Source: a virus. Taken from it: a stretch of DNA of 64,000 nucleotides. The notes below the pieces were generated by a model, which had not been told where the DNA came from, searched no databases, and saw only the letters and a list, made by a program, of their open reading frames with translations. Below are positions 1 to 64,000 of the stretch, one piece after another; position 1 is the stretch's first letter, and the number at the start of each line of letters is the position of its first letter. The position numbers and the translations under genes were made by a program. Location of the stretch: the IMG/VR virus record IMGVR_UViG_3300020180_000010, positions 60,348 to 124,347 of that record, one strand, 5' to 3'.

Positions 1-1
1 T

Positions 2-934
2 AGCGAAATTTAGAGACGCTTGCGCCAGAGGTATATTGGTGGGCGAAAAATCAATCGCCAACTGCGGAACAATATCCGTACTACAGGCTACGCTGGATTG
101 AAGCGCATACAGACTCAATACTAAATCACCTGTCCAGCTTAGATCGCTCGGAGTTACATCGTTTTCAACAGATAAAAGAACTGTTATCTTTTGAATGTTA
201 TTGCTGGTAGCTGCAAATTTCTGCCCAATCTGCGTCACGACATCGTTTCGTGGTAGCTTCCGAAGCTGACGATAGCTCGTTGATATGCCGAGACTATCAA
301 CGTTGTATCCGGGTACTGCTGCTTGTAAGAGCGTGAATAGTGAGCTGTAAGCCGGGTCAATAAAAAAATCTCTGAAAAATAAATTAGGCTCGATGTCCTG
401 GGCTAATGATTTTGCATCCCTGGATACCGAAACCGGTGATGACTCACGAATCAGTACTGTACCGCCTAGATTAAATGATTTATCTTCCGCTCCTAATAAA
501 TCATTAAACAGTATCGAGACTATATGTATATAATGTTTTGATGTTGTTTGTTTTTCATTCTTTTTAAATACAAATGTATCGTATTGAATATTATTATTAA
601 GATCCAATCCTATCACGCATACTTTAACGGTTTTCTTTCCAAAAACAGCAGATCTGCTCAGTTCTACTTCCAGCTGTACTCCGGTTTGAGTATCAGATGG
701 TTGCTTCTGCGTCAGAATGGGTTTCCCATCCAGCAGACCTACGGTGAGGCTTGAGTCGAAAAGAACGGGCTGAGAAAGAACCGCCGGAAGGATTCCGGAA
801 CCAAAATGGTTCTGGATGGTGGCGGAATTAATCTGATCGTTAAAAGTTTGTTCGTCTAGAAGATCATTCGAATCTACCTGTTGTGAATCAAACCACGTAT
901 TTTGAAAAGCTGAAACAGGTAGTCTTTTTGTCAT
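2..934 (-). CDS. Baseplate/tail-fibre-associated structural protein, partial (runs off the left edge)
   Basis: Not in the ORF track. ATG at 934 opens MTKRLPVSAFQNTWFDSQQVDSNDLLDEQTF..., and the frame is still open at the window edge (...LAQASLNFA). The N-terminal F-D-x-Q-x(4)-DL-x(2)-EQ pattern resembles the anchor motif of proteins that follow wedge genes in contractile tails. Confidence 0.7.
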   Translation of the reverse strand, partial: MTKRLPVSAFQNTWFDSQQVDSNDLLDEQTFNDQINSATIQNHFGSGILPAVLSQPVLFDSSLTVGLLDGKPILTQKQPSDTQTGVQLEVELSRSAVFGKKTVKVCVIGLDLNNNIQYDTFVFKKNEKQTTSKHYIHIVSILFNDLLGAEDKSFNLGGTVLIRESSPVSVSRDAKSLAQDIEPNLFFRDFFIDPAYSSLFTLLQAAVPGYNVDSLGISTSYRQLRKLPRNDVVTQIGQKFAATSNNIQKITVLLSVENDVTPSDLSWTGDLVLSLYALQSSVACSTDIVPQLAIDFSPTNIPLAQASLNFA

Positions 935-972
935 GATGGTCTCGGATCAATGCGTCGTGCCGATATTGGATC

Positions 973-3900
973 TTACTTATAGCTAATAAATACTCTAGAA
1001 TTGGCTGGTTTTAAAGTTTTGATCAATGCTTCCAACACCTCCCGTACACGATCGCTATTCCGTACTATATCAAAACTGTCAATAATTCCAAGAGAAAAAT
1101 CAAATAAACCAAAATCTTTATTTTTTAAGAGTGCAAAATCAGTATTTTTTTCAAGTAAACTATCTTGATCTAAAAGATATGTTGTGAAAAGATCCGTCGT
1201 AACGGGATACGCAGCGTTTATATTTTTATTATAATGAACATCAATAGATTCGCCAAACGCCAAATATGTTGGCCTGGCCGTATTGCTGATTCTTAAATTA
1301 TCCAACAAACATCCTGCCATGAATTGACCCGTATGATCCGAACCCACTACAAATTCATTTATCGGATCTCTAAAGTTAATATTTGCTGATATGTTGCCTC
1401 CTCCCACAAAAGACTGACCCAGAACATAATTTTGACCAAATAATAAACCAGAACCGAACAAAATATTACCCCGTTCGAACCCATCCACAAAAAGTCTTAT
1501 CTGGTCTATATTCTTACCTTGATTAAATCGCCAAACCGCTTTAACTCTATGCCAAGTACCCTGTGACCAAAATATCGGAACTTGTATTTTATAATCAGTT
1601 CCGTTCGCACGTACCAAGAAATTTAAAAACCCATAAGGATCCTTAAATATACTTAACCTGTCTCCCTTTAATCCATTCGGAACATACGTTACCGAACATA
1701 GTTCTTCATGCCGTGGTAATGGCCTTTTTAGCTTTATTGTATTTCCCTGTACGGTCCCGCCTCCGGTAAAATAATCCATAACCAAACCATTTTTAGGCTT
1801 GACACTCAGAACATTCGACGCCGTACCCTTGATTTTGACAGTTGTTGAATTAATACTTACGGTCTCTTCTGTCTGGATTCCCGTGGCATCGAAATAAAAA
1901 CGATACGCTGGATCTTTAAATGTATCGATCAGCGGTGATACCCAGAACTCAATCGTCCCGTCTGTCTTTGTATTAAGAATTCCATCATTCTGTACAATAA
2001 ATGGCTTGTCACGAAGCGATAGACTCTGCCCAAATGTTTCATTTGGACTCCTTCCGGCCTGGATAACTCCATGCTTTCGAAATACATAATAATCAGCAGC
2101 ATTGCTGAGAGTCGTTTCATCCAGATGCAACAATACAAGTGTTGTACTGGTTTTGGAAAGCTGTTTTACCTGATTGTATTGCTTAGTAATGTTTCCATTT
2201 ATACTTTCTTTGCCGATCTCGCCGATCCTGGTATCGGTCATGATGATTGATTTTATTTGAATTTCATCAAGAATTGCATTTGCCTGCAATTTACCATTTA
2301 GATCAGATCCGAAATAGATGTTACCATGGACCGGATCCATTCGGATCGGTATGTATGATTCATAATCAAATTCATACTGGCCTTTAGTTAACGCGTATGG
2401 TTGTTTAGGCTGATCCGCTCGTTCAAACGTAAAGAACCCGTTCTGTAGACCTGAACGTTCCGTCGTGACGTTTAGAATCTGATACGTCGCTCCGCTGAAC
2501 GCGCTGATCGTACCATCCACAACTGCTGTTTTTCGATCTTCAGTTACCGACAGTACACGGTAATAACCTGCCGGACCTGCCGTAAAGATTTGAATATAGT
2601 TACCAACATCAATGCTGGAAAAATTACCATTCGGATCCGTAACAGTATTGCCACTTCCGGATAATGTCGTTCCGAGAAATACTTGATAAGAAAAACGAAT
2701 CACCGGAACCAAAGTGCTATTTTCAGCCGTAGTGATACTGTATCGCTCACGCACCGCCACGACACCCGCAGGAATCGCTAAATCAATCGGCTTGACCGTT
2801 ACAGATATTCCCTGTACTGAATTGTATTTATTTACAGTATAGAGATATGTATTACTATTGAAGGTAAGGATCTCGGAAGTCGGTGTGATCCCGACCATTC
2901 CGGAAACTGTAATCGTTACCGGAACTGACCAATCTACATTGGACCCGCTCCAATTTACCTGAAGTGTTCTGCCGGTATCCGACAATACTGGCTGATCCGG
3001 TAGGATTGTACTGGATACGAAGCTTCCAAGATTAACGGTACTGTTATCTGGACCGATAACAGTACTCGCGAGTAGTATTTTAAATATCTTGACATCATCC
3101 AGACTGATCGGCGGAGGAAGTCTCGTAGCCAAAACATTTTGTGTATCTGACCAACAATAATAAGACTGTCGGTTTCGTCTGAAATTCAGACCAAATGATT
3201 TGATCCGTACCAAGTCTCCTTGCTTCCCACCATTCAGCAATACAAGATTCGGCTGTAACGTACCATCGTTCGCCAGTATTCTTTCGATTCGGTAATATGG
3301 TATTATAGCTCTTATGCCGGGAATTTCTTGATCCGTATCCTTATAAAGGTAAAAAAGTAAAGATGTTCCGGTAGGAGGAGGTCTATTCAGTTTCAAATAC
3401 CCAGCCGCGACCTTCGTAACAACATAATGCGGAGCTGCACCGATCGTCTCGATCCGTACCAAATCTCCAACCTCAACTCCAACAATAATGAAATTTGTGG
3501 AACTGGATGCGATATATTCTGAATTCGTAACAACACCATCTGTATTGCTGAAATAAGAATGTAGAAGTGTTACGGCGATATTCTTATAGGCATCAATTTT
3601 GGTGCTAACTGGTATAGTTGTACGGTTTACGCAGTATTGTCCTTGCGTGATGCTGGCAGGCATGACTCCAGATAGAGTTAGTTGATTTCCCGACACCGCA
3701 AGAATCGTATACCCGTTCTGATTGAATCCTGATTCTTCAATAAACAGCGTATCTCCGGGCAGGATCGCGGCAGCACTGAAGCTCTGTCCCGCCAGAACGA
3801 CAGATGTTCCACCGGTTGTAACGAGATCGATTCCCGATATAACGGGTCTCGGAAGAATGCTCGTTATCTCTTCAGGATTGAGTGCTCTGAACTTTCTTCC

Positions 3901-6900
3901 AAAATCAAGAGGGATTCTTTCTCCGTACCGAATAATGTTAGGAGTCTCGAAACCGTCTATAAATAGATGAAGTTCATCTTGTTGGTTTGTTGAATTGAGT
4001 ATCCAGGAAGCAGCGACATGATGCCGTTCATTTCGTTTCCACTGGCTAACATCGGCGCTTACCTGAAATGTACCGCCTTCACGGTCCCGAACCTTGAAAA
4101 CCAAATACCCAGAAGGGTCTTTCAATATTGAAATTCTATTACGGTTGGGATCTTTACCCGCATCCATAACGTAATGATTCTGATCCGCAACGAAGGTTAT
4201 TCCTTGATGAGGATGATTCTGAATATTGAAATATATTACGTTGCTACCGCTGGTAATGCTTGTTGTATTGAGATCCTGGTCTCCCCAAGCTTTAACATCG
4301 AAATATTCACCATTTGTTTGGATTTTGATTTCATAGCTTGAAACGGATGGTGTGCCGAGGGCATCCACAACATCAACGAACCATCTTAAAAATGTTGATG
4401 ATCTTGCGTATCCATCATCATAACCGTCTTCATATCCATCACGAATATTTGTTTCGCGATCAAGATATATATAGACTCCAGGTTTATTTTTGTTAGGAAG
4501 GCCCAGCGGAGAGATTTTTTCTAAATCCGTTCCACGCTTAGAAACTTTAAATGAATTTCCCGATACCAATGTAGGATGGTATTCTCCAGAACCCAAGAAT
4601 ATCTCTGATGGATTTATAATATTTCCATCTTTTTTGATCGTTATGGTGAGTTCAGCATCGTTATCAATTCCGTCCCACTGAGGAATGATCCAAGAAGAAA
4701 ATGTCCCTTCTTCAAGTCTAAGATTTGAAGATTCCGGGAGAGAAATTGTCTGGCCTGGATCATCCATAAGGATTCCATTGCCATATTTACCTTTGACACG
4801 TTTCAATTCACCTGTTGTGGTGATGGGTCCGGGATAGAGGAATGAATTCCCGAGAGACCAATTTTCAAATACGCTTTCATCAAGATCCGGCACTACATGC
4901 GTGATGATCTTAACGATCTGCTTCATCGCTTCAACCGTTGGCCCCTTTATGAAGCTGCTAAAAGCTGCCTGTATGGACTCTCGATACCGCTCTCGATCAA
5001 ATGTATTGTCGAAGACGTTGAGTAACGGGATATCTATCAATGAACCAAAGTTCTTTAACAAAGCATCGCGTAACGCACCTACTCTGTACGTAACATAATA
5101 CTCATCACCCTCGACCAATGCCGTAGAGGTTCGGAAATCTATTTGATTTTCACCATATTCGTAACTTATAATTATTTCATCAGCCAGATACGTATAATCT
5201 ATATATTGATCGCCTCGATTATAATCTAATATAATTCGTGAAAGATCATTAATTGTGAGCGTGGCCTTCACCACGACTCCGTCACCCACGGCAGGACTGT
5301 TGATTCCTGGCAGCTTTAGTTTGACAGGTCTTCCCAGTATAACGGTTCCGGATCCATTCCATAATTCAGCTGAATCGGATATACGGATCACAGAATACGA
5401 AACCGTAATATTGGGAGGGGTTACCGTGAGATTCAAAGGAACCGTTACAATAAGATCTGCACCAGACTGTTCAACCGTCTTGGAAGACGTGATGACTTTG
5501 CTATTTAGCTGGATCTCTTTTTCTGAAAACGTAACAGAATCAGAAAAATTAATCGGATCAGGATTGGTCTGAAGATCATTATATTCAAACAATCCTCTTA
5601 TGAATGAAATATTATTGTTAACCCGTGGATCCAGCACTGCATTTACAAATGCACCGATCCTCCCCGATACAACCTGGTACGGAAGTCTTGTACCGCTCAA
5701 TACATGATATTGTTCATCCGATACATCAAAAGATGCCGGAAGGATACTGTCCTCCCCGAATGACGCATAATCAAATTCTTTGTCTTTCGGATCAAATATA
5801 TTTCTTTGGTAAAACAAAGAAACGGGATTGATTACGTGAGGATAGATAGGATTGATTTGTGAAAGTTTATACGATACAGATCCGATATCAAATGTCTGAG
5901 CCGAACTCACGACAACATAAACAATACCGTTTAGATAATCTATCTGATACTGCCCGATCGTATTGAACCGATTAAGATTGACAGTCAGGTTGATATCTTG
6001 ACTGAAATACATTTCTTTGACAAAGATATTAGTATCGGAGAAATGAACCGATGTATTGATGCTTGAGCCGATACAGTCTTCAGTCGCGGCAATGATATTG
6101 TTATTTTGTAGGGCGATTTTCAGGACTCTCAGCCCGCTTACGTTTAATTCTTGTAGAATAAATAATAATTCATTCAGCTGATCATGATAACTGACTCGTT
6201 CATGTGTGGCACCTTTTAGCTCCGGAGGGGTGCTGGCATTAAAGTATATGACGTCTTGATTCCATCGAACCGGAGTATAGACGAGACCTTTGGTTTCATT
6301 GAAAATTCTAAAAACGTTCGTTACGGGAGCATTCCTGACCTTCACCGCATTGAGTGTCGGAAGAAGTCTATTCTGGACACGTTCCGCCAATGCTTCTTCA
6401 TGCACCGCTGCTGCAAAATCCTGCCCCGGAATCAATGTCTCTTCATACGTGAATGAGATCTTGGCTTCCAGATCAACCAATTCTCTATCTGGTAACGGCG
6501 CCACATCATACGTAGATTCGTCATACACGTAATCAATAAGTGGCTCGAAAGTTCTGAGATAGGTATAGCTCGCCAGTGGAGGTGTGGCTCCGGTACCCTC
6601 GTTACGACTGGTAGCTCCGAATACATAAACAGTTCCGGAAACGTAATCTACACTGTATTCGCCTATTTTTGTCGGAAGTGCTTCAAAAGAAAATGTTAGC
6701 TCGGTTGAAAATGCCGGATGTGTTTTGGTTAATGTTGGAAATTCATTCGCGTCCAGAAACTTTACTCCATTACTGACTGGACTGATTCCGGCATCCGTAA
6801 CGATATGGGAGTTTTTAATATTAAATATCGTAAGTAATGGCTCGATAACCTCACGAACCGTCTTAACAGTTTTAGTTACGGTGACAGAAGAAGAATCTAT

Positions 6901-7902
6901 TATTTTACCTAAATTTTTATATTTATACTTTACTCTTACTTTTGCTACATTTTTTAATGTAAAATATTGTTGTTCAGTAAGTAATTCGGAAAGTTTAAAT
7001 TGATTAGAGTTTAGAGTTAGATATTTAGATGCATGTTCTGTATCGTACCGATCATCCAGTGCCAGATAACCTAATTTACTAATATCATAATCAAAAAAAG
7101 AGTTACCGTTTCCCAGTATATCATTATACAGGAACGTTAATCTTTCAAGCTTAATAACAGGTGAATGTTTCAGAGTAACGATAAAATCATTTATATTGAA
7201 AGTACCTGCGGTATCGGTAGAGCTGAGTGTCAGGTCTTCTTCGGCATTTTCTTGCTGAAGGCTTATTAATGAATCGGAAAATACCGTAGTGATGTTGGCC
7301 AGGACCGGAGATATAGATTTCCTTTTACCAACACGAAGAATTTGATACGCACCTTCTTCATCCAAACGATCAAACGGGCCTGATTCGCGTGTTTTCAGCT
7401 CATCCACAACTAATTTAGTCAGATAATTTTCATTTTTTAGCTGACGAATATCCGCAAGCGCTTTATTAAGAAGTCCAGCCTGACTCTCAATAGCCTGACT
7501 GACAATCGTTCCATCATCAATATCGTAGATCTGTTCCCTCAGCAATGCTTTCATATTTTTAATGAAAGGATTGCTTGAATCTTGAGGAGAGCGTATTAAA
7601 GAGGCATTATTTTTACCGTCTTCGATCAAAAATGCTGTTCCGTTAACATTTTTGAACTTTGAAAGATCGGTAGATATGAATTCTATTTTGTATTCTATCT
7701 CTGGCGTCAGAGGCAAACACAGTATGTCAAGAGTTGAGCCGCTCACCACTACCGATTGAACCATAACCGGTGGTACGGAGGTTATTTGAGGCGTTATTTT
7801 GACGTTCTCAACCAACAAACCTGGCGTGAGGTTATCGCTGAAACTTACCGTAAGTGTCGTGTTGGATAGAACATTAACCTGTTTGAGTCTTAAATTTGCC
7901 AT
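973..7902 (-). CDS. Giant baseplate wedge protein (P2 gpI/T4 gp7-like core) with two LamG/concanavalin-like domains
   Basis: 2309 aa, directly after the J-like gene. Wedge-type motifs RERYRESIQAAFSSFIKGPTVEAMK and C-terminal LIKTLKPANSRVFISY. LamG motifs GTFSSWI, HHVAASW, LFIDG, LDEIQI and GTIEFWV, WHRVKAVW, LFVDG, LDNLRIS. Confidence 0.75.
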   Translation of the reverse strand: MANLRLKQVNVLSNTTLTVSFSDNLTPGLLVENVKITPQITSVPPVMVQSVVVSGSTLDILCLPLTPEIEYKIEFISTDLSKFKNVNGTAFLIEDGKNNASLIRSPQDSSNPFIKNMKALLREQIYDIDDGTIVSQAIESQAGLLNKALADIRQLKNENYLTKLVVDELKTRESGPFDRLDEEGAYQILRVGKRKSISPVLANITTVFSDSLISLQQENAEEDLTLSSTDTAGTFNINDFIVTLKHSPVIKLERLTFLYNDILGNGNSFFDYDISKLGYLALDDRYDTEHASKYLTLNSNQFKLSELLTEQQYFTLKNVAKVRVKYKYKNLGKIIDSSSVTVTKTVKTVREVIEPLLTIFNIKNSHIVTDAGISPVSNGVKFLDANEFPTLTKTHPAFSTELTFSFEALPTKIGEYSVDYVSGTVYVFGATSRNEGTGATPPLASYTYLRTFEPLIDYVYDESTYDVAPLPDRELVDLEAKISFTYEETLIPGQDFAAAVHEEALAERVQNRLLPTLNAVKVRNAPVTNVFRIFNETKGLVYTPVRWNQDVIYFNASTPPELKGATHERVSYHDQLNELLFILQELNVSGLRVLKIALQNNNIIAATEDCIGSSINTSVHFSDTNIFVKEMYFSQDINLTVNLNRFNTIGQYQIDYLNGIVYVVVSSAQTFDIGSVSYKLSQINPIYPHVINPVSLFYQRNIFDPKDKEFDYASFGEDSILPASFDVSDEQYHVLSGTRLPYQVVSGRIGAFVNAVLDPRVNNNISFIRGLFEYNDLQTNPDPINFSDSVTFSEKEIQLNSKVITSSKTVEQSGADLIVTVPLNLTVTPPNITVSYSVIRISDSAELWNGSGTVILGRPVKLKLPGINSPAVGDGVVVKATLTINDLSRIILDYNRGDQYIDYTYLADEIIISYEYGENQIDFRTSTALVEGDEYYVTYRVGALRDALLKNFGSLIDIPLLNVFDNTFDRERYRESIQAAFSSFIKGPTVEAMKQIVKIITHVVPDLDESVFENWSLGNSFLYPGPITTTGELKRVKGKYGNGILMDDPGQTISLPESSNLRLEEGTFSSWIIPQWDGIDNDAELTITIKKDGNIINPSEIFLGSGEYHPTLVSGNSFKVSKRGTDLEKISPLGLPNKNKPGVYIYLDRETNIRDGYEDGYDDGYARSSTFLRWFVDVVDALGTPSVSSYEIKIQTNGEYFDVKAWGDQDLNTTSITSGSNVIYFNIQNHPHQGITFVADQNHYVMDAGKDPNRNRISILKDPSGYLVFKVRDREGGTFQVSADVSQWKRNERHHVAASWILNSTNQQDELHLFIDGFETPNIIRYGERIPLDFGRKFRALNPEEITSILPRPVISGIDLVTTGGTSVVLAGQSFSAAAILPGDTLFIEESGFNQNGYTILAVSGNQLTLSGVMPASITQGQYCVNRTTIPVSTKIDAYKNIAVTLLHSYFSNTDGVVTNSEYIASSSTNFIIVGVEVGDLVRIETIGAAPHYVVTKVAAGYLKLNRPPPTGTSLLFYLYKDTDQEIPGIRAIIPYYRIERILANDGTLQPNLVLLNGGKQGDLVRIKSFGLNFRRNRQSYYCWSDTQNVLATRLPPPISLDDVKIFKILLASTVIGPDNSTVNLGSFVSSTILPDQPVLSDTGRTLQVNWSGSNVDWSVPVTITVSGMVGITPTSEILTFNSNTYLYTVNKYNSVQGISVTVKPIDLAIPAGVVAVRERYSITTAENSTLVPVIRFSYQVFLGTTLSGSGNTVTDPNGNFSSIDVGNYIQIFTAGPAGYYRVLSVTEDRKTAVVDGTISAFSGATYQILNVTTERSGLQNGFFTFERADQPKQPYALTKGQYEFDYESYIPIRMDPVHGNIYFGSDLNGKLQANAILDEIQIKSIIMTDTRIGEIGKESINGNITKQYNQVKQLSKTSTTLVLLHLDETTLSNAADYYVFRKHGVIQAGRSPNETFGQSLSLRDKPFIVQNDGILNTKTDGTIEFWVSPLIDTFKDPAYRFYFDATGIQTEETVSINSTTVKIKGTASNVLSVKPKNGLVMDYFTGGGTVQGNTIKLKRPLPRHEELCSVTYVPNGLKGDRLSIFKDPYGFLNFLVRANGTDYKIQVPIFWSQGTWHRVKAVWRFNQGKNIDQIRLFVDGFERGNILFGSGLLFGQNYVLGQSFVGGGNISANINFRDPINEFVVGSDHTGQFMAGCLLDNLRISNTARPTYLAFGESIDVHYNKNINAAYPVTTDLFTTYLLDQDSLLEKNTDFALLKNKDFGLFDFSLGIIDSFDIVRNSDRVREVLEALIKTLKPANSRVFISYK

Positions 7903-7912
7903 CTAGCTGACC

Positions 7913-10900
7913 TTATCGGCCCTCCAACACAACCGATACATTATTCGCGACAAAGTATTGATTTCTCTGCGCAGTAATGCTCAAAACTTGCCCTGTCTTG
8001 CCTTCTTGATTGAAGGCCGTGACTCTCACCCGATCAACTCCATCTACGGCACCCGCGACATTCACCATATCCGATGCATCCAGAATATCATTTAGTTTAT
8101 TCGTATTGATCGCTACGATCAATCTATCTCGAACATTCTGCGTGACAGTTGTTCCGGCATTGTTAAATTCTGATTTCAATACAATTGCCAACGTAACATT
8201 AATCTTTATTTCAGAAGCCTGTTTAATCAAAACATCTGAATTGATCGGGCGATTCGTTTCAAGGGTCAAAGTAGTGTCGCCGATCAATCTATTATAGTTA
8301 TATCGTACGAGAATTCTTTCATTTAACTTTGGCGCGGTGTAATTGTAAGTAATTAAGTACCTAGAATTAATTGCAGGCTGGTTTGTCTGGCTGACCGTCA
8401 GCAGAGCATTGGAAATGGTCGTGAATCCGCTCGATACAGCTACTTTATTTATTTGAGCAAAATATTTATTTCCATAAACGGTTCCGTTTCTCGTGAAAAA
8501 TAGATCTTCATGATCATTCGGATCCATATAATAAAACGTAACTCTTACTTTATCACCTATATTTGGAAGATTATTAAGATTATTCGTAGTTGCGGGCAAA
8601 CGTACCTTTAACCCACCAAGCGTCTGATCCGTTATGGATTCATTTGAATAATACAGCGCAGTACGTAATTGGTTACCCAGAACATCATAACTCGTCAGGA
8701 CATCCGTTACTTCCGCCCCAATCACCTCGACTCGTTCCATCTTGACTACCCTGACAATCCCGTAACGGCTACTCAGAGTATCGTTGGAGGTCAAGGAGAG
8801 TGCGGTTCTCAATGCCTCTCCTAGATCCTGAACCAATCCAGAGTCATTGATGGTAAATATAATATCTTTAGCTTTGGTAATGGTGGTGCCGGTAAATGTC
8901 ACGACTCCTTCATTATTTATCTGATCTGATAACGATACCGCGAGTCTCGTTACGGATTGTTTCAATGAAGCCGTACTGAAGTACACCACTAGTACTTTTT
9001 CGTTACCAATGAGCGTTTCCTGAACCGCGTCTGAAAAAGTTAATATGTTTCCGACTACCGTTATATTGGGATCGCTCAGTTCGGAAGCATCGGCAAGATT
9101 CATTACGAATATCTGATTCAGATCTATATTTGATGGAATAGTAAGGCCCGTGAGGATAAACTTACCTGAAGGAGCCAACGTCACATCGGCAATTTCTTTC
9201 GAAATAACATTGCATGCAAACGTAGAAGGCTGGAATCTGGAAAGATCACGTACCTGGTACGTCACCATTACCGATTCATCAACAGTCAAACCTACCTGAC
9301 TAAGATTCAGAATATAGTTAAGATCTGTATCCGTACTAACGGTCCCGGCTCCGTTCCATAATTCTGTCCCGTCAAGTTTGGCTGCCGATACAACATTCGA
9401 GGCTATCAATTCATATTCAGCGCTGGAAAGATCAAGCTTTAAATAATATTGACCTCCAGACGAAAGTGCAATTTTTGCGTGTTGTGATTCAATCAAACAA
9501 GCTGGATTGGATCGGTTACGTACGGTAACCTGATTATGATCATATCCATTACCTTTTCTGATCGCCGGAAGTTCATTCAGTCGGAATGAGAAAAGATCTG
9601 ATATTTCAGCAATATAATTAACTTTTGCCGTAAAAACATTGGGCCCGGAAGGATAATTCTGAACCGGTATCGTAATTAGATTATTATTCAGATTCCCTGT
9701 CAAACCATTTACGATAAATATGTCCTGAACACCGTACGTAACCTGAACGGTCTGACCAGCCTGGGCCGAGGTATCGGTCGGAAGAACCACCGTAACGTCA
9801 TAGAAGATACCGAAACCCGTAACGACTTTGGTGCTCTGAACGCTCCCATCGTTTTGACTGGTTTGGTAAAGTTCTTTTGAAGTATTGAAGATCTTGACCG
9901 AACTAACGGTTTCAAGAGGCATCAATAGCCCCGTCAGGATCACGACTAGTTTTCCTAGATAAACACCGCTCGTTGCGACGGTTACGGTACTGGTTCCGGA
10001 TGAAAAGGCATTTACCGAAATAACCGATGTGATCGGATGGATGGCAGTGCCGCTATAAAATGTTCCGGATGTATTTTTAGTAAAGACTACCGATTCATCC
10101 CTTACAGCATTGCTGAATCCCCAATCCACGCTATCCTGTACGGTTCTTGGATTGGTACGGGTAAATCTTCCGTCATAGTCAACATATGGATCGTATTGTA
10201 CGATCCAAGTATAATCTACCTGAAGGATATCGCTCGGCGAAGGTAGTGTATTTCCAGAAATTTGGATTCTTCCGAGTGTATTGATGGTTCCGGTACCGTT
10301 TAGATTCTGATTCGTTACAGTATAACGTTCTCCCGTCGTGACGTTGAAAACCCTCGTTACACCGGTACATGGAGTATGAAGAAGTGTAATAACAGAACGG
10401 TCCGTCGTGAGTACGGTGCTGTTTTCATTAGTAATTAGAAGATTTTGCTGTAATGCGGGAATCGTCAATACGTCTGTAAACGTAACATTATCCTGACCGT
10501 TGTATTTTCCTTTTACTCTATCTTCCGGAAGATCAGATATCTTATCACTAATCCATACAAATTTATCAAAACCCCAAGGGCTACCCGAATATACACCGGT
10601 ATCCTTAATTAACTCATAATTACCCTGAACTCTACCTAATGAATCAATTGTTTTTTCTTTAAAATTAGATCCGCTTAATGAACCCGTCACTTCCACAATT
10701 TGTTGAGCTGGTTGTGCCGGGAGGGTCTTGGCAGCAATATTATCAATTCTTTTACGATTTACTGTTTTGTTCTCATCACCAACAATTTGACCCAAAACAA
10801 AGTTATTTTTTATATCAGTCGGGTCTCCGCGATTGCTGGCATCACGATAGATAAAGCTATCTACCTGTTCAGCGAGTCTTGTCCCCAGGATAATAATATC

Positions 10901-11716
10901 GACTTTTCCGCCCTGACCTTCTGATATGATGGTAAAGGATCCGTCATCATTCTGAAATACTTGTGTTCCGTCACGAATCATCAGGCTGTCGCCTGGCTCG
11001 ATTACCAAGGCATCCAGAACATCTGTATCCGAGAGAACAAGATTACGGTATCCGAGAGCCGTTCCGACATTGGAGCCGCTGAAGATCGCCAGGACTCGAT
11101 TTCTGAAAGAAGTATCGTCTTCTTGATTCGCTCCACCAGAGAATGGATTTATATTCGTGACATTCGAAATCCCTGCGATGTTGGTTCGGCTGATACCAAA
11201 TTTAGATATGTTACCGATTATGCCGGGAGTCGTGGCGATGACCGGCACTTCAACCGCATACAAATCTGATATTCCGAGGAAATCAAGTTCGTTTCGATAT
11301 CTCGTGGCAACGGCTTTATATAGATTTGATTGAGAAGGATTGATAGAAATGCCGGTTTGAGTTGCGAAGGATATTCCGCTGCTGGAAAAAACAAGCGATC
11401 CACGGCCCACTCCGATGGTCGCGGGGATGCTGGCGAAAGTCAAAAGCGCCACACCACTACTGGTTGTGGATGATTTTCTCGATACTCCAAAGTTTTGAGA
11501 TAAGAAATCAAGGTCACTGCCAGAAACCAGTCTTATGGATTGTTGATCTGAAATTTTAGAAATTTCATCATACAATAGAGAAAGCTGTCCAGCAGGGGAT
11601 TCAATAAATAAATCTCTCGCGACTGTACCGGGCTTGACATCAAGATTGGGCTGGCGTGATCGATAAAAATCAATCAAATTTAGTATTATTTCATCTGCAT
11701 ATCTGATCGTTACCAC
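7913..11716 (-). CDS. Baseplate J-like wedge protein (P2 gpJ/T4 gp6 family) with large internal insertion
   Basis: 1267 aa. N-terminal PGTVARDL, DLDFLSQNFGVSRK, VTNINPFSGGANQEDDTSFRNR, GKVDIII and C-terminal DMVNVAGAVDGVDRV are typical baseplate J motifs. Confidence 0.9.
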   Translation of the reverse strand: MVTIRYADEIILNLIDFYRSRQPNLDVKPGTVARDLFIESPAGQLSLLYDEISKISDQQSIRLVSGSDLDFLSQNFGVSRKSSTTSSGVALLTFASIPATIGVGRGSLVFSSSGISFATQTGISINPSQSNLYKAVATRYRNELDFLGISDLYAVEVPVIATTPGIIGNISKFGISRTNIAGISNVTNINPFSGGANQEDDTSFRNRVLAIFSGSNVGTALGYRNLVLSDTDVLDALVIEPGDSLMIRDGTQVFQNDDGSFTIISEGQGGKVDIIILGTRLAEQVDSFIYRDASNRGDPTDIKNNFVLGQIVGDENKTVNRKRIDNIAAKTLPAQPAQQIVEVTGSLSGSNFKEKTIDSLGRVQGNYELIKDTGVYSGSPWGFDKFVWISDKISDLPEDRVKGKYNGQDNVTFTDVLTIPALQQNLLITNENSTVLTTDRSVITLLHTPCTGVTRVFNVTTGERYTVTNQNLNGTGTINTLGRIQISGNTLPSPSDILQVDYTWIVQYDPYVDYDGRFTRTNPRTVQDSVDWGFSNAVRDESVVFTKNTSGTFYSGTAIHPITSVISVNAFSSGTSTVTVATSGVYLGKLVVILTGLLMPLETVSSVKIFNTSKELYQTSQNDGSVQSTKVVTGFGIFYDVTVVLPTDTSAQAGQTVQVTYGVQDIFIVNGLTGNLNNNLITIPVQNYPSGPNVFTAKVNYIAEISDLFSFRLNELPAIRKGNGYDHNQVTVRNRSNPACLIESQHAKIALSSGGQYYLKLDLSSAEYELIASNVVSAAKLDGTELWNGAGTVSTDTDLNYILNLSQVGLTVDESVMVTYQVRDLSRFQPSTFACNVISKEIADVTLAPSGKFILTGLTIPSNIDLNQIFVMNLADASELSDPNITVVGNILTFSDAVQETLIGNEKVLVVYFSTASLKQSVTRLAVSLSDQINNEGVVTFTGTTITKAKDIIFTINDSGLVQDLGEALRTALSLTSNDTLSSRYGIVRVVKMERVEVIGAEVTDVLTSYDVLGNQLRTALYYSNESITDQTLGGLKVRLPATTNNLNNLPNIGDKVRVTFYYMDPNDHEDLFFTRNGTVYGNKYFAQINKVAVSSGFTTISNALLTVSQTNQPAINSRYLITYNYTAPKLNERILVRYNYNRLIGDTTLTLETNRPINSDVLIKQASEIKINVTLAIVLKSEFNNAGTTVTQNVRDRLIVAINTNKLNDILDASDMVNVAGAVDGVDRVRVTAFNQEGKTGQVLSITAQRNQYFVANNVSVVLEGR

Positions 11717-11727
11717 TTAGACTCCCA

Positions 11728-12162
11728 TCATAAAAATCCAGATACAGTAAATGATGTCTGTACTTTATTGTAAGTTCTATCCAGAACAGTTATCTTGACT
11801 ATAAATAATCTAGGATCGGTATCGTTTCTCTGAACAAGTATTCCGACGATCGCTGCTAATTGTTCTTCCGCAGATAATTTTTGGAAGCTTTCAAGTTGAA
11901 TTCCTTGAAGTGCCTGAAGCGTCGTTATGGATGTCCTTAATTGATTTTCGGCCGCATCCGTTATGATGGCGGTATCGAGATGAGATCCGATTAGAGTTTT
12001 GGATATAAAAGAACCGTACCATGGATTAAAAACGTTTGAACCGGCTGGTGTAATGGCTATTTTTAATATATCTTGAATCAGCTTATCTTTATCCTGAACC
12101 GTCTCTAATTGACCGTTCAGAATGCTGATATCTCCATTTTTTAGCTTCAAATCAAACGACAT
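11728..12162 (-). CDS. gp25-like baseplate wedge/sheath initiator
   Basis: 144 aa. KLIQDILKIAITPAGSNVFNPWYGS and DPRLFIVKITV motifs; immediately upstream of the J-like gene. Confidence 0.85.
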   Translation of the reverse strand: MSFDLKLKNGDISILNGQLETVQDKDKLIQDILKIAITPAGSNVFNPWYGSFISKTLIGSHLDTAIITDAAENQLRTSITTLQALQGIQLESFQKLSAEEQLAAIVGILVQRNDTDPRLFIVKITVLDRTYNKVQTSFTVSGFL

Positions 12163-12212
12163 AACTCTCCATCACAAGCTATACCGGATTATCAGCCGGA
12201 ATAATGATCGAA

Positions 12213-13820
12213 TCAGGAATTTGTCGTCTTGCCTTTATAAATAGCATCAATTATAGTAAATATTCGTCTAACTTGGGTTTCGTATCCCGTCAGGACTGCC
12301 AAAGACCCGAGTGTTCTGGATCCTTTTGATTTTCTATCTTTTACCTTCTCGGATTGAAGCTCAGGATTCTTATACATACGTTCGAACGCTGCATCATCCA
12401 GCATATCCAGCAATATAGCGTGATCAACTGTCCATAAAGCAATGTAAGTTGTCAACATATCAAGTAGTCCGAACCCTGTATCATCACCCATGATCATCGC
12501 GATATTAAATAATGCTGATTCTGACTTTCTTGCAAAATCATTTCTTCTATTCGTAATATTGGTTATTTTTTGCTCATAAACCGTTGGTACGTTTGGCCCA
12601 AAACTTCCCAGCGCCACCTCATCAATTGCCGAAAATACCGTACCACCGATTTGTTTTTTAAATATTTCAAACTCCGTATCGGCAATCAATTTCTCTTTTG
12701 TCAATCTACTTATTTCAAGCTCATCCGGCGTAAGTGTAGCGCTGGATGTATCAAGATCATACGAACTGATGCCTGCGGTGATTCCTTTGGCGGATGGTTT
12801 TGGTTTCCACGTAATATTACTTGTAGTACGGCTCAATTCTCTCTGAGATTCAAAAAGCTGATCCGTAACGGTTTTTAGTAAAACAAAAAGATTCTGTACA
12901 ATAAAAACTTCAGACCTGTATAGCTTCGACGCTCCTCCCAAAAGATCCATTAATCTTTGGCTTGTAAATCTTTCATCTTTTTTAATTTGATCAATAGATT
13001 TTTGTAAATCTTTAAAATCAACGTTTTTATTCGCTACATTGAATCTAACTCTACAAACCTTCTCGATCATAGGTCTGGAAAAGGTTGTATCGCGATTAAG
13101 TATTCTTTCTTTGTCTGTTAGGAATGGTGTTCCGATTTTATTAATCGCCGGAAGAACCGTCAGATCGATCCTCGGATCAACAATGAACGGTTTAATGATA
13201 TGCTGAATAGCTTTTAATGATTTGAGATCGCTGCCACTAAACTGAGCCGTTGGATAGAGTTGTTTGACATTCTCTCTAACCGTATATTCTTTTGTTTGAG
13301 CTTCACCTTCATCTAATGGGGATGATTCGTTGCCTTCTTTCATCATAGACAATTCTCTTGAGAATTGAACAGAATAGGCCAGTGCGGAGCTTATATCGTT
13401 TTCTTTTGCATAGATGGCGAGTCTTGATTTTGACCATGTTTCTCTAGCATCGAGAAGTTTTAACGTTCCTTCAGATAATCCCGCGGCTACTTGGTATCTT
13501 TTATTTCTCAGATCTTCACTAAGGTTTAGATTAGGATCGAATCCAGGATTGTAAGAACCAAGATCTGAACAGATTGGCAAACCAAGTAATCTATAAAAGG
13601 TATTGCAGTAACTTTCTTGCGGTTCACGATTAATCAATCCAGCATGCGTGATCGATTCTATAGCTTTTTCTTCGAATTTAAATTTTGATTGTTCTGGAGT
13701 ATTGTAACGACTTCTATAGCGCTCAATTTCAGACGCGAAACTGTCGTATATTTTAGTGATATCCTGTTTAACATACTGAGTGTCAAAAAAAGAATTCTGA
13801 TTATAAATATTATCCGGCAC
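12213..13820 (-). CDS. Hypothetical baseplate-region protein
   Basis: 535-aa ORF, largely helical-looking, co-oriented in the baseplate cluster; no recognised motif. Confidence 0.7.
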   Translation of the reverse strand: MPDNIYNQNSFFDTQYVKQDITKIYDSFASEIERYRSRYNTPEQSKFKFEEKAIESITHAGLINREPQESYCNTFYRLLGLPICSDLGSYNPGFDPNLNLSEDLRNKRYQVAAGLSEGTLKLLDARETWSKSRLAIYAKENDISSALAYSVQFSRELSMMKEGNESSPLDEGEAQTKEYTVRENVKQLYPTAQFSGSDLKSLKAIQHIIKPFIVDPRIDLTVLPAINKIGTPFLTDKERILNRDTTFSRPMIEKVCRVRFNVANKNVDFKDLQKSIDQIKKDERFTSQRLMDLLGGASKLYRSEVFIVQNLFVLLKTVTDQLFESQRELSRTTSNITWKPKPSAKGITAGISSYDLDTSSATLTPDELEISRLTKEKLIADTEFEIFKKQIGGTVFSAIDEVALGSFGPNVPTVYEQKITNITNRRNDFARKSESALFNIAMIMGDDTGFGLLDMLTTYIALWTVDHAILLDMLDDAAFERMYKNPELQSEKVKDRKSKGSRTLGSLAVLTGYETQVRRIFTIIDAIYKGKTTNS

Positions 13821-14043
13821 GTTTCACTCCTATGAGTGCCAATTCCTGCTCAATGGTCGTCATGACGGGATTCAGAACAAAATAAGCCGTGATCCAACGT
13901 TGCTCTGATCCTGACATACTCCACCATAACCTATCCAGATCGTCTAATAATAAAGCCGATTCCAACGTATCGTAATTCTTGGTTTCGAATTCTTCTTGCC
14001 TCGCCAGATACAACTGAACCGCTGGAGTTATGAGTCCACTCAT
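13810..14043 (-). CDS. Small hypothetical protein
   Basis: 77 aa; start overlaps the upstream stop (ATGA) and fills the gap between two larger genes. Confidence 0.55.
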   Translation of the reverse strand: MSGLITPAVQLYLARQEEFETKNYDTLESALLLDDLDRLWWSMSGSEQRWITAYFVLNPVMTTIEQELALIGVKRAG

Positions 14044-16172
14044 GACGACTCTCCCGCACCGGTATCGTTTGCCGTATCGGTGGCGTCGCGACGGACCTTC
14101 GTCGTGTCGTCGAGCGTTCCAGAACCGGTGCTGGTAGCGATGGGGGCCGTGATGAACGTGTAATCAAGTTGCTGAATCCCAACGCTCGCCTGAACAGTCA
14201 AATCAATTGGTAAACTTATATTCTGGAAATAATTATTATTATACTGAACCCTAATCGTTCCGACTCCGCCTACATCGCTACTGATTTCTGCTGTAAACGC
14301 TTCCGAACCATCGTAACTAAATGGAGTGATGGATCCGAAAGTAATTTCAGGCTTGAAATTCGCAGCTAACTGTGCTCCCACATCCGGAGGCAACCCTGCA
14401 CCCAAACTTGCAGAATTCTGATCCTTCAATAAGGCTTTAACTTTTATGGTTTTGGTGGTGAATTGAGATGCCGGATCCACGGTAAAGCTACTTTTGGTAT
14501 TCGATACGCCTATATTTACAAATTGATTCAATGCAGCTTTTGAGTCATCCAGCATTACATTGAGGCACCCGATCACTTCGGACTGGAAATCAGCTGTCGT
14601 GGCGAGAGTCATGTTGGTTCGGTATCTGGCAAGTGCCGAATCCACACATATTTTAGCAGCGGCAGGATCCGGAAGCGGAACGGCTCTCAACCGGTCAGGA
14701 TTGAGCCCTGTAAAGGTTGCATTTGCGAGCTGGCGATCCGCCGCGACTGCTGGCAAGCAACCAATCGTAATAAGTGTCTCACCCGCTAGTACATAATGAT
14801 TTACTCTTACAGTATAACTGATATCGCTTATCGTGACACCATCATCAGCAGGTGTACTGGCGATCGTAATATCCTTATGAAGCATTGTATTGAGACTGCC
14901 CTGCACGCCTTCTACCAAAATATGTGTCTTCTCATCATCTTCAAATGCTGAGCCACCGACCAGACTCAAAGCTCCGTTAAAAGGCTGAGCTGGAAAATTT
15001 GCCCAATTCAACAGCGCAAGAGTAGGTGTGCGATCAATAATACAATCTTTCATTCTGATGTATCTGGGAACCCCTGTTCCTCCGAATGGAGTCGGATCGT
15101 ATAGGAAACGTAAATCAACTACATAAGGAGCTTTTGTGGGGAATGTATCTTTCGTGTATACTTTTCCTTGTGGGAAAAATATAAATCCCAATAATGGATT
15201 CACATCTACCGGGAATGTAATGTTGAAAAACATCTCCGTCCCGACAAGAGTCGAATCATAAAACTGCCAGCTTTCTCTCCTGACCTGTCCCAAAGAAGCA
15301 AAGAGCGTCTTGAAAACTTCCGGAATTCCTGAAATGGCCGATGCATCCGGCCCGACTTGACTCAGATAAAGAAGATTTCCAGTGTTTTCTCTGGTATACG
15401 GAGCAGATTTGATGAAAGCCGGACAGACCTCTACAGTACAGCATCCCGTATCATCCTGAGCAGAATCATCACACGGAGGAATTCCGAAGACCAATAGAAG
15501 AATTGCTTTGATCACTTGGATCAGAACATCCAAAACGCCCAACACGGCAAATATGTTCTGCATAAAACATAAAAGATGTCCGAGCTTTCTCAGAATAATC
15601 AGTGCTGATTGAGAATCTCGTTTAGCAAAAATCTTACCCAGCAGGACAATATTTTTTATTAATTGATTAACGATTCTAGTTACTTCAGAAATGATATACG
15701 CGATCAGCGCTACGATCAGCAGGATCAATGAAATGATCATGATGATGATGGCAATGATCGGAAACATCGCAAGAAAATCCGGAATGCATACCCGGAACAA
15801 TTTCTGCATTTTCCCACCCAATTTGATCGGATTGGGAATGGCACAGAGAATTTCGATCATGCATAAAATAATGCCGATCGAAGGAAGTCCGAATTTATAT
15901 ATAGAAATGAATCCGCTAAAATCATTCAGCAGCTTCATTATCGGGTCAATATTGACCCGATCAATGCTTGGATTTATGCTTGGTTTGAATAAACCTGGAG
16001 GAAGTCTTAGATTAAAATTATCAAACAGAGCCTGAAGATTTTCAGGAAATTTATTAATAAAACCGAGATTCGGAATATCAGTTAGTTGACCGTTGGCACT
16101 TCCGAAGCCCGGAACCGGTTGCGGTGTAAACTCCGGAGGTGTAACTAGATTGTCAGAAATATTACAAGGCAC
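14040..16172 (-). CDS. Baseplate-cluster protein with long hydrophobic helices and C-terminal Ig-like region
   Basis: 710 aa. FLAMFPIIAIIIMIISLILLIVALIAYII plus further hydrophobic segments, a Cys cluster PPCDD..GCCTVEVCP, and a beta-rich C-terminus. Confidence 0.7.
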   Translation of the reverse strand: MPCNISDNLVTPPEFTPQPVPGFGSANGQLTDIPNLGFINKFPENLQALFDNFNLRLPPGLFKPSINPSIDRVNIDPIMKLLNDFSGFISIYKFGLPSIGIILCMIEILCAIPNPIKLGGKMQKLFRVCIPDFLAMFPIIAIIIMIISLILLIVALIAYIISEVTRIVNQLIKNIVLLGKIFAKRDSQSALIILRKLGHLLCFMQNIFAVLGVLDVLIQVIKAILLLVFGIPPCDDSAQDDTGCCTVEVCPAFIKSAPYTRENTGNLLYLSQVGPDASAISGIPEVFKTLFASLGQVRRESWQFYDSTLVGTEMFFNITFPVDVNPLLGFIFFPQGKVYTKDTFPTKAPYVVDLRFLYDPTPFGGTGVPRYIRMKDCIIDRTPTLALLNWANFPAQPFNGALSLVGGSAFEDDEKTHILVEGVQGSLNTMLHKDITIASTPADDGVTISDISYTVRVNHYVLAGETLITIGCLPAVAADRQLANATFTGLNPDRLRAVPLPDPAAAKICVDSALARYRTNMTLATTADFQSEVIGCLNVMLDDSKAALNQFVNIGVSNTKSSFTVDPASQFTTKTIKVKALLKDQNSASLGAGLPPDVGAQLAANFKPEITFGSITPFSYDGSEAFTAEISSDVGGVGTIRVQYNNNYFQNISLPIDLTVQASVGIQQLDYTFITAPIATSTGSGTLDDTTKVRRDATDTANDTGAGESS

Positions 16173-16187
16173 GACTCTTTATATATC

Positions 16188-18239
16188 CTACATTATAGAT
16201 TTACTATTGCGCAGTACCGTTCTGGATGCATCAGGATCATTAGAATACATATTGATCTCTTCGGCATCCAGATCAATCTTCATGGCTTTTAATAAAAGCG
16301 TTCTGCTGGAAATAAGTTTTATATTCTGTGGTGACATTACCGTGACACCATCATTATCTATTCTAACTACCGTTACTTCACCAGTATCCCGGAATACCCT
16401 GATATCAACGGCACCTGGACGCCAAGCCATGTTTTTTAGCTGAAATCTTGAGTCTTTGGTCTGCCCGTCACATAAACCGATTGCTCCACTATCGCACCCT
16501 CCTACCTGAATCAACAGATCTCCAGATAAAGATAGCCCCATGCTTACATTATTAAGGTCTCTACCTACGTTACCTATGATAGATCCATGAGTATCCAACC
16601 AAAATGATTGTTTATCTACGGTATTGGATCCGATATTCATTTCAATCATTCCATCAAAATTAATACTTCCGGATCTACCCCCAGCATTTGCATCGGGACC
16701 AGAAATATTAATTTCTTTTGATACGAATGATTTTGGAAATTTTTTATTTTCAATTCCTGATTGTTTCGGATCCAGTTCATATGCAAAAGGTTCTGGTGTG
16801 CTGAAAGCAGTAAAGCAAGAAGTTATGTCGTGGTAAGCTGTGCCGTGTAGGATTGTTTTATCAGTAAATCTATCTTGCGGGGTAAAAAGAGCAGAAGTAT
16901 TGGCCGGGTCTTTTATCTCGATTGCTCCGGAACCGAATGCAAATGTCTCGATCGCAATATCTCTCCTGAGTCCTTTATTCTCAGGTGTCTGATTATCAAA
17001 TGAAAAGTTATTCGGAGTATCTTTTCCATTTACAGTAGAACGGTTCTCGTACCTTGTAAGCAGTGGTATGTTGCCGGTTTCGCTGCTCGCCGGAACATTT
17101 ATTTTAAATTGTCCTTCTTTATCGATATCTATAAAAAATCTACTTCTGAGTCTTGCAAAATCATCTTTATTATTAACTTCGGGAACCGGGACCACGGCGA
17201 TCGGATCGATCTGAAGTTTTCCGTCTTTTAATTTTTTAACCGGACCTTTCCTAGCATTTATTTCAAAATGATAAGCTAAACTTTTACGTTCTATGGCACG
17301 GATTCGTTGAAAAGCATTAAGTTTATCATTATTGGTACGGAATGAATAATTTTTTTCTTTACCCGCCGGAATAACATTTCGATTAAGATCCAGTAGATTG
17401 CCATAAATATCAACAACCGTTCCCTTGACCGTTTCCATCAAATAATTAGGAGCCGCGAGAGTCAATCCTAAAAGATCTGTCCGGGCTTCTCTACGGTTGT
17501 ATTTCAGTGGAGTGGTGTTGATTTTATTTCTAGTATATCTGGACGCTTCGGCTGGATCAGATTCGTATCCGAAACTATGTGCGAATTCATAAACCATCTC
17601 TCTCTTTTCAATAAAAGGGAGATTCCGGGCAATGCTGCTTGAATTCTGATCGTTCTGATCAATCGTCAGGGCATCAAATGGAGTCGATGGATCGAAACAA
17701 ATCGGCACTAACGAATCATCATATTCATGCGATTCTCTCCTCGATACATTGCTTTCGGTATCTCTAGGATTAAGATCTCGCTTTACAATTCCTTCAATAT
17801 TTATACTGGCTTCCGATACAGAGAATTTTTCATTAATATTACTAGAAAGTATATTACGATTCGGATCAATCCTTAATTGTGTATAATCGTTTCCGATTGA
17901 AATATATTGATCCGGATCAAGGTTTATTTTTGTTCCGGAATCGCTCTGGATCAGAAGTGAGTTGCCAGAAATATTTAATGATTGGTAAAGATTGCTTTTA
18001 ACAATTTGGTTTATTAAGAAATATTCTCCACCTTCGGCTTGTTGAACCGTAACAGGAGTTCCGGGTTGAGGAGAACCTCCGATAAAGTGGCCCTGTTCTC
18101 CAAAATAGCCCGGAAGATACGGAACATTAACTTTTCCTTCTCCATTCAGGAGAGAAACGGATAGCTTTCCATCGGGTCCGAGTCTCGATTCAACCTGACC
18201 TCTCTGGAGAGTCCCGGGTATTTTATTAAATGGTTTCAT
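16188..18239 (-). CDS. Probable baseplate central spike (gp5/gpV-like)
   Basis: 683 aa, follows the hub gene. N-terminal OB-fold-like segment (GGSPQPGTPVTV) and C-terminal short beta-repeats (VRIDNDGVTVMSPQNIKLIS...KIDLDAEEINM). Confidence 0.6.
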   Translation of the reverse strand: MKPFNKIPGTLQRGQVESRLGPDGKLSVSLLNGEGKVNVPYLPGYFGEQGHFIGGSPQPGTPVTVQQAEGGEYFLINQIVKSNLYQSLNISGNSLLIQSDSGTKINLDPDQYISIGNDYTQLRIDPNRNILSSNINEKFSVSEASINIEGIVKRDLNPRDTESNVSRRESHEYDDSLVPICFDPSTPFDALTIDQNDQNSSSIARNLPFIEKREMVYEFAHSFGYESDPAEASRYTRNKINTTPLKYNRREARTDLLGLTLAAPNYLMETVKGTVVDIYGNLLDLNRNVIPAGKEKNYSFRTNNDKLNAFQRIRAIERKSLAYHFEINARKGPVKKLKDGKLQIDPIAVVPVPEVNNKDDFARLRSRFFIDIDKEGQFKINVPASSETGNIPLLTRYENRSTVNGKDTPNNFSFDNQTPENKGLRRDIAIETFAFGSGAIEIKDPANTSALFTPQDRFTDKTILHGTAYHDITSCFTAFSTPEPFAYELDPKQSGIENKKFPKSFVSKEINISGPDANAGGRSGSINFDGMIEMNIGSNTVDKQSFWLDTHGSIIGNVGRDLNNVSMGLSLSGDLLIQVGGCDSGAIGLCDGQTKDSRFQLKNMAWRPGAVDIRVFRDTGEVTVVRIDNDGVTVMSPQNIKLISSRTLLLKAMKIDLDAEEINMYSNDPDASRTVLRNSKSIM

Positions 18240-21200
18240 TTATTCGCTAACCAGCCAGATATCTATAACAGAACTTGCAAGTATTTTCTCTCTCTTTATT
18301 CCGTCTGATGAGGCTCCGGAGGATGCTGATGAATTATTGTTAAGATTGTTTACGGCATCCCACGCAAAAGATGATGGTTGTCTGGGTTCAGATTCTTTTC
18401 CACGATCTATTTCTTCTATCGTTACTAATTCTTTCGGCAATGGTAAAAACACGGAATCATCCGCGAGCGCGGGCGCGGGAGGATCACTGCTGCCGAAAGC
18501 TGCCGTGGCTTTTTTAGAATTTTCCGCGGTAAGGAACTTCTTAACAAATTCAGCAGCTTCTTTTAATTCAGGTGTTACGGTGTTGATTCCTTTTTTGCTA
18601 TTGAAGAATATTCTGATCTGAACTGTCGGAAGAACCTTGTCTGAATTTGGTGTCATGAAAGAGAAAATGCTCCTTCCGATATTCAACAATATATTTTTGT
18701 TTTTGGATCCGTACGGATCCGCTGCAATTTGATCCCCGCCAGATTCGCCTGTTGCTCCGCTGGCCCCTGCTGCTCCGCTGGCCGCTGACTTCAAGACCGA
18801 CCCACCCACGGGAGCCAAGATAATCGTTCCTAACTTCTGATCCCCTGAGTCCGGCCCCTTATAGACAGTCTGATTAACTTGATCTCTGTTTCGATACAGA
18901 ACCTTACCAATAACATCGAACGATGTTGGGATGTATTCTCCCAAACCATGTCCGTGCGACATATTGATGGTCGTTTTGAAAACACTTCCATAAGTAAAAA
19001 TATGACTTACTGATTGTACGTAAAATAATATATTTCTTGGTTCAAAATATACAACTTCACCAGGCTGTTGGAATTCATTTCCTACCAATGTTGCGGATCC
19101 GGTAAATATTTTACCTCTTTCACGATTCAGCAATGATACCGCGTACGGCGCACATTGAGTATCGGGATCGCTAAAAAACGGAACCGTAACGGCTTGAGTA
19201 CCTTTGAGTCCGTACATTCTCCAAAGATCATAATCCACAGCATATGCGCTCGTGAGAGCGTTTCCTCCGCTCTTGCTAAGACTCAAATCTCCCGGAGCGT
19301 CCGCGAATCCTTCCGCGAACAACCCGTCTACCCTGACCATATTAAAACCAGGTGATTTTTCATTAAAATCATATGAAATTATGTTTCGGTTCCGTATAAC
19401 GTACCTTGAACCGGATCCAAATCCATAATCATCATAGGATTCATCCTCGATCATATTTTCTAATATTTCCGGAACATCTTTTTTGGTGAAAAGATTCTGG
19501 AACGTAACCTTATTCGACTCTCCGCCGGAAGTTGTAGTTTCGTACGTATCCTTCATACTTTTAACGGCACTCGCGGCAGACTTGACAAGATTCTGCCTCC
19601 TACCGATCAGTCCCGCAATTTCTTTGGTTATTTTGAAGACATCAATGGCACTGGTGGTTTTTAGTTTATCAGTATTGACCAGTAAGCTTTTCAACTGAAC
19701 CGGAGCTACACCTGTTTTTGATGTTAACCGATTAACAATCGCATCTGAACGATCTTGTAACTTATCAGAAGATGTGATGAATGTATTAATATTACTGACT
19801 GATGTTTGAGATACAAGACTTACTCGTTTTTGAATATTAAATACAGATCCGGTATTTTTTGCCTGACGTTCCAACGAACTAGATAAATCACCTAAGTTTC
19901 TAACTAATTCAGAAGAATCCGATACCTTTGTTTTATCGTCGGGATCTTTTTCATTAAAAATAGCTTCCAATGAAGCGATTTTTCCATCCTGGGCTGATAC
20001 GAAAGTAAATGTACCTCCGCCTATATTTATTAATGCCGTGACTTCATCATCAGACGCTTTTCCGAGCGCCAATGCATAATACCTGATCTCATCTTCAACA
20101 ACTTCTATATTTTCAACAAGACTCTTTACTTGATTTTTAAACAGGTCTTCTAGAAACGATGGAAACAGCTGGATTCCCAATTGCTCCTTCATCTGAAACA
20201 TTTTGTAGAATACGCTCTGTGGAACACGGTTGTATTGAGGAGGACGGATCTGAATATGACCCTGTGAGTCACAAAATACTTCCAAATCCAAAATCCCCGC
20301 AACATTGTTAATCTGTTCTCCTACATATGAATAATCGCTAGAAAAATCATTCATATTTCCTGTTACGGATTTACTAAAAGCTTGAAAATCATAGTCTTTA
20401 TCATACGAGTCATCTACAATCAATAGATTCGAATCATCATTGGATTTGACACGATACATCAATCGACGTGTCAAATAATTAAGCTTTCTTCTTAATTCTT
20501 TCCTCAGACGTGATTGTTCAGTAAGGGTAGATTTACCCGTGTCCATCAGACCGCCAACTTCAAACGAAATATCATCACCCTGTATACTGAGGAATTTTTC
20601 CCCTGAATTCATGGCTTGATTGACTGCTTTTTGCTTTTCACCGATCTGTTCATCTAACTCTTTTATTCTTACTTTGAATACAAGGGTACTGTCTTGTTGA
20701 GCCGTACCGTCTTGCCCCGACGAAACTCCTCCAGACGTAACCATAGATAAACGATCGAATAGAATTGCTCGTTCTCTCAGAAGAGATTCTAATTGGCTAG
20801 AATCATTCAAGAGATCTGTTTGGGTACGTATAGCCAGAGCTGTTTGGGATTCAGGTATGCTGAGACGTTTGAATGGAATGTAATTTCCATAAAGACGATT
20901 GTTTTTCTTTAAATTATTAAGAAGACCTCTATAATACGAGGCATCGACAGTTTGTTCTGTTTTGTACGAATCAAACTGAATAGCATTTTTATAAAACGTA
21001 GCAAAATTATAAGGCTCTCCAGTTAATAATAAAGACAGGACATTCATCACGTCTTGTCCGGCAAATGCATCGCTAGTGGTTCTCGTGATAACAGTTTCAA
21101 CAATGGATGCACTTGGATTGAATGTATTTTTTGTTTGAGTAAGAGTGGCGATGCCTGATTTCCAACGATATACCATTCCAGATGGCGCGTAATATATTTG

Positions 21201-23084
21201 ATTAATAAGTTTACTTACCGGATCTGCTTTCATATCCTTATTGAAAAAGTTCGTCAACGTGACTTCTTTTCCTTTATCCGGACCAGAGTCAAATTTAGGA
21301 TTATTTTTTGTTATGAAATCAATGTTTTGTGGAAGAAGCTTCGGTACACCTCCACCCTTCCCGCCAGCTTTTCCGGTAATGGAATCAAATGTCGTGTCGA
21401 ACGGAGTCACGGGATCGTAAATCTGATGATCAAAATCTGTGGCTGATGGAGTAAAATTAACCTTGCCTTGCTTAAAATAAGCAGTCATGTCTTCTCCCAG
21501 AACACGTAACGTAAACGCACCGCTTCCGTATGATTGTGGTGCTGATGTTACCAACCCGGCAAAAACATGTGTCCCGGCCTTATCCGTTACGAAATGATGC
21601 CTTAGCATCGACCAAAGATAATTAGGAAAATCCGATCCAACAAAAACGTCCTTTTCAATCTTGCTGAATCCAGCGTCAGGTTTGAAAAGACTATTTAGAC
21701 TATCCTTCAATCCATTCAGTCCCTGACTTACCTTTTGTTGAAATCCAAATGAATTAAAACTTGTCTGGAGACCAGAAAGAATCTTCGTATCTAACTGACT
21801 TTTACTATTAATGTATACATGGATCTCATCAAGAGGCTGAATTATAGATTTTTGATTATAATGAAGTCTCATCTGCTTTCGTAGCAACGTATTATCTTTA
21901 TTGAAACTTCTTAATTTTCTTTCAGTATTGGCTTCGGTGCTGAGTTGGGCGAATATTGAATTCGCAATAGATTTGATAAGATCTTTTTCTTGACCTTTCA
22001 AACCTTGATTTCCAAGCGGCCCTCCAAAATCAGCCGCTGTATCGATATTCGTAACATCACCTATGATGGCTTCACCAAAGTTCCGATTCCCAGGATCCGT
22101 ATCAAGATTTATCTCTATTCCCAATCCGTCGATCAATACTCTTACTTTTTTGCCAAGAAACGTATCCGGCTGAACTATGAATTTGATCGGATTGACACCT
22201 CTATTTTTTCTTTTAAGATTTAATAGTCTTTTAGTCAGCGCCATGGTGCTGTCGAGGGCACTTTTGCTTAATTGAAAAAATGTACTGCTGTAGAACGGAT
22301 TTAATGAATCACTGATCGCACGATCAATGTCTTCATCCGTAATTACAAGGATTTCTAATGGATTGGATAGTGAAAGGCTACAGGAGCCACTTCCCCATTT
22401 AATACTAGTGGTGGTTTCGAGTTGATTTACCGTAGTCAATTCAATCACGCCGGTACCGATTCCGTATGTTGTCTTGAAACTACTGTTTCGGTTAACTACC
22501 CATTGTGTAGTGGCGCTGGTACGATTAAACGCCACTAATTTTCTAATTTTCTCGATTGCTTTTTTTAAACTAGAAGGTTGTTTATTGGGGCTCAAAATAG
22601 ATGGTGAAAATAAATCCACGACATCCGCCGCATCTACCAAGATCGGCAGCATCGCATATTCAACATTGTTCTGAATCTGTGCGATCCTCTCTATCTTGGA
22701 TAATTTTTCATATGCTGATAATTGATTACATTTATTATTAAAAAGAATAGCCGATGCTTTCAAGAACAATTTATCATGCTTATCCATAAGTTCCGTGTTC
22801 GTCTGAACACGGAGTGATGAAAATTCTCTCTTTTTAACAAGAACCGTAATCTCTGGTTCTTGAGACATGATTTCTAATTGTTTCGGGAGTCTGGAATGTT
22901 TTGTAAATCCATTCTCAAGGTATCTTCGCTCGGCAGATTGATCAAATTTGCCCGCAAAATCCCCGAGCGCGCCGAAACGCTGAGTCGACCCGTCATCGTT
23001 GGTCGTATCGAGAGATCTTAATTTATTATCCGATAGATTAAATTGTTGATCCAGAATACTGCCGAGATTATCAAAAAACGCCAT
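18240..23084 (-). CDS. Baseplate hub protein (gp27/gpD-like) with large insertions
   Basis: 1614 aa. Hub-type motifs HVFAGLVTS, LEVFCDSQGHIQIRPPQYN and GSATLVGNEFQQPGEVVY..FYVQSVSHIFTYG..FKTTINM. Confidence 0.75.
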   Translation of the reverse strand: MAFFDNLGSILDQQFNLSDNKLRSLDTTNDDGSTQRFGALGDFAGKFDQSAERRYLENGFTKHSRLPKQLEIMSQEPEITVLVKKREFSSLRVQTNTELMDKHDKLFLKASAILFNNKCNQLSAYEKLSKIERIAQIQNNVEYAMLPILVDAADVVDLFSPSILSPNKQPSSLKKAIEKIRKLVAFNRTSATTQWVVNRNSSFKTTYGIGTGVIELTTVNQLETTTSIKWGSGSCSLSLSNPLEILVITDEDIDRAISDSLNPFYSSTFFQLSKSALDSTMALTKRLLNLKRKNRGVNPIKFIVQPDTFLGKKVRVLIDGLGIEINLDTDPGNRNFGEAIIGDVTNIDTAADFGGPLGNQGLKGQEKDLIKSIANSIFAQLSTEANTERKLRSFNKDNTLLRKQMRLHYNQKSIIQPLDEIHVYINSKSQLDTKILSGLQTSFNSFGFQQKVSQGLNGLKDSLNSLFKPDAGFSKIEKDVFVGSDFPNYLWSMLRHHFVTDKAGTHVFAGLVTSAPQSYGSGAFTLRVLGEDMTAYFKQGKVNFTPSATDFDHQIYDPVTPFDTTFDSITGKAGGKGGGVPKLLPQNIDFITKNNPKFDSGPDKGKEVTLTNFFNKDMKADPVSKLINQIYYAPSGMVYRWKSGIATLTQTKNTFNPSASIVETVITRTTSDAFAGQDVMNVLSLLLTGEPYNFATFYKNAIQFDSYKTEQTVDASYYRGLLNNLKKNNRLYGNYIPFKRLSIPESQTALAIRTQTDLLNDSSQLESLLRERAILFDRLSMVTSGGVSSGQDGTAQQDSTLVFKVRIKELDEQIGEKQKAVNQAMNSGEKFLSIQGDDISFEVGGLMDTGKSTLTEQSRLRKELRRKLNYLTRRLMYRVKSNDDSNLLIVDDSYDKDYDFQAFSKSVTGNMNDFSSDYSYVGEQINNVAGILDLEVFCDSQGHIQIRPPQYNRVPQSVFYKMFQMKEQLGIQLFPSFLEDLFKNQVKSLVENIEVVEDEIRYYALALGKASDDEVTALINIGGGTFTFVSAQDGKIASLEAIFNEKDPDDKTKVSDSSELVRNLGDLSSSLERQAKNTGSVFNIQKRVSLVSQTSVSNINTFITSSDKLQDRSDAIVNRLTSKTGVAPVQLKSLLVNTDKLKTTSAIDVFKITKEIAGLIGRRQNLVKSAASAVKSMKDTYETTTSGGESNKVTFQNLFTKKDVPEILENMIEDESYDDYGFGSGSRYVIRNRNIISYDFNEKSPGFNMVRVDGLFAEGFADAPGDLSLSKSGGNALTSAYAVDYDLWRMYGLKGTQAVTVPFFSDPDTQCAPYAVSLLNRERGKIFTGSATLVGNEFQQPGEVVYFEPRNILFYVQSVSHIFTYGSVFKTTINMSHGHGLGEYIPTSFDVIGKVLYRNRDQVNQTVYKGPDSGDQKLGTIILAPVGGSVLKSAASGAAGASGATGESGGDQIAADPYGSKNKNILLNIGRSIFSFMTPNSDKVLPTVQIRIFFNSKKGINTVTPELKEAAEFVKKFLTAENSKKATAAFGSSDPPAPALADDSVFLPLPKELVTIEEIDRGKESEPRQPSSFAWDAVNNLNNNSSASSGASSDGIKREKILASSVIDIWLVSE

Positions 23085-23106
23085 CTTACTTTATCTATAT
23101 CTGACT

Positions 23107-23964
23107 CTATCTTTTCGTAGAATAGTGTCCGAATGTGCTGGGAATACCACCAGCAGAATTGTTGCTCGGCCCACCAACGGCAGACCTGTTCCAAGGCATG
23201 CTGTTGAGCCGGTATCCTCGTCTCTGCGTTACATGAAAATGCATCGAATAACTGATCGTTCCGATCAATTCGGCATCTTCCGTTACCGAAAAATCTTTAA
23301 AATAACCTCGGAAAACTGATCCGTCATAATACATTTCTACCCCAAGCGCCAACGCCGCTAAGGACGGAACATTCTGTGGAGCAATGGCGCCGGAACCTGG
23401 ATCCGCACCGAGCAGTCCTCCCGCAACGGTACTGGCGATGCTTCCGCCCAATCCTCCACCAAAAATAGATTCACCAGCTTTATCAACAATACCCTGAAAT
23501 CCTGATGTCCTGGCATCTGCTGATAGAGCCAATCCGATCGCATCGAATGATAATTGTTCTGCACGGAATATTTCATACAGAACATTGATTCCTTCGATAC
23601 CAGAACTTCCGGTCGATCCGCTGATCGTGAGCTTAGGAAGCTCCTCTCCCCAATACTGAATAACGAATCCGCCTTTCGTTTGTTCTTCCTTTATTATTTT
23701 AGTATAAATGTATACTATATTTTTAGGATTCACGTACATCTTTACGACACCGTATTCCGGAACGAACCAACTAATAATTTTTCTTTTTTGTTTCGCCGGA
23801 CGTCTATCTGACGGTGCTTTGGCTGATGGAAGACCATTCCCATCACCTGAAGGAATTCCCGATACAATGAATCCATCTTTCTCGAAGTCTTGAGGTCCGC
23901 TTGAACCACCGAGAGCTTGTGAGACTTGATTCAATCCATCAATAATAGGTCCGAATACGCCCAT
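23107..23964 (-). CDS. Tail tube initiator/baseplate-tube junction protein
   Basis: 285 aa between tape measure and hub. MYVNPKNI..TKGGFVIQYWGEELPKLTISGSTG and FRGYFKDFSVTE..YSMHFHV are tube-fold motifs. Confidence 0.7.
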   Translation of the reverse strand: MGVFGPIIDGLNQVSQALGGSSGPQDFEKDGFIVSGIPSGDGNGLPSAKAPSDRRPAKQKRKIISWFVPEYGVVKMYVNPKNIVYIYTKIIKEEQTKGGFVIQYWGEELPKLTISGSTGSSGIEGINVLYEIFRAEQLSFDAIGLALSADARTSGFQGIVDKAGESIFGGGLGGSIASTVAGGLLGADPGSGAIAPQNVPSLAALALGVEMYYDGSVFRGYFKDFSVTEDAELIGTISYSMHFHVTQRRGYRLNSMPWNRSAVGGPSNNSAGGIPSTFGHYSTKR

Positions 23965-24013
23965 GATAATATGAGTTGATATGCCTCCGGCATTCTCTTG
24001 TCTTATGCAGGAG

Positions 24014-26158
24014 TTATTCTGATCTTCTTGGGATCAGAGACTGTCTCGATTCTACTTCGGCGATGATTTTACCTTTATCATTAACTCTGCCACAATCAAT
24101 GCACTTCACCTCTAGTTGTCCAGTGATCTTTAAACTATCGGGAAACTTTACTTCCTGCGCTCCGAGACGTGCCTGATTTTGTCCCGTACCTGCGCCGCCA
24201 CCCGTACCAACATTTTGGATCGATCTTACGGTTTTATCCGTAAGAGCCGCGGAGGGAGATTTTTCAGCCGGACGCTGAATCTGTTGCGCTGCCATTTGTT
24301 GGTGTTGTTTATGTGTAATGACAGGAGGAAGAGGAGCGGTAGTCCTGCCCCGTACCATATCTCTCTTATCCGTATCACCAATACGCGTGATCGTCGGAAG
24401 AGGCTTATCTGGACGTGTGGCTTCGTGGTGTTTCTCTTTTCCACTAATAAAGAGTTTGGCGGTTGCCCCGGCTTCCTTGATTGACGGGAAAAGTCCGCCT
24501 TTTTGAGGCGCGGTAGAATCTTGTAAAGATGCTCCGACAGCTTGAGTCGCGTCTTGTGATAAACTGTTTAATACTTTTTCAACTATAGGATTGCCTTTTC
24601 CAGCAATTACTCCAAGTATTCTTGTAATGTTTGCTAATGATTCCTGCTGTATCTTGGTAATACTGGCACTTATGGCCGTGAGTGCGGTTTTTCGATCATC
24701 CTGAACATTTTTACCGCGCTGACTGCTTATTTCGAAAAGATCTTGCTTGCCTCTTACTTCTCCCGTTCCGAGCGTTCCGGTTTTCAACGCATCAAAGAAT
24801 CTTCCGGCAGACTGCTCATCCTTTACCATGGCTCCGAATGGAGTGGATTTTGCTAATGATAATTGTCTTCGGTATTGTGCGGCAGACCTGGGATCCTGTC
24901 CGGCTTGTTCAAGAGATACGATATTCCCCCCAAGCTGGCGTTTAAACGTATCCTGAGCCATTTTCATGACTTCATCAAGCTTGTCTTGCCGTATCAGATT
25001 ATCAATTTTATAAGCGCCCTGAAGCCCTCCCGGACCTCCGGATCTAGATGAAATGAATGCTTTGCTTCCGGTATCGAGACCCTTAATACCATCCACCATT
25101 TCATTAATCAATTTGGCTGACTGTGTAGATGATAAGCCTATTTCTCTAAATGTTGGACCGAAACGTTGCAGGATATTAAGAGTAGAGTTGGATTGATCTC
25201 CAAGCATTCCGAATTTATTAGCAACATCCTCAGCTACGGACCTGACATCATTAAATGTTAATTTAGAGAATTCAGATACGGTATTCAGGGCACCTATATA
25301 TTTAACAGCATCACCAGCACTCAAGCCCATCTTTTCATAAGCTTCTTTTATTTCTAACTGAACCTTTGGCAATCCTCCGAGAGTCGTGACGGAAACTCTT
25401 GTCGCGGCATTCACAACATCTAATGTTCCGCCCCATTCAGTCGTGGAGTCAGATGAACTATTCATGGCTCCCGGAATCTCTCCGATAGTGGATCTTAGTT
25501 GATTCAACGATGTAACGCTGAATCCTGTTGCTAAGGATAAATTCTTTGTTTGTTCTATAAGATTATGAGTTTTATCAGTAAGATTTTGAGAAGAAGCTCC
25601 CCCGATATCAAATACGTCGCTTAGTTGACCACGGGCCACGGCCAATTGAATAAATTGGTCTTCAACGCCTCGGATGGCTTGAGCATTTCTGATCATAAGA
25701 TCAATTCCATCGGTAACTCCGGTGATCATTTTTTCGATCTCCATTCCCACTTCTGGTATATTTCCTGTCAGGCTTGTAATCTGAGTCAACACTCCTTTAA
25801 TCGGAGCAAAGGTTTCGGCAGTTGTGACGAATCCTAATTTTGCATCGGTCGCAAAACCTGCAAACGTCTCAGATGCATGTTGGCCAGCAATTGCAGAACT
25901 GATAATCGCTTCACCTAATTGTTTAACAAGAGTTATAGTGGACTCTATTTTCCCGGGATCAATAAATTTACTTATACTGTCTTTATTATTCTGTACTGTT
26001 GATTTTAAGTCAGTTAATTGTTTATTAAAGCGATCTGTTTCGGTGCCCGCTTTTTGAGCGTTATTTATGAAGCCTTCCATGGCTTTTGCCAATGCATCAA
26101 ATCCTGATGGATCCGGTGCGGTCGGAACCGTGGCAGTAGTTTCGGAAGGATCAGTCAT
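24014..26158 (-). CDS. Tape measure protein
   Basis: 714 aa, Ala/Gly/Gln-rich and helical, located after the tail chaperones and before the tube initiator. Confidence 0.7.
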   Translation of the reverse strand: MTDPSETTATVPTAPDPSGFDALAKAMEGFINNAQKAGTETDRFNKQLTDLKSTVQNNKDSISKFIDPGKIESTITLVKQLGEAIISSAIAGQHASETFAGFATDAKLGFVTTAETFAPIKGVLTQITSLTGNIPEVGMEIEKMITGVTDGIDLMIRNAQAIRGVEDQFIQLAVARGQLSDVFDIGGASSQNLTDKTHNLIEQTKNLSLATGFSVTSLNQLRSTIGEIPGAMNSSSDSTTEWGGTLDVVNAATRVSVTTLGGLPKVQLEIKEAYEKMGLSAGDAVKYIGALNTVSEFSKLTFNDVRSVAEDVANKFGMLGDQSNSTLNILQRFGPTFREIGLSSTQSAKLINEMVDGIKGLDTGSKAFISSRSGGPGGLQGAYKIDNLIRQDKLDEVMKMAQDTFKRQLGGNIVSLEQAGQDPRSAAQYRRQLSLAKSTPFGAMVKDEQSAGRFFDALKTGTLGTGEVRGKQDLFEISSQRGKNVQDDRKTALTAISASITKIQQESLANITRILGVIAGKGNPIVEKVLNSLSQDATQAVGASLQDSTAPQKGGLFPSIKEAGATAKLFISGKEKHHEATRPDKPLPTITRIGDTDKRDMVRGRTTAPLPPVITHKQHQQMAAQQIQRPAEKSPSAALTDKTVRSIQNVGTGGGAGTGQNQARLGAQEVKFPDSLKITGQLEVKCIDCGRVNDKGKIIAEVESRQSLIPRRSE

Positions 26159-26169
26159 TGTTTATTAAT

Positions 26170-26520
26170 TCATGAACCTGTCAGGGCTCGGCGTTTTCGT
26201 TTCTTTTTTGAAGAAACGACGTTAGTTTGATTAGATTCGATAAGTTTACGTGAAAATTCATCGAATTCAGCATCGGTTGATTTGAATGTATTATTATCAC
26301 GATTCAATAGTTCCCGAACTGCCTGTGGATTGATGAAAGATCCAACAGCATAACTGATATCTCGAATATCCTCACCTTTTTCCATCTGATCCTCAACCCA
26401 ATGCTCAAACATTAATAGTTTCAGAAGAGGATCCATGTCCTCAAAATATGGATCATCCGGAAGTCTTTGATATGTTTTACTTAAGAACCAGATAAAACGC
26501 TGATCTGGTTCCTTAACTAT
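26170..26520 (-). CDS. Tail assembly chaperone, -1 frameshift extension (GT-type)
   Basis: The 88-aa ORF (26170..26436) stays open upstream to the slippery site, reading IVKEPDQRFIWFLSKTYQRLPDDPYFEDMDPLLK... Confidence 0.75.
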   Translation of the reverse strand: MVKEPDQRFIWFLSKTYQRLPDDPYFEDMDPLLKLLMFEHWVEDQMEKGEDIRDISYAVGSFINPQAVRELLNRDNNTFKSTDAEFDEFSRKLIESNQTNVVSSKKKRKRRALTGS

Positions 26521-26526
26521 TTTTTT
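26480..26526 (-). promoter_or_regulatory. Programmed -1 ribosomal frameshift signal
   Basis: A AAA AAA heptamer (26520..26526) directly before TAG, followed by the hairpin TTAAG-GAACCAGAT...ATCTGGTTC-TTAA. Confidence 0.8.
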
Positions 26527-27131
26527 ATTTCTTCAGCCAATTCTTTCAGATCGGTTTCGGAACTGACCTTAAATCGATCCGATGCTTCTCTCGTCAATGA
26601 TGCAAATTCAGAATAAAGCCGCTCAATAAGGCTTTCATCAAATTCATCCAGAATATCCATAACGGCCGAACGATCATTTGTTTCGAGAGCCGTAAATAGA
26701 TCGTTCCCATCAATCGCGCATAATGATGTTGCTAATTGCTGTCTACGTAGTTCAAATGTCTGCTGGATCACATCCTGTTGAAGCGATTCAGCTATACATG
26801 ACCGCATTTCTTTTGATTTAAGAGTCCTGAGTGTAAATGTAGTATTTTCGATCCGTACTTCTTTAGTTATTCTTCCGATATTCGCTAGAAATTCTACACG
26901 CTGTTTATTATACGGTGTTATTTTTACTTTTCCGGTTACTTTTTCTTTCCGGGCTGCGGCAATTTCTCTTTCCATTGCAGCATAATCAGCTCGTGATTGA
27001 CCATACTCTTCGTTAAGATCATTATCCTGGCCAGAATTATCCGGAACTTCATAGGTACGTTGAGTCGAGGCTCGGTGCGTAACGGAAGGTGAAAAATTTT
27101 TATTTCCGATCGGACTATTTATACTTGACAT
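26517..27131 (-). CDS. Tail assembly chaperone (G-type)
   Basis: 204 aa between tube and tape measure; FTLRTLKSKE motif; ends EEIKK on a slippery A-run. Confidence 0.8.
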   Translation of the reverse strand: MSSINSPIGNKNFSPSVTHRASTQRTYEVPDNSGQDNDLNEEYGQSRADYAAMEREIAAARKEKVTGKVKITPYNKQRVEFLANIGRITKEVRIENTTFTLRTLKSKEMRSCIAESLQQDVIQQTFELRRQQLATSLCAIDGNDLFTALETNDRSAVMDILDEFDESLIERLYSEFASLTREASDRFKVSSETDLKELAEEIKK

Positions 27132-27157
27132 ACTGCCGTTCTTCTTTCTTCAAAATG

Positions 27158-27192
27158 AATCAGGAGAGCTGCATTTCTGCGCTCTCCTGATT
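27158..27192 (-). terminator. Stem-loop after the tail tube gene (terminator/attenuator)
   Basis: Perfect 12-bp inverted repeat AATCAGGAGAGC...GCTCTCCTGATT followed by CATTTT. Confidence 0.6.
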
Positions 27193-27214
27193 ATATATCA
27201 ATTTGATTCTTTGT

Positions 27215-27838
27215 TTAGAATGGATTACGATTTAAGAAGGCATTGATAAGACCCGGGGCATCCATAGAGCCACGACGACCGCCACGATCCGCTTCACGTT
27301 CGATCTCATCATTAAAGAATACGAGTCCTCGTTCTCCACCCGTTGCGGCATTATTGGCTCCGCCAGCAAAATGGCTCTCAATGCTTTCGCAATCAAAGTG
27401 CATTTGTTCAGATATGATAAAAGCATCCGCGCCATAACTAGTTTGGATACTATTTATCCACACATTTCGAAGAGTCGTGACGATCGTATTCTCCCCATCT
27501 CCTTTAAACGTATCGAAGATATCAATATCAAACGGATATCGCTGAGCATGCGCGTGTACGTACCCACGGCCAAAAGCCTCGGCAATGCGAAGACGATCAA
27601 AACGAATCCGGGTACAATTGCCTATAATTTTGACTGAGCCGTTTGGGACGCTATCAACGTTACCATCCGTCCCAACCTCCTTAAGCATATAGATCGCCCG
27701 CGTCTCGGTGTAACTGATCGTCTGGATCGCGCCGATCGCGTTATTATTAACTTTAACTACAATATTAGTGCTGAGTGCGGTGCCGATACGATTTTTACCG
27801 TCGCCCGAATAAAAATTTGTTCCCGTTTGAGCTGCCAT
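27215..27838 (-). CDS. Tail tube protein
   Basis: 207 aa right after the sheath. IGAIQTISYTETR, RYPFDIDIFD and TTLRNVWINS..YGADAFIISE are tube-type motifs. Confidence 0.85.
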   Translation of the reverse strand: MAAQTGTNFYSGDGKNRIGTALSTNIVVKVNNNAIGAIQTISYTETRAIYMLKEVGTDGNVDSVPNGSVKIIGNCTRIRFDRLRIAEAFGRGYVHAHAQRYPFDIDIFDTFKGDGENTIVTTLRNVWINSIQTSYGADAFIISEQMHFDCESIESHFAGGANNAATGGERGLVFFNDEIEREADRGGRRGSMDAPGLINAFLNRNPF

Positions 27839-27885
27839 TTAGTTCTCCAGATCCTGTAATATAATAAAATTATTCATTCTTTGAG

Positions 27886-30627
27886 TTAGAGAACGCCAAT
27901 CCCGACTTTTATATAAATCCAGTTGACAGGATAGATCGGCTGGGCTCTTAGTGAAATGTTCCATTGTCTCGGATCCACCGAATCACGCACAACTTTCAAA
28001 TCTGCGTATTTCGTTATCAATGACCCGGTAAACGAATTAAGCAATCCGATCGCGCGTGATGTCAAGCTTCCCTGAGTCGTATCATCTTCGGGATTACCTA
28101 CGAACCCATCAAAGCCCAATCGAAGTGACTTGGCGATCCGGTCACGAATGAAGATGATCGAAATCTCTTCCTCTTCCGGAAATCCGCTATTCGTTGTGGT
28201 CTTGCCCTGTATAACCTTGCCACCACCGGATACCGGCTGAACTACCGTGATGCCGGACCCAACCAACTGCTCCAATACAGTCGGTGAATACCGCTTATCG
28301 TTCAGAATAGTTATCCCGGCTAACGTCTTATTCGTTAGTGGGATCGCAACATTCGGCGTTCCGCAGAAGAACCCTGCGGCAGCCGCGGCCATGTAGAATC
28401 CGTCAATCTTTACCCGTTCTGTCCCGGCCTGCACGACAATCTCATCAGGATACATATACACGGCTCGGAATGTATTTCCGAATGCTGCCCTGACGCTATA
28501 GTTGGCAAGGTCTTCCGTATTTCCAGACAGGATCTCATTAATATCGTCTCCCTGAATACCTTCCAGGACTCCAATATCCTCAACCGCTGCCAATTTTGAG
28601 CCCCTGACATTGTCAGGAGTCAAACCACGAATACCGCCGCAGAACAGAACACGTTCGCGTTTGTTCTTGATATTGCTCATTGTTCTACAGTGAGCAAGTG
28701 TGTTCTGAAATATCGCGCTGATGGTCTGCTTGGGTAGCGGTACCACGATATCAACTTCAACCGTTTCTAGCTTAGCAAGCGTTCCTAACCATCCTGCATC
28801 GAAGAAATCAGCGTCCCGATCATCAATCAGTGTCGTGCGGAGAGACTGTCCTGCCGGTACAACACTCTGATTCACCACTACGAATGAGCCGTTTTTCGTT
28901 GTATCGAATACTTCAAACGCAACGTTTGTTTCGTCAACAAAGTATTTCTTAATCGTGATGGCGAAGTTATTTCCCGACACCACTCCTGCAATTAGGAATT
29001 TGCCATTATTTACTTCATTCGAAGACGCGGTGATCTTTACATTTAGTAATGTCAGTCCTGAAATCAAACTAAAGTCAGTCGAGGCACTTCCCAAAACTGC
29101 CTTCGTTCCATCAATCATATTAGGTGTGATGACACCATCACCAATTGTACTGATGACAGTGCCGGATGAATTAACCAATTGGAACTGTACAGCAGTGGCG
29201 GATGTAAAGAGTGGGAACCTTACATTGAGTGATCCGCTCGATACTGCCGTTATATCGAATATGCCTTTGTTTACATCATTCGCAACATTAAACTGTTTAA
29301 TCTTCTTACCTACATCGGAAGCCGTAAAGGTAAACGATGCACTGGTAAGGGTTGCGTTACCTGGACTTGCTACGGATGAAACCAATGTTCCGTTGGTACC
29401 GAATTTAGTTACGAGGGGTCTCTCGATAACCGTGTAGTAGTAAGCGTAGGTTGTGGTGCTGAAAATAAATGTATTGAGCGATGGCGTGGTGCTGGTATCA
29501 CCTACCGTAAATAGTGGATGTTTGTTCGGAAGAACCTGAGTCTCGATACCCGTCGCGGTATTCGTTGTGAAGAAATGTAGATTTGAATTTACATCTGGTT
29601 TCACACCTACCGGAAGTGGGAATATGTACTCTTCAATATCCGTGCTGGTAGACGATACTGATGTCGAAAGATCAAAAGCAGTACGTCTGGGCAATGCTGG
29701 TTTCGTCTGAAGCGTCACGACACCCGGAGTAGCGTTGGAGAACGCAATCTGACAGCCAAGTGTTAGATTGTTATCAACGCTTGAAAGTCCATGTTTTTTC
29801 GATATATCTTCCATATTATCGAAAAATACCGGGTCATTCAGATCGGTAATCGAAATATACGCCGCAGTCAGGGAATCATTGCGAAGCAGAACGCCAGATT
29901 CAACTTTAACTTGGAAGGAATCGCCTTCTTTAAAGTTATTTGAGCCGAAGGTTGGGTTCTGATAAACGCTGAATCTTATAATGCCGTTCGAAACGATATT
30001 ATTGTCAGATAGCCAGACAATTGGGTTTCCATAACCATCAAGTAACGCACCCGAAACTGAACCAAATGCCAAGAACTTGGCCGTTTGGGTCATCGGGGCT
30101 CCGTATCCGTCACGCTGGACCGATACGCATTTGATGGTCCAGGTTTCGGAAGGAGCGTTCAGGTCAACGACGCTGAGATTCTCAATCGTGCCGGAACCAA
30201 AATTTGAAGTAGATGGGAGATAGAATTTACCTCCCAGGTCAACCAAATGGGCAGACTGTAGTTCAATTCTGCCGGTGGCCGGATCTACTCTACAATCGTA
30301 AAAATCATCAAACGCATTTAGATCTATTTTGGCTTCTAGTAATTTTAGAGGTGAGCCGTTTCGATAAATGATTGTTCTGTTGATTACGTTTGGGAAGAGA
30401 GTGAGCTTGAAGTGACGTCCGTCAGCTCCGCTGGTTGAGGCGTAGGTTGGATTGAAACCATCCAAACCTCCACCCAAAGCTGAACTTACGATTACTTCGG
30501 TACGGGCTCCTTCGCCCATAATTGCTGCGAGGCGCACGCCTCCCGGAACCGAAACGCCCGACGTTACCGTTTGGACATCTGTATATACTCCGGGAATTGC
30601 TCCCGCTGCACCTGGGATGTTAGCCAT
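27886..30627 (-). CDS. Tail sheath protein with inserted domains
   Basis: 913 aa. N-terminal PGVYTDV, AHCRTMS..KRER, and C-terminal EISIIFIRDRIAKSLR..QPIYPVNWIYIKV. Confidence 0.92.
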   Translation of the reverse strand: MANIPGAAGAIPGVYTDVQTVTSGVSVPGGVRLAAIMGEGARTEVIVSSALGGGLDGFNPTYASTSGADGRHFKLTLFPNVINRTIIYRNGSPLKLLEAKIDLNAFDDFYDCRVDPATGRIELQSAHLVDLGGKFYLPSTSNFGSGTIENLSVVDLNAPSETWTIKCVSVQRDGYGAPMTQTAKFLAFGSVSGALLDGYGNPIVWLSDNNIVSNGIIRFSVYQNPTFGSNNFKEGDSFQVKVESGVLLRNDSLTAAYISITDLNDPVFFDNMEDISKKHGLSSVDNNLTLGCQIAFSNATPGVVTLQTKPALPRRTAFDLSTSVSSTSTDIEEYIFPLPVGVKPDVNSNLHFFTTNTATGIETQVLPNKHPLFTVGDTSTTPSLNTFIFSTTTYAYYYTVIERPLVTKFGTNGTLVSSVASPGNATLTSASFTFTASDVGKKIKQFNVANDVNKGIFDITAVSSGSLNVRFPLFTSATAVQFQLVNSSGTVISTIGDGVITPNMIDGTKAVLGSASTDFSLISGLTLLNVKITASSNEVNNGKFLIAGVVSGNNFAITIKKYFVDETNVAFEVFDTTKNGSFVVVNQSVVPAGQSLRTTLIDDRDADFFDAGWLGTLAKLETVEVDIVVPLPKQTISAIFQNTLAHCRTMSNIKNKRERVLFCGGIRGLTPDNVRGSKLAAVEDIGVLEGIQGDDINEILSGNTEDLANYSVRAAFGNTFRAVYMYPDEIVVQAGTERVKIDGFYMAAAAAGFFCGTPNVAIPLTNKTLAGITILNDKRYSPTVLEQLVGSGITVVQPVSGGGKVIQGKTTTNSGFPEEEEISIIFIRDRIAKSLRLGFDGFVGNPEDDTTQGSLTSRAIGLLNSFTGSLITKYADLKVVRDSVDPRQWNISLRAQPIYPVNWIYIKVGIGVL

Positions 30628-30755
30628 GAATTTTCCTATTCAAGTTAGTCATGATGATGTTTGATTATTAGCTATTTCTGAATTTATCATTCTAACAATA
30701 CCACCTAATATACAAGAAATTGCTACGACATTGATAAAATTATTAAAATAAAATA

Positions 30756-31553
30756 TTAAAGTTGTAACAATACATCTAATAATGTTTGTGTTGAAGTGAT
30801 GGTGATGTTCTGAGCCACGGGTGTCGTACCGGCAACATTTCCGAATTCTACGCTTGTCTTGATCACTTCTATAATATTTCCGATCGGAACATGTCTTCTC
30901 CATTCACTTCTAATATTCAGCGTAATGGTTTGTTTAAATAATTTATCGTTCCGATCCTCAGCCTCTGTCCCACCACCAACCTGAACGCCCTTTACGGCCA
31001 AACCGGCATGTTCGAGTTTACGGAACCACAAATCAGCAAAAAATAAACTAACCTGTTGAGTCAGATCGTCCCTTCCACGAAGAGATCTTGACATTACTTC
31101 GATAGTAATCGAGCCTTCCCAGGCTCCCGCAAGAATAAAATATTCAGGAATTGCAAATGTTTTTATATTTCCATACCCATCCTGAAATACTCTTTTCCCC
31201 CACTGAACGCTTCCTTGCTCACGATTCAAAGAAATCGGAATAGAATTGGATCCGCCATGCCGGATAATCAATGCAGGATAGAAAATAGTATCTCTTCTGA
31301 AGGATTCTCCGATAAACAATCTTGTCGTGAGATCTTTAAGTTCTTCCGTATATCCGGCGTCAGGATGAAGATCCGTATGATCCGGTGTATTAGCGAATCC
31401 AAACCGATCTCGATCAAATCTATAGTACGAATCTTTACTAAAATGTTCACGTAACGAAGAAATAACCAATTCCTTCGGATACACGATCATCGTGTTCTGT
31501 ACGACATGGTAGATCTGGTCAAGATCCGAACGTAGGAAATTATTCGTTACCAT
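30756..31553 (-). CDS. Probable tail terminator/neck protein
   Basis: 265 aa immediately upstream of the sheath. YPALIIR and ITIEVMSRSLRGRDDLTQQV resemble tail-completion proteins. Confidence 0.65.
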   Translation of the reverse strand: MVTNNFLRSDLDQIYHVVQNTMIVYPKELVISSLREHFSKDSYYRFDRDRFGFANTPDHTDLHPDAGYTEELKDLTTRLFIGESFRRDTIFYPALIIRHGGSNSIPISLNREQGSVQWGKRVFQDGYGNIKTFAIPEYFILAGAWEGSITIEVMSRSLRGRDDLTQQVSLFFADLWFRKLEHAGLAVKGVQVGGGTEAEDRNDKLFKQTITLNIRSEWRRHVPIGNIIEVIKTSVEFGNVAGTTPVAQNITITSTQTLLDVLLQL

Positions 31554-31576
31554 CTTCTACCATCTATACTTAATAA

Positions 31577-31936
31577 TCACCGGTGACCCATGACCGCGGT
31601 AGATGGAGGATCATTCGTTACGGCACTGCAAGTAACCGTAAATCTCAAATTCGCATTCTGCCCGATCATATAATCAGATGGAAGTGATGTTATTTCCGCG
31701 TAATATGTAGAAGTACTGAACGCCGCAACGTTTGCAAACGTCAGGGTAAATGACCCCGATGCAGATGAATCCAACATATATGAAGAGCAGGAAGAAATAT
31801 TATTGTTCAGAATACCTGCCTCGGCTTGACATGAAATCCCTACCGCGTAGGCATGTGTACCGCTGCTAGAGGAACCGGTAGCGATGGTATTTCCCTCTAT
31901 CAGGACAGATGTATAATTATTTGTAAATTCTGGCAC
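31577..31936 (-). CDS. Small beta-helix-like protein, in frame with the upstream gene
   Basis: 119 aa; GTG start preceded by AGGA; VLIEGNTI and ILNNNIS beta-helix rungs. Confidence 0.6.
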   Translation of the reverse strand: MPEFTNNYTSVLIEGNTIATGSSSSGTHAYAVGISCQAEAGILNNNISSCSSYMLDSSASGSFTLTFANVAAFSTSTYYAEITSLPSDYMIGQNANLRFTVTCSAVTNDPPSTAVMGHR

Positions 31937-31945
31937 GATTATCCT

Positions 31946-34900
31946 TTACGTACCTGATGTTCTATCAACAATCAAAGCAGTATTGATTGTGCTGGATCCG
32001 TAATAATGTTGGTTAATAAATGTTACGTTGTAAGCAGTTATCCTGTTATTTCGAATAACTACGCTCGGTACCTGCACTGTAGGATCGGTAGGTGTCCGGA
32101 TGCCAAGATGAATCCACGAACAAGTATTATTCTGTATGATCCAAGAGCCTGAAAAAACTCCGGTTGGAAAATTAACATTAGGTCTGACTCCACCCTGATA
32201 GACCAATCCGGTTCCGGCCCCACTGTAAATAAATCTGCAAGTGTTCTGATCTACAAACAACATATTCTCTTTATCACGAATAACTGTTCCGTTAACCGTA
32301 CTGAGCGGCGTATCCTGACGTGTCAGTATATTAATAGCTCCACAAATATTATCTTGAATCTTGCATTTTATCGCAATGATTCCTCTGATATTGTTGCCAT
32401 TGGCAGTACTGCTGAAACTTATCAATTGGTTTCGATCGCAGATATTTTCCTTAATGACAAAATTAACCGCATAACAAGTAGTCGCTCCGCTCGTTGTATT
32501 GCCCGTTACAGCGATCACGGCTCTCTTTACTTCTCCGGTAGCGGTACAGGAGAAACGGTTATTCTGAAGAATTACGTTCTGGAACGCTCCTCCGGATGAT
32601 GGATATCGGAAATTTAGAGCCGCATAATGATCAACCGAACTAATAACAAATTCACAATTCTGTATGGTTACGTTGGTTACGGGAGCCGTTACGGATCCAG
32701 CCAGACAATCAATCACTCCAGCATTGCTGTTGACTAGATTCGTTGATGTATAGGAGCTATCTGCCGTAGCCGGGGTGTATTCGAGCCGAATCCCATCAAG
32801 CGTTACGTTGCTCCCCAACTGAATCGAAGAGGCTCCGACAGCTGGCGTGCATCGAAATATCGCTCCGTCTCCCTCAAATTTTACTGGATAATCATACGCG
32901 AGAGATATCGGTGACGTTAGAGTGAATATCCCTTTCAATCGCACAATATTATTATGGGTCGTGTTGTAACGCAGCCAATTATTTAGTCCAGTCAGGGTAT
33001 TGAAATTACCATTTATTTGATTGCTCGTCCAAACGATCGGTATATTGGCAGAGCTGTCACGGGCAAATTTACGCGCATCCGAAACAGTCAAAGAGAAAGT
33101 AGTGGCGTTGGTAACATCCGAAACAACCAAATATAGTAAAGTTAGGTCTTTTCTTGCTATTGCGATCTTCTGAAAAGTCGTCGATTCTACTGTATAGGTA
33201 GAAGAATTGACTGGATTGAATAGTGTTACTTCTCTTGTGGGATTATTACTTAGACTTATAGTTGAGTCGTAATCAGTAAGCGGTAACGTTCGGATATCTC
33301 CACGATCATCTACGCATACGGCCCAAAGAATCTTATTGTATGGAGATCCTGAAATGTATTCCTGAACGATCGGGATACCGATTTTGAAATGATTCTGTTC
33401 AAGAAGTCTTCCGTTGACAAGTGCTAGGCCACCGGTAAACGATAACTGGTTTCCAGCTACACTTACCTGGTCAAATCCCCTCACAACACCATTCTGGTGA
33501 AGATGCCTGTCGCCTGAAGAAATCAGATCCAGTGCTGAGGTCGTTAGTTCTTTCTCACTAACATTGCCAAATTGACGTACATCACGAATGTAACTGACTT
33601 TTTTCGTTGGATCGTCGAGCTGACAAGAACCCAAGAAAAAAACTTCAAGATCTTGAATTAGCGATGGAAACAGATCAATAACTAATGATTCATTAGTAAA
33701 TGAAACTGGAATTGTATTGAAATCAAACAGTATATCGATATGATCAACGTTCGTTTCATCATAAAATCTAGTTACGGTGCCACGTTTACCTGTTATGGCC
33801 GGGCCAAGATTATTGATTGAGTCACGACACAGGTATCCGGTATACGTACCATCGGTTTGATTGTAGCTCTGTATAAATAATGTTATTTTTTTATTAAGAG
33901 CTGAATCGTAGCCTCTTAGCTTTGAAGAAACTTTAATAATATTAGCCGTGGCTAGACTGACATTCGTTGTATTTCGATTAAACCGAGCACGCTCATGGGT
34001 GAACGTATGAGTTGCGGAATCAACATATATTTCGAAGTATCGTTTAAATAAATCAGTACTGGTGGAGTTGATAACATTAAGTTTATCAAATGATACGGAT
34101 TCATCACCAAAGTATATTCTTACCTTGATTCCAAGGCTTGTCGCGGCGACAGGGTTCCCGGCAGCATGGACTCCGTTATAAACTTCAATTATAGTTTTGT
34201 TAACCACACCGTCACACGCGTCAAACGTAACATTTTCAATTATAAATCTACCATAATCGAAATCATTAATGGTCGTGGATGGGGTTACCGGTTGAACCAA
34301 TAAGGTTTTACCAGGAATCAGCTCGGCTTTTGAAAGATCCAGTGGAATTTCGTATTTTACACGAACCGTTTGGGATGGAAAAATATTCTTTTCTGAAATC
34401 GTTGCGAGCCAATATCCATCTTTAAACGTATCAACATATCCATCGCTGACTTGTCTTAGTGATGATCTTTCTATTCCATCAACGTAATAATTTTTAGCGT
34501 TCAGAGGAACGAAAATATTAGCGGATGTTTGAGACTGCTCAATCGTTATGAATCCAGATCGATATGATGCCGAGGCGACATTTGCATTACTTCTTCCCAA
34601 TCCTAACGGATCAAGATTATTAGAGGCATCACCGATGACATTATTGACGAGGGTCCCGACCAGAACGCCAATGTTATTCACGACACCAGAAATAATGCTG
34701 AATCCGGCATTCAGTATCGAGTCTGACATCATGATTCCGAATTCACCAGAACTCTGGAATGCTATGAATCTATAATTAAATCCTGCTCGGTGCAGCGCAT
34801 CGTTTGTGCTCTGTACGATCGAATCAAGTGTATATTTGCCCGGCGTGGCACCGAGGTTCCCCGTGACATCAATCGGAGGGAGATTGATAGTTTTGGTTAC

Positions 34901-36271
34901 AGGGTCACCATACGGATAAATAGCTAGATAAAGATTATAATTACTCGGGCCGAAGTTGTTTGGATCAAATCCTAAACCCAAGCACATAGCGGCTTTTGGA
35001 TGGCCAAGGAGCAAAGATCCGTTTTGATTAAATTGGTTATTTACGGCAGAAAGCGCCAAAACACCAGATTTATTCTCGCTAAAAAGTGGTTTGTCTATCC
35101 GGGCAATCGCCAGAGCCGATTCCCTTATGTTTCTTCCAGCAATCCTAACGATATATTTTCGATTCGGAGGAACCGCACCATCATAGGTAAACCGGATAGA
35201 ATCGATAAGATACTGTACTTTCAAATCACCATAATCAACTGTAATTATGTATCCCGGTTTAACTTTTCCAAATTCAGAATCAAACTTGAATACTGCGTCA
35301 TTCCCAGGAATGAATTCAATAATGTCATCGCCAACATTATTATCATCGACGATCGATGAGACATTTGCGTGTCTCAGGTAAGTTTTAACAGGCGTGAACG
35401 GAACCGCGGCTCCGTATCCATCTGTATTGAGAATTACTCCACGGCATGTACGACTGATGCCGTTGGCATGATGATTTTGCTGATGATTATTTGTAGATAA
35501 GAAATTTGTTTTGTCGATTGATTCAGCGAATTCCTGGACATCTTTAATTGTTTTCGGAATAATGAAAAAACCGCTAGAATCGAGCGAAACGGATCTGGCC
35601 GGGTGTGAAATGGTATCGGCATACCCATCCGTATGAACCAGACCATCTGCTCTAAAGTGTCTCAGAAGCTCTTGATTAAGACTTCTTAGAAATAGAGCTA
35701 GGTTAGAGCCTCTGGATTGGCCGAAACGATTTTTAGGGGACTCTCCTCCGGGCCAGCCGAAATTAGGATCTCTTGAATCGGAAGGTTCAGAATTGATATC
35801 GATGTGAGATACGACGTGGCGTCCGTTTATCGTTGGTATGGATATGGACGCGACACCTGAAAGATGTCTAACAAAGTCTGTACTGAGTTCGGAAAACAGA
35901 TCCGTTAGATTGATTAGATCGTTTTTTGTTAGATTTAGATCGGTAAATAGAGAGGTGGTGTTGTGGGCGAGAGCAAGTTTTGATTCAGCAATCGCGGCAG
36001 TCGGGGAGACTTCTAGATCCGTTACCGGGCCAACAATCGCACCCGCGGCTACGATTGCGGCAGGTTTGAGCGTACCATCAGGATTTATACAGAGCGCGAT
36101 TCTTGCAGCGAGCGAGCCTGAACTTCCTGAGATATTTAGTCCAAGTTCTCTTTCGATGATAAAAACAGCTGAACGTAATTGATTAATTGCGAGACTGCCG
36201 ATTTCGACAATATTATCATCGACCCTCGGAAGACTCGTATCATCATCATATTTATTGGGATAATTGCTCAT
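31946..36271 (-). CDS. Large virion protein with C-terminal right-handed beta-helix
   Basis: 1441 aa. N-terminal SNYPNKYDD..INQLRSAVFIIERELG anchor, and C-terminal repeats NVTIQNCEF, NVILQNNRF, FVIKENIC, WIIQNNTC, VVIRNNRI. Confidence 0.75.
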   Translation of the reverse strand: MSNYPNKYDDDTSLPRVDDNIVEIGSLAINQLRSAVFIIERELGLNISGSSGSLAARIALCINPDGTLKPAAIVAAGAIVGPVTDLEVSPTAAIAESKLALAHNTTSLFTDLNLTKNDLINLTDLFSELSTDFVRHLSGVASISIPTINGRHVVSHIDINSEPSDSRDPNFGWPGGESPKNRFGQSRGSNLALFLRSLNQELLRHFRADGLVHTDGYADTISHPARSVSLDSSGFFIIPKTIKDVQEFAESIDKTNFLSTNNHQQNHHANGISRTCRGVILNTDGYGAAVPFTPVKTYLRHANVSSIVDDNNVGDDIIEFIPGNDAVFKFDSEFGKVKPGYIITVDYGDLKVQYLIDSIRFTYDGAVPPNRKYIVRIAGRNIRESALAIARIDKPLFSENKSGVLALSAVNNQFNQNGSLLLGHPKAAMCLGLGFDPNNFGPSNYNLYLAIYPYGDPVTKTINLPPIDVTGNLGATPGKYTLDSIVQSTNDALHRAGFNYRFIAFQSSGEFGIMMSDSILNAGFSIISGVVNNIGVLVGTLVNNVIGDASNNLDPLGLGRSNANVASASYRSGFITIEQSQTSANIFVPLNAKNYYVDGIERSSLRQVSDGYVDTFKDGYWLATISEKNIFPSQTVRVKYEIPLDLSKAELIPGKTLLVQPVTPSTTINDFDYGRFIIENVTFDACDGVVNKTIIEVYNGVHAAGNPVAATSLGIKVRIYFGDESVSFDKLNVINSTSTDLFKRYFEIYVDSATHTFTHERARFNRNTTNVSLATANIIKVSSKLRGYDSALNKKITLFIQSYNQTDGTYTGYLCRDSINNLGPAITGKRGTVTRFYDETNVDHIDILFDFNTIPVSFTNESLVIDLFPSLIQDLEVFFLGSCQLDDPTKKVSYIRDVRQFGNVSEKELTTSALDLISSGDRHLHQNGVVRGFDQVSVAGNQLSFTGGLALVNGRLLEQNHFKIGIPIVQEYISGSPYNKILWAVCVDDRGDIRTLPLTDYDSTISLSNNPTREVTLFNPVNSSTYTVESTTFQKIAIARKDLTLLYLVVSDVTNATTFSLTVSDARKFARDSSANIPIVWTSNQINGNFNTLTGLNNWLRYNTTHNNIVRLKGIFTLTSPISLAYDYPVKFEGDGAIFRCTPAVGASSIQLGSNVTLDGIRLEYTPATADSSYTSTNLVNSNAGVIDCLAGSVTAPVTNVTIQNCEFVISSVDHYAALNFRYPSSGGAFQNVILQNNRFSCTATGEVKRAVIAVTGNTTSGATTCYAVNFVIKENICDRNQLISFSSTANGNNIRGIIAIKCKIQDNICGAINILTRQDTPLSTVNGTVIRDKENMLFVDQNTCRFIYSGAGTGLVYQGGVRPNVNFPTGVFSGSWIIQNNTCSWIHLGIRTPTDPTVQVPSVVIRNNRITAYNVTFINQHYYGSSTINTALIVDRTSGT

Positions 36272-36366
36272 CTGATCTTTCGCGCGCTGCCGGAACGGCT
36301 AATCAGTTCCGCACCAGTCATACTTAAATATAGAATGAATGAAGTCGTGACGAATCGTTTTCTTCG

Positions 36367-36804
36367 TTACGGATCAAGTGTTTTTCCACTTTGGCCTGGG
36401 CCCGGTTCCTGAGACGGATACAATGGAGTCGGAGGTGCAGAGTCTCCCAAATCAATCTGACCACCGCTGACTGCTTTTATATTGCTCTTTATCATACTTC
36501 TGATGACACGATAAATAATGCTACTAAAAGACCCTGCGGTCAGGCCCATGCTTAATCTGCCGCTCAACGAAACAATATCAGAAGAGTATGGATATTTAGT
36601 TGCGACGCCGCAAAACAGCAATCCTGTTAGAATTGGCGAGAGTGGGAGGAACACATCATTATAAAATTTAGCAAATTTATTAACCAGATTAAACTGTACC
36701 ATACAGTAGTCGGTTATTTTTCGCAATGAAAAATTAATTGCCGCGATGGTTAAGCATAATAGAAGAAAATTCCAACTTAGTAAATTTTGTAATGCAGTTT
36801 CCAT
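36367..36804 (-). CDS. Small membrane protein (holin-like)
   Basis: 145 aa with about three hydrophobic segments and a charged, Pro-rich tail. Confidence 0.55.
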   Translation of the reverse strand: METALQNLLSWNFLLLCLTIAAINFSLRKITDYCMVQFNLVNKFAKFYNDVFLPLSPILTGLLFCGVATKYPYSSDIVSLSGRLSMGLTAGSFSSIIYRVIRSMIKSNIKAVSGGQIDLGDSAPPTPLYPSQEPGPGQSGKTLDP

Positions 36805-36814
36805 TTTTCCTCAA

Positions 36815-37635
<821 letters not shown>

Positions 37636-37639
<4 letters not shown>

Positions 37640-37944
37640 GTGCTGTACCCGTCACTTTGAGCAGCTCGCCAAGCCCTAAATTCCTCGAATTCTTGACGCA
37701 GTCCCCTCAGTCTATCAGCTTCATTATTTTGAAGAATAATTTCTTGCTCTCGTTTTTCCTGCCGATACGTATTCATCAGGCTTTGATTGTTTTGAAGCAA
37801 TACGTTAAACTCGTCTTCCGGTAATACAAAGCTGCCATCTGGCGTAGTTATGTTGGCATCATCGACATAATAAAATTCTGTTATATACTCTGATGGTAAA
37901 TCTACAGAGCCAGAACCACATTTTTTAAATACAACATACTTCAT
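37636..37944 (-). CDS. Small hypothetical protein (possible fibre chaperone)
   Basis: 102 aa between the spike and Gly-rich genes; coiled-coil-like C-terminus ending DGYST. Confidence 0.6.
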
Positions 37945-37951
37945 AATATTC

Positions 37952-39814
37952 CTATATCACGAGCCAATCTGTACCATTACTTACAATTGTCAATCCGCCC
38001 CAATCTACATCAATTGCCTTACCGGCATTAAGTCCTTCTATCTTATCAGTGCCGTTCGGAACGATCGTAATGGGGCTTGTAGAAGCGGCACCCGCTGCAT
38101 CTTTTATAATCAAAACACGATACGTGGAGGATGCAGCAGTCGGAAGCAATACTAAGGCTTGACCTTGTAATGGATTTATAGCATTTGTAGTTATGAGCAA
38201 TACAATATCATCCGCCACAACAGTATAACTTGTAAAAGGTACAAGCGTTACGGTTCTTACGTTCAAAAATAAATTTATGTGTCTTCCGGCTACTTGATTT
38301 ATCAATCCGTCAAAATTAATAAATCCGGCAGTATAGTTAATAGTCGGAGCGGTATTGTTTATAGTTGCCGAAGCATTGTTATTAATGGTCGCAACGGTAT
38401 TAATTATTGTCGCAGTGTTATTAGTTATTGACGTAGATATGGAATTGGTCAGGGTAGTCGCGCTGACACTTAAATTGGTACCGATAACCGCTGCGTTAGT
38501 TTGAGTAAATTGTAAATGTGTTCCCAGCTCAAACGTAGATGGCGTCAAAACTATTTGTGGCGTTCCGGTAGTAGTGACGCTGACTTGAAAATTTCCATTA
38601 TAATTATTTCCGCAATCCAACGCCGTAAGCTTCGTCCCGGGACTCACGATAGATGTATTGTATCGAATAAATTTAAACGTCGACAAAGCCGCGGAAGATG
38701 ATTTATTAATCGTAACGTTATTATCCGCGACTACTATTTTACTATAATTTCCAAAAACTAATGATGTACCGACAACATCATTTATATATAGGAGCGTCAG
38801 CACAGTACTGAGATCTCCCCAAAAATAATTATCCGATACCGTAATGTTGGCAGCATTTGAATTTATGAAACAATTATTTCCAGGACCGCTGGAATCTCCA
38901 GATAATTTTCCAAATGCCCTTACCTTATTATTCATAAACTGAATATGATCCGCTGCACCATTCAATGTCTGGAATTGAACCGGCACGCTAAATCCATCAA
39001 ATCCACATCCCGTAACTTTTAGCAATGTTGAATAACTGCTGACAACTGAAGCAGTCAGGTCAATTGCTTTAGCCGTACTGGTGGTAAGATTAGATCTTCC
39101 CAAAAACAATACTTCTGAGCAGGAAAGAGACCCTCCCTGCTCCAACGTAACCAATGCTATATTGGTACTTTGCGGATCTTTATACGTAAGATCACCAGTT
39201 ACTTTTGGATATGGATAATTGTCCTGAATAACTAGGTTGGTAAGAGTGGTTGTTTTATAAGCTATGAATGGGTCGTAACCCACAACTGAACCAGTAACGG
39301 ATTGCTCCGGCACTCTAAAAGGATCGGCTTTTATGTTAAAAAGCGCTCTTCCGGTTCCGTGTGCCACAACCGTGAGATTTACAAATCTTGCTCCCGCGCC
39401 TTCCCCCATTATGGTTACGCCCGGAGGAACCTGTACAGTACCGGATATCTTATATGTTCCGGCCTTAATGAATACCAATCCACCATCCTGAACACGAGAA
39501 TAATTTGGATTGGATGGATTGGTAAAAAGATCATTCAGAACTGGATCAAAATACGGAACCGTATCATTAAGGGTTCCCGTAGCATACATATCGTAGGTAG
39601 AGCCTCCCACGACTACGAACTGTGCCGCGCCTTGAGAAACCGTATAGATTTCCTGAAGGACACCTTGAACGTTCGTGCTGGCGATTCCAGATATGGCAGT
39701 GGTGTCGATTTGTGAGGCTGTATGTCGGAATGACTCGCCTTTTATATGTTTTTCGAAATCGAACCTGTCCGTAACAAGTCTTCCGATTCCCTTTGTTTTA
39801 TCAAAAACTACCAT
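37952..39814 (-). CDS. Tailspike-like protein (pectate lyase-like beta-helix)
   Basis: 620 aa. GGLVFIKAGTYKISGTVQVPPGVTIMGEG beta-helix cap, and C-terminal VLIIKDAAG..ITIVPNGTDKIEG..LTIVSNGTDWLVI fibre domain. Confidence 0.8.
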   Translation of the reverse strand: MVVFDKTKGIGRLVTDRFDFEKHIKGESFRHTASQIDTTAISGIASTNVQGVLQEIYTVSQGAAQFVVVGGSTYDMYATGTLNDTVPYFDPVLNDLFTNPSNPNYSRVQDGGLVFIKAGTYKISGTVQVPPGVTIMGEGAGARFVNLTVVAHGTGRALFNIKADPFRVPEQSVTGSVVGYDPFIAYKTTTLTNLVIQDNYPYPKVTGDLTYKDPQSTNIALVTLEQGGSLSCSEVLFLGRSNLTTSTAKAIDLTASVVSSYSTLLKVTGCGFDGFSVPVQFQTLNGAADHIQFMNNKVRAFGKLSGDSSGPGNNCFINSNAANITVSDNYFWGDLSTVLTLLYINDVVGTSLVFGNYSKIVVADNNVTINKSSSAALSTFKFIRYNTSIVSPGTKLTALDCGNNYNGNFQVSVTTTGTPQIVLTPSTFELGTHLQFTQTNAAVIGTNLSVSATTLTNSISTSITNNTATIINTVATINNNASATINNTAPTINYTAGFINFDGLINQVAGRHINLFLNVRTVTLVPFTSYTVVADDIVLLITTNAINPLQGQALVLLPTAASSTYRVLIIKDAAGAASTSPITIVPNGTDKIEGLNAGKAIDVDWGGLTIVSNGTDWLVI

Positions 39815-39858
39815 GGGCCAGCCTCACAATATAATACTCAAAATATGGTACAGAATAG

Positions 39859-41424
39859 CTAAATAACAATTGTATGGGTATGTCCGAGCCACTGAGTCTG
39901 CACGATTCCATCGATAATTTGATGAGAATGTCCCTGCGCGATGGATGTTGTTTGATTGACTTCGGAAAGCGTCGTCACGCCATCCACGACAACAATTTGG
40001 TGCGAATGAGGTAGGATTCCAGGGCTGCTAGCAATGCTCGTCGTGAGGACTCTAGGTAGTGGCGCGGCATCCCTCAATACTCTTACTTGATAAATAGGGT
40101 CGGTTTTTTGAATACGTTGTGCTTTAAATTTTTGCCCACCCATCAAACTTTGAAGCAATCTATTTCTACTTACCGAAAGAACTTCATATCTAAATTCTTC
40201 GTTTCCATCCTGATCAAACCGAATAATAAAATCACGATCTTTTATCGTCGGGACCGTAAGGGTCCAACAATCAAATATAATTCCCGGATCCAATCCAGCT
40301 TCTCCGGATTTTAATTTATCATCAACCGGACCAAAACGAACCATTATTCTTCGATCTGATCGTCTTTGATTAAAATATTGCTCCCAGCCGCTAACAAACC
40401 CTGAACCCAGACATACTGGACATCTATTATCAGGATATTCACTAGATGGTAAATAACACTTACAATAAATACCGGCTCGTTGTTTCTTGACCAAAACAAC
40501 CGGCTCTCCAATTACGTTTAATAGGAATTCTTGTCGCTGATTGTTTTGTTCCTGAATCGACAACCCTCTCCGGACCCTACCGACTCCTCCGTACCCATCA
40601 GCGCAACCTTGTTCTCCGCCAATATACGTATCGACACATTCACCATTTAATAACAATGTTGGGTCGGTTCGGTGCCAACCTGCATAATCATACGATTGAA
40701 AATCTTCATTCGCGAGATCGCTGCTAGCGAGATCGCTTGTCATGAAATCTTTTAATCTTTGAGCGTAACCATCTGCTGTTCTGTATGAAAAATGATCAAG
40801 ATCAAATCTGCAAAGAACATTATAAATTTTAGTATTCTGATCTTCCGTACCTAAAAACAAACCAATATTGGTATCTTGGATACGAGTTCCGTCGTACCCA
40901 TCGGTATCGTGATGACTTGCGGTAGTGGCGGCGTAACCACGACCGCTTGAATTGGTTAAGAAAAAAGTAGCTCCCTTGACCGTATAACGGATCAGTTCTA
41001 TACCGATCCGGATAAGTCCAGAATCAGGAAACCTTGTTGTCGAGATAACCGGAATAGTTGTATCGGTAGCCAGTATATTTTGTGTGAGCATGGTTGACGG
41101 ATACGCAAACAGAACATCCGTCACTGGTATTAGTTGTGAGGGGGATACAATATTTGGATCATACTCAACGGCCCTGACTGCAAAAAAATACGTATCCCCG
41201 GGAGTCAAATCGGCAATCCTGGCTGAATTACCTGTCAGTGCGATGAATTTAACACCTTCTGAAAATACAGTTTCGGAATCCGTACTGTAATAGATATGAT
41301 AGGCAATATTCAGTAGTACGGATTCAGGATAGGCCGTATTCCATTTAACTTCAACGGTAAAGCCATCATTAAATGCCGAAACTTCCGACACCCCAACTAT
41401 GGTTCTGGATAGATAATACGGCAT
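39859..41424 (-). CDS. Neck/head-closure protein with N-terminal FN3 domain, Cys motif and His-rich tail
   Basis: 521 aa. FN3 signature IADLTPGDTYFFAVRAV, CKC..CPVCLGSG, PTIKDRDFII..RYEV, and three HxH motifs at the C-terminus. Confidence 0.65.
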   Translation of the reverse strand: MPYYLSRTIVGVSEVSAFNDGFTVEVKWNTAYPESVLLNIAYHIYYSTDSETVFSEGVKFIALTGNSARIADLTPGDTYFFAVRAVEYDPNIVSPSQLIPVTDVLFAYPSTMLTQNILATDTTIPVISTTRFPDSGLIRIGIELIRYTVKGATFFLTNSSGRGYAATTASHHDTDGYDGTRIQDTNIGLFLGTEDQNTKIYNVLCRFDLDHFSYRTADGYAQRLKDFMTSDLASSDLANEDFQSYDYAGWHRTDPTLLLNGECVDTYIGGEQGCADGYGGVGRVRRGLSIQEQNNQRQEFLLNVIGEPVVLVKKQRAGIYCKCYLPSSEYPDNRCPVCLGSGFVSGWEQYFNQRRSDRRIMVRFGPVDDKLKSGEAGLDPGIIFDCWTLTVPTIKDRDFIIRFDQDGNEEFRYEVLSVSRNRLLQSLMGGQKFKAQRIQKTDPIYQVRVLRDAAPLPRVLTTSIASSPGILPHSHQIVVVDGVTTLSEVNQTTSIAQGHSHQIIDGIVQTQWLGHTHTIVI

Positions 41425-41432
41425 ACCAGTCC

Positions 41433-41939
41433 TTAAACTTTAGCGCTCAGTTGTTCTTTTTTATTATTCTTTTCCGTTCCTTCTAATTCATGATAATCAA
41501 GCATACGATCAAGATACTTATCAGCCTCACCTGATCCAAACTCTTCCGATATCCATTGAATTTGATTCCGAAATCCTTCAATTTCCTGCGGAGAATCGAG
41601 ATAATCTTCACCATCAGAAGAAGGGAGAGCTTCATCGGAAGTAGTTTGTTGTAGCTGATGAGTTATTTCATGAATCAGGTAAGAATAATCTTTATAAAAA
41701 TCACCATCACAAAGAAGCTTATAATTAATGAATATTATTCCGTGTTTTGTTCTAGCGGAAACATCCAGGTCAGCAAAACATATAGGAATTTCTTTCAGAT
41801 CCTCAATCGGCACATCATATTTACTAAATACTTCAAGCATTACAGGATCCTTCATGAGGAAGTGTTTTGCTCTCTGTATGACCCGTCTGAGTAATTCTGG
41901 AGAGAACGTTTTAACTTGCTGTAATGTAAAACGTTCCAT
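41433..41939 (-). CDS. HExxH zinc metallopeptidase-like protein
   Basis: 168 aa; YLIHEITHQLQQ followed by YLDSPQEIEGF. Confidence 0.65.
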   Translation of the reverse strand: MERFTLQQVKTFSPELLRRVIQRAKHFLMKDPVMLEVFSKYDVPIEDLKEIPICFADLDVSARTKHGIIFINYKLLCDGDFYKDYSYLIHEITHQLQQTTSDEALPSSDGEDYLDSPQEIEGFRNQIQWISEEFGSGEADKYLDRMLDYHELEGTEKNNKKEQLSAKV

Positions 41940-42835
41940 TATATTAGCCTTCTTTCACGAAGGTGCCGTAGTTTCCTGTACTGAGGATTGGTAGAGCTGA
42001 CACTCCAGGTTCCCAATCCAGATGGAGCCGGGCGCATATTGTTTTTGATATATTTTAGTTGTTCAAAGTAATTTGCCAAAACCGTGCCGTATTGAGAATT
42101 CAGAAGTTCTGCCACGGATGGTGGATTAAAACTAAGACCATTATCCGAAATGGTGAATTCCCTACCTTTTTCGATCAGTGCTTTGCTCGCTAGAGCATAA
42201 ATGGTAGCTCCACGGATCAAAATATCAAAAAACAGTTCTATGATCGGAGTATCTTCAAAAGTAAAGCTTGTAAATATAGGAGTTTGATTAAAATCACTAA
42301 GTGACATACAAAGCAAAGTAACCAATGTATCGATTGAAAATATATCACAATCAATATATACGGTATTTCCGTGCTCATCCGTACGGACAGCTTTGCCAGA
42401 ACTGTTTAATCTGGCTTTCAGTCCTTTAAGAAGAATATTGATATTTCTGATTGCAGTTTGAGTATAGTTGAACCCCGGGTCATCACCCAGCGCTACGTAA
42501 CCATCGGAGTTTAATTTTGGAAGATCTGTTCCCGAGACAATAAAATTAAATGTAGCTTCTAATGGAAATCCTGATACATTCCCTCTCCAGACATCATTAT
42601 AAACGCCATTGTTTGGATTAATGCCGAATGTATAATCAAAACCATAGATGCCGGTTGAGAGACGATAGACTCCGGAGCTGGTAGGGGCGAGGGATACGAG
42701 ACCGCTTGGTTCACGAATCGATACGGTTGGAAAAAGATCCAAATCAGTAGGTGTTCCGGAGTCATCTTTAAAAGTTGCTCGGAGCGTAATGGTATCTTTT
42801 GGATGAATTGTTTCGGCGCGGGTTTTTATCGCCAT
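41939..42835 (-). CDS. Probable head-tail adaptor with N-terminal Ig-like domain
   Basis: 298 aa. Ig-like N-terminus and a helical C-terminus with SLSDFNQTP and EFTISDNGLSFNPP..LLNSQY, as in neck adaptor proteins. Confidence 0.6.
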   Translation of the reverse strand: MAIKTRAETIHPKDTITLRATFKDDSGTPTDLDLFPTVSIREPSGLVSLAPTSSGVYRLSTGIYGFDYTFGINPNNGVYNDVWRGNVSGFPLEATFNFIVSGTDLPKLNSDGYVALGDDPGFNYTQTAIRNINILLKGLKARLNSSGKAVRTDEHGNTVYIDCDIFSIDTLVTLLCMSLSDFNQTPIFTSFTFEDTPIIELFFDILIRGATIYALASKALIEKGREFTISDNGLSFNPPSVAELLNSQYGTVLANYFEQLKYIKNNMRPAPSGLGTWSVSSTNPQYRKLRHLRERRLI

Positions 42836-42860
42836 GAAAGCCTCCGAAATGTCCCGGGCC

Positions 42861-43193
42861 TCAGGAGCCCGTTATAGAAAAATTACCAAAAGGAACCTGT
42901 ACCAACAGATCAATCGTTTCGTTCCTCAGAAGAGTCCCGTCCATTGTGAATTCCATCACCGCGATATACGTACCGACAGCCGAAGCACCGATCGGAAGTT
43001 TAAATTTATACGTATAGATTCCAGTTGAAAGTTTAGTCATGGCGGCCGGAAAACCTACAGCTAAAGTTGAATTGGGAAAATAAATAGCCTTAACGTTAGG
43101 TAATACCGCGGCATCCGCAAGACTCCCGTAACCATCAAGACAGGTAAGGGTAAGCGTGGCAGTCTGGCCTGGACTATACAGAATAGATCTCAT
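42861..43193 (-). CDS. Stand-alone Ig-like virion protein
   Basis: Likely true start is MRSILYSPGQ at 43193 (110 aa), avoiding overlap with the plus-strand gene. Shares LSTGIY with the N-terminal domain of the next gene. Confidence 0.65.
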   Translation of the reverse strand: MRSILYSPGQTATLTLTCLDGYGSLADAAVLPNVKAIYFPNSTLAVGFPAAMTKLSTGIYTYKFKLPIGASAVGTYIAVMEFTMDGTLLRNETIDLLVQVPFGNFSITGS

Positions 43194-43238
43194 CCTATGA
43201 GAATGGTGAAATACGCATATAATAACATTTTTGCAAAC

Positions 43239-43637
43239 ATGAAGTCTATCAAAACTATTGAAAAAACATTCTTTGTAACCAATATTTCCGATAGAAATGT
43301 TAGTCTGTGTGATCTTAATCTGACTATTCCGGCCAGAACAACTGTCAATCTTTTGTCTCGGGGCCATTACCATTTGACAGAAGAACAGTTAGAATTATCT
43401 AAATCCTCCGGATCTCTATTTAAAAAAAGAAGTCTTGTAAAAGTTAGAAAGATTCCACCTCAGCAAGAAATAATTTCTAAATATACATTAGGCGATGAAG
43501 TCCACAGCCCTAGTCGTACAAAATCTATTGTAGAGTCGGTTCAACCACAATACGAAGAGCTGAATATCTCTGATGATATGTTTGCTCAAGAAAATGTCGA
43601 TATCGTATCGGCTGAGCGTAAAGACTATCTAAAATGA
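43239..43637 (+). CDS. Hypothetical protein
   Basis: Likely start MKSIKTIEK; first gene of a three-gene plus-strand cassette. Confidence 0.65.
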   Translation: MKSIKTIEKTFFVTNISDRNVSLCDLNLTIPARTTVNLLSRGHYHLTEEQLELSKSSGSLFKKRSLVKVRKIPPQQEIISKYTLGDEVHSPSRTKSIVESVQPQYEELNISDDMFAQENVDIVSAERKDYLK

Positions 43638-43798
43638 GCAATCTAGCTGAGAAAAATCAATCCGAAGAAAATGAGGAACCAGACTGTATGGTCAAATTAA
43701 AAGAAATAATTGACCAGTATAGACAATTGAATAAGTTATATGATCAGTGTATCGCAAGAATTAAGATAAATAATATAGAAAAGAATTCTAAGGTTTAA
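43634..43798 (+). CDS. Small hypothetical protein (54 aa)
   Basis: Below the ORF-track cut-off: MSNLAEKNQSEENEEPDCMVKLKEIIDQY...; ATGA overlap with the upstream stop, ends 1 nt before the next ATG. Confidence 0.55.
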   Translation: MSNLAEKNQSEENEEPDCMVKLKEIIDQYRQLNKLYDQCIARIKINNIEKNSKV

Positions 43799-43799
43799 A

Positions 43800-44204
43800 A
43801 TGGTTGACCGTAAAAAAAGTATAATTACTAAAAGTAGCCCTGATCTTCTTGAGGGCGAAAACGGTCTCCTTACGATCAGTGATGTAAATATTATTCTTGA
43901 AGCTAATCAAAAAGCGCTAACGATTTATCTTGAAGTAGAAAAACAAAACGAAGATATAATTAAATCATTATCTGAACAGAGCCAAAACTTCAAAAAAATT
44001 GATCTGATAAATGATAAACTGAAAGAAGTTATAGAGAATCAGGTTTCTTTGAAAGAAAAGATAACTGAAAACAAAGATCTTTTTGATAAAATCAAATCAA
44101 AAATAGATGAAATTGACCGCGCTATATTTAAACTGAGCATCATGATAGGCGGCGCGGGTGCAGGAAGTCTCATCACGATCATTCAAAGTGTTCTGAAACA
44201 CTAA
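43800..44204 (+). CDS. Coiled-coil protein with C-terminal membrane anchor
   Basis: 134 aa; heptad-rich body ending IFKLSIMIGGAGAGSLITIIQSVL. Confidence 0.65.
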   Translation: MVDRKKSIITKSSPDLLEGENGLLTISDVNIILEANQKALTIYLEVEKQNEDIIKSLSEQSQNFKKIDLINDKLKEVIENQVSLKEKITENKDLFDKIKSKIDEIDRAIFKLSIMIGGAGAGSLITIIQSVLKH

Positions 44205-44212
44205 ACTTTATA

Positions 44213-44443
44213 TTATTGAAGAACCATTACGTTGGCAGCTTTTGGTTTGCCTTTTTTATTCACACCCATGGTGAATGATACTTTTTGTTCTTTCTTAAGA
44301 GTTCGGAATCCTTCCGAAACAATATCAGAGAAATGAACAAAAAGGTCATCCTGACCATCCAGGCCAATAAATCCGTAACCTTTACGTGGATCAAACCAAA
44401 CTACCGTACCTTGAAACCGTTCTTCTTCTTTATTATCACTCAT
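44213..44443 (-). CDS. csp: Cold-shock domain protein (CspA family)
   Basis: [15 protein letters not shown] (RNP1), DLFVHFSDI (RNP2), [19 protein letters not shown]. Confidence 0.95.
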
Positions 44444-44451
44444 GATGCTTC

Positions 44452-44685
44452 CTAATAAATAATTTTCCCGTCAACCTCTAACGTATTGCTACTACCAAAT
44501 ATCCGATCAATCTGTACGATTCCATACAGAGCAATTTGCTTCCGTTCAACCGGATCCGTACACCGTTTCATCTGCTCATCTGTATTTTTGAGAATTTCCA
44601 ACACTTCATGTTCGAATCCCAATTTTCTTGCAGTATTGAGAAGATTTCTCCTACTGATCTGTTCTGGTGTTGCTTTTACCATCAT
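44452..44685 (-). CDS. Hypothetical protein
   Basis: 77 aa, translationally coupled to the upstream HNH-like gene. Confidence 0.6.
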
Positions 44686-44981
44686 ACCTTTATTGATTTG
44701 TTTTTAAACGTTACGTAGGGTTCAACAATACCCGGAACATTGGCTGTTCCATCCAGAACATAAACCAATATTCTTCCGTTGGGAAGTCGGGAACCAGGAT
44801 AAACCCCAATAACCTTTAACCTTCCTGAATGCGTATATCCGTGGTGGTTGGCGCAAAGAATAGCGAGATTCATCGGATGATTCGTGGTATTTACCTCTGT
44901 ACGTTCGCAAATGTGGTGTAGATGAAGATTTTCCCGTTCTTCACACCCTTCAATCTCACATTTGTTACGAATCAACTTCAC
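44682..44981 (-). CDS. HNH endonuclease-like protein
   Basis: CEIEGC..LHLHHI..NHPMNLAILCANHH..H zinc-binding HNH pattern. Confidence 0.8.
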   Translation of the reverse strand: MKLIRNKCEIEGCEERENLHLHHICERTEVNTTNHPMNLAILCANHHGYTHSGRLKVIGVYPGSRLPNGRILVYVLDGTANVPGIVEPYVTFKNKSIKV

Positions 44982-45010
44982 TCTGCCCTATCTATATCCT
45001 GAAAATATAC

Positions 45011-45874
45011 CTATGGCTTGAAATTCTTTCTTGCCAGATCGTATCCGATATTAAACATTCTTTTATAGCTTTCATGGCTAAAGTCCATCGAATCAGAAAT
45101 TAGGCTGGTTTCTGGTCTCAAAACATTAAGTTTAATATAACGTTTACCTTCAGACAACCCCGCCGTTACTAATTTATTGTAAAAAATACAAGTATTTATA
45201 TTATATTCCATAAGTTCATTCGACAATGTACTTAAAGTCCTTCCCAGAACATCAATCGTATTCCCCAACTTAGGATCATTGCTTCCTTCTGCTGGAGGAT
45301 TGCAAACCAACATATCAATTTCATCCGCACCTAAATTAATAGCATCGGACAGATTTACTTGTTTCTTTAAGCCACCATCACTAAAGATATCATCGCCAAT
45401 TTTAACCGGAATAAAGAATCCAGGATAACTGGAGCTGGCAATGACTCCCTTGATCAGATCATCATCTTTTTCCGTGAACATTCTATATTTATTCGTAACC
45501 AGTGAAACCGCACCTACACCGATCATTCTTCCGCTAGCTCTGATTCTTTTAAGATCAACATCTTTTTCTAACCAAGTAGTCAGGGGTGTTGAATCAAAAA
45601 GACTTTGTTTCCAGACGCTTGAAAGCTTTCCGAACGGCCACCAAGGTTTTATTACTTTTTCTTGAGAAATATTATTCCATTGATTTTCTAATTCAAGAAA
45701 AGCTTCTTTCGGCTGATCTTTTCTATGTTGAGCCAATACTGCTGAATTTATTGCACCGATGCTGATGCCGCAGACTCCGTCGTATTGAAGTTCAAGATCA
45801 TTTAATAAATATTTCAAACAGCCTGTTTGAAACGCTCCTCTGCATGAACCACCCGACATTACAAGAAATCTCAT
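45011..45874 (-). CDS. Patatin-like phospholipase
   Basis: Gly-rich SGGSCRG loop, nucleophile GISIG, ASSSYPGFF and catalytic DGG. Confidence 0.92.
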   Translation of the reverse strand: MRFLVMSGGSCRGAFQTGCLKYLLNDLELQYDGVCGISIGAINSAVLAQHRKDQPKEAFLELENQWNNISQEKVIKPWWPFGKLSSVWKQSLFDSTPLTTWLEKDVDLKRIRASGRMIGVGAVSLVTNKYRMFTEKDDDLIKGVIASSSYPGFFIPVKIGDDIFSDGGLKKQVNLSDAINLGADEIDMLVCNPPAEGSNDPKLGNTIDVLGRTLSTLSNELMEYNINTCIFYNKLVTAGLSEGKRYIKLNVLRPETSLISDSMDFSHESYKRMFNIGYDLARKNFKP

Positions 45875-45888
45875 TTTTATCCTAATAT

Positions 45889-46983
45889 TTATTCATCGCC
45901 AATCGCTCCATAGAACGAAACCGTAGCAAAAGAACCTTTACTGCCAATAAATGGCCTGTTATCCGCTAATCTTATTGTGAATTCTACTCCGGTAGAATAT
46001 GATAATGTTTTTACAGATCCGTATCTGAATGGCAGTTCAACCGTTTCTCCTGATGTTCCCCTGGGACCATTGGCTTTTGGTATCAGTGGATACTGTCCCA
46101 ACGCTTCTTCTATAAGATTTTTCATATTTTTGAAATATGTTGTCTCGTATAGAAATTTATTTGGATAATCATATGGATTATAGACATAAGTATCGAAAAC
46201 GATCGTATCGTTCAAAACGATATCACTGGTGTACTGTACATCCGCTACCTCAATATCAATTTTTTTATTAGGCGGCGGAGTCAATGTCCATTCAGATGTT
46301 GTAGCGTGGGAATAGCTGCACAATACCTCTTTTCCTGACCAATCATCAAAAGAATTTATGTAACCATCTTCATAAAAAATTTCATAATCACCACCAGAAT
46401 CAGCAAATGGTTGCCGGTATGATTTTGCATACCCATCAACCGTCACCACAACATCGTAATTATGACCAACCTCTAATCTATAAATATAATCATGATACAT
46501 TCTGCCAGACAGCATATCAATCCAATTAACATTATCACTTGACCATTGAAAACCATCAGAGCTTGTTAAAGTCTCTTCGGTTATTCTTTGGCTTCTCTGG
46601 TACCAACTGCATGGATCGGAAAAGTTATGAGAAACCAGTATAATATCCGTACCGACTCTAGGAAACGGAACCGTAATGTCTCTGCCTTCAGAGTCTATTT
46701 TTTTAATTGATTTATTTGCATTGTTTTTGTAATTATCTTCAAAATCAGTTTTATCAAGATCATTCTGTTCTTGAGTAATAGAGCCGTTCAGTAAGACAGT
46801 TTCCGGAATAGTTCCTTTCCAAATTTGACACAGATGAACTTCCGGCCCGTCGTATCCCCATACGGTATACATGACGCCATCATCATCATATTGGTGCAGA
46901 AACCTTTTGATTGCAAATATAACTTTCCAATCGGTCCAGCTATAATTTCTTTGTGTATAATTTTGTGCGATCGTAATGGCCAT
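45889..46983 (-). CDS. Virion protein sharing its N-terminal domain with the 1636-aa fibre
   Basis: 364 aa; QNDLDKTDFE.NYK motif shared with 46992..51902. Confidence 0.7.
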   Translation of the reverse strand: MAITIAQNYTQRNYSWTDWKVIFAIKRFLHQYDDDGVMYTVWGYDGPEVHLCQIWKGTIPETVLLNGSITQEQNDLDKTDFEDNYKNNANKSIKKIDSEGRDITVPFPRVGTDIILVSHNFSDPCSWYQRSQRITEETLTSSDGFQWSSDNVNWIDMLSGRMYHDYIYRLEVGHNYDVVVTVDGYAKSYRQPFADSGGDYEIFYEDGYINSFDDWSGKEVLCSYSHATTSEWTLTPPPNKKIDIEVADVQYTSDIVLNDTIVFDTYVYNPYDYPNKFLYETTYFKNMKNLIEEALGQYPLIPKANGPRGTSGETVELPFRYGSVKTLSYSTGVEFTIRLADNRPFIGSKGSFATVSFYGAIGDE

Positions 46984-46991
46984 ATTATTCC

Positions 46992-49900
46992 TTATTCATC
47001 GTATGAATCAAATGATCCTCTATAATTTATAGTTGTAGAGGAAGAAGTCGTGACGTACATTGTTAATACGACTGGTCCAGCAACCCTTATAACGGATCCA
47101 TAAATCCGAGTAAACGGATTTGCCGCACCTGCCACGCTAATAAAGTCTGAAACTTGTCTTTCTACGTCATTCGAACCAGTCAAGGATTTCGTTCTGAGCA
47201 CCGATACCGAAGTTCCGCCGGAAACTGTAGAGCTGTTACCATGATAGATTCCCGTAACGTTGCATGTTTTTCCGGTTATTACGTAATGATGAGCCCAGAA
47301 AGTAGCATTATCACCGGCTGCGATTGATCCAACAACCGTGCCGGTTTTGTTTACTCCGGTATAAAGTGAAATAATTCCGGCATTTACTAAGCCGGATCCA
47401 GCAGTCAATACTTCTATTTTTTCTATATGACATATAGTCGTCGTAACAAGATTCACGCCTGTAGTTCCGTTCAACGTAACATCTTCCGTACCGTTTGTTG
47501 TTCCGGTACTATTGACCCAAAAAATTCTAACTGTTCTGGCACCGGTACCGGCTGATTTATCGTTGGCGCTAGCAGAAGCTATGGATCCGGTAAAATTTGA
47601 AGTTTGTTGGGTATATGTGGTTTTACGTATAGATGAAGTAGTAACGGATGATAAAACAATCACGCCAACTGATAAATTAGGAGTTGAAGTGGTTGGAGCG
47701 GTGGTTACGGGAATGGCTGGTTGATTCGGACTCAACACTACTACTAAAGCTTGATCCGATACTCCTGGTGCAGTTGAAGCAGCCTTGACTGACGGAACCC
47801 TCAAAACACCTGCGCTGTCATAACCAGCAATTTGGGCCCCAACTGGCGGCTGTGTGGTGGACCCGGGCGTCCCTCCGAATAATATACTCGGATCCGATAC
47901 ATTAGAGGCTCGTAACGTAATATTAGCGGTACCGGAAGTAAATGCCGATACTATGATACGTGCCAACCCTGCGCCACCCACTCCAATTATGGTGCTGGAT
48001 GTAGCAGTATTGGAAGAACTGAATACTATACTAGATACTTTGTTTCCACCGGTATTATCTATGTATGTGGAGTTCCAAGTAGTTCCGCCATTAAAAGAAA
48101 CTTCTGCAAGAATAGTTCCGATTAATGTCCCGGCAGCCAACTGAAACCCAGCAGTTTCTCTACCGGCTAATGTTATCTGAACATTTGCATTAAGTGCATT
48201 GAGCGTTCCGGTAGCAGTGACGTCCGCAACCTGAACCGGAAGTGTATTATTTGGACTCACCGCAACTACAAGAGCAGGATCAGTCGCTATAGCCGCGGTA
48301 CTGGCAGCTTTCACCGCAACTGGACCATTCGTAGCATCGGTTATCTTGGTAGACCAGGCATTGGCTAATGATGCGGAGGTTCCCTGATTAACTATACCGA
48401 TAGTATTGCTACCAGTCGGGACAGGTGAATTAGGAGACAACGCAACAACAAAAGAAGTATCTCCGGCAACCGCAGCGGTACTGGCGGCTTTTACAGTTGC
48501 CCTGGTTCCCCTGGTGGTTCCGTCTTCAATTACATTGATCTGAGCGCGTTTAGAGTCTATTCTGGCTGCCGCGGCATCATTTTCAGTCAGTGCGGTACCC
48601 GCGACTTCATCGAAAATATAACCAACCGGTTGGACTCTAGTCGTACCATCGGTAAACGCACCATTATCTACTAATGACTGCGCAGTAATGCTAGCGTCTA
48701 GCGCAAGACCATTTGTTGTTCCGATATTCGCCGTTATGGTTCCGGATACTGGCTGCGTAACACCCGAGCCATCTACTCTTAGTAATCCAGTTGTGGTGAG
48801 TGATAGAGCACTCATCTGCCCATTAGTATAGGATGGGGCTGCCGTGGTAACGGATCCACCAATATACGTTGCAGAGGCGGGAGGAGTCGTGCCGGTAGTC
48901 GATACCGAAGGATTAGACGCTGAAATAGATCCGGTAATTCTTAATGCGCCAGATGTATCGAGTGATAACGGGCTAGATTGGCCGTTAGTATATGTTGGGG
49001 CAGTCGTGGTAACGGCGCCCAAATATAGTGTGCCGGATTGTCCAGATGTAGTCGAACCTTGGGTTAGAGTTAATTTAGCTAATGATGTTTCGGTTGCGGC
49101 GCCAGACGGTAACGGAAGTGATGCCGCGGACACTGCAAATGTCCCGGATCCGGCATTCGCCGTTACGGTCCAAGATCCTGATTGTGATGTTGGTATTGCG
49201 GATTGATCAGATGACAATACTACCGGAGTAGAACTGGCCATTGTTTTCTGGCCCAAAGTATTTATTCTAGATTGGAATCCAGACAAAGTCAGTATAGTTG
49301 CTAACGTTGATTCCGTAGCTGCTCCGGCTGGTAATGGAAGCGAAGCGGCCGATACAGGCTGTGTCACGGCTGATCCGTCTACACGTAACGCTCCTACTGT
49401 GGTGAGCGACAATGCGGACATTTGTCCCGTAGTATAGGAAGGTGCAGCTGTTGTTACGGATCCTCCTATATAGGTAGCGGATCCTGGAGGAGCGGAACCC
49501 GTCGTACTGACAGATGGATTGGTTACCGTAATGGCATTATTAGGACTGATCGCAACAACTAGAGCAGGATCCGAAGCAACCGCGGCTGTGCTGGCAGCTT
49601 TAACTGTTGCACGAGTGCCACGTGTGCTTCCATCCTCAATAACTAGTATCTGGGCACGTTTGTTGTCGATACGAGCTGCCGCGGCATCGTTCTCCGTTAA
49701 CGATGTACCGGCGACCTCATCGAAGATGAATCCTACCGGTTGAACCCGTGTTGTTCCGTCAGTAAACGCCGCGTTATCAGCTACAGAGTGTGCAGTTAAC
49801 GTCGTATCGAGTGCTAAACCATTGGTAGTGCCGATATTAGAAGTAACGGTACCAGATACAGGTTGAGTCGTACCGGACCCATCTACTCTTAAAAGTCCTG

Positions 49901-51902
49901 AAGTAGTTAGTGATAAAGCGCCTAAATTTCCAGTAGTGTAGGTTGGTGCGGCAGTCGTGACGGTTCCACCAGCCAATCCGGCAGTAGCGGGCGTAGTAGA
50001 TCCGGTTGCTGATTCAGATGCGGTTTGAGATCTTAAATTAGCAGCTGTTGACTGTACGACTGTAAAGTTACCTGTACCGGCATTTGCGGTAACGGTTCCA
50101 GATACAGGCTGAGTCGTGGCAGAACTATCTGTTCGTAATGCCCCGGCAGTCGTTAAACTAAGAGGTGAAGTTTGAGCGGTCGTATAAGATGGCGCGGCTG
50201 TCGTGACAGCCCCCTGAACTAAATTGCCCTTTTGCCCAGAAGTAGTAGATCCTTGCGTTAATAAAATACCATTAACTGATGCATCAAGCGCTAATCCGTT
50301 AGTCGTTCCGATATTTGCCGTAACAGTTCCGCTGACTGGCTGTGTTACTGCGGATCCATCGACTTTTAATGCATTTAAACCTGTTACGGTAGCTGAATTA
50401 CCACCTTGATTTATAGTTGCTAGCCATGGAGTAGTGTTGGCAGTATTACCCGGTTGAACTGTCCAGGTACCTGATTGGGTTGCTGCGACAGTTCCACTGA
50501 CAGGTTGTGTTGCACCGGATCCATCAGTACGAAGCAAACCGCCAGTTGTTAGTGATAGTGCATTTAATTGACCAGTTGTATAGGTAGGTGCGGCGGTCGT
50601 GACAGAACCACCAATATATGTAGCGCTGCTGGGCGGTGACGCAGCGGTTGCCGATACTGAAGGGTTGGTTGCAGTGACGGTCCCGGTAACGGCAATAGTA
50701 GACTGATCTGTTGCCAGAACAACTGGTGTTGAATTGGCAGATGTTTTTTGGCCTAATGTATTTATTCTTCCGATAAATGTAGAATCGGCAAGTCGAGTGC
50801 CGAGAGTAGTTTCGGTTGCGGCACCCGTAGGTAATGGTAAAGATGCTGCGCTTATCGGCTGAGTCGTGCCGGAACCATCAACTCTTAACGCACCAGACGT
50901 TGTAAGTGATAATGGATTTATATTTCCAGTTGTATATGTAGGAGCCGCAGTAGTTACGGAACCACCGACAAGAGCTTGGGTACTGGATCCAAGTGCCGTT
51001 GATTGCGCTATAGTTAATTTGGCAAGAGTTACGTCGAGTGCCAAACCATTAGTAGTCCCGACATTAGCGGTTACGGTACCGCTGACCGGTTGGGTTACAG
51101 CCGAGCCATCGACTTTAAGAGCATTAGCTCCGGTAACGGTTGCTGAATTGCCGCCTTGATTAATAGTAGTTAACCAGGGAATAGTGTTGGCAGTGTTACC
51201 CGGCTGAACTGTCCAGGTACCGGATTGTGTTGCTGATACGGTTCCACTGACTGGTTGTGTCGTACCGGATCCGTCAGTACGTAATAGTCCTCCCGTTGTG
51301 AGGGACAAGGCAGATATTTGTCCCGTAGTATAGGAGGGAGCTGCCGTTGTGACGGATCCCCCAATATACGTAGCGGAGGCTGGAGGAGTTGAACCGGTAG
51401 TACTGACGGATGCATTTGCAGCCGTGACGGTCCCGCTGACCGTTATGGCGGTTCCTCCGGAAACACCTTGAATGCTAAGTACTCCTCCGGCTGGAGTCCC
51501 GGCGACACCCTGCCCGATCATTATGAGTCTTCCAGAAGAATCAGACCTTACGGTCCTGACTATACTTCCGTCACTCGCAGCAATTAATGTAGGATTGGTT
51601 GAGTTGGCTGCGGAACCATCCACGGCAGCTGGAGGCGACACAACGCGATTCGTAACGATATCTTTGTAGTTGGTTTCAAAATCAGTTTTATCAAGATCGT
51701 TTTGAACCTGATTGTAGCTTGCATTCGGAACTGTAACTTTGAAGATCAGGACGTAATATATTATATTTCCATCAAGTGAAAATATCTCATACGCGGTTGC
51801 GGTTTCTTCATACTGAATAGTAAGATTTTTACTCGAAACAGTACTTTTGAAAGATGTCCACGAAACATCTATTCTTATCAGACCTGAACCAATCTTTGCC
51901 AT
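46992..51902 (-). CDS. Giant modular repeat fibre protein
   Basis: 1636 aa, Thr/Ala/Ser/Gly-rich, with several interleaved 20-60-aa repeat families. Confidence 0.8.
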   Translation of the reverse strand: MAKIGSGLIRIDVSWTSFKSTVSSKNLTIQYEETATAYEIFSLDGNIIYYVLIFKVTVPNASYNQVQNDLDKTDFETNYKDIVTNRVVSPPAAVDGSAANSTNPTLIAASDGSIVRTVRSDSSGRLIMIGQGVAGTPAGGVLSIQGVSGGTAITVSGTVTAANASVSTTGSTPPASATYIGGSVTTAAPSYTTGQISALSLTTGGLLRTDGSGTTQPVSGTVSATQSGTWTVQPGNTANTIPWLTTINQGGNSATVTGANALKVDGSAVTQPVSGTVTANVGTTNGLALDVTLAKLTIAQSTALGSSTQALVGGSVTTAAPTYTTGNINPLSLTTSGALRVDGSGTTQPISAASLPLPTGAATETTLGTRLADSTFIGRINTLGQKTSANSTPVVLATDQSTIAVTGTVTATNPSVSATAASPPSSATYIGGSVTTAAPTYTTGQLNALSLTTGGLLRTDGSGATQPVSGTVAATQSGTWTVQPGNTANTTPWLATINQGGNSATVTGLNALKVDGSAVTQPVSGTVTANIGTTNGLALDASVNGILLTQGSTTSGQKGNLVQGAVTTAAPSYTTAQTSPLSLTTAGALRTDSSATTQPVSGTVTANAGTGNFTVVQSTAANLRSQTASESATGSTTPATAGLAGGTVTTAAPTYTTGNLGALSLTTSGLLRVDGSGTTQPVSGTVTSNIGTTNGLALDTTLTAHSVADNAAFTDGTTRVQPVGFIFDEVAGTSLTENDAAAARIDNKRAQILVIEDGSTRGTRATVKAASTAAVASDPALVVAISPNNAITVTNPSVSTTGSAPPGSATYIGGSVTTAAPSYTTGQMSALSLTTVGALRVDGSAVTQPVSAASLPLPAGAATESTLATILTLSGFQSRINTLGQKTMASSTPVVLSSDQSAIPTSQSGSWTVTANAGSGTFAVSAASLPLPSGAATETSLAKLTLTQGSTTSGQSGTLYLGAVTTTAPTYTNGQSSPLSLDTSGALRITGSISASNPSVSTTGTTPPASATYIGGSVTTAAPSYTNGQMSALSLTTTGLLRVDGSGVTQPVSGTITANIGTTNGLALDASITAQSLVDNGAFTDGTTRVQPVGYIFDEVAGTALTENDAAAARIDSKRAQINVIEDGTTRGTRATVKAASTAAVAGDTSFVVALSPNSPVPTGSNTIGIVNQGTSASLANAWSTKITDATNGPVAVKAASTAAIATDPALVVAVSPNNTLPVQVADVTATGTLNALNANVQITLAGRETAGFQLAAGTLIGTILAEVSFNGGTTWNSTYIDNTGGNKVSSIVFSSSNTATSSTIIGVGGAGLARIIVSAFTSGTANITLRASNVSDPSILFGGTPGSTTQPPVGAQIAGYDSAGVLRVPSVKAASTAPGVSDQALVVVLSPNQPAIPVTTAPTTSTPNLSVGVIVLSSVTTSSIRKTTYTQQTSNFTGSIASASANDKSAGTGARTVRIFWVNSTGTTNGTEDVTLNGTTGVNLVTTTICHIEKIEVLTAGSGLVNAGIISLYTGVNKTGTVVGSIAAGDNATFWAHHYVITGKTCNVTGIYHGNSSTVSGGTSVSVLRTKSLTGSNDVERQVSDFISVAGAANPFTRIYGSVIRVAGPVVLTMYVTTSSSTTINYRGSFDSYDE

Positions 51903-51916
51903 TATCGTGCCTTATT

Positions 51917-54865
51917 CTACTCTTGAGTAAATATAACCAGAAGATCAAATGTTCCGGCGGTAGTTGATGTTGCACATTTTACTGTCAGGCCTTCACCGGC
52001 TCTCAAAAGTACTGATTTTGAATCATTTGTTTTCTTTGCAAAAATTGGAAACATCGTTTGAAGATCATGATCAGAAGACTCAACGTCTTGTGCTCCGGGC
52101 CCCCATTCATCGCTGCTCCAAATATTTCGCCACAATAAAGTTGCCGATTCTCCCGCAACGGTTGCGTTGGTTCTGACGGTAACGTTTGAATCCAATGTAT
52201 CGGCTGAATCCATTTTTTCAATCGCCGTGATAGCGGTTCCAGCGGAATGACCTATTATTCGTCTTAATTCAAATGTAATCGCGACCCCCGTAACACCACT
52301 GACTTGAACATTTACTAGATAAATTTCTTGTATTTTTATTCTAACGGAGCTGCCTACTGCATTCAGAATAGACCACATAGATTTATTATTAGCCGGAACG
52401 ATTGCCGTGGCGAGCGCAGTAAATGTTGCTAATTCTCTATACAGAACCGATACATTATTATTAGGACTGATCGCTACTACCAATGCTGGATCCGCTGCCA
52501 CGGCAGCTGTGCTGGCTGCTTTTACGGCAACCGGGCCATTCGTTGCATCGGTTATCTTGGTAGACCAGGCATTTGCCAAGGAAGCTGCGGTTCCTTGATT
52601 CGCCGTAACGGTACCGCTGACAGTTAATGTGGATTGATCCGATGCCAAAACAACAGGTGTAGAATTAGCAGATGTCTTTTGCCCTAATGTATTTATTCTG
52701 CCAGTAAATGTTGCATCGGCAAGTCGTGTTGATAGTGTAGTTTCGGTCGCGGCTCCGGTCGGAAGCGGTAACGATGCAGCACTGATGGGTTGAGTGACTC
52801 CAGAACCATCAACTCTTAATAATCCTCCTGTCGTAAGTGATAGTGCTGACATCTGACCAGTTGTATAGGTCGGAGCAGCAGTTGTTACGGATCCTCCGAT
52901 ATATGTAGCGCTGGCTGGAGGCGAAGACCCGGTTGTACTGACAGATGCATTATTAGCAGTAACGGTTCCTGTAACGGCAACTGTGTTGTTTGGAGATATC
53001 GCGACTACTAATGCCGGATCCGTCGCAACGGCAGCGGTACTGGCAGCCTTTACAGCTGTTCTGGTGCCTCTTGTCGTCGCGTCTTCAATTACTAAAATTT
53101 GAGCACGTTTCGTGTCAATTCTAGCGGCACCAGCATCATTTTCAGTTAATGCGGTACCGGCTGTTTCATCGAAAATAAAACCAATCGGCTGTACTCTAGT
53201 CGTACCATCAGTAAATACTGCATTGTCGACCAGACCAACAGTAGCAGAGGCATTGACCGTTACGGCTCCTTGATCTGAGGCAATAACGACTGGTATTGAA
53301 TTTGCGCTAGTTTTTGAGCCAACCGTAGGAGCGGTTGAGCCGATCCAACTAGAATTATCTATTCTTAATGAACCGGTTGTAGTTAATGATAACGCTCCAA
53401 GATTTCCTGTTGTATAGGTAGGCGCGGCCGTTGTAACGGCTCCGCCTGAAAGAGATGCCGTTGCAGGTGTAGCGGAACCCGTTGCAGATTCGGAAGCTAT
53501 CTGGGCTCTAAGATTCGCAGCAGTGGATTGAGATGCCGTTACAGCGATACTGCTTTGATCGGAAGCGATCACAACAGGTGTAGAATTGGCAGATGTTTTT
53601 TGCCCTAATGTATTAATTCTGGCCGTAAAAGTAGCATCGGCGAGACGAGTCGATAGGGTGGTTTCGGTAGCCGCACCAGTAGGAAGTGGTAACGATACAG
53701 CGCTGATAGGCTGGGTTGACCCGGATCCATCTGTTCGCAACAATCCTCCGGTCGTAAGGGAAAGAGCATTCATTTGCCCATTCGTATAAGACGGTGTCCC
53801 TGACGTTACCGAACCACCAATATAAGTAGCGCTGGCTGGAGGACTGGTCCCGGTAAGACTTACGGATGGATTGGTAGCGGTGATGCTTGAATTTGGACTT
53901 ATCGAAACAACTAAAGCTGGATCTGTTGCGAGCGGCGCAGTACTGGCGGCTTTTACTGTTGCGGTGTTGGTTCCGTCAGTAATCCTTGTTGTTTGGGTTC
54001 CACCGGTAAGAGTTGCGTCGAGAGCCAAACCCCCTGTTGTTCCGATGTTGGAAGTTACGGTTCCGGAAACAGGTTGAGTAGTGCTGGATCCATCTACTCT
54101 TAAAGCTCCGGCAGTAGTTAATGAAAATGGGTTTATATTTCCAGTAGAGTAGGTAGGTGATGCGGTGGTAACGGAACCACCTACAAGAATCTGAGTGTTA
54201 GATCCTAATGCAGTTGATTGGGTTATTGTTAACTTGGCAACTGTTGCGTCGAGAGCTAATCCGCCAGTAGTGCCGATATTTGCCGTTACGGTTCCATTGA
54301 CCGGCTGAGTTACTGCGGAACCATCTACTTTTAAAGCATTAGAGCCCGTAACCGTAGCAGAATTGCCACCTTGATTAATTGTAGTTAACCAGGGAGTCGT
54401 ATTGGCAGTATTTCCTGGCTGTACAGTCCAGGTTCCGGATTGAGTTGCGGAAACTGTTCCGGATACATTGACATTTCTTCCAGTATTGATATCGACGACC
54501 GAAACATTAACTCCGGTAAATGTAGCTCCGGCTCCTGAAATTACCCATGAAACATTAACCGCACCTCCAGATAACGGATTGAGGGTCAGGCTAGTAATGA
54601 CAGGTGCCGAATATGGCCCGAGTGATCCAGAAGAACCGAAGGTTGTTGTCTGATCGATCGGATCTACTTCATTAATATTAAAAGTAAGCTGAGGTGATGT
54701 TCCGGTTGGAGTTCCCGTGATATTAACTATTACTTTTAAATCTGGAGACGAAAACCCTGTCAGGACAATGTTTCCGTTCGTCGTAACGGTAGCATTAGAT
54801 AGAGCAATCTGATGGTTCAGATTCTCAATTACTGGTTGCGGTCCTAAAAAGAATATTCCGGACAT
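51917..54865 (-). CDS. Modular repeat fibre protein (paralogous shaft)
   Basis: 982 aa; same repeat families as the downstream gene in a different order, with unrelated termini. Confidence 0.8.
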   Translation of the reverse strand: MSGIFFLGPQPVIENLNHQIALSNATVTTNGNIVLTGFSSPDLKVIVNITGTPTGTSPQLTFNINEVDPIDQTTTFGSSGSLGPYSAPVITSLTLNPLSGGAVNVSWVISGAGATFTGVNVSVVDINTGRNVNVSGTVSATQSGTWTVQPGNTANTTPWLTTINQGGNSATVTGSNALKVDGSAVTQPVNGTVTANIGTTGGLALDATVAKLTITQSTALGSNTQILVGGSVTTASPTYSTGNINPFSLTTAGALRVDGSSTTQPVSGTVTSNIGTTGGLALDATLTGGTQTTRITDGTNTATVKAASTAPLATDPALVVSISPNSSITATNPSVSLTGTSPPASATYIGGSVTSGTPSYTNGQMNALSLTTGGLLRTDGSGSTQPISAVSLPLPTGAATETTLSTRLADATFTARINTLGQKTSANSTPVVIASDQSSIAVTASQSTAANLRAQIASESATGSATPATASLSGGAVTTAAPTYTTGNLGALSLTTTGSLRIDNSSWIGSTAPTVGSKTSANSIPVVIASDQGAVTVNASATVGLVDNAVFTDGTTRVQPIGFIFDETAGTALTENDAGAARIDTKRAQILVIEDATTRGTRTAVKAASTAAVATDPALVVAISPNNTVAVTGTVTANNASVSTTGSSPPASATYIGGSVTTAAPTYTTGQMSALSLTTGGLLRVDGSGVTQPISAASLPLPTGAATETTLSTRLADATFTGRINTLGQKTSANSTPVVLASDQSTLTVSGTVTANQGTAASLANAWSTKITDATNGPVAVKAASTAAVAADPALVVAISPNNNVSVLYRELATFTALATAIVPANNKSMWSILNAVGSSVRIKIQEIYLVNVQVSGVTGVAITFELRRIIGHSAGTAITAIEKMDSADTLDSNVTVRTNATVAGESATLLWRNIWSSDEWGPGAQDVESSDHDLQTMFPIFAKKTNDSKSVLLRAGEGLTVKCATSTTAGTFDLLVIFTQE

Positions 54866-55563
54866 TAAATGTTCCTAACCGATGCTATGGCCGTGACTGT
54901 ATTGCCGGAATAAGTCATTGTGCTGGTCAACTGCGCCACTACTGTTGATCCGTTAGCCGCATACACTCTAATAACTTCAGTCGTTACCTTATTAGATGTA
55001 TAGGTATAATCTATTCGTTTTAAATTCGTAAGATCAGTTCTTTTCCAAGTTTCTTGTGTAATATTATTATTTGTCTTTATATTAGAATAGTTATTATCTG
55101 GCCTCGGAGGATCTACAGATAACAAAAGATCATAATTTAAAGTAGTGCTTCCGATAGATGTCGCGAGTTGTTGAATTGCATTCTGAACATCCGTAGCCGA
55201 GACAGCTGTCAATCCGGCCGGATTGAATCCAACTCTTAGAGATCCAGAATCGTACAGAAGATCCGCAGTCCCACCGGTAGAAGTGACGATCGATTCCACA
55301 ACATCAATAGTGGTACTGTTGATGATAGAATTTATCGTATAGGTTCCCGCGGCTGCCGAACCGGTTATTTGGATCAAATCTCCCGCTTCAACCTGAACAT
55401 CCGGATTATTAAATGTAAATCCCGATACAACAATTATGTTTGTTCCGGTGGTTGTAGAGACGATCGTAATGGTAGCGAAATATACTAATGTGGCGTCGGA
55501 TATTAATTCATCCGCGTCAACAATTTCTGCATCAATAATGTCTTCTTTACGGATCTTGGACAT
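54865..55563 (-). CDS. Hypothetical virion protein
   Basis: 232 aa, beta-rich; VEAGDLIQITGS..GTYTINSI module and ATDVQNAIQQL linker typical of fibre proteins. Confidence 0.65.
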   Translation of the reverse strand: MSKIRKEDIIDAEIVDADELISDATLVYFATITIVSTTTGTNIIVVSGFTFNNPDVQVEAGDLIQITGSAAAGTYTINSIINSTTIDVVESIVTSTGGTADLLYDSGSLRVGFNPAGLTAVSATDVQNAIQQLATSIGSTTLNYDLLLSVDPPRPDNNYSNIKTNNNITQETWKRTDLTNLKRIDYTYTSNKVTTEVIRVYAANGSTVVAQLTSTMTYSGNTVTAIASVRNI

Positions 55564-55605
55564 CTACCTTAATAATAAGATAATGCCAATCAGGACTTAA
55601 GCTTA

Positions 55606-56046
55606 TTATTTCTTATTTCGTTTTTTATCTATTGTTTGTGAAAGATCCTGAACTGAAATAAATGTTGACTTCTCTTGTTCTTCAATTAATTTTTTAATAT
55701 TTTCTTTTTCTTGATCCGTCATATCATCTTCAGATTGTTTCTTTTGAGCTTCACGTATTTTTTCTTCCGCAATTTGTTTTTCAGCCATCAATACGAACGA
55801 ATTCAATACATTGTATACAATACTGCTCTGCATTGCAAATGCAGACGCTTGCCCGTCCAGGGTTGCGGCTTGACGTCGTAATGTTTCGGCCTGTTGAACG
55901 CATGTTTGACGTTGGCGTTCAGATTCATTCATGATTTGAATCATCGTAGCTTCGTAAAATTCACGAAGCTTCGGATCCAATACTTCTTGTTCCACCGCAT
56001 CAATGATTCGTTTTCTTAACTTATTAAGATCTTCTTGATATGACAT
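55606..56046 (-). CDS. Coiled-coil hypothetical protein
   Basis: 146 aa, Glu/Gln/Lys-rich. Confidence 0.65.
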   Translation of the reverse strand: MSYQEDLNKLRKRIIDAVEQEVLDPKLREFYEATMIQIMNESERQRQTCVQQAETLRRQAATLDGQASAFAMQSSIVYNVLNSFVLMAEKQIAEEKIREAQKKQSEDDMTDQEKENIKKLIEEQEKSTFISVQDLSQTIDKKRNKK

Positions 56047-56054
56047 ATGGCTCT

Positions 56055-56297
56055 TTATAATTTTTTCAATTGCTGTCTTTTAATTTTAGCCACATGATTC
56101 GCAATAATCAAACATGGCTCACACACCACTGTATCTATATCGTTTGATTTTAAATGGTAAAATCTTGTTGGTTCGGGCTCGGTTCCGGGACCCAAACGTC
56201 GAAAAAATTCAGGCGCGGTGTGCCCAGAACTACACCAATGGTTCATCGGAGGTTCTTCCGTTTGGGAAATTACTAAATCCGGAACAGTTGGCCGCAT
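56055..56297 (-). CDS. Small putative zinc-binding protein
   Basis: 80 aa with CSSGH and CEPC. Confidence 0.55.
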   Translation of the reverse strand: MRPTVPDLVISQTEEPPMNHWCSSGHTAPEFFRRLGPGTEPEPTRFYHLKSNDIDTVVCEPCLIIANHVAKIKRQQLKKL

Positions 56298-56317
56298 ACT
56301 ACTATACCAAAAATATA

Positions 56318-56362
56318 ATGGGTCGGAAGAAGATTGTTCTGAATCAATCCCTTCCGACCCAT
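56318..56362 (-). terminator. Intrinsic terminator-like hairpin
   Basis: ATGGGTCGGAAG...CTTCCGACCCAT 12-bp inverted repeat followed by TATATTTTT on the minus strand. Confidence 0.65.
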
Positions 56363-56382
56363 CTGTCTAGATCAGGTATATA

Positions 56383-57879
56383 TTACGCGTACAGGTAATA
56401 ATTGATATGGTCTTTATTTTTAACTTTTTGATAAAACGTAATGCTGGTCGTGCTGGTTTCGGCGTAATCATTTCCAGTCAGAACCGGACCTGGATCCTGA
56501 AGCAATCCTCTAACGAAAACAGTTAAATTCTGACCATTATTAGTACCGTCGAGAGTATAGGACTGACCACCCGGCAGTGTATGTGCGGTTCCGGCCGGGA
56601 TATCCGCAGCCAGGCGCTCGATCGTTCTGACAAAAGTAGACGCGGCGATACTGTTTGATAGAGCCTGAAGAGATGCCGTAAGAGTCTGACCGCTCGTAAG
56701 GATACCGCCTGTATAAACACGATCTCCGATTTGAGTATTTAGCGTATTTAGAGCTTCGACAACTGACGGGGTTCCGTCAGGAAGATTGCTAAACACGAAA
56801 AAGTTAGTTGTATTGGTAAGGAGACCAGCAAGACTCGTAACGTTATCTCCGATACCAATGGTCGTACGGATATCATTAATATCTTGAGTTGTATCGGCAT
56901 CACCGATGATACCATTAACAAGAGTCGTACGGAGCGCCGTATCAGTCATTAGGTCAAGACGCTCACGGTAACCGTAATACATATCAACGGTTGTTGGCTG
57001 AGCCGCTTCCCATGTGTACGCGACGGATGTTGAAAGTGCTGCATTTTTCGCAACCGCACGGAATTCAACTTCAACTGTATTGGGAGATGTCGAGGATCCT
57101 GCACGCGTTCTACCATAAATACGTTTTCCGGCATCGCCACCCGCCAGAACTTCCAACGCTGCCTCGGTGAGCGGATTGATAATCTCAACATAGCTGGATT
57201 CAAATGCACCGGCATCCGCTCCGTCTTGAATCGGTACACCCGTTCTATCGGTAGAAGTGGCGTGTTTAAGATTACCAGTATCGGAAAGAGTAATGAATGT
57301 ATTGGTTACGGCGGTTGTTACGGCGTCAAATTTACGAGTAATCGTTAATGCCTTGGCATCGGTTGTTTTGTTTGCAATATTTGAAAGATTCGCCGGAACG
57401 TTCGTACCGACTGCCGTGGGACGCTGATACGTCGGAATCGGCGCAGAAAATGCCACACCCTTAATAGCGGCACGATCTGTTCTGGTGTAGTTGATATCAT
57501 CTTCCAACATATACGGGCCACGTTCGGTCCACGTGATAGCACCGTTGTTTGCATCCGGAGCTACACCTGACGCATTACCAACTTTTACAGAGGTGGCAGA
57601 AATAAATTCACTTATTTCAAATGTACCGTTGTTACCTCCTGATGCGGCTCCGGAAACTGTCAAGAATCTTCCTCGTGATGAGGCAGTCATACCGGTCAAT
57701 CCGGTAAGTGTCGATTCTCCAGCGCTGAATACCGTAATGTTCGCAACGGCTCCGGTTTGTCCAGAAAGAGGAGCGCCATAAAAAAGCGGCTCCTCCGCAA
57801 GGGTCATGGTTGGAGTTTGTGTAAAAGAACCAGCTATATCTAGAACCTGGTCCAAAAGATTATCAAGGGTTGTTGCCAT
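56383..57879 (-). CDS. Virion structural protein
   Basis: 498 aa, Thr/Ala-rich, flanked by an AT-rich leader and a terminator. C-terminal VFVRGLLQ..NDYAETSTTSITF is a common phage beta-domain. Confidence 0.7.
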   Translation of the reverse strand: MATTLDNLLDQVLDIAGSFTQTPTMTLAEEPLFYGAPLSGQTGAVANITVFSAGESTLTGLTGMTASSRGRFLTVSGAASGGNNGTFEISEFISATSVKVGNASGVAPDANNGAITWTERGPYMLEDDINYTRTDRAAIKGVAFSAPIPTYQRPTAVGTNVPANLSNIANKTTDAKALTITRKFDAVTTAVTNTFITLSDTGNLKHATSTDRTGVPIQDGADAGAFESSYVEIINPLTEAALEVLAGGDAGKRIYGRTRAGSSTSPNTVEVEFRAVAKNAALSTSVAYTWEAAQPTTVDMYYGYRERLDLMTDTALRTTLVNGIIGDADTTQDINDIRTTIGIGDNVTSLAGLLTNTTNFFVFSNLPDGTPSVVEALNTLNTQIGDRVYTGGILTSGQTLTASLQALSNSIAASTFVRTIERLAADIPAGTAHTLPGGQSYTLDGTNNGQNLTVFVRGLLQDPGPVLTGNDYAETSTTSITFYQKVKNKDHINYYLYA

Positions 57880-58004
57880 TTTTGTTTCCGTTTAATAAAG
57901 GACTAAAATACTAACTCACTCACGCACTTATTGTAAATTTATGTTAAATTATAACTATAAAAGTTGTCATTGATATATAATACAAATTTAACCACTTATA
58001 ATAA

Positions 58005-58649
58005 TTAGTTCTGTACAACATAATCGCACATTAACTGGCTTCTCGCAGCTGGACTGAAGCTTGTAATGATGACCGTATCGTACCCTGTTCCGGGTCCAGC
58101 TGATTCCTGTACGATATATTCGGAATCCTGTTTTAATGTTCTACCGTTATGTCGGACTTGAATTCGGAAAAGATTTCCGCTATACATTCCGTTAATAAAT
58201 CTATCAGGTGTGGTGAATATTCTGTTTGCAGCATTCGTTACACCGATCAACTGAACACCCTGTCTGAATACATAATCCAATGTCACGGGGGTTCCTCCAC
58301 CTCCGGTAATGGTCCCGGGCACGATCTGATCAATACCAATTTCCGTTCCTTTAATTATTCCAGAATCTTTCAAAAACTGCTTCTGTTCATCATTAAATTG
58401 CAGAAGATCAATATCACTGCACGTCACGATAATCTCTTTTGCAAACAACTTAACCATAATCTCGCCTTTTAGTAAGGAAGATCTGATATCAGCCTCGGCT
58501 ACGCCCGGAATATCAAGGAGATCTCTCTCGTATCCATACGTTATAGGATAATGAAATATTCTTACTGTTTTCTTTGGATCTGAAATATTACGTACGGTAA
58601 AACATTGACGTTTCTTTTGAAACGGAGCAAAATCATTCATTCCAGACAT
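58005..58649 (-). CDS. Hypothetical virion protein
   Basis: 214 aa; C-terminal NRIFTTP..HNGRTLKQDSEY..LMCDY beta-domain. Confidence 0.65.
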   Translation of the reverse strand: MSGMNDFAPFQKKRQCFTVRNISDPKKTVRIFHYPITYGYERDLLDIPGVAEADIRSSLLKGEIMVKLFAKEIIVTCSDIDLLQFNDEQKQFLKDSGIIKGTEIGIDQIVPGTITGGGGTPVTLDYVFRQGVQLIGVTNAANRIFTTPDRFINGMYSGNLFRIQVRHNGRTLKQDSEYIVQESAGPGTGYDTVIITSFSPAARSQLMCDYVVQN

Positions 58650-58665
58650 GGCTATTGTCTCCTGA

Positions 58666-59502
58666 TTATGGAATTGTGATTTCTAACTCTGGCTTTGCAA
58701 AAAATCCATCAACAATTTGATTCGTCATATCCTCATCTGAAACTTGCGAAACATTATCAGCTCGTTTTACCTGTAAATCCGGCTCAACACCTTGACTGAC
58801 CAATTTATCCTGAATGGTAATGGTGACGCTTCTCTGGACTTCAGGGTTTTCTTTACTAGCCTTTACATCACCAAAAAGCTTCTCAATCAATGGATCAGAT
58901 GATTTTTGTAAATTATTCTGAACCGGCGCACTATTCTTACTGATCCCGCCAAGATTATAATTTGCATAAATTGTTTTATGCAGCAAACGCTCATCTCGAT
59001 CAATAATTAATTGTCTAAGTTCTTTCTGGTCTAATTTTTCAATATCTTCCGGTCGTAAACGATAACGAAGATAAAGTAATTCTTCAAGATAATTTAATTG
59101 TGGTTTAAAGAAATCAAAATCTTTTTGTTCTATCCTGAGTGTACTGTTGAGTGTCGCGGATAAAATTCTACAATAACTATCCAGCCAATCCGGGTCTCCA
59201 TTAAAATCTTCTTTTATCGCATCCACGACTGATTTTAATTTGAAAAATGTTTTGATCTTATCAGATGAATCTTTATCAATGAATGGTTCTGACCGATGAT
59301 AATTTTGTAGATTACGACGAGGATTTATTTGTGTTTCTTGATCAAATCTTCTTGTGTCGAAAGCAACCTTTATGATTTCACCTTTGGATGACACTGCATT
59401 CTTTATATGATTGATTCGCAAAGAACGAGCGGCGTCACGAGTCTGATCATCACGATTCAGGGCGTTTAGTATTTCATAAGTATATGCGTATAATTTAATC
59501 AC
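58666..59502 (-). CDS. Hypothetical protein
   Basis: 278-aa ORF, no recognised motif. Confidence 0.65.
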   Translation of the reverse strand: MIKLYAYTYEILNALNRDDQTRDAARSLRINHIKNAVSSKGEIIKVAFDTRRFDQETQINPRRNLQNYHRSEPFIDKDSSDKIKTFFKLKSVVDAIKEDFNGDPDWLDSYCRILSATLNSTLRIEQKDFDFFKPQLNYLEELLYLRYRLRPEDIEKLDQKELRQLIIDRDERLLHKTIYANYNLGGISKNSAPVQNNLQKSSDPLIEKLFGDVKASKENPEVQRSVTITIQDKLVSQGVEPDLQVKRADNVSQVSDEDMTNQIVDGFFAKPELEITIP

Positions 59503-60238
59503 GACTGGTGTCTATATGTCTAGAAATGGGTTGTTCCGTACAATATGGAAACGTATCTACCTTACAATTAAATTTTTCACAAAACTGTTCCATATCAAAC
59601 CTAGTTATACAATTAAGTCCTGAATTTATAGAATTCATTACAGATCTATTGCCATCACGATGTACCAATCCTAATATATGTCCAAGCTCATGCAAAGCTA
59701 CTGACCTGAACTGTTTAGTGTTGGACATCCTACTCTGAACCAGTCCAATTCTAAAATTTTTCCAAGATTCATCTCTTTTCGCGAATCCTAAAACATTTAG
59801 TTTTTGTTTATAGATTGTAAGTGTCAAAGTATCCAGGTCAGTAATGATTGGGTCTGTATCCTGTACCACCTGTATAATGTTTCGATCCGGTGCAAATTCA
59901 GATGAACCGACATGCGAATAGGACCAGATCAGATTGAACTGAACTGTATTTACCGTGACTCGCTCCCATTCCTGAACTGCTTTTTGTAATTCAAGTAATT
60001 CTACAGATTCAAATCGGTAATCAACATATATTGTTGCGTTGAATACTGTATCGTTACTAACGGGCCACGTAACGGGCTGGACCGGAGCTGCCCGGATGAT
60101 TGGTATTTTAGCTTTTCTACTTCCTTCGCAAGATAAAGAAAAAACTACGATAGCGCAGAGTATTAGACAGGGAAGGAACTTCGTGAGAAGTTTATTCCAG
60201 ATTTTTCTTACGCCCCGTTGAAAGGCGAGACCCTGCAC
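59495..60238 (-). CDS. Matrixin-family (metzincin) metalloprotease, probably exported/lipoprotein
   Basis: HELGHILGLVH zinc motif with SVM Met-turn; N-terminal hydrophobic stretch ending FSLSC (lipobox-like). Confidence 0.85.
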   Translation of the reverse strand: MQGLAFQRGVRKIWNKLLTKFLPCLILCAIVVFSLSCEGSRKAKIPIIRAAPVQPVTWPVSNDTVFNATIYVDYRFESVELLELQKAVQEWERVTVNTVQFNLIWSYSHVGSSEFAPDRNIIQVVQDTDPIITDLDTLTLTIYKQKLNVLGFAKRDESWKNFRIGLVQSRMSNTKQFRSVALHELGHILGLVHRDGNRSVMNSINSGLNCITRFDMEQFCEKFNCKVDTFPYCTEQPISRHIDTSRD

Positions 60239-60262
60239 ACTTATATGTTGTATTATTCAAAT

Positions 60263-60325
60263 AACTAAGGCCCGGAAGTTACCTCCCGAGCCTTAATTAG
60301 AGAAAGGATGGTCAGGCCATCCCTT
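60263..60325 (-). terminator. Tandem hairpins after the major capsid gene
   Basis: GGATGG-CCTGA-CCATCC, then AAGGCTCGGGAG-GTAA-CTTCCGGGCCTT followed by AGTTATTT. Confidence 0.65.
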
Positions 60326-60336
60326 CATATCAGTTA

Positions 60337-61125
60337 TCAGCCAGCCAGTACTGACTTACGACCAGCAGAAACGCCGCGGGCATTCAGGATGCCGCAACCG
60401 ACGATTTCCGACACAACCCAGCCAAGCGACAGGCGCTTGGGTTCGTCTGCCGGAAGAACTTCGATGTCCTGCCGAACCGGCATGACTCCGACGAATTCCG
60501 GATCCGCGCACGCAAACACCGTTCCCGGGGGAACGATCTTGCTTACGATGATATCCGCGCCCCAGATGTGAGCATAAAGCCCCGTCTGGAGAACTTCACG
60601 CTGCGAAACTGGATCAAGCTCGCCACCACCAACGCCCTGACCACCACCCGAACCCCACTTGAGGATATCGGTAAATTCATTGATGTTCATGAAGTACTTG
60701 GTCGTTACGAGGTCCCAACGATCAACCTGAACTTTCAGCTCAAGGAGGTCGCGTTTGAGAAGACCCGCGTCCGTAACGTCCTGAACGGTGTTTTCCACCG
60801 AAGCGGCTGAATCAAGCGCTGCGAAGACGTTCGCGTCTTCCTGAGCCATGATTTCCTGACGTGCCTTCTGAACCGCACGATCAATCACGTTGAACCGACG
60901 ACGCCGGACTTCCGCAATACGAACCGTGGGGTTGGATACGATTTCGAATTCCGGAACAACAACGCGATCACCGAATACACGGCTCTCCGGCGCTGAACCG
61001 TTGCTCGAAACAACTACCGCCGCGACATCAATATCACGGTCATACGTCGGTAGAGCGCCCTGCGGCAACATGTCTACAACAAGGGCTCTACGTGCCACCC
61101 CGTGGTAATCTAAATTTCTTCGGAT
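60337..61125 (-). CDS. Major capsid protein, exon 2 (HK97-like fold)
   Basis: IRRNLDYHGVARRALVVDMLPQGALPTYDRD...EIMAQEDANVFAAL...GWVVSEIVGCGILN. Joined to exon 1 it gives a continuous 334-aa protein. Confidence 0.9.
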   Translation of the reverse strand: MRRNLDYHGVARRALVVDMLPQGALPTYDRDIDVAAVVVSSNGSAPESRVFGDRVVVPEFEIVSNPTVRIAEVRRRRFNVIDRAVQKARQEIMAQEDANVFAALDSAASVENTVQDVTDAGLLKRDLLELKVQVDRWDLVTTKYFMNINEFTDILKWGSGGGQGVGGGELDPVSQREVLQTGLYAHIWGADIIVSKIVPPGTVFACADPEFVGVMPVRQDIEVLPADEPKRLSLGWVVSEIVGCGILNARGVSAGRKSVLAG

Positions 61126-62337
61126 CAAATTTGTTATCGCGCTTTGGGTTACCCGTTCGGCGCTTCTTTACTTCTCAGTAAAGTTCAGAATACATCATCA
61201 TCCAATGATTGAATAATCAATCTATCGGCGTTTGGCATCTACTCGTTGAGGATTCTGGCATGAGTTTATATTTCATAGAATCAATTACATGCGGCCTGAT
61301 AATATCAGATAACTTTTGTGTATTTTCTTTATTTAAAGTTATTTGATAATATTTTTTACCTTTGTAATTAAAAATCATCACTTTAGAATTTAAATCAAAA
61401 CATGATTTTAAATAATCTCTAAGTAGATAATTTTCTGATTCTGTAAAACCCATTGAAGCGATTCTCATGTTTACTTTTGCATTTAGATTACCGTCATCCT
61501 GTATCCATACTGCTAGTGATAAGGGTGTTAGGTACATATCTAAATTTTTAGGAACATGTTTAACTCTATTTTCATCATAAAACATTTTGCCAAAAAAATT
61601 CAAATCTTGATGGCAAATCGTGGTAGTTTGAAACATAGTTGAATTTCTGGTTTTATTAACACTTTTATTAAAAGTATTAATAAACGGATCCAGCATTGCA
61701 ACCTTCCAATGAAAATATTGTTCTTGCGCTTCACAGTGACCAAACGAAAATTTAAAGTTACCTTTAGTTGAATCTTTATAAAGACAACCGTCTCCAAGCA
61801 TTCCTCCTACAATCAGTTGCTTTTGAACTGAGTTAAGTGGTACTTGTCGTAAAATATCATATTTACGAAGATTCGAAATTACTACTCTGTTGTGAGCTTT
61901 TAGTAATTTTGATAGAGAGGGTCCGGATATTTCATACCATTTGGACAATGATTTTATTGTTTCGCCATTATCAAATTTATTAATAATATCATTTACCTGA
62001 TCAGGTGTCAGGTCCGAAATATAATTTCTTGTCCATTTTACTTTAGCAGCTTTGAGAATTTTTCTTACTGTTTCGTAACTTTTATCAAGTCGTTCAGCAA
62101 TTTCTCTAACTGTTAATCCAGTCTCATAAAGAATTTTAATTTCTTCGTTTGTCACTTGCCAGTCTTTCCTGCTGATTGTCTATATCATCCATCTTCTGTT
62201 ACTATAACGATTCCGTTTCCGGATAGACTAGCTGCGATGCGTAGCCTTTAGAGTGTTATAGTGAGATGGCTTTTAGAGTTTCCAGCATATGGCCAAATTC
62301 ACATCCCATAATTACTTACGGGAGCCCCTATCCATTA
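61126..62337 (-). mobile_element. Group I self-splicing intron (1212 nt) with homing endonuclease
   Basis: P1 CCCU|UA-AUGGA-UAGGGG with a U.G pair at the splice site; P10 GGAU pairs with exon-2 AUCC; P AUGCUGGAAA and Q AAUCAGCAGG; P3 UUUGGC/GCCAAA; P7 GAGUA/UAUUC; P9 CUUUACU-GAGA-AGUAAAG; terminal G at 61126. Confidence 0.95.
61217..62155 (-). CDS. Intron-encoded LAGLIDADG homing endonuclease with two N-terminal HTH repeats
   Basis: LIVGGMLGDG and LAVWIQDDG motifs; HTH-like GLTVREIAERLDKSYETVRKIL and GETIKSLSKWYEISGPSLSKLL; much more AT-rich than the exons. Confidence 0.92.
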   Translation of the reverse strand: MTNEEIKILYETGLTVREIAERLDKSYETVRKILKAAKVKWTRNYISDLTPDQVNDIINKFDNGETIKSLSKWYEISGPSLSKLLKAHNRVVISNLRKYDILRQVPLNSVQKQLIVGGMLGDGCLYKDSTKGNFKFSFGHCEAQEQYFHWKVAMLDPFINTFNKSVNKTRNSTMFQTTTICHQDLNFFGKMFYDENRVKHVPKNLDMYLTPLSLAVWIQDDGNLNAKVNMRIASMGFTESENYLLRDYLKSCFDLNSKVMIFNYKGKKYYQITLNKENTQKLSDIIRPHVIDSMKYKLMPESSTSRCQTPID

Positions 62338-62553
62338 AGGGTTTGCCATTGACTGCGCGAGGGCGATTTTACCGTCCTGCGTCAAAATGGCTCGTGAAAT
62401 CAAAGTGTCACGGGCATCGTCCGTCATGGACCCGGCAAGTGACGTGTTTGATGGCTGATTTTCTTCCAGTACTGATGCGTACTTTGCGACCACCGATAGT
62501 GCGTCGCGGAGTGAACTCGCGTTGATTTCACCCTTGTTGTTAAACAAAGACAT
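62338..62553 (-). CDS. Major capsid protein, exon 1
   Basis: 72 codons MSLFNNKGE...GKIALAQSMANP, preceded by AAGGAAA; the apparent TAA stop is the first three intron nucleotides. Confidence 0.9.
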
Positions 62554-62683
62554 TCGTTTCCTTTTTGTTGAATGGTTTGCCAGTTTCCCAGCAGTAAAGG
62601 CAGAAATGCCACCTTCACATTTAATAAAAAGGTATGCCCATAATTTAAATAAAATTTAAAAAAAATATAATAACAGTCCGGAC

Positions 62684-62765
62684 AAAACAAAACCCCCGAC
62701 TGGATTTCCCAGCCGAGGGTCATGTTGATGACTGATTGATTAGACTGATCTGATCAATCAGTCAT
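62684..62765 (-). terminator. Long hairpin plus intrinsic terminator after the decoration gene
   Basis: 17-bp near-perfect inverted repeat ATGACTGATTGA...TCAATCAGTCAT, then ACCCTCGGCTGGG-AAAT-CCAGTCGGGGGT-TTTGTTTT. Confidence 0.75.
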
Positions 62766-62771
62766 TCGTTA

Positions 62772-63449
62772 TTACTTGCCGAGCCAGTGGAACACGGCCA
62801 TGGTGAATCGCAGCTGCTCACCGAGTGAGCCTGACGGTGAATTAAGCGCCGAAGCGAGGTAATTCGGAGTCGTGACGAGAGACCCGTCAGTCGTGAATTC
62901 AACGAACCGTGCCATGATCGCACCACCGTTTGCAGTACCGGCGCCTGAGTTTGGAGTCAGAAGACCCGCTGGCGAGACATACAGTGCATCCGCAACCGTA
63001 AGGGTTGAGTTGGTGGGCTGGAGACCCGTGGATGCCGTGGTATCGCATGCATCCAGCGTAACTCCATAAAGGCCCGCACGATTCCAACAAGTAACCTTGC
63101 CAGAACCCGTTGCCGTGTGCGGACCAAGCTGCGCGCCACCCGTCACAACCATACCGGCCGTGCCACCGACTACGCTACCGAAAAGGGTACCGTAACCAGT
63201 CGTACCTTCGTCAGAGAGCCAATACGGACCCGCTGCGCCCGTGCCGAGTGTTGATGTTACGGCGGGACGACGCTTCGTGGTCGTACCGGCGTAACCGTCA
63301 TCAATGTCCGAAGCGTGTTTGTCAGTTGCCTGATCCAAAGCAACGCCAACGAGCGTGACGACTTCGCCACCCTTCATCGCAGTAACCTGTGAATCAAGAC
63401 CGTCAAACTGGCCAAGTGGATGAATATCTGATTGAAGAACTTTTAACAT
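62772..63449 (-). CDS. Probable capsid decoration/cement protein
   Basis: 225 aa, Gly/Thr/Ala-rich, immediately upstream of the capsid gene; TATGSGKVTCW and DALYVSPAGLLT motifs; preceded by AAGGAAA. Confidence 0.7.
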   Translation of the reverse strand: MLKVLQSDIHPLGQFDGLDSQVTAMKGGEVVTLVGVALDQATDKHASDIDDGYAGTTTKRRPAVTSTLGTGAAGPYWLSDEGTTGYGTLFGSVVGGTAGMVVTGGAQLGPHTATGSGKVTCWNRAGLYGVTLDACDTTASTGLQPTNSTLTVADALYVSPAGLLTPNSGAGTANGGAIMARFVEFTTDGSLVTTPNYLASALNSPSGSLGEQLRFTMAVFHWLGK

Positions 63450-63597
63450 TTTGATTTCCTTTTGAAGCTACGTTGGCAGCTTCGCGAATCAATCGGATCT
63501 ACCAAACTGATTCGGTCTTACATCTTGCGGCCTTAAGGCCGTTGCTTACATAATTCAAAAAAATATATACTTATTAGTAGTACGGTTGATTATTTTT

Positions 63598-63999
63598 TTA
63601 ATAATTTAAAGAAGCCGCCCGTTGCCAATTTTGAAACGCACGATCTGCCTGCTCAAGTTCATTAGGTTCTGCTTGAGTGTTGTCATTTGCCGGAACAGTT
63701 GTTGCGGGAGCCTTTGCCGGAACAGTTGTTGCGGGAGCCTCTTCATCACCTGGAATTTGTGGAGGAGCCGTTTCTTTCTTTTTAGCTTCTTCTTTTTTCT
63801 TTTCAGATTCTTCTTTTTTCTTTTCGCGATTAACAATCGTTTCTGCTGCTTTCTCTTGAAACGCTGCCAGTCTCTTTTCCAATAAATCATTAGTAGAATT
63901 GATTGCTTCGGCAAGAGACTTTAGCGACATCTGAAGTCTCTCGAAATCATCACTCATCAATGACCATTTTCCTTTTCCAGACCAAAGATCTTTTAATGG
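63598..63999 (-). CDS. Hypothetical protein, C-terminal part (start lies beyond the right edge)
   Basis: Frame is open from the window edge (PLKDLWSGKGKWSLMSDDF...); Lys/Glu-rich then Pro/Ala/Thr-rich tail. Confidence 0.6.
   Translation of the reverse strand, partial: PLKDLWSGKGKWSLMSDDFERLQMSLKSLAEAINSTNDLLEKRLAAFQEKAAETIVNREKKKEESEKKKEEAKKKETAPPQIPGDEEAPATTVPAKAPATTVPANDNTQAEPNELEQADRAFQNWQRAASLNY
63686..63739. repeat. Exact 27-bp tandem duplication
   Basis: TTTGCCGGAACAGTTGTTGCGGGAGCC twice, encoding APATTVPA(K/N) repeats on the minus strand. Confidence 0.9.
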
Positions 64000-64000
64000 A

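What the first reader, a model, noticed from the sequence alone, without database searches (positions are those of the whole stretch)
4408..63299. A DGY tripeptide recurs across unrelated virion proteins: candidate virion-wide modification or docking tag
Seen: by manual count Asp-Gly-Tyr occurs 19 times in 10 proteins. Sites are wedge x3 (4408-4440), sheath x2 (30031, 30103), terminator (31173), 1441-aa protein x4 (34412, 34436, 35414, 35621), 102-aa protein (37645), neck x3 (40591, 40765, 40894), adaptor (42497), Ig-like (43128), 364-aa x2 (46360, 46429) and decoration protein (63291). Fifteen fall in about 4000 residues of sheath/neck/spike proteins. I found none in the capsid, tube, tape measure, chaperones or enzymes. 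Codons and flanks differ, so this is not a DNA repeat. A rough independence estimate (D~6%, G~8%, Y~3.5%, ~20,000 aa) predicts only 3-4. Caveat: DG is favoured in beta-turns and DGF occurs about 10 times, so the true enrichment is smaller. Inference: DGY may be a sequon for a phage-encoded enzyme (for example Tyr O-glycosylation or cross-linking) or a binding site that coats the particle surface.
Basis: partly seen in the sequence, partly recalled or inferred. Interest (0 to 1): 0.8.

Follow-up and report, generated by a model that had tools for sequence, protein, structure and literature searches.

The report
DGY tag on huge-phage virion proteins
The outer tail, neck and fibre proteins of this uncultured large phage and hundreds of relatives carry the exact tripeptide Asp-Gly-Tyr far more often than chance, as if something reads it as a tag, perhaps the phage's own sugar-adding enzymes, though no modification has been shown.

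Summary
The count is exact: 19 DGY in 10 of 47 ORFs (20,634 aa). A dipeptide-corrected model expects 4.1 (P 7e-8), and DGY is the top-ranked tripeptide. The rest of the record (18,569 aa) has none. The signal is at protein level and spans the clade. Pooled virion proteins of four genomes hold 166 DGY against 14.8 expected (11x), while every one-residue neighbour (DGF, NGY, EGY, DAY and others) sits near 1x. Sheath and neck homologues gain and lose sites repeatedly. Four unrelated phages give only 1.2-1.9x.

My best reading is a short linear motif on outward-facing virion proteins that a trans-acting factor reads. The likeliest reader is a glycosyltransferase cluster that directly follows the virion operon: 71 of 71 unique related loci with enough downstream DNA have at least one such gene. 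This is unproven.

Against the link:
- A sister lineage with only weak enrichment keeps the GT4 gene and a large sugar island.
- One DGY-poor lineage keeps the whole cluster.
- Non-virion proteins are not depleted.

This scan has already noted the same tag in at least 63 other genomes. The record is a fragment, about 29% complete.

The parts
973..7902 (-). It has three DGY in an 11-residue run, DGYEDGYDDGY, at 4432-4440, 4420-4428 and 4408-4416.
   Evidence: No PHROG or Pfam hit. Orthologues in 76 unique related loci, taken together with the next protein, carry 2-23 DGY.
2..934 (-). N-terminal 311 codons of a 1053-aa virion protein that runs off the window start. It is the last gene of the virion operon. 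Its two DGY (residues 321 and 982) lie outside the window. The GT4-GT2-unknown-GT2-dehydratase cluster follows it, 2.3-6.9 kb before the window start.
27886..30627 (-). Tail sheath, 913 aa. DGY at 30103-30111 (residue 173) and 30031-30039 (residue 197).
   Evidence: PHROG 2839. Foldseek matches solved sheath proteins at E 2e-12. In the AF2 model both sites open 5-residue loops, DGYGA and DGYGN, between bridge residues. Among 120 homologues there are 267 DGY against 18.2 expected.
30756..31553 (-). DGY at 31173-31181.
   Evidence: DGYGN is conserved in 5 of 5 orthologues aligned there. It is replaced by DVH, SIT or TDY in DGY-poor lineages.
31946..36271 (-). 1441-aa virion protein of unknown family. 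DGY at 35621-35629, 35414-35422, 34436-34444 and 34412-34420.
   Evidence: orthologues have 5-7 DGY, mostly at other aligned positions.
37636..37944 (-). 102-aa protein. DGY at 37645-37653, five residues from the C-terminus.
   Evidence: No homologue was found in G001.
39859..41424 (-). 521-aa neck or stopper-like protein with an N-terminal fn3 domain. DGY at 40894-40902 (residue 175), 40765-40773 (residue 218) and 40591-40599 (residue 276).
   Evidence: Foldseek matches phage 812 neck/stopper and Pam3 neck. There is a weak fn3 Pfam hit. Among 120 homologues there are 562 DGY against 19 expected. In the AF2 model residue 175 is a loop/bridge, and residues 218 and 276 lie in low-pLDDT coil.
41939..42835 (-). 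DGY at 42497-42505.
   Evidence: The orthologues in G001 and G005 each carry 1 DGY.
42861..43373 (-). DGY at 43128-43136.
   Evidence: The G001 counterpart (120 aa) has 3 DGY.
45889..46983 (-). 364-aa protein of unknown family. DGY at 46429-46437 and 46360-46368.
   Evidence: No PHROG or Pfam hit.
62772..63449 (-). DGY at 63291-63299.
   Evidence: The G001 counterpart (220 aa) has 2 DGY.
7913..27838 (-). Contrast block of twelve ORFs (6,528 aa) from the gp6-like wedge to the presumed tube, with no DGY.
   Evidence: Orthologues pooled over six genomes hold 7 DGY against 3.5 expected, compared with 116 against 7.7 for orthologues of the DGY-bearing proteins.

Best explanation
DGY is a short linear motif kept by selection on the outward-facing virion proteins (sheath outer domains, neck, distal tail and fibre-like proteins) of a large clade of uncultured huge myoviruses. 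This record is a fragment, about 29% complete, of one member. I infer that a trans-acting factor recognises the exact tripeptide. The most likely mechanism is covalent modification of the Tyr hydroxyl in the infected cell, by the phage's own soluble glycosyltransferases. These are encoded directly after the last virion gene, in the order GT4, GT2, a 337-aa unknown, GT2 and an NDP-sugar 4,6-dehydratase. The result would be a sugar coat on the particle exterior.

Shown here: the enrichment, its residue specificity, its restriction to outer virion proteins, site turnover, the local loop or coil context of five sites, and the linked GT cluster.

Inferred only: that anything reads the motif, that Tyr is the acceptor, and that the GT cluster is the writer.
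For: Window and record:
- The window has 19 DGY against 4.1 expected, and DGY is the top-ranked tripeptide. No tripeptide in 200 Markov simulations came close.
- The rest of the record has 0 in 18,569 aa, against 21 in the virion part.

Relatives with 43-48% identical sheaths:
- G001 virion region: 52 against 4.4 (order-0) or 10.8 (Markov).
- G002: 63 against 4.9 or 14.2.
- G003: 17 against 1.6 or 2.7.
- 76 unique loci: 844 against 56 in two distal tail proteins.

Specificity:
- Pooled 79,188 aa give DGY 11.2x. The neighbours are DGF 1.4x, DGW 1.5x, NGY 1.1x, EGY 0.6x, SGY 0.9x, DAY 0.3x, DSY 1.0x and reverse YGD 1.1x.
- Unrelated virion modules (LE2-3, T4, phiKZ, A511) total 20 against 10.7-16.4.

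Turnover and placement:
- At least 65 gain/loss events in 23 columns of 120 sheaths, and at least 101 in 20 columns of 120 neck proteins.
- At aligned positions DGY alternates with DAN, NAL, TAT or LGT, so the fold does not need Gly or Tyr there.
- Outer-protein orthologues are 15x and the inner tube-to-wedge block 2x.
- Sheath sites lie only at residues 145-592, outside the conserved termini. DGY173 and DGY197 open 5-residue loops.
- DGY218 of the neck protein is invariant in 49 sequences yet lies in low-pLDDT coil.

GT cluster:
- Pfam supports GT4/GT1, two GT2s and the dehydratase.
- Gene order is conserved in 5 of 5 loci. At least one GT homologue is found in 71 of 71 unique loci with 4 kb or more downstream, and GT4 in 69 of 71.
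- G001 has a 23-kb island with GT2, GT11, a methyltransferase and GDP-fucose-pathway enzymes, and no recognised flippase.
- The GT2_278 and 337-aa genes are absent from 5 of 5 records of the weakly enriched sister lineage.
Against: - No chemical evidence of any modification exists.
- The GT link is weak as a discriminator. The sister lineage is only 3.6x in its virion region (G005) and 1.5x around the sheath in 24 loci. It keeps a GT4 orthologue at the matching spot in 5 of 5 records, plus an island of GT1/GT4 genes.
- Lineage L087/L106 has only 4 DGY in 4,641 aa but keeps GT4, GT2, the 337-aa gene and GT2.
- 33 G000 genes, not only the GT2s, have a G001 homologue but none in G005, so the GT2 profile is not specific.
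- Non-virion proteins are not depleted of DGY. G001 at 180-336 kb has 11 against 7.7 expected. A promiscuous cytoplasmic enzyme might be expected to select against stray sites.
- The inner tail proteins are at baseline rather than depleted.
- The GT cluster could serve DNA or host-surface glycosylation instead. G000 encodes a thymidylate-synthase-family enzyme.
- T4 virion genes show roughly 2-3x, so part of the excess may be generic to beta-rich tail proteins.
- No phage or bacterial enzyme that glycosylates Tyr in a D-G-Y context is known to me, and 'DGY motif' returned 0 papers.
Confidence: 0.4

Rival explanations
1. DGY is an intrinsic structural micro-motif. It could be a tight turn or loop in which Asp and Tyr, two residues apart, interact to stabilise the exposed beta-hairpins of these outer domains. 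This lineage would have spread it by ordinary structural selection, with no reader.
For: The residues before and after the motif alternate hydrophobic positions like strand-loop-strand. Three modelled sites sit in short loops next to bridge residues. T4 virion genes (10 against about 3) and the sister-lineage genome G005 (17 against 4.7 in its virion region) show a lower-level excess without the full signal. Non-virion proteins are not depleted.
Against: A turn propensity should also favour NGY, DGF, DGW, DGT and DGV, but all are 0.4-2.1x against 11.2x for DGY. At aligned positions DGY alternates with DAN, NAL and TAT, so the backbone there does not need Gly. The excess is lineage-specific. 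Controls are at 1.2-1.9x. A nested lineage has 0 DGY in 6,271 aa of the same proteins. Beta-rich inner tail proteins of the same phages are at 2x.
Confidence: 0.25
2. DGY is a non-covalent recognition site. It could be a docking point for a decoration, assembly or chaperone protein. Alternatively, each exposed Asp/Tyr pair could be a minimal ligand-binding patch, for example for host polysaccharide, giving the whole particle weak multivalent adhesion.
For: The specificity, outer-protein restriction and turnover are the same as for the sequon reading. No depletion in non-virion proteins is needed under this reading. It does not depend on the GT cluster, which fails to track DGY strictly.
Against: No candidate reader protein was identified. 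Three residues are very few for a specific protein-protein contact. Sites occur in many unrelated folds and in low-confidence coil.
Confidence: 0.2
3. DGY marks another covalent chemistry on Tyr or Asp, such as tyrosine sulfation, phosphorylation or nucleotidylation, Tyr cross-linking, or Asp-Gly isomerisation. A host enzyme or an unrecognised phage enzyme would perform it.
For: Strict Tyr over Phe and Asp over Asn or Glu. Acidic residues near Tyr are typical of sulfation sites (recalled). The record is only about 29% complete, so other enzymes may be encoded elsewhere.
Against: No sulfotransferase (PF00685, PF13469) is found in DGY-rich G000 or G001. The only hit above cut-off is in the weakly enriched G005. 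No kinase or similar enzyme is among the 20 larger non-virion ORFs scanned, 14 of which are shared with G001.
Confidence: 0.1
4. The excess is chance, amino-acid composition, internal repeats or a DNA-level bias.
For: Five of the 19 sites lie in two tight clusters. The 4408-4440 run is an imperfect 12-nt repeat.
Against: Collapsed to 16 sites, P is still 6e-6, and none of 200 simulated proteomes produced any tripeptide at P <= 1e-5. The sites use 10 codon combinations, and the pattern is in frame 19:1. The excess was replicated independently in relatives, with P 2e-19 and 2e-21.
Confidence: 0.02

Closest known systems
Short protein-glycosylation sequons: N-X-S/T, Campylobacter PglB D/E-X-N-X-S/T, and the Bacteroidota general O-glycosylation motif D-(S/T)-(A/I/L/V/M/T). 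All are recalled. The last appears in the listing of PMC8698959, of which I read only the abstract start.
   Same: A three-residue motif with a hydroxyl or amide acceptor and an obligatory acidic residue. In PglB the acid is at -2 from the acceptor, as Asp is from Tyr here. Sites scatter over unrelated surface proteins and turn over in evolution.
   Different: The presumed acceptor is Tyr. The middle residue is fixed as Gly. The known systems act at the membrane or periplasm through an oligosaccharyltransferase, and none was seen here. No glycan has been shown.
Virion glycosylation of mycobacteriophages by phage-encoded glycosyltransferases (Freeman et al. 2023). I know it only as cited and described in passages of PMC12619734; I did not read the paper itself.
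   Same: Phage-encoded glycosyltransferases act on the phage's own structural proteins.
   Different: There the glycans are reported at the C-termini of the capsid and tail-tube subunits. Here the capsid and presumed tube ORFs have no DGY, sites are internal, and no defined tripeptide is known for that system.
Tyrosine O-glycosylation of bacterial S-layer proteins, for example Paenibacillus alvei SpaA and Thermoanaerobacter (review PMC2943079, passages read).
   Same: It shows that prokaryotic O-glycans can be attached to Tyr (beta-Gal->Tyr, beta-Glc->Tyr), often through rhamnose-containing adaptors made with dTDP-sugar enzymes.
   Different: That transfer is thought to be co-secretional, by an O-oligosaccharyltransferase. 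It involves neither a phage nor DGY.
Cytoplasmic GT2-family protein O-glycosyltransferases of flagellins, such as Listeria GmaR and Clostridioides difficile CD0240 (recalled, not checked here).
   Same: Soluble GT2 enzymes can glycosylate folded structural proteins before assembly. This is what the two GT2 genes here would have to do.
   Different: They act on Ser/Thr of one substrate, not on Tyr in a tripeptide shared by many proteins. No homology beyond the Pfam family was tested.

Membership tests
Sequon-directed protein glycosylation | A short, exact acceptor motif that recurs on unrelated substrate proteins. | tested here: met
   DGY is 11.2x while all one-residue neighbours are about 1x. 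It occurs in at least 10 unrelated ORFs.
Sequon-directed protein glycosylation | Sites lie in accessible loops or flexible segments of exposed proteins. | tested here: inconclusive
   Five sites in two AF2 models: three in confident short loops or next to bridge residues, and two in low-pLDDT coil. No coordinates were available to compute solvent exposure.
Sequon-directed protein glycosylation | A cognate transferase whose presence tracks the motif. | tested here: inconclusive
   A GT gene follows the virion operon in 71 of 71 unique DGY-rich loci. However, GT4 is also present in 5 of 5 weakly enriched sister records, and the full cluster is present in a DGY-poor lineage. GT2_278 and the 337-aa gene are absent from the sister lineage, along with 31 other genes.
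Sequon-directed protein glycosylation | A glycan covalently attached to the acceptor residue. | not testable with these tools
   This needs virion mass spectrometry or glycan staining.
Mycobacteriophage-type virion glycosylation | Glycans on the C-terminal ends of the major capsid and tail-tube subunits. | tested here: not met
   The capsid ORF (60337-61128) and the presumed tube ORF (27215-27838) have no DGY. DGY sites are internal, apart from one that lies 5 residues from the end of the 102-aa protein. The feature itself is known only from the description in PMC12619734.
Contractile tail sheath (for ORF 27886-30627) | Sheath fold and family profile. | tested here: met
   PHROG 2839 at E 1e-10. 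Foldseek matches solved sheath proteins at E 2e-12 with probability 1.0.
Tyrosine sulfation | A sulfotransferase is available to the system. | tested here: not met
   PF00685 and PF13469 are absent from G000 and G001. Both records are incomplete, and a host enzyme cannot be excluded.
Classical tyrosine-corner or Ig D-x-G-x-Y-x-C motifs | Asp or Gly at Y-4 and Y-2 with a following Cys, or L-x-P-G-x-Y (recalled consensus). | tested here: not met
   Here Asp is at Y-2 and Gly at Y-1. Position +1 is G, V or A, with no Cys preference.

The most novel reading that the evidence does not exclude
DGY is the sequon of an undescribed cytoplasmic protein tyrosine-O-glycosylation system. Soluble phage GT2/GT4 enzymes would recognise Asp-Gly-Tyr on folded or folding outer virion proteins and build a lineage-variable glycan on the Tyr hydroxyl. 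In some relatives the glycan would be fucosylated and methylated. The whole exterior of huge-phage particles would then be sugar-coated at genetically programmable positions.
Probability: 0.35. Interest if true: 0.9.

Novelty: new variant of a known kind. Interest (0 to 1): 0.8.

Why it matters
If DGY is read by an enzyme, it would be the first defined acceptor motif for phage virion modification. It would also be a rare case of tyrosine-directed protein glycosylation, with a three-residue code that could be moved to other proteins.

It would mean that a widespread clade of huge environmental phages coats its tail, neck and fibres with glycans. That would bear on adsorption, particle stability, and recognition by hosts or grazers.

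Even if no enzyme reads it, a tripeptide enriched 10-30 fold across hundreds of proteins, with constant site turnover, is an unusually clean case of selection on a short linear motif in viruses.

The question is directly testable. One recombinant sheath outer domain co-expressed with five genes, or mass spectrometry of one purified virion, would settle it.

Tried and rejected
DNA-level and chance explanations were rejected.

Internal repeats were considered as the sole cause. Collapsing clustered sites leaves 16 and the signal stays significant.

A TAC codon preference at the Tyr of DGY (12 of 21 in G000, P 0.01) was not reproduced in G001 or G002.

I found 7 against 3.5 expected in 24,198 aa. 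Depletion in non-virion proteins was not seen either.

Using 'GT cluster present or absent' as a discriminator failed, because every lineage examined has GT genes at that spot.

Gene-content subtraction (G000 genes with a G001 homologue but none in G005) gave 33 genes. That is too many to single out a writer.

The 337-aa conserved gene in the cluster has no Pfam, PDB-sequence or Atlas family.

The DGY-free lineage L052 could not be extended to see whether it has GT genes. Its contig is 21 kb, and a metagenome scan found nothing.

The host could not be named. The three genome-contig hits are MAG contigs assigned to three different phyla.

Literature searches:
- 'DGY motif' returned 0 papers.
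- 'tail sheath + glycosylated + phage + tyrosine' returned 1 irrelevant paper.
- 'tyrosine O-glycosylation + bacteriophage' returned 7 papers, none on phage proteins.
- 'virion glycosylation + phage + glycosyltransferase' returned 11 papers.
- 'jumbo phage + glycosylated + virion proteins + mass spectrometry' (papers holding at least 3 of the 4 terms) returned 108 papers, of which 12 were listed and none was relevant from the listing.

Supplementary files were not consulted. Complex prediction, read laying and the look-up of sequencing runs were not used, because none can show a protein modification.


Full report
**What the window is.** The window is the second half of a 124,347-bp linear virus record. 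IMG/VR and CheckV class the record as a fragment, about 29% complete. It has no terminal repeat and is collinear with 46-220 kb of a 336-kb relative, G001; 60 of its 130 ORFs have a G001 homologue. Almost all genes lie on the minus strand. I called ORFs naively, taking the longest ATG/GTG/TTG ORFs and choosing them greedily with at most 60 nt overlap. Gene boundaries are therefore approximate, but tripeptide counts hardly depend on them.

Few proteins match known families:
- ORF 27886-30627 is a tail sheath (PHROG; fold).
- ORF 7913-11716 is a gp6-like baseplate wedge.
- ORF 60337-61128 is the C-terminal part of a major head protein, followed by a LAGLIDADG endonuclease ORF.
- ORF 39859-41424 folds like neck/stopper proteins, with an fn3 domain.

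Expected counts are 3.04 (independent residues), 4.08 (pooled first-order Markov) and 5.53 (Markov per protein). Poisson P against 4.08 is 6.9e-8. DGY ranks first of 1,593 tripeptides with at least 5 occurrences.

In 200 Markov-simulated copies of the proteome DGY averaged 4.2 (maximum 12), and no tripeptide at all reached P <= 1e-5. This deals with the post-hoc choice of one tripeptide out of 8,000. Two tight clusters exist. One is DGYEDGYDDGY at 4408-4440, an imperfect 12-nt repeat. The other is a pair 8 residues apart. Collapsing them leaves 16 sites, P 6e-6.

The signal is at protein level. The sites use ten different 9-mers. The degenerate DNA pattern occurs 19 times in frame, once out of frame on the coding strand, and 4 times on the other strand. 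The non-virion part of the record has 0 DGY in 18,569 aa (about 3 expected). The virion part has 21, counting two in the 1053-aa ORF that runs off the window start.

**It is a property of a whole clade, and stronger elsewhere.** Viral contigs with 43-48% identical sheaths show the following counts:

| Record | Region | DGY | Expected, order-0 | Expected, Markov |
|---|---|---|---|---|
| G001 | virion region | 52 | 4.4 | 10.8 |
| G001 | two flanking non-virion stretches | 0 and 2 | 1.0 and 1.9 | 0.6 and 2.4 |
| G002 | whole | 63 | 4.9 | 14.2 |
| G003 | whole | 17 | 1.6 | 2.7 |

In G002, P is 2e-21 and DGY is again the top tripeptide.

- Among 120 sheath homologues (48-66% identity) there are 267 DGY against 18.2, and 119 of 120 have at least one.
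- Among 120 homologues of the neck protein there are 562 against 19.0, and all have at least two.
- In 76 unique loci holding the two most distal tail proteins there are 844 against 56.0, with a range of 2-23 per locus.
- Four unrelated virion modules (Eggerthella phage LE2-3, T4, phiKZ, A511) total 20 against 10.7 (order-0) or 16.4 (Markov). T4 is the highest, at 10 against about 3.

A generic excess of up to about 2-3 fold in tail proteins cannot be excluded. The clade's 10-30 fold is of another order.

The window's own phage is at the low end, at 6x order-0. It has DGF, DGT and NGT where 103, 99 and 107 of 120 relatives have DGY.

**Specificity.** In 79,188 aa of pooled virion proteins from four genomes, DGY occurs 166 times against 14.8 expected (11.2x). 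Every single-residue neighbour is ordinary:

| Tripeptide | Observed/expected |
|---|---|
| DGY | 11.2 |
| DGF | 1.4 |
| DGW | 1.5 |
| DGH | 0.4 |
| NGY | 1.1 |
| EGY | 0.6 |
| SGY | 0.9 |
| DAY | 0.3 |
| DSY | 1.0 |
| YGD (reverse) | 1.1 |

Flanks are only weakly constrained. Position +1 is G or V at about 2x. In a smaller set it was G, V or A in 42 of 52 sites. A plain beta-turn preference would also favour NG and DG followed by any aromatic or beta-branched residue, and it does not.

**Turnover.** Orthologues carry DGY at different aligned positions. On trees built with the DGY columns masked, parsimony needs at least 65 gain/loss events in 23 sheath columns. It needs at least 101 in 20 neck-protein columns. 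At aligned columns DGY alternates with DAN (90 against 12 sequences), NAL, TAT or LGT, so the fold at those places needs neither Gly nor Tyr. All recurrent sheath columns fall at residues 145-592, outside the conserved N- and C-terminal parts.

**Where the sites sit.** Orthologues of the DGY-bearing proteins, pooled over six genomes, hold 116 DGY against 7.7 (15x). Orthologues of the block from the wedge to the presumed tube hold 7 against 3.5 (2x). That is baseline, not depleted.

- In the AF2 sheath model (pLDDT 77), DGY173 and DGY197 each open a five-residue loop, DGYGA and DGYGN, between bridge residues.
- In the neck model (pLDDT 77), DGY175 is a confident loop/bridge.
- In the same model, DGY218 (invariant in 49 sequences) and DGY276 lie in low-confidence coil.
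- No coordinates were available, so solvent exposure was not computed.

**Candidate reader.** Directly after the last virion gene, on the same strand and 2.3-6.9 kb before the window start, lie five genes. In order they are a GT4/GT1 glycosyltransferase, a GT2, a 337-aa protein of no known family, a second GT2 and an NDP-sugar 4,6-dehydratase.

- The gene order is conserved in 5 of 5 relatives first examined.
- Of 71 unique loci with at least 4 kb downstream, 71 have at least one GT homologue, 69 have GT4, 59 and 58 have the two GT2s, and 49 have the 337-aa gene within the 10 kb seen.
- G001 has a 23-kb island at this place. It holds further GT2s, GT11, a GT10-like gene, a GT1-like gene, an FkbM methyltransferase, nucleotidyltransferases, GDP-mannose 4,6-dehydratase and an epimerase.
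- No flippase or oligosaccharyltransferase was recognised, so a soluble, cytoplasmic pathway is the simplest reading (inference).
- The 20 larger non-virion ORFs that I scanned, 14 of them shared with G001, are replication, nucleotide-metabolism and transcription genes. There is also an M24 peptidase, and no kinase or sulfotransferase.

**Results against the glycosylation link.**
- A sister lineage, with sheaths of about 1,070-1,140 aa and the same gene order, is close to background around the sheath. It has 40 DGY against 26.0 over 24 partly redundant loci.
- Its complete 335-kb genome G005 has 17 against 4.7 in the virion region and 16 against 11.9 elsewhere.
- Yet all 5 long records of this lineage keep a GT4 orthologue (32-36% identity). 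In G005 it lies 450 bp after the last virion gene.
- In G005 it is followed by an island of GT1/GT4 genes, a methyltransferase, a sulfatase-like gene and a sulfotransferase-like gene.
- This lineage lacks GT2_278 (0 of 5) and the 337-aa gene (0 of 5). It has only weak, distant hits to GT2_239 (2 of 5).
- That might point to the GT2s, but 33 G000 genes share this profile, so it is not specific.
- Lineage L087/L106 keeps GT4, GT2, the 337-aa gene and GT2, yet has only 4 DGY in 4,641 aa.
- Lineage L052 is nested inside the DGY-rich sheath clade. It has 0 DGY in 6,271 aa, where relatives have 10-12. The otherwise conserved DGYGN is replaced by DVH. Its contig is too short to show whether the GT genes are present.
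- Non-virion proteins are not depleted of DGY.
- G000 encodes a thymidylate-synthase-family enzyme while G001 (78% complete) has none. A DNA-modification role for the sugars is therefore not excluded for this phage, but is less likely as the conserved role.

**Reading.** The exact three-residue specificity, the indifference to context, the restriction to outer virion proteins and the constant turnover with maintained density fit best a short linear motif that something recognises. I estimate this at about 0.7 overall. Covalent Tyr modification by the phage's own glycosyltransferases is the single most likely mechanism (0.35-0.4). An intrinsic structural micro-motif (0.25) and non-covalent docking or ligand binding (0.2) remain serious rivals.

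**Comparison with what is known.** The nearest known things are three-residue glycosylation sequons, mycobacteriophage virion glycosylation, and Tyr-linked S-layer glycans. I know the mycobacteriophage case only from its description in PMC12619734. I read passages of the S-layer review PMC2943079. No paper in the held library contains 'DGY motif'.

Earlier notes of this scan describe the same tag in at least 63 other genomes with the same tentative reading. They are not independent evidence. Two of their claims were not borne out in my sample: a sister lineage lacking GT genes at the matching spot, and inner proteins ten-fold depleted.

Noticed in passing
window 60337-62553: The major head protein ORF (60337-61128, PHROG 2522, matching profile positions 68-317) is separated from upstream coding sequence by a LAGLIDADG homing-endonuclease ORF (61217-62155). 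This fits an intron or intein-like interruption of the capsid gene, which another first-reader note also reports.
   Followed up: partly
window 46992-54865: Two giant ORFs (1636 and 982 aa) sit in a stretch of 44-48% G+C, against about 41% elsewhere. They have no DGY and only about 50-110-aa patches of similarity to G001. They may be recently acquired fibre genes that have not accumulated the tag.
   Followed up: partly
window 39859-41424 and 27886-30627: This phage has DGF (neck residue 20), DGT (neck residue 178) and NGT (sheath residue 412) where 103, 99 and 107 of 120 homologues have DGY. Its overall DGY density (6x) is about half that of close relatives, as if the tag were decaying here.
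   Followed up: partly
DGY sites of G000, G001 and G002: The Gly of DGY uses GGG more often than other glycines in the same proteins: 8/21 against 60/557, 20/94 against 126/1823, and 16/63 against 229/1574. This is unexplained.
   Followed up: no
G000:C1:52094-53452 (L009:11746-13104, before the window): A TubZ/PhuZ-like tubulin (Pfam Tubulin plus TubZ-like_C) lies directly after the sugar cluster. It is conserved at that place in 42 of 71 related loci.
   Followed up: partly
L192/L193 (G005:C1:171574-187770): In place of the GT4-GT2-GT2 cluster, the sister lineage carries an island of about 16 kb. It holds at least six GT1/GT4-type transferases, a GT-methyltransferase fusion, a sulfatase-family gene, a sulfotransferase-like gene, a nucleotidyltransferase, DUF711 and a GSCFA-family gene.
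   Followed up: partly
L052 (IMG/VR contig, 19.5 kb): A lineage nested within the DGY-rich sheath clade has no DGY at all in 6,271 aa of syntenic sheath-region proteins. It would be a natural loss-of-tag control if longer contigs can be found.
   Followed up: partly
G000:C1:13655-14491 and 15935-17344 (before the window): A thymidylate-synthase-family gene (E 2.5e-76) and a nicotinamide phosphoribosyltransferase gene lie in the non-virion half. G001 has no thymidylate-synthase match.
   Followed up: no
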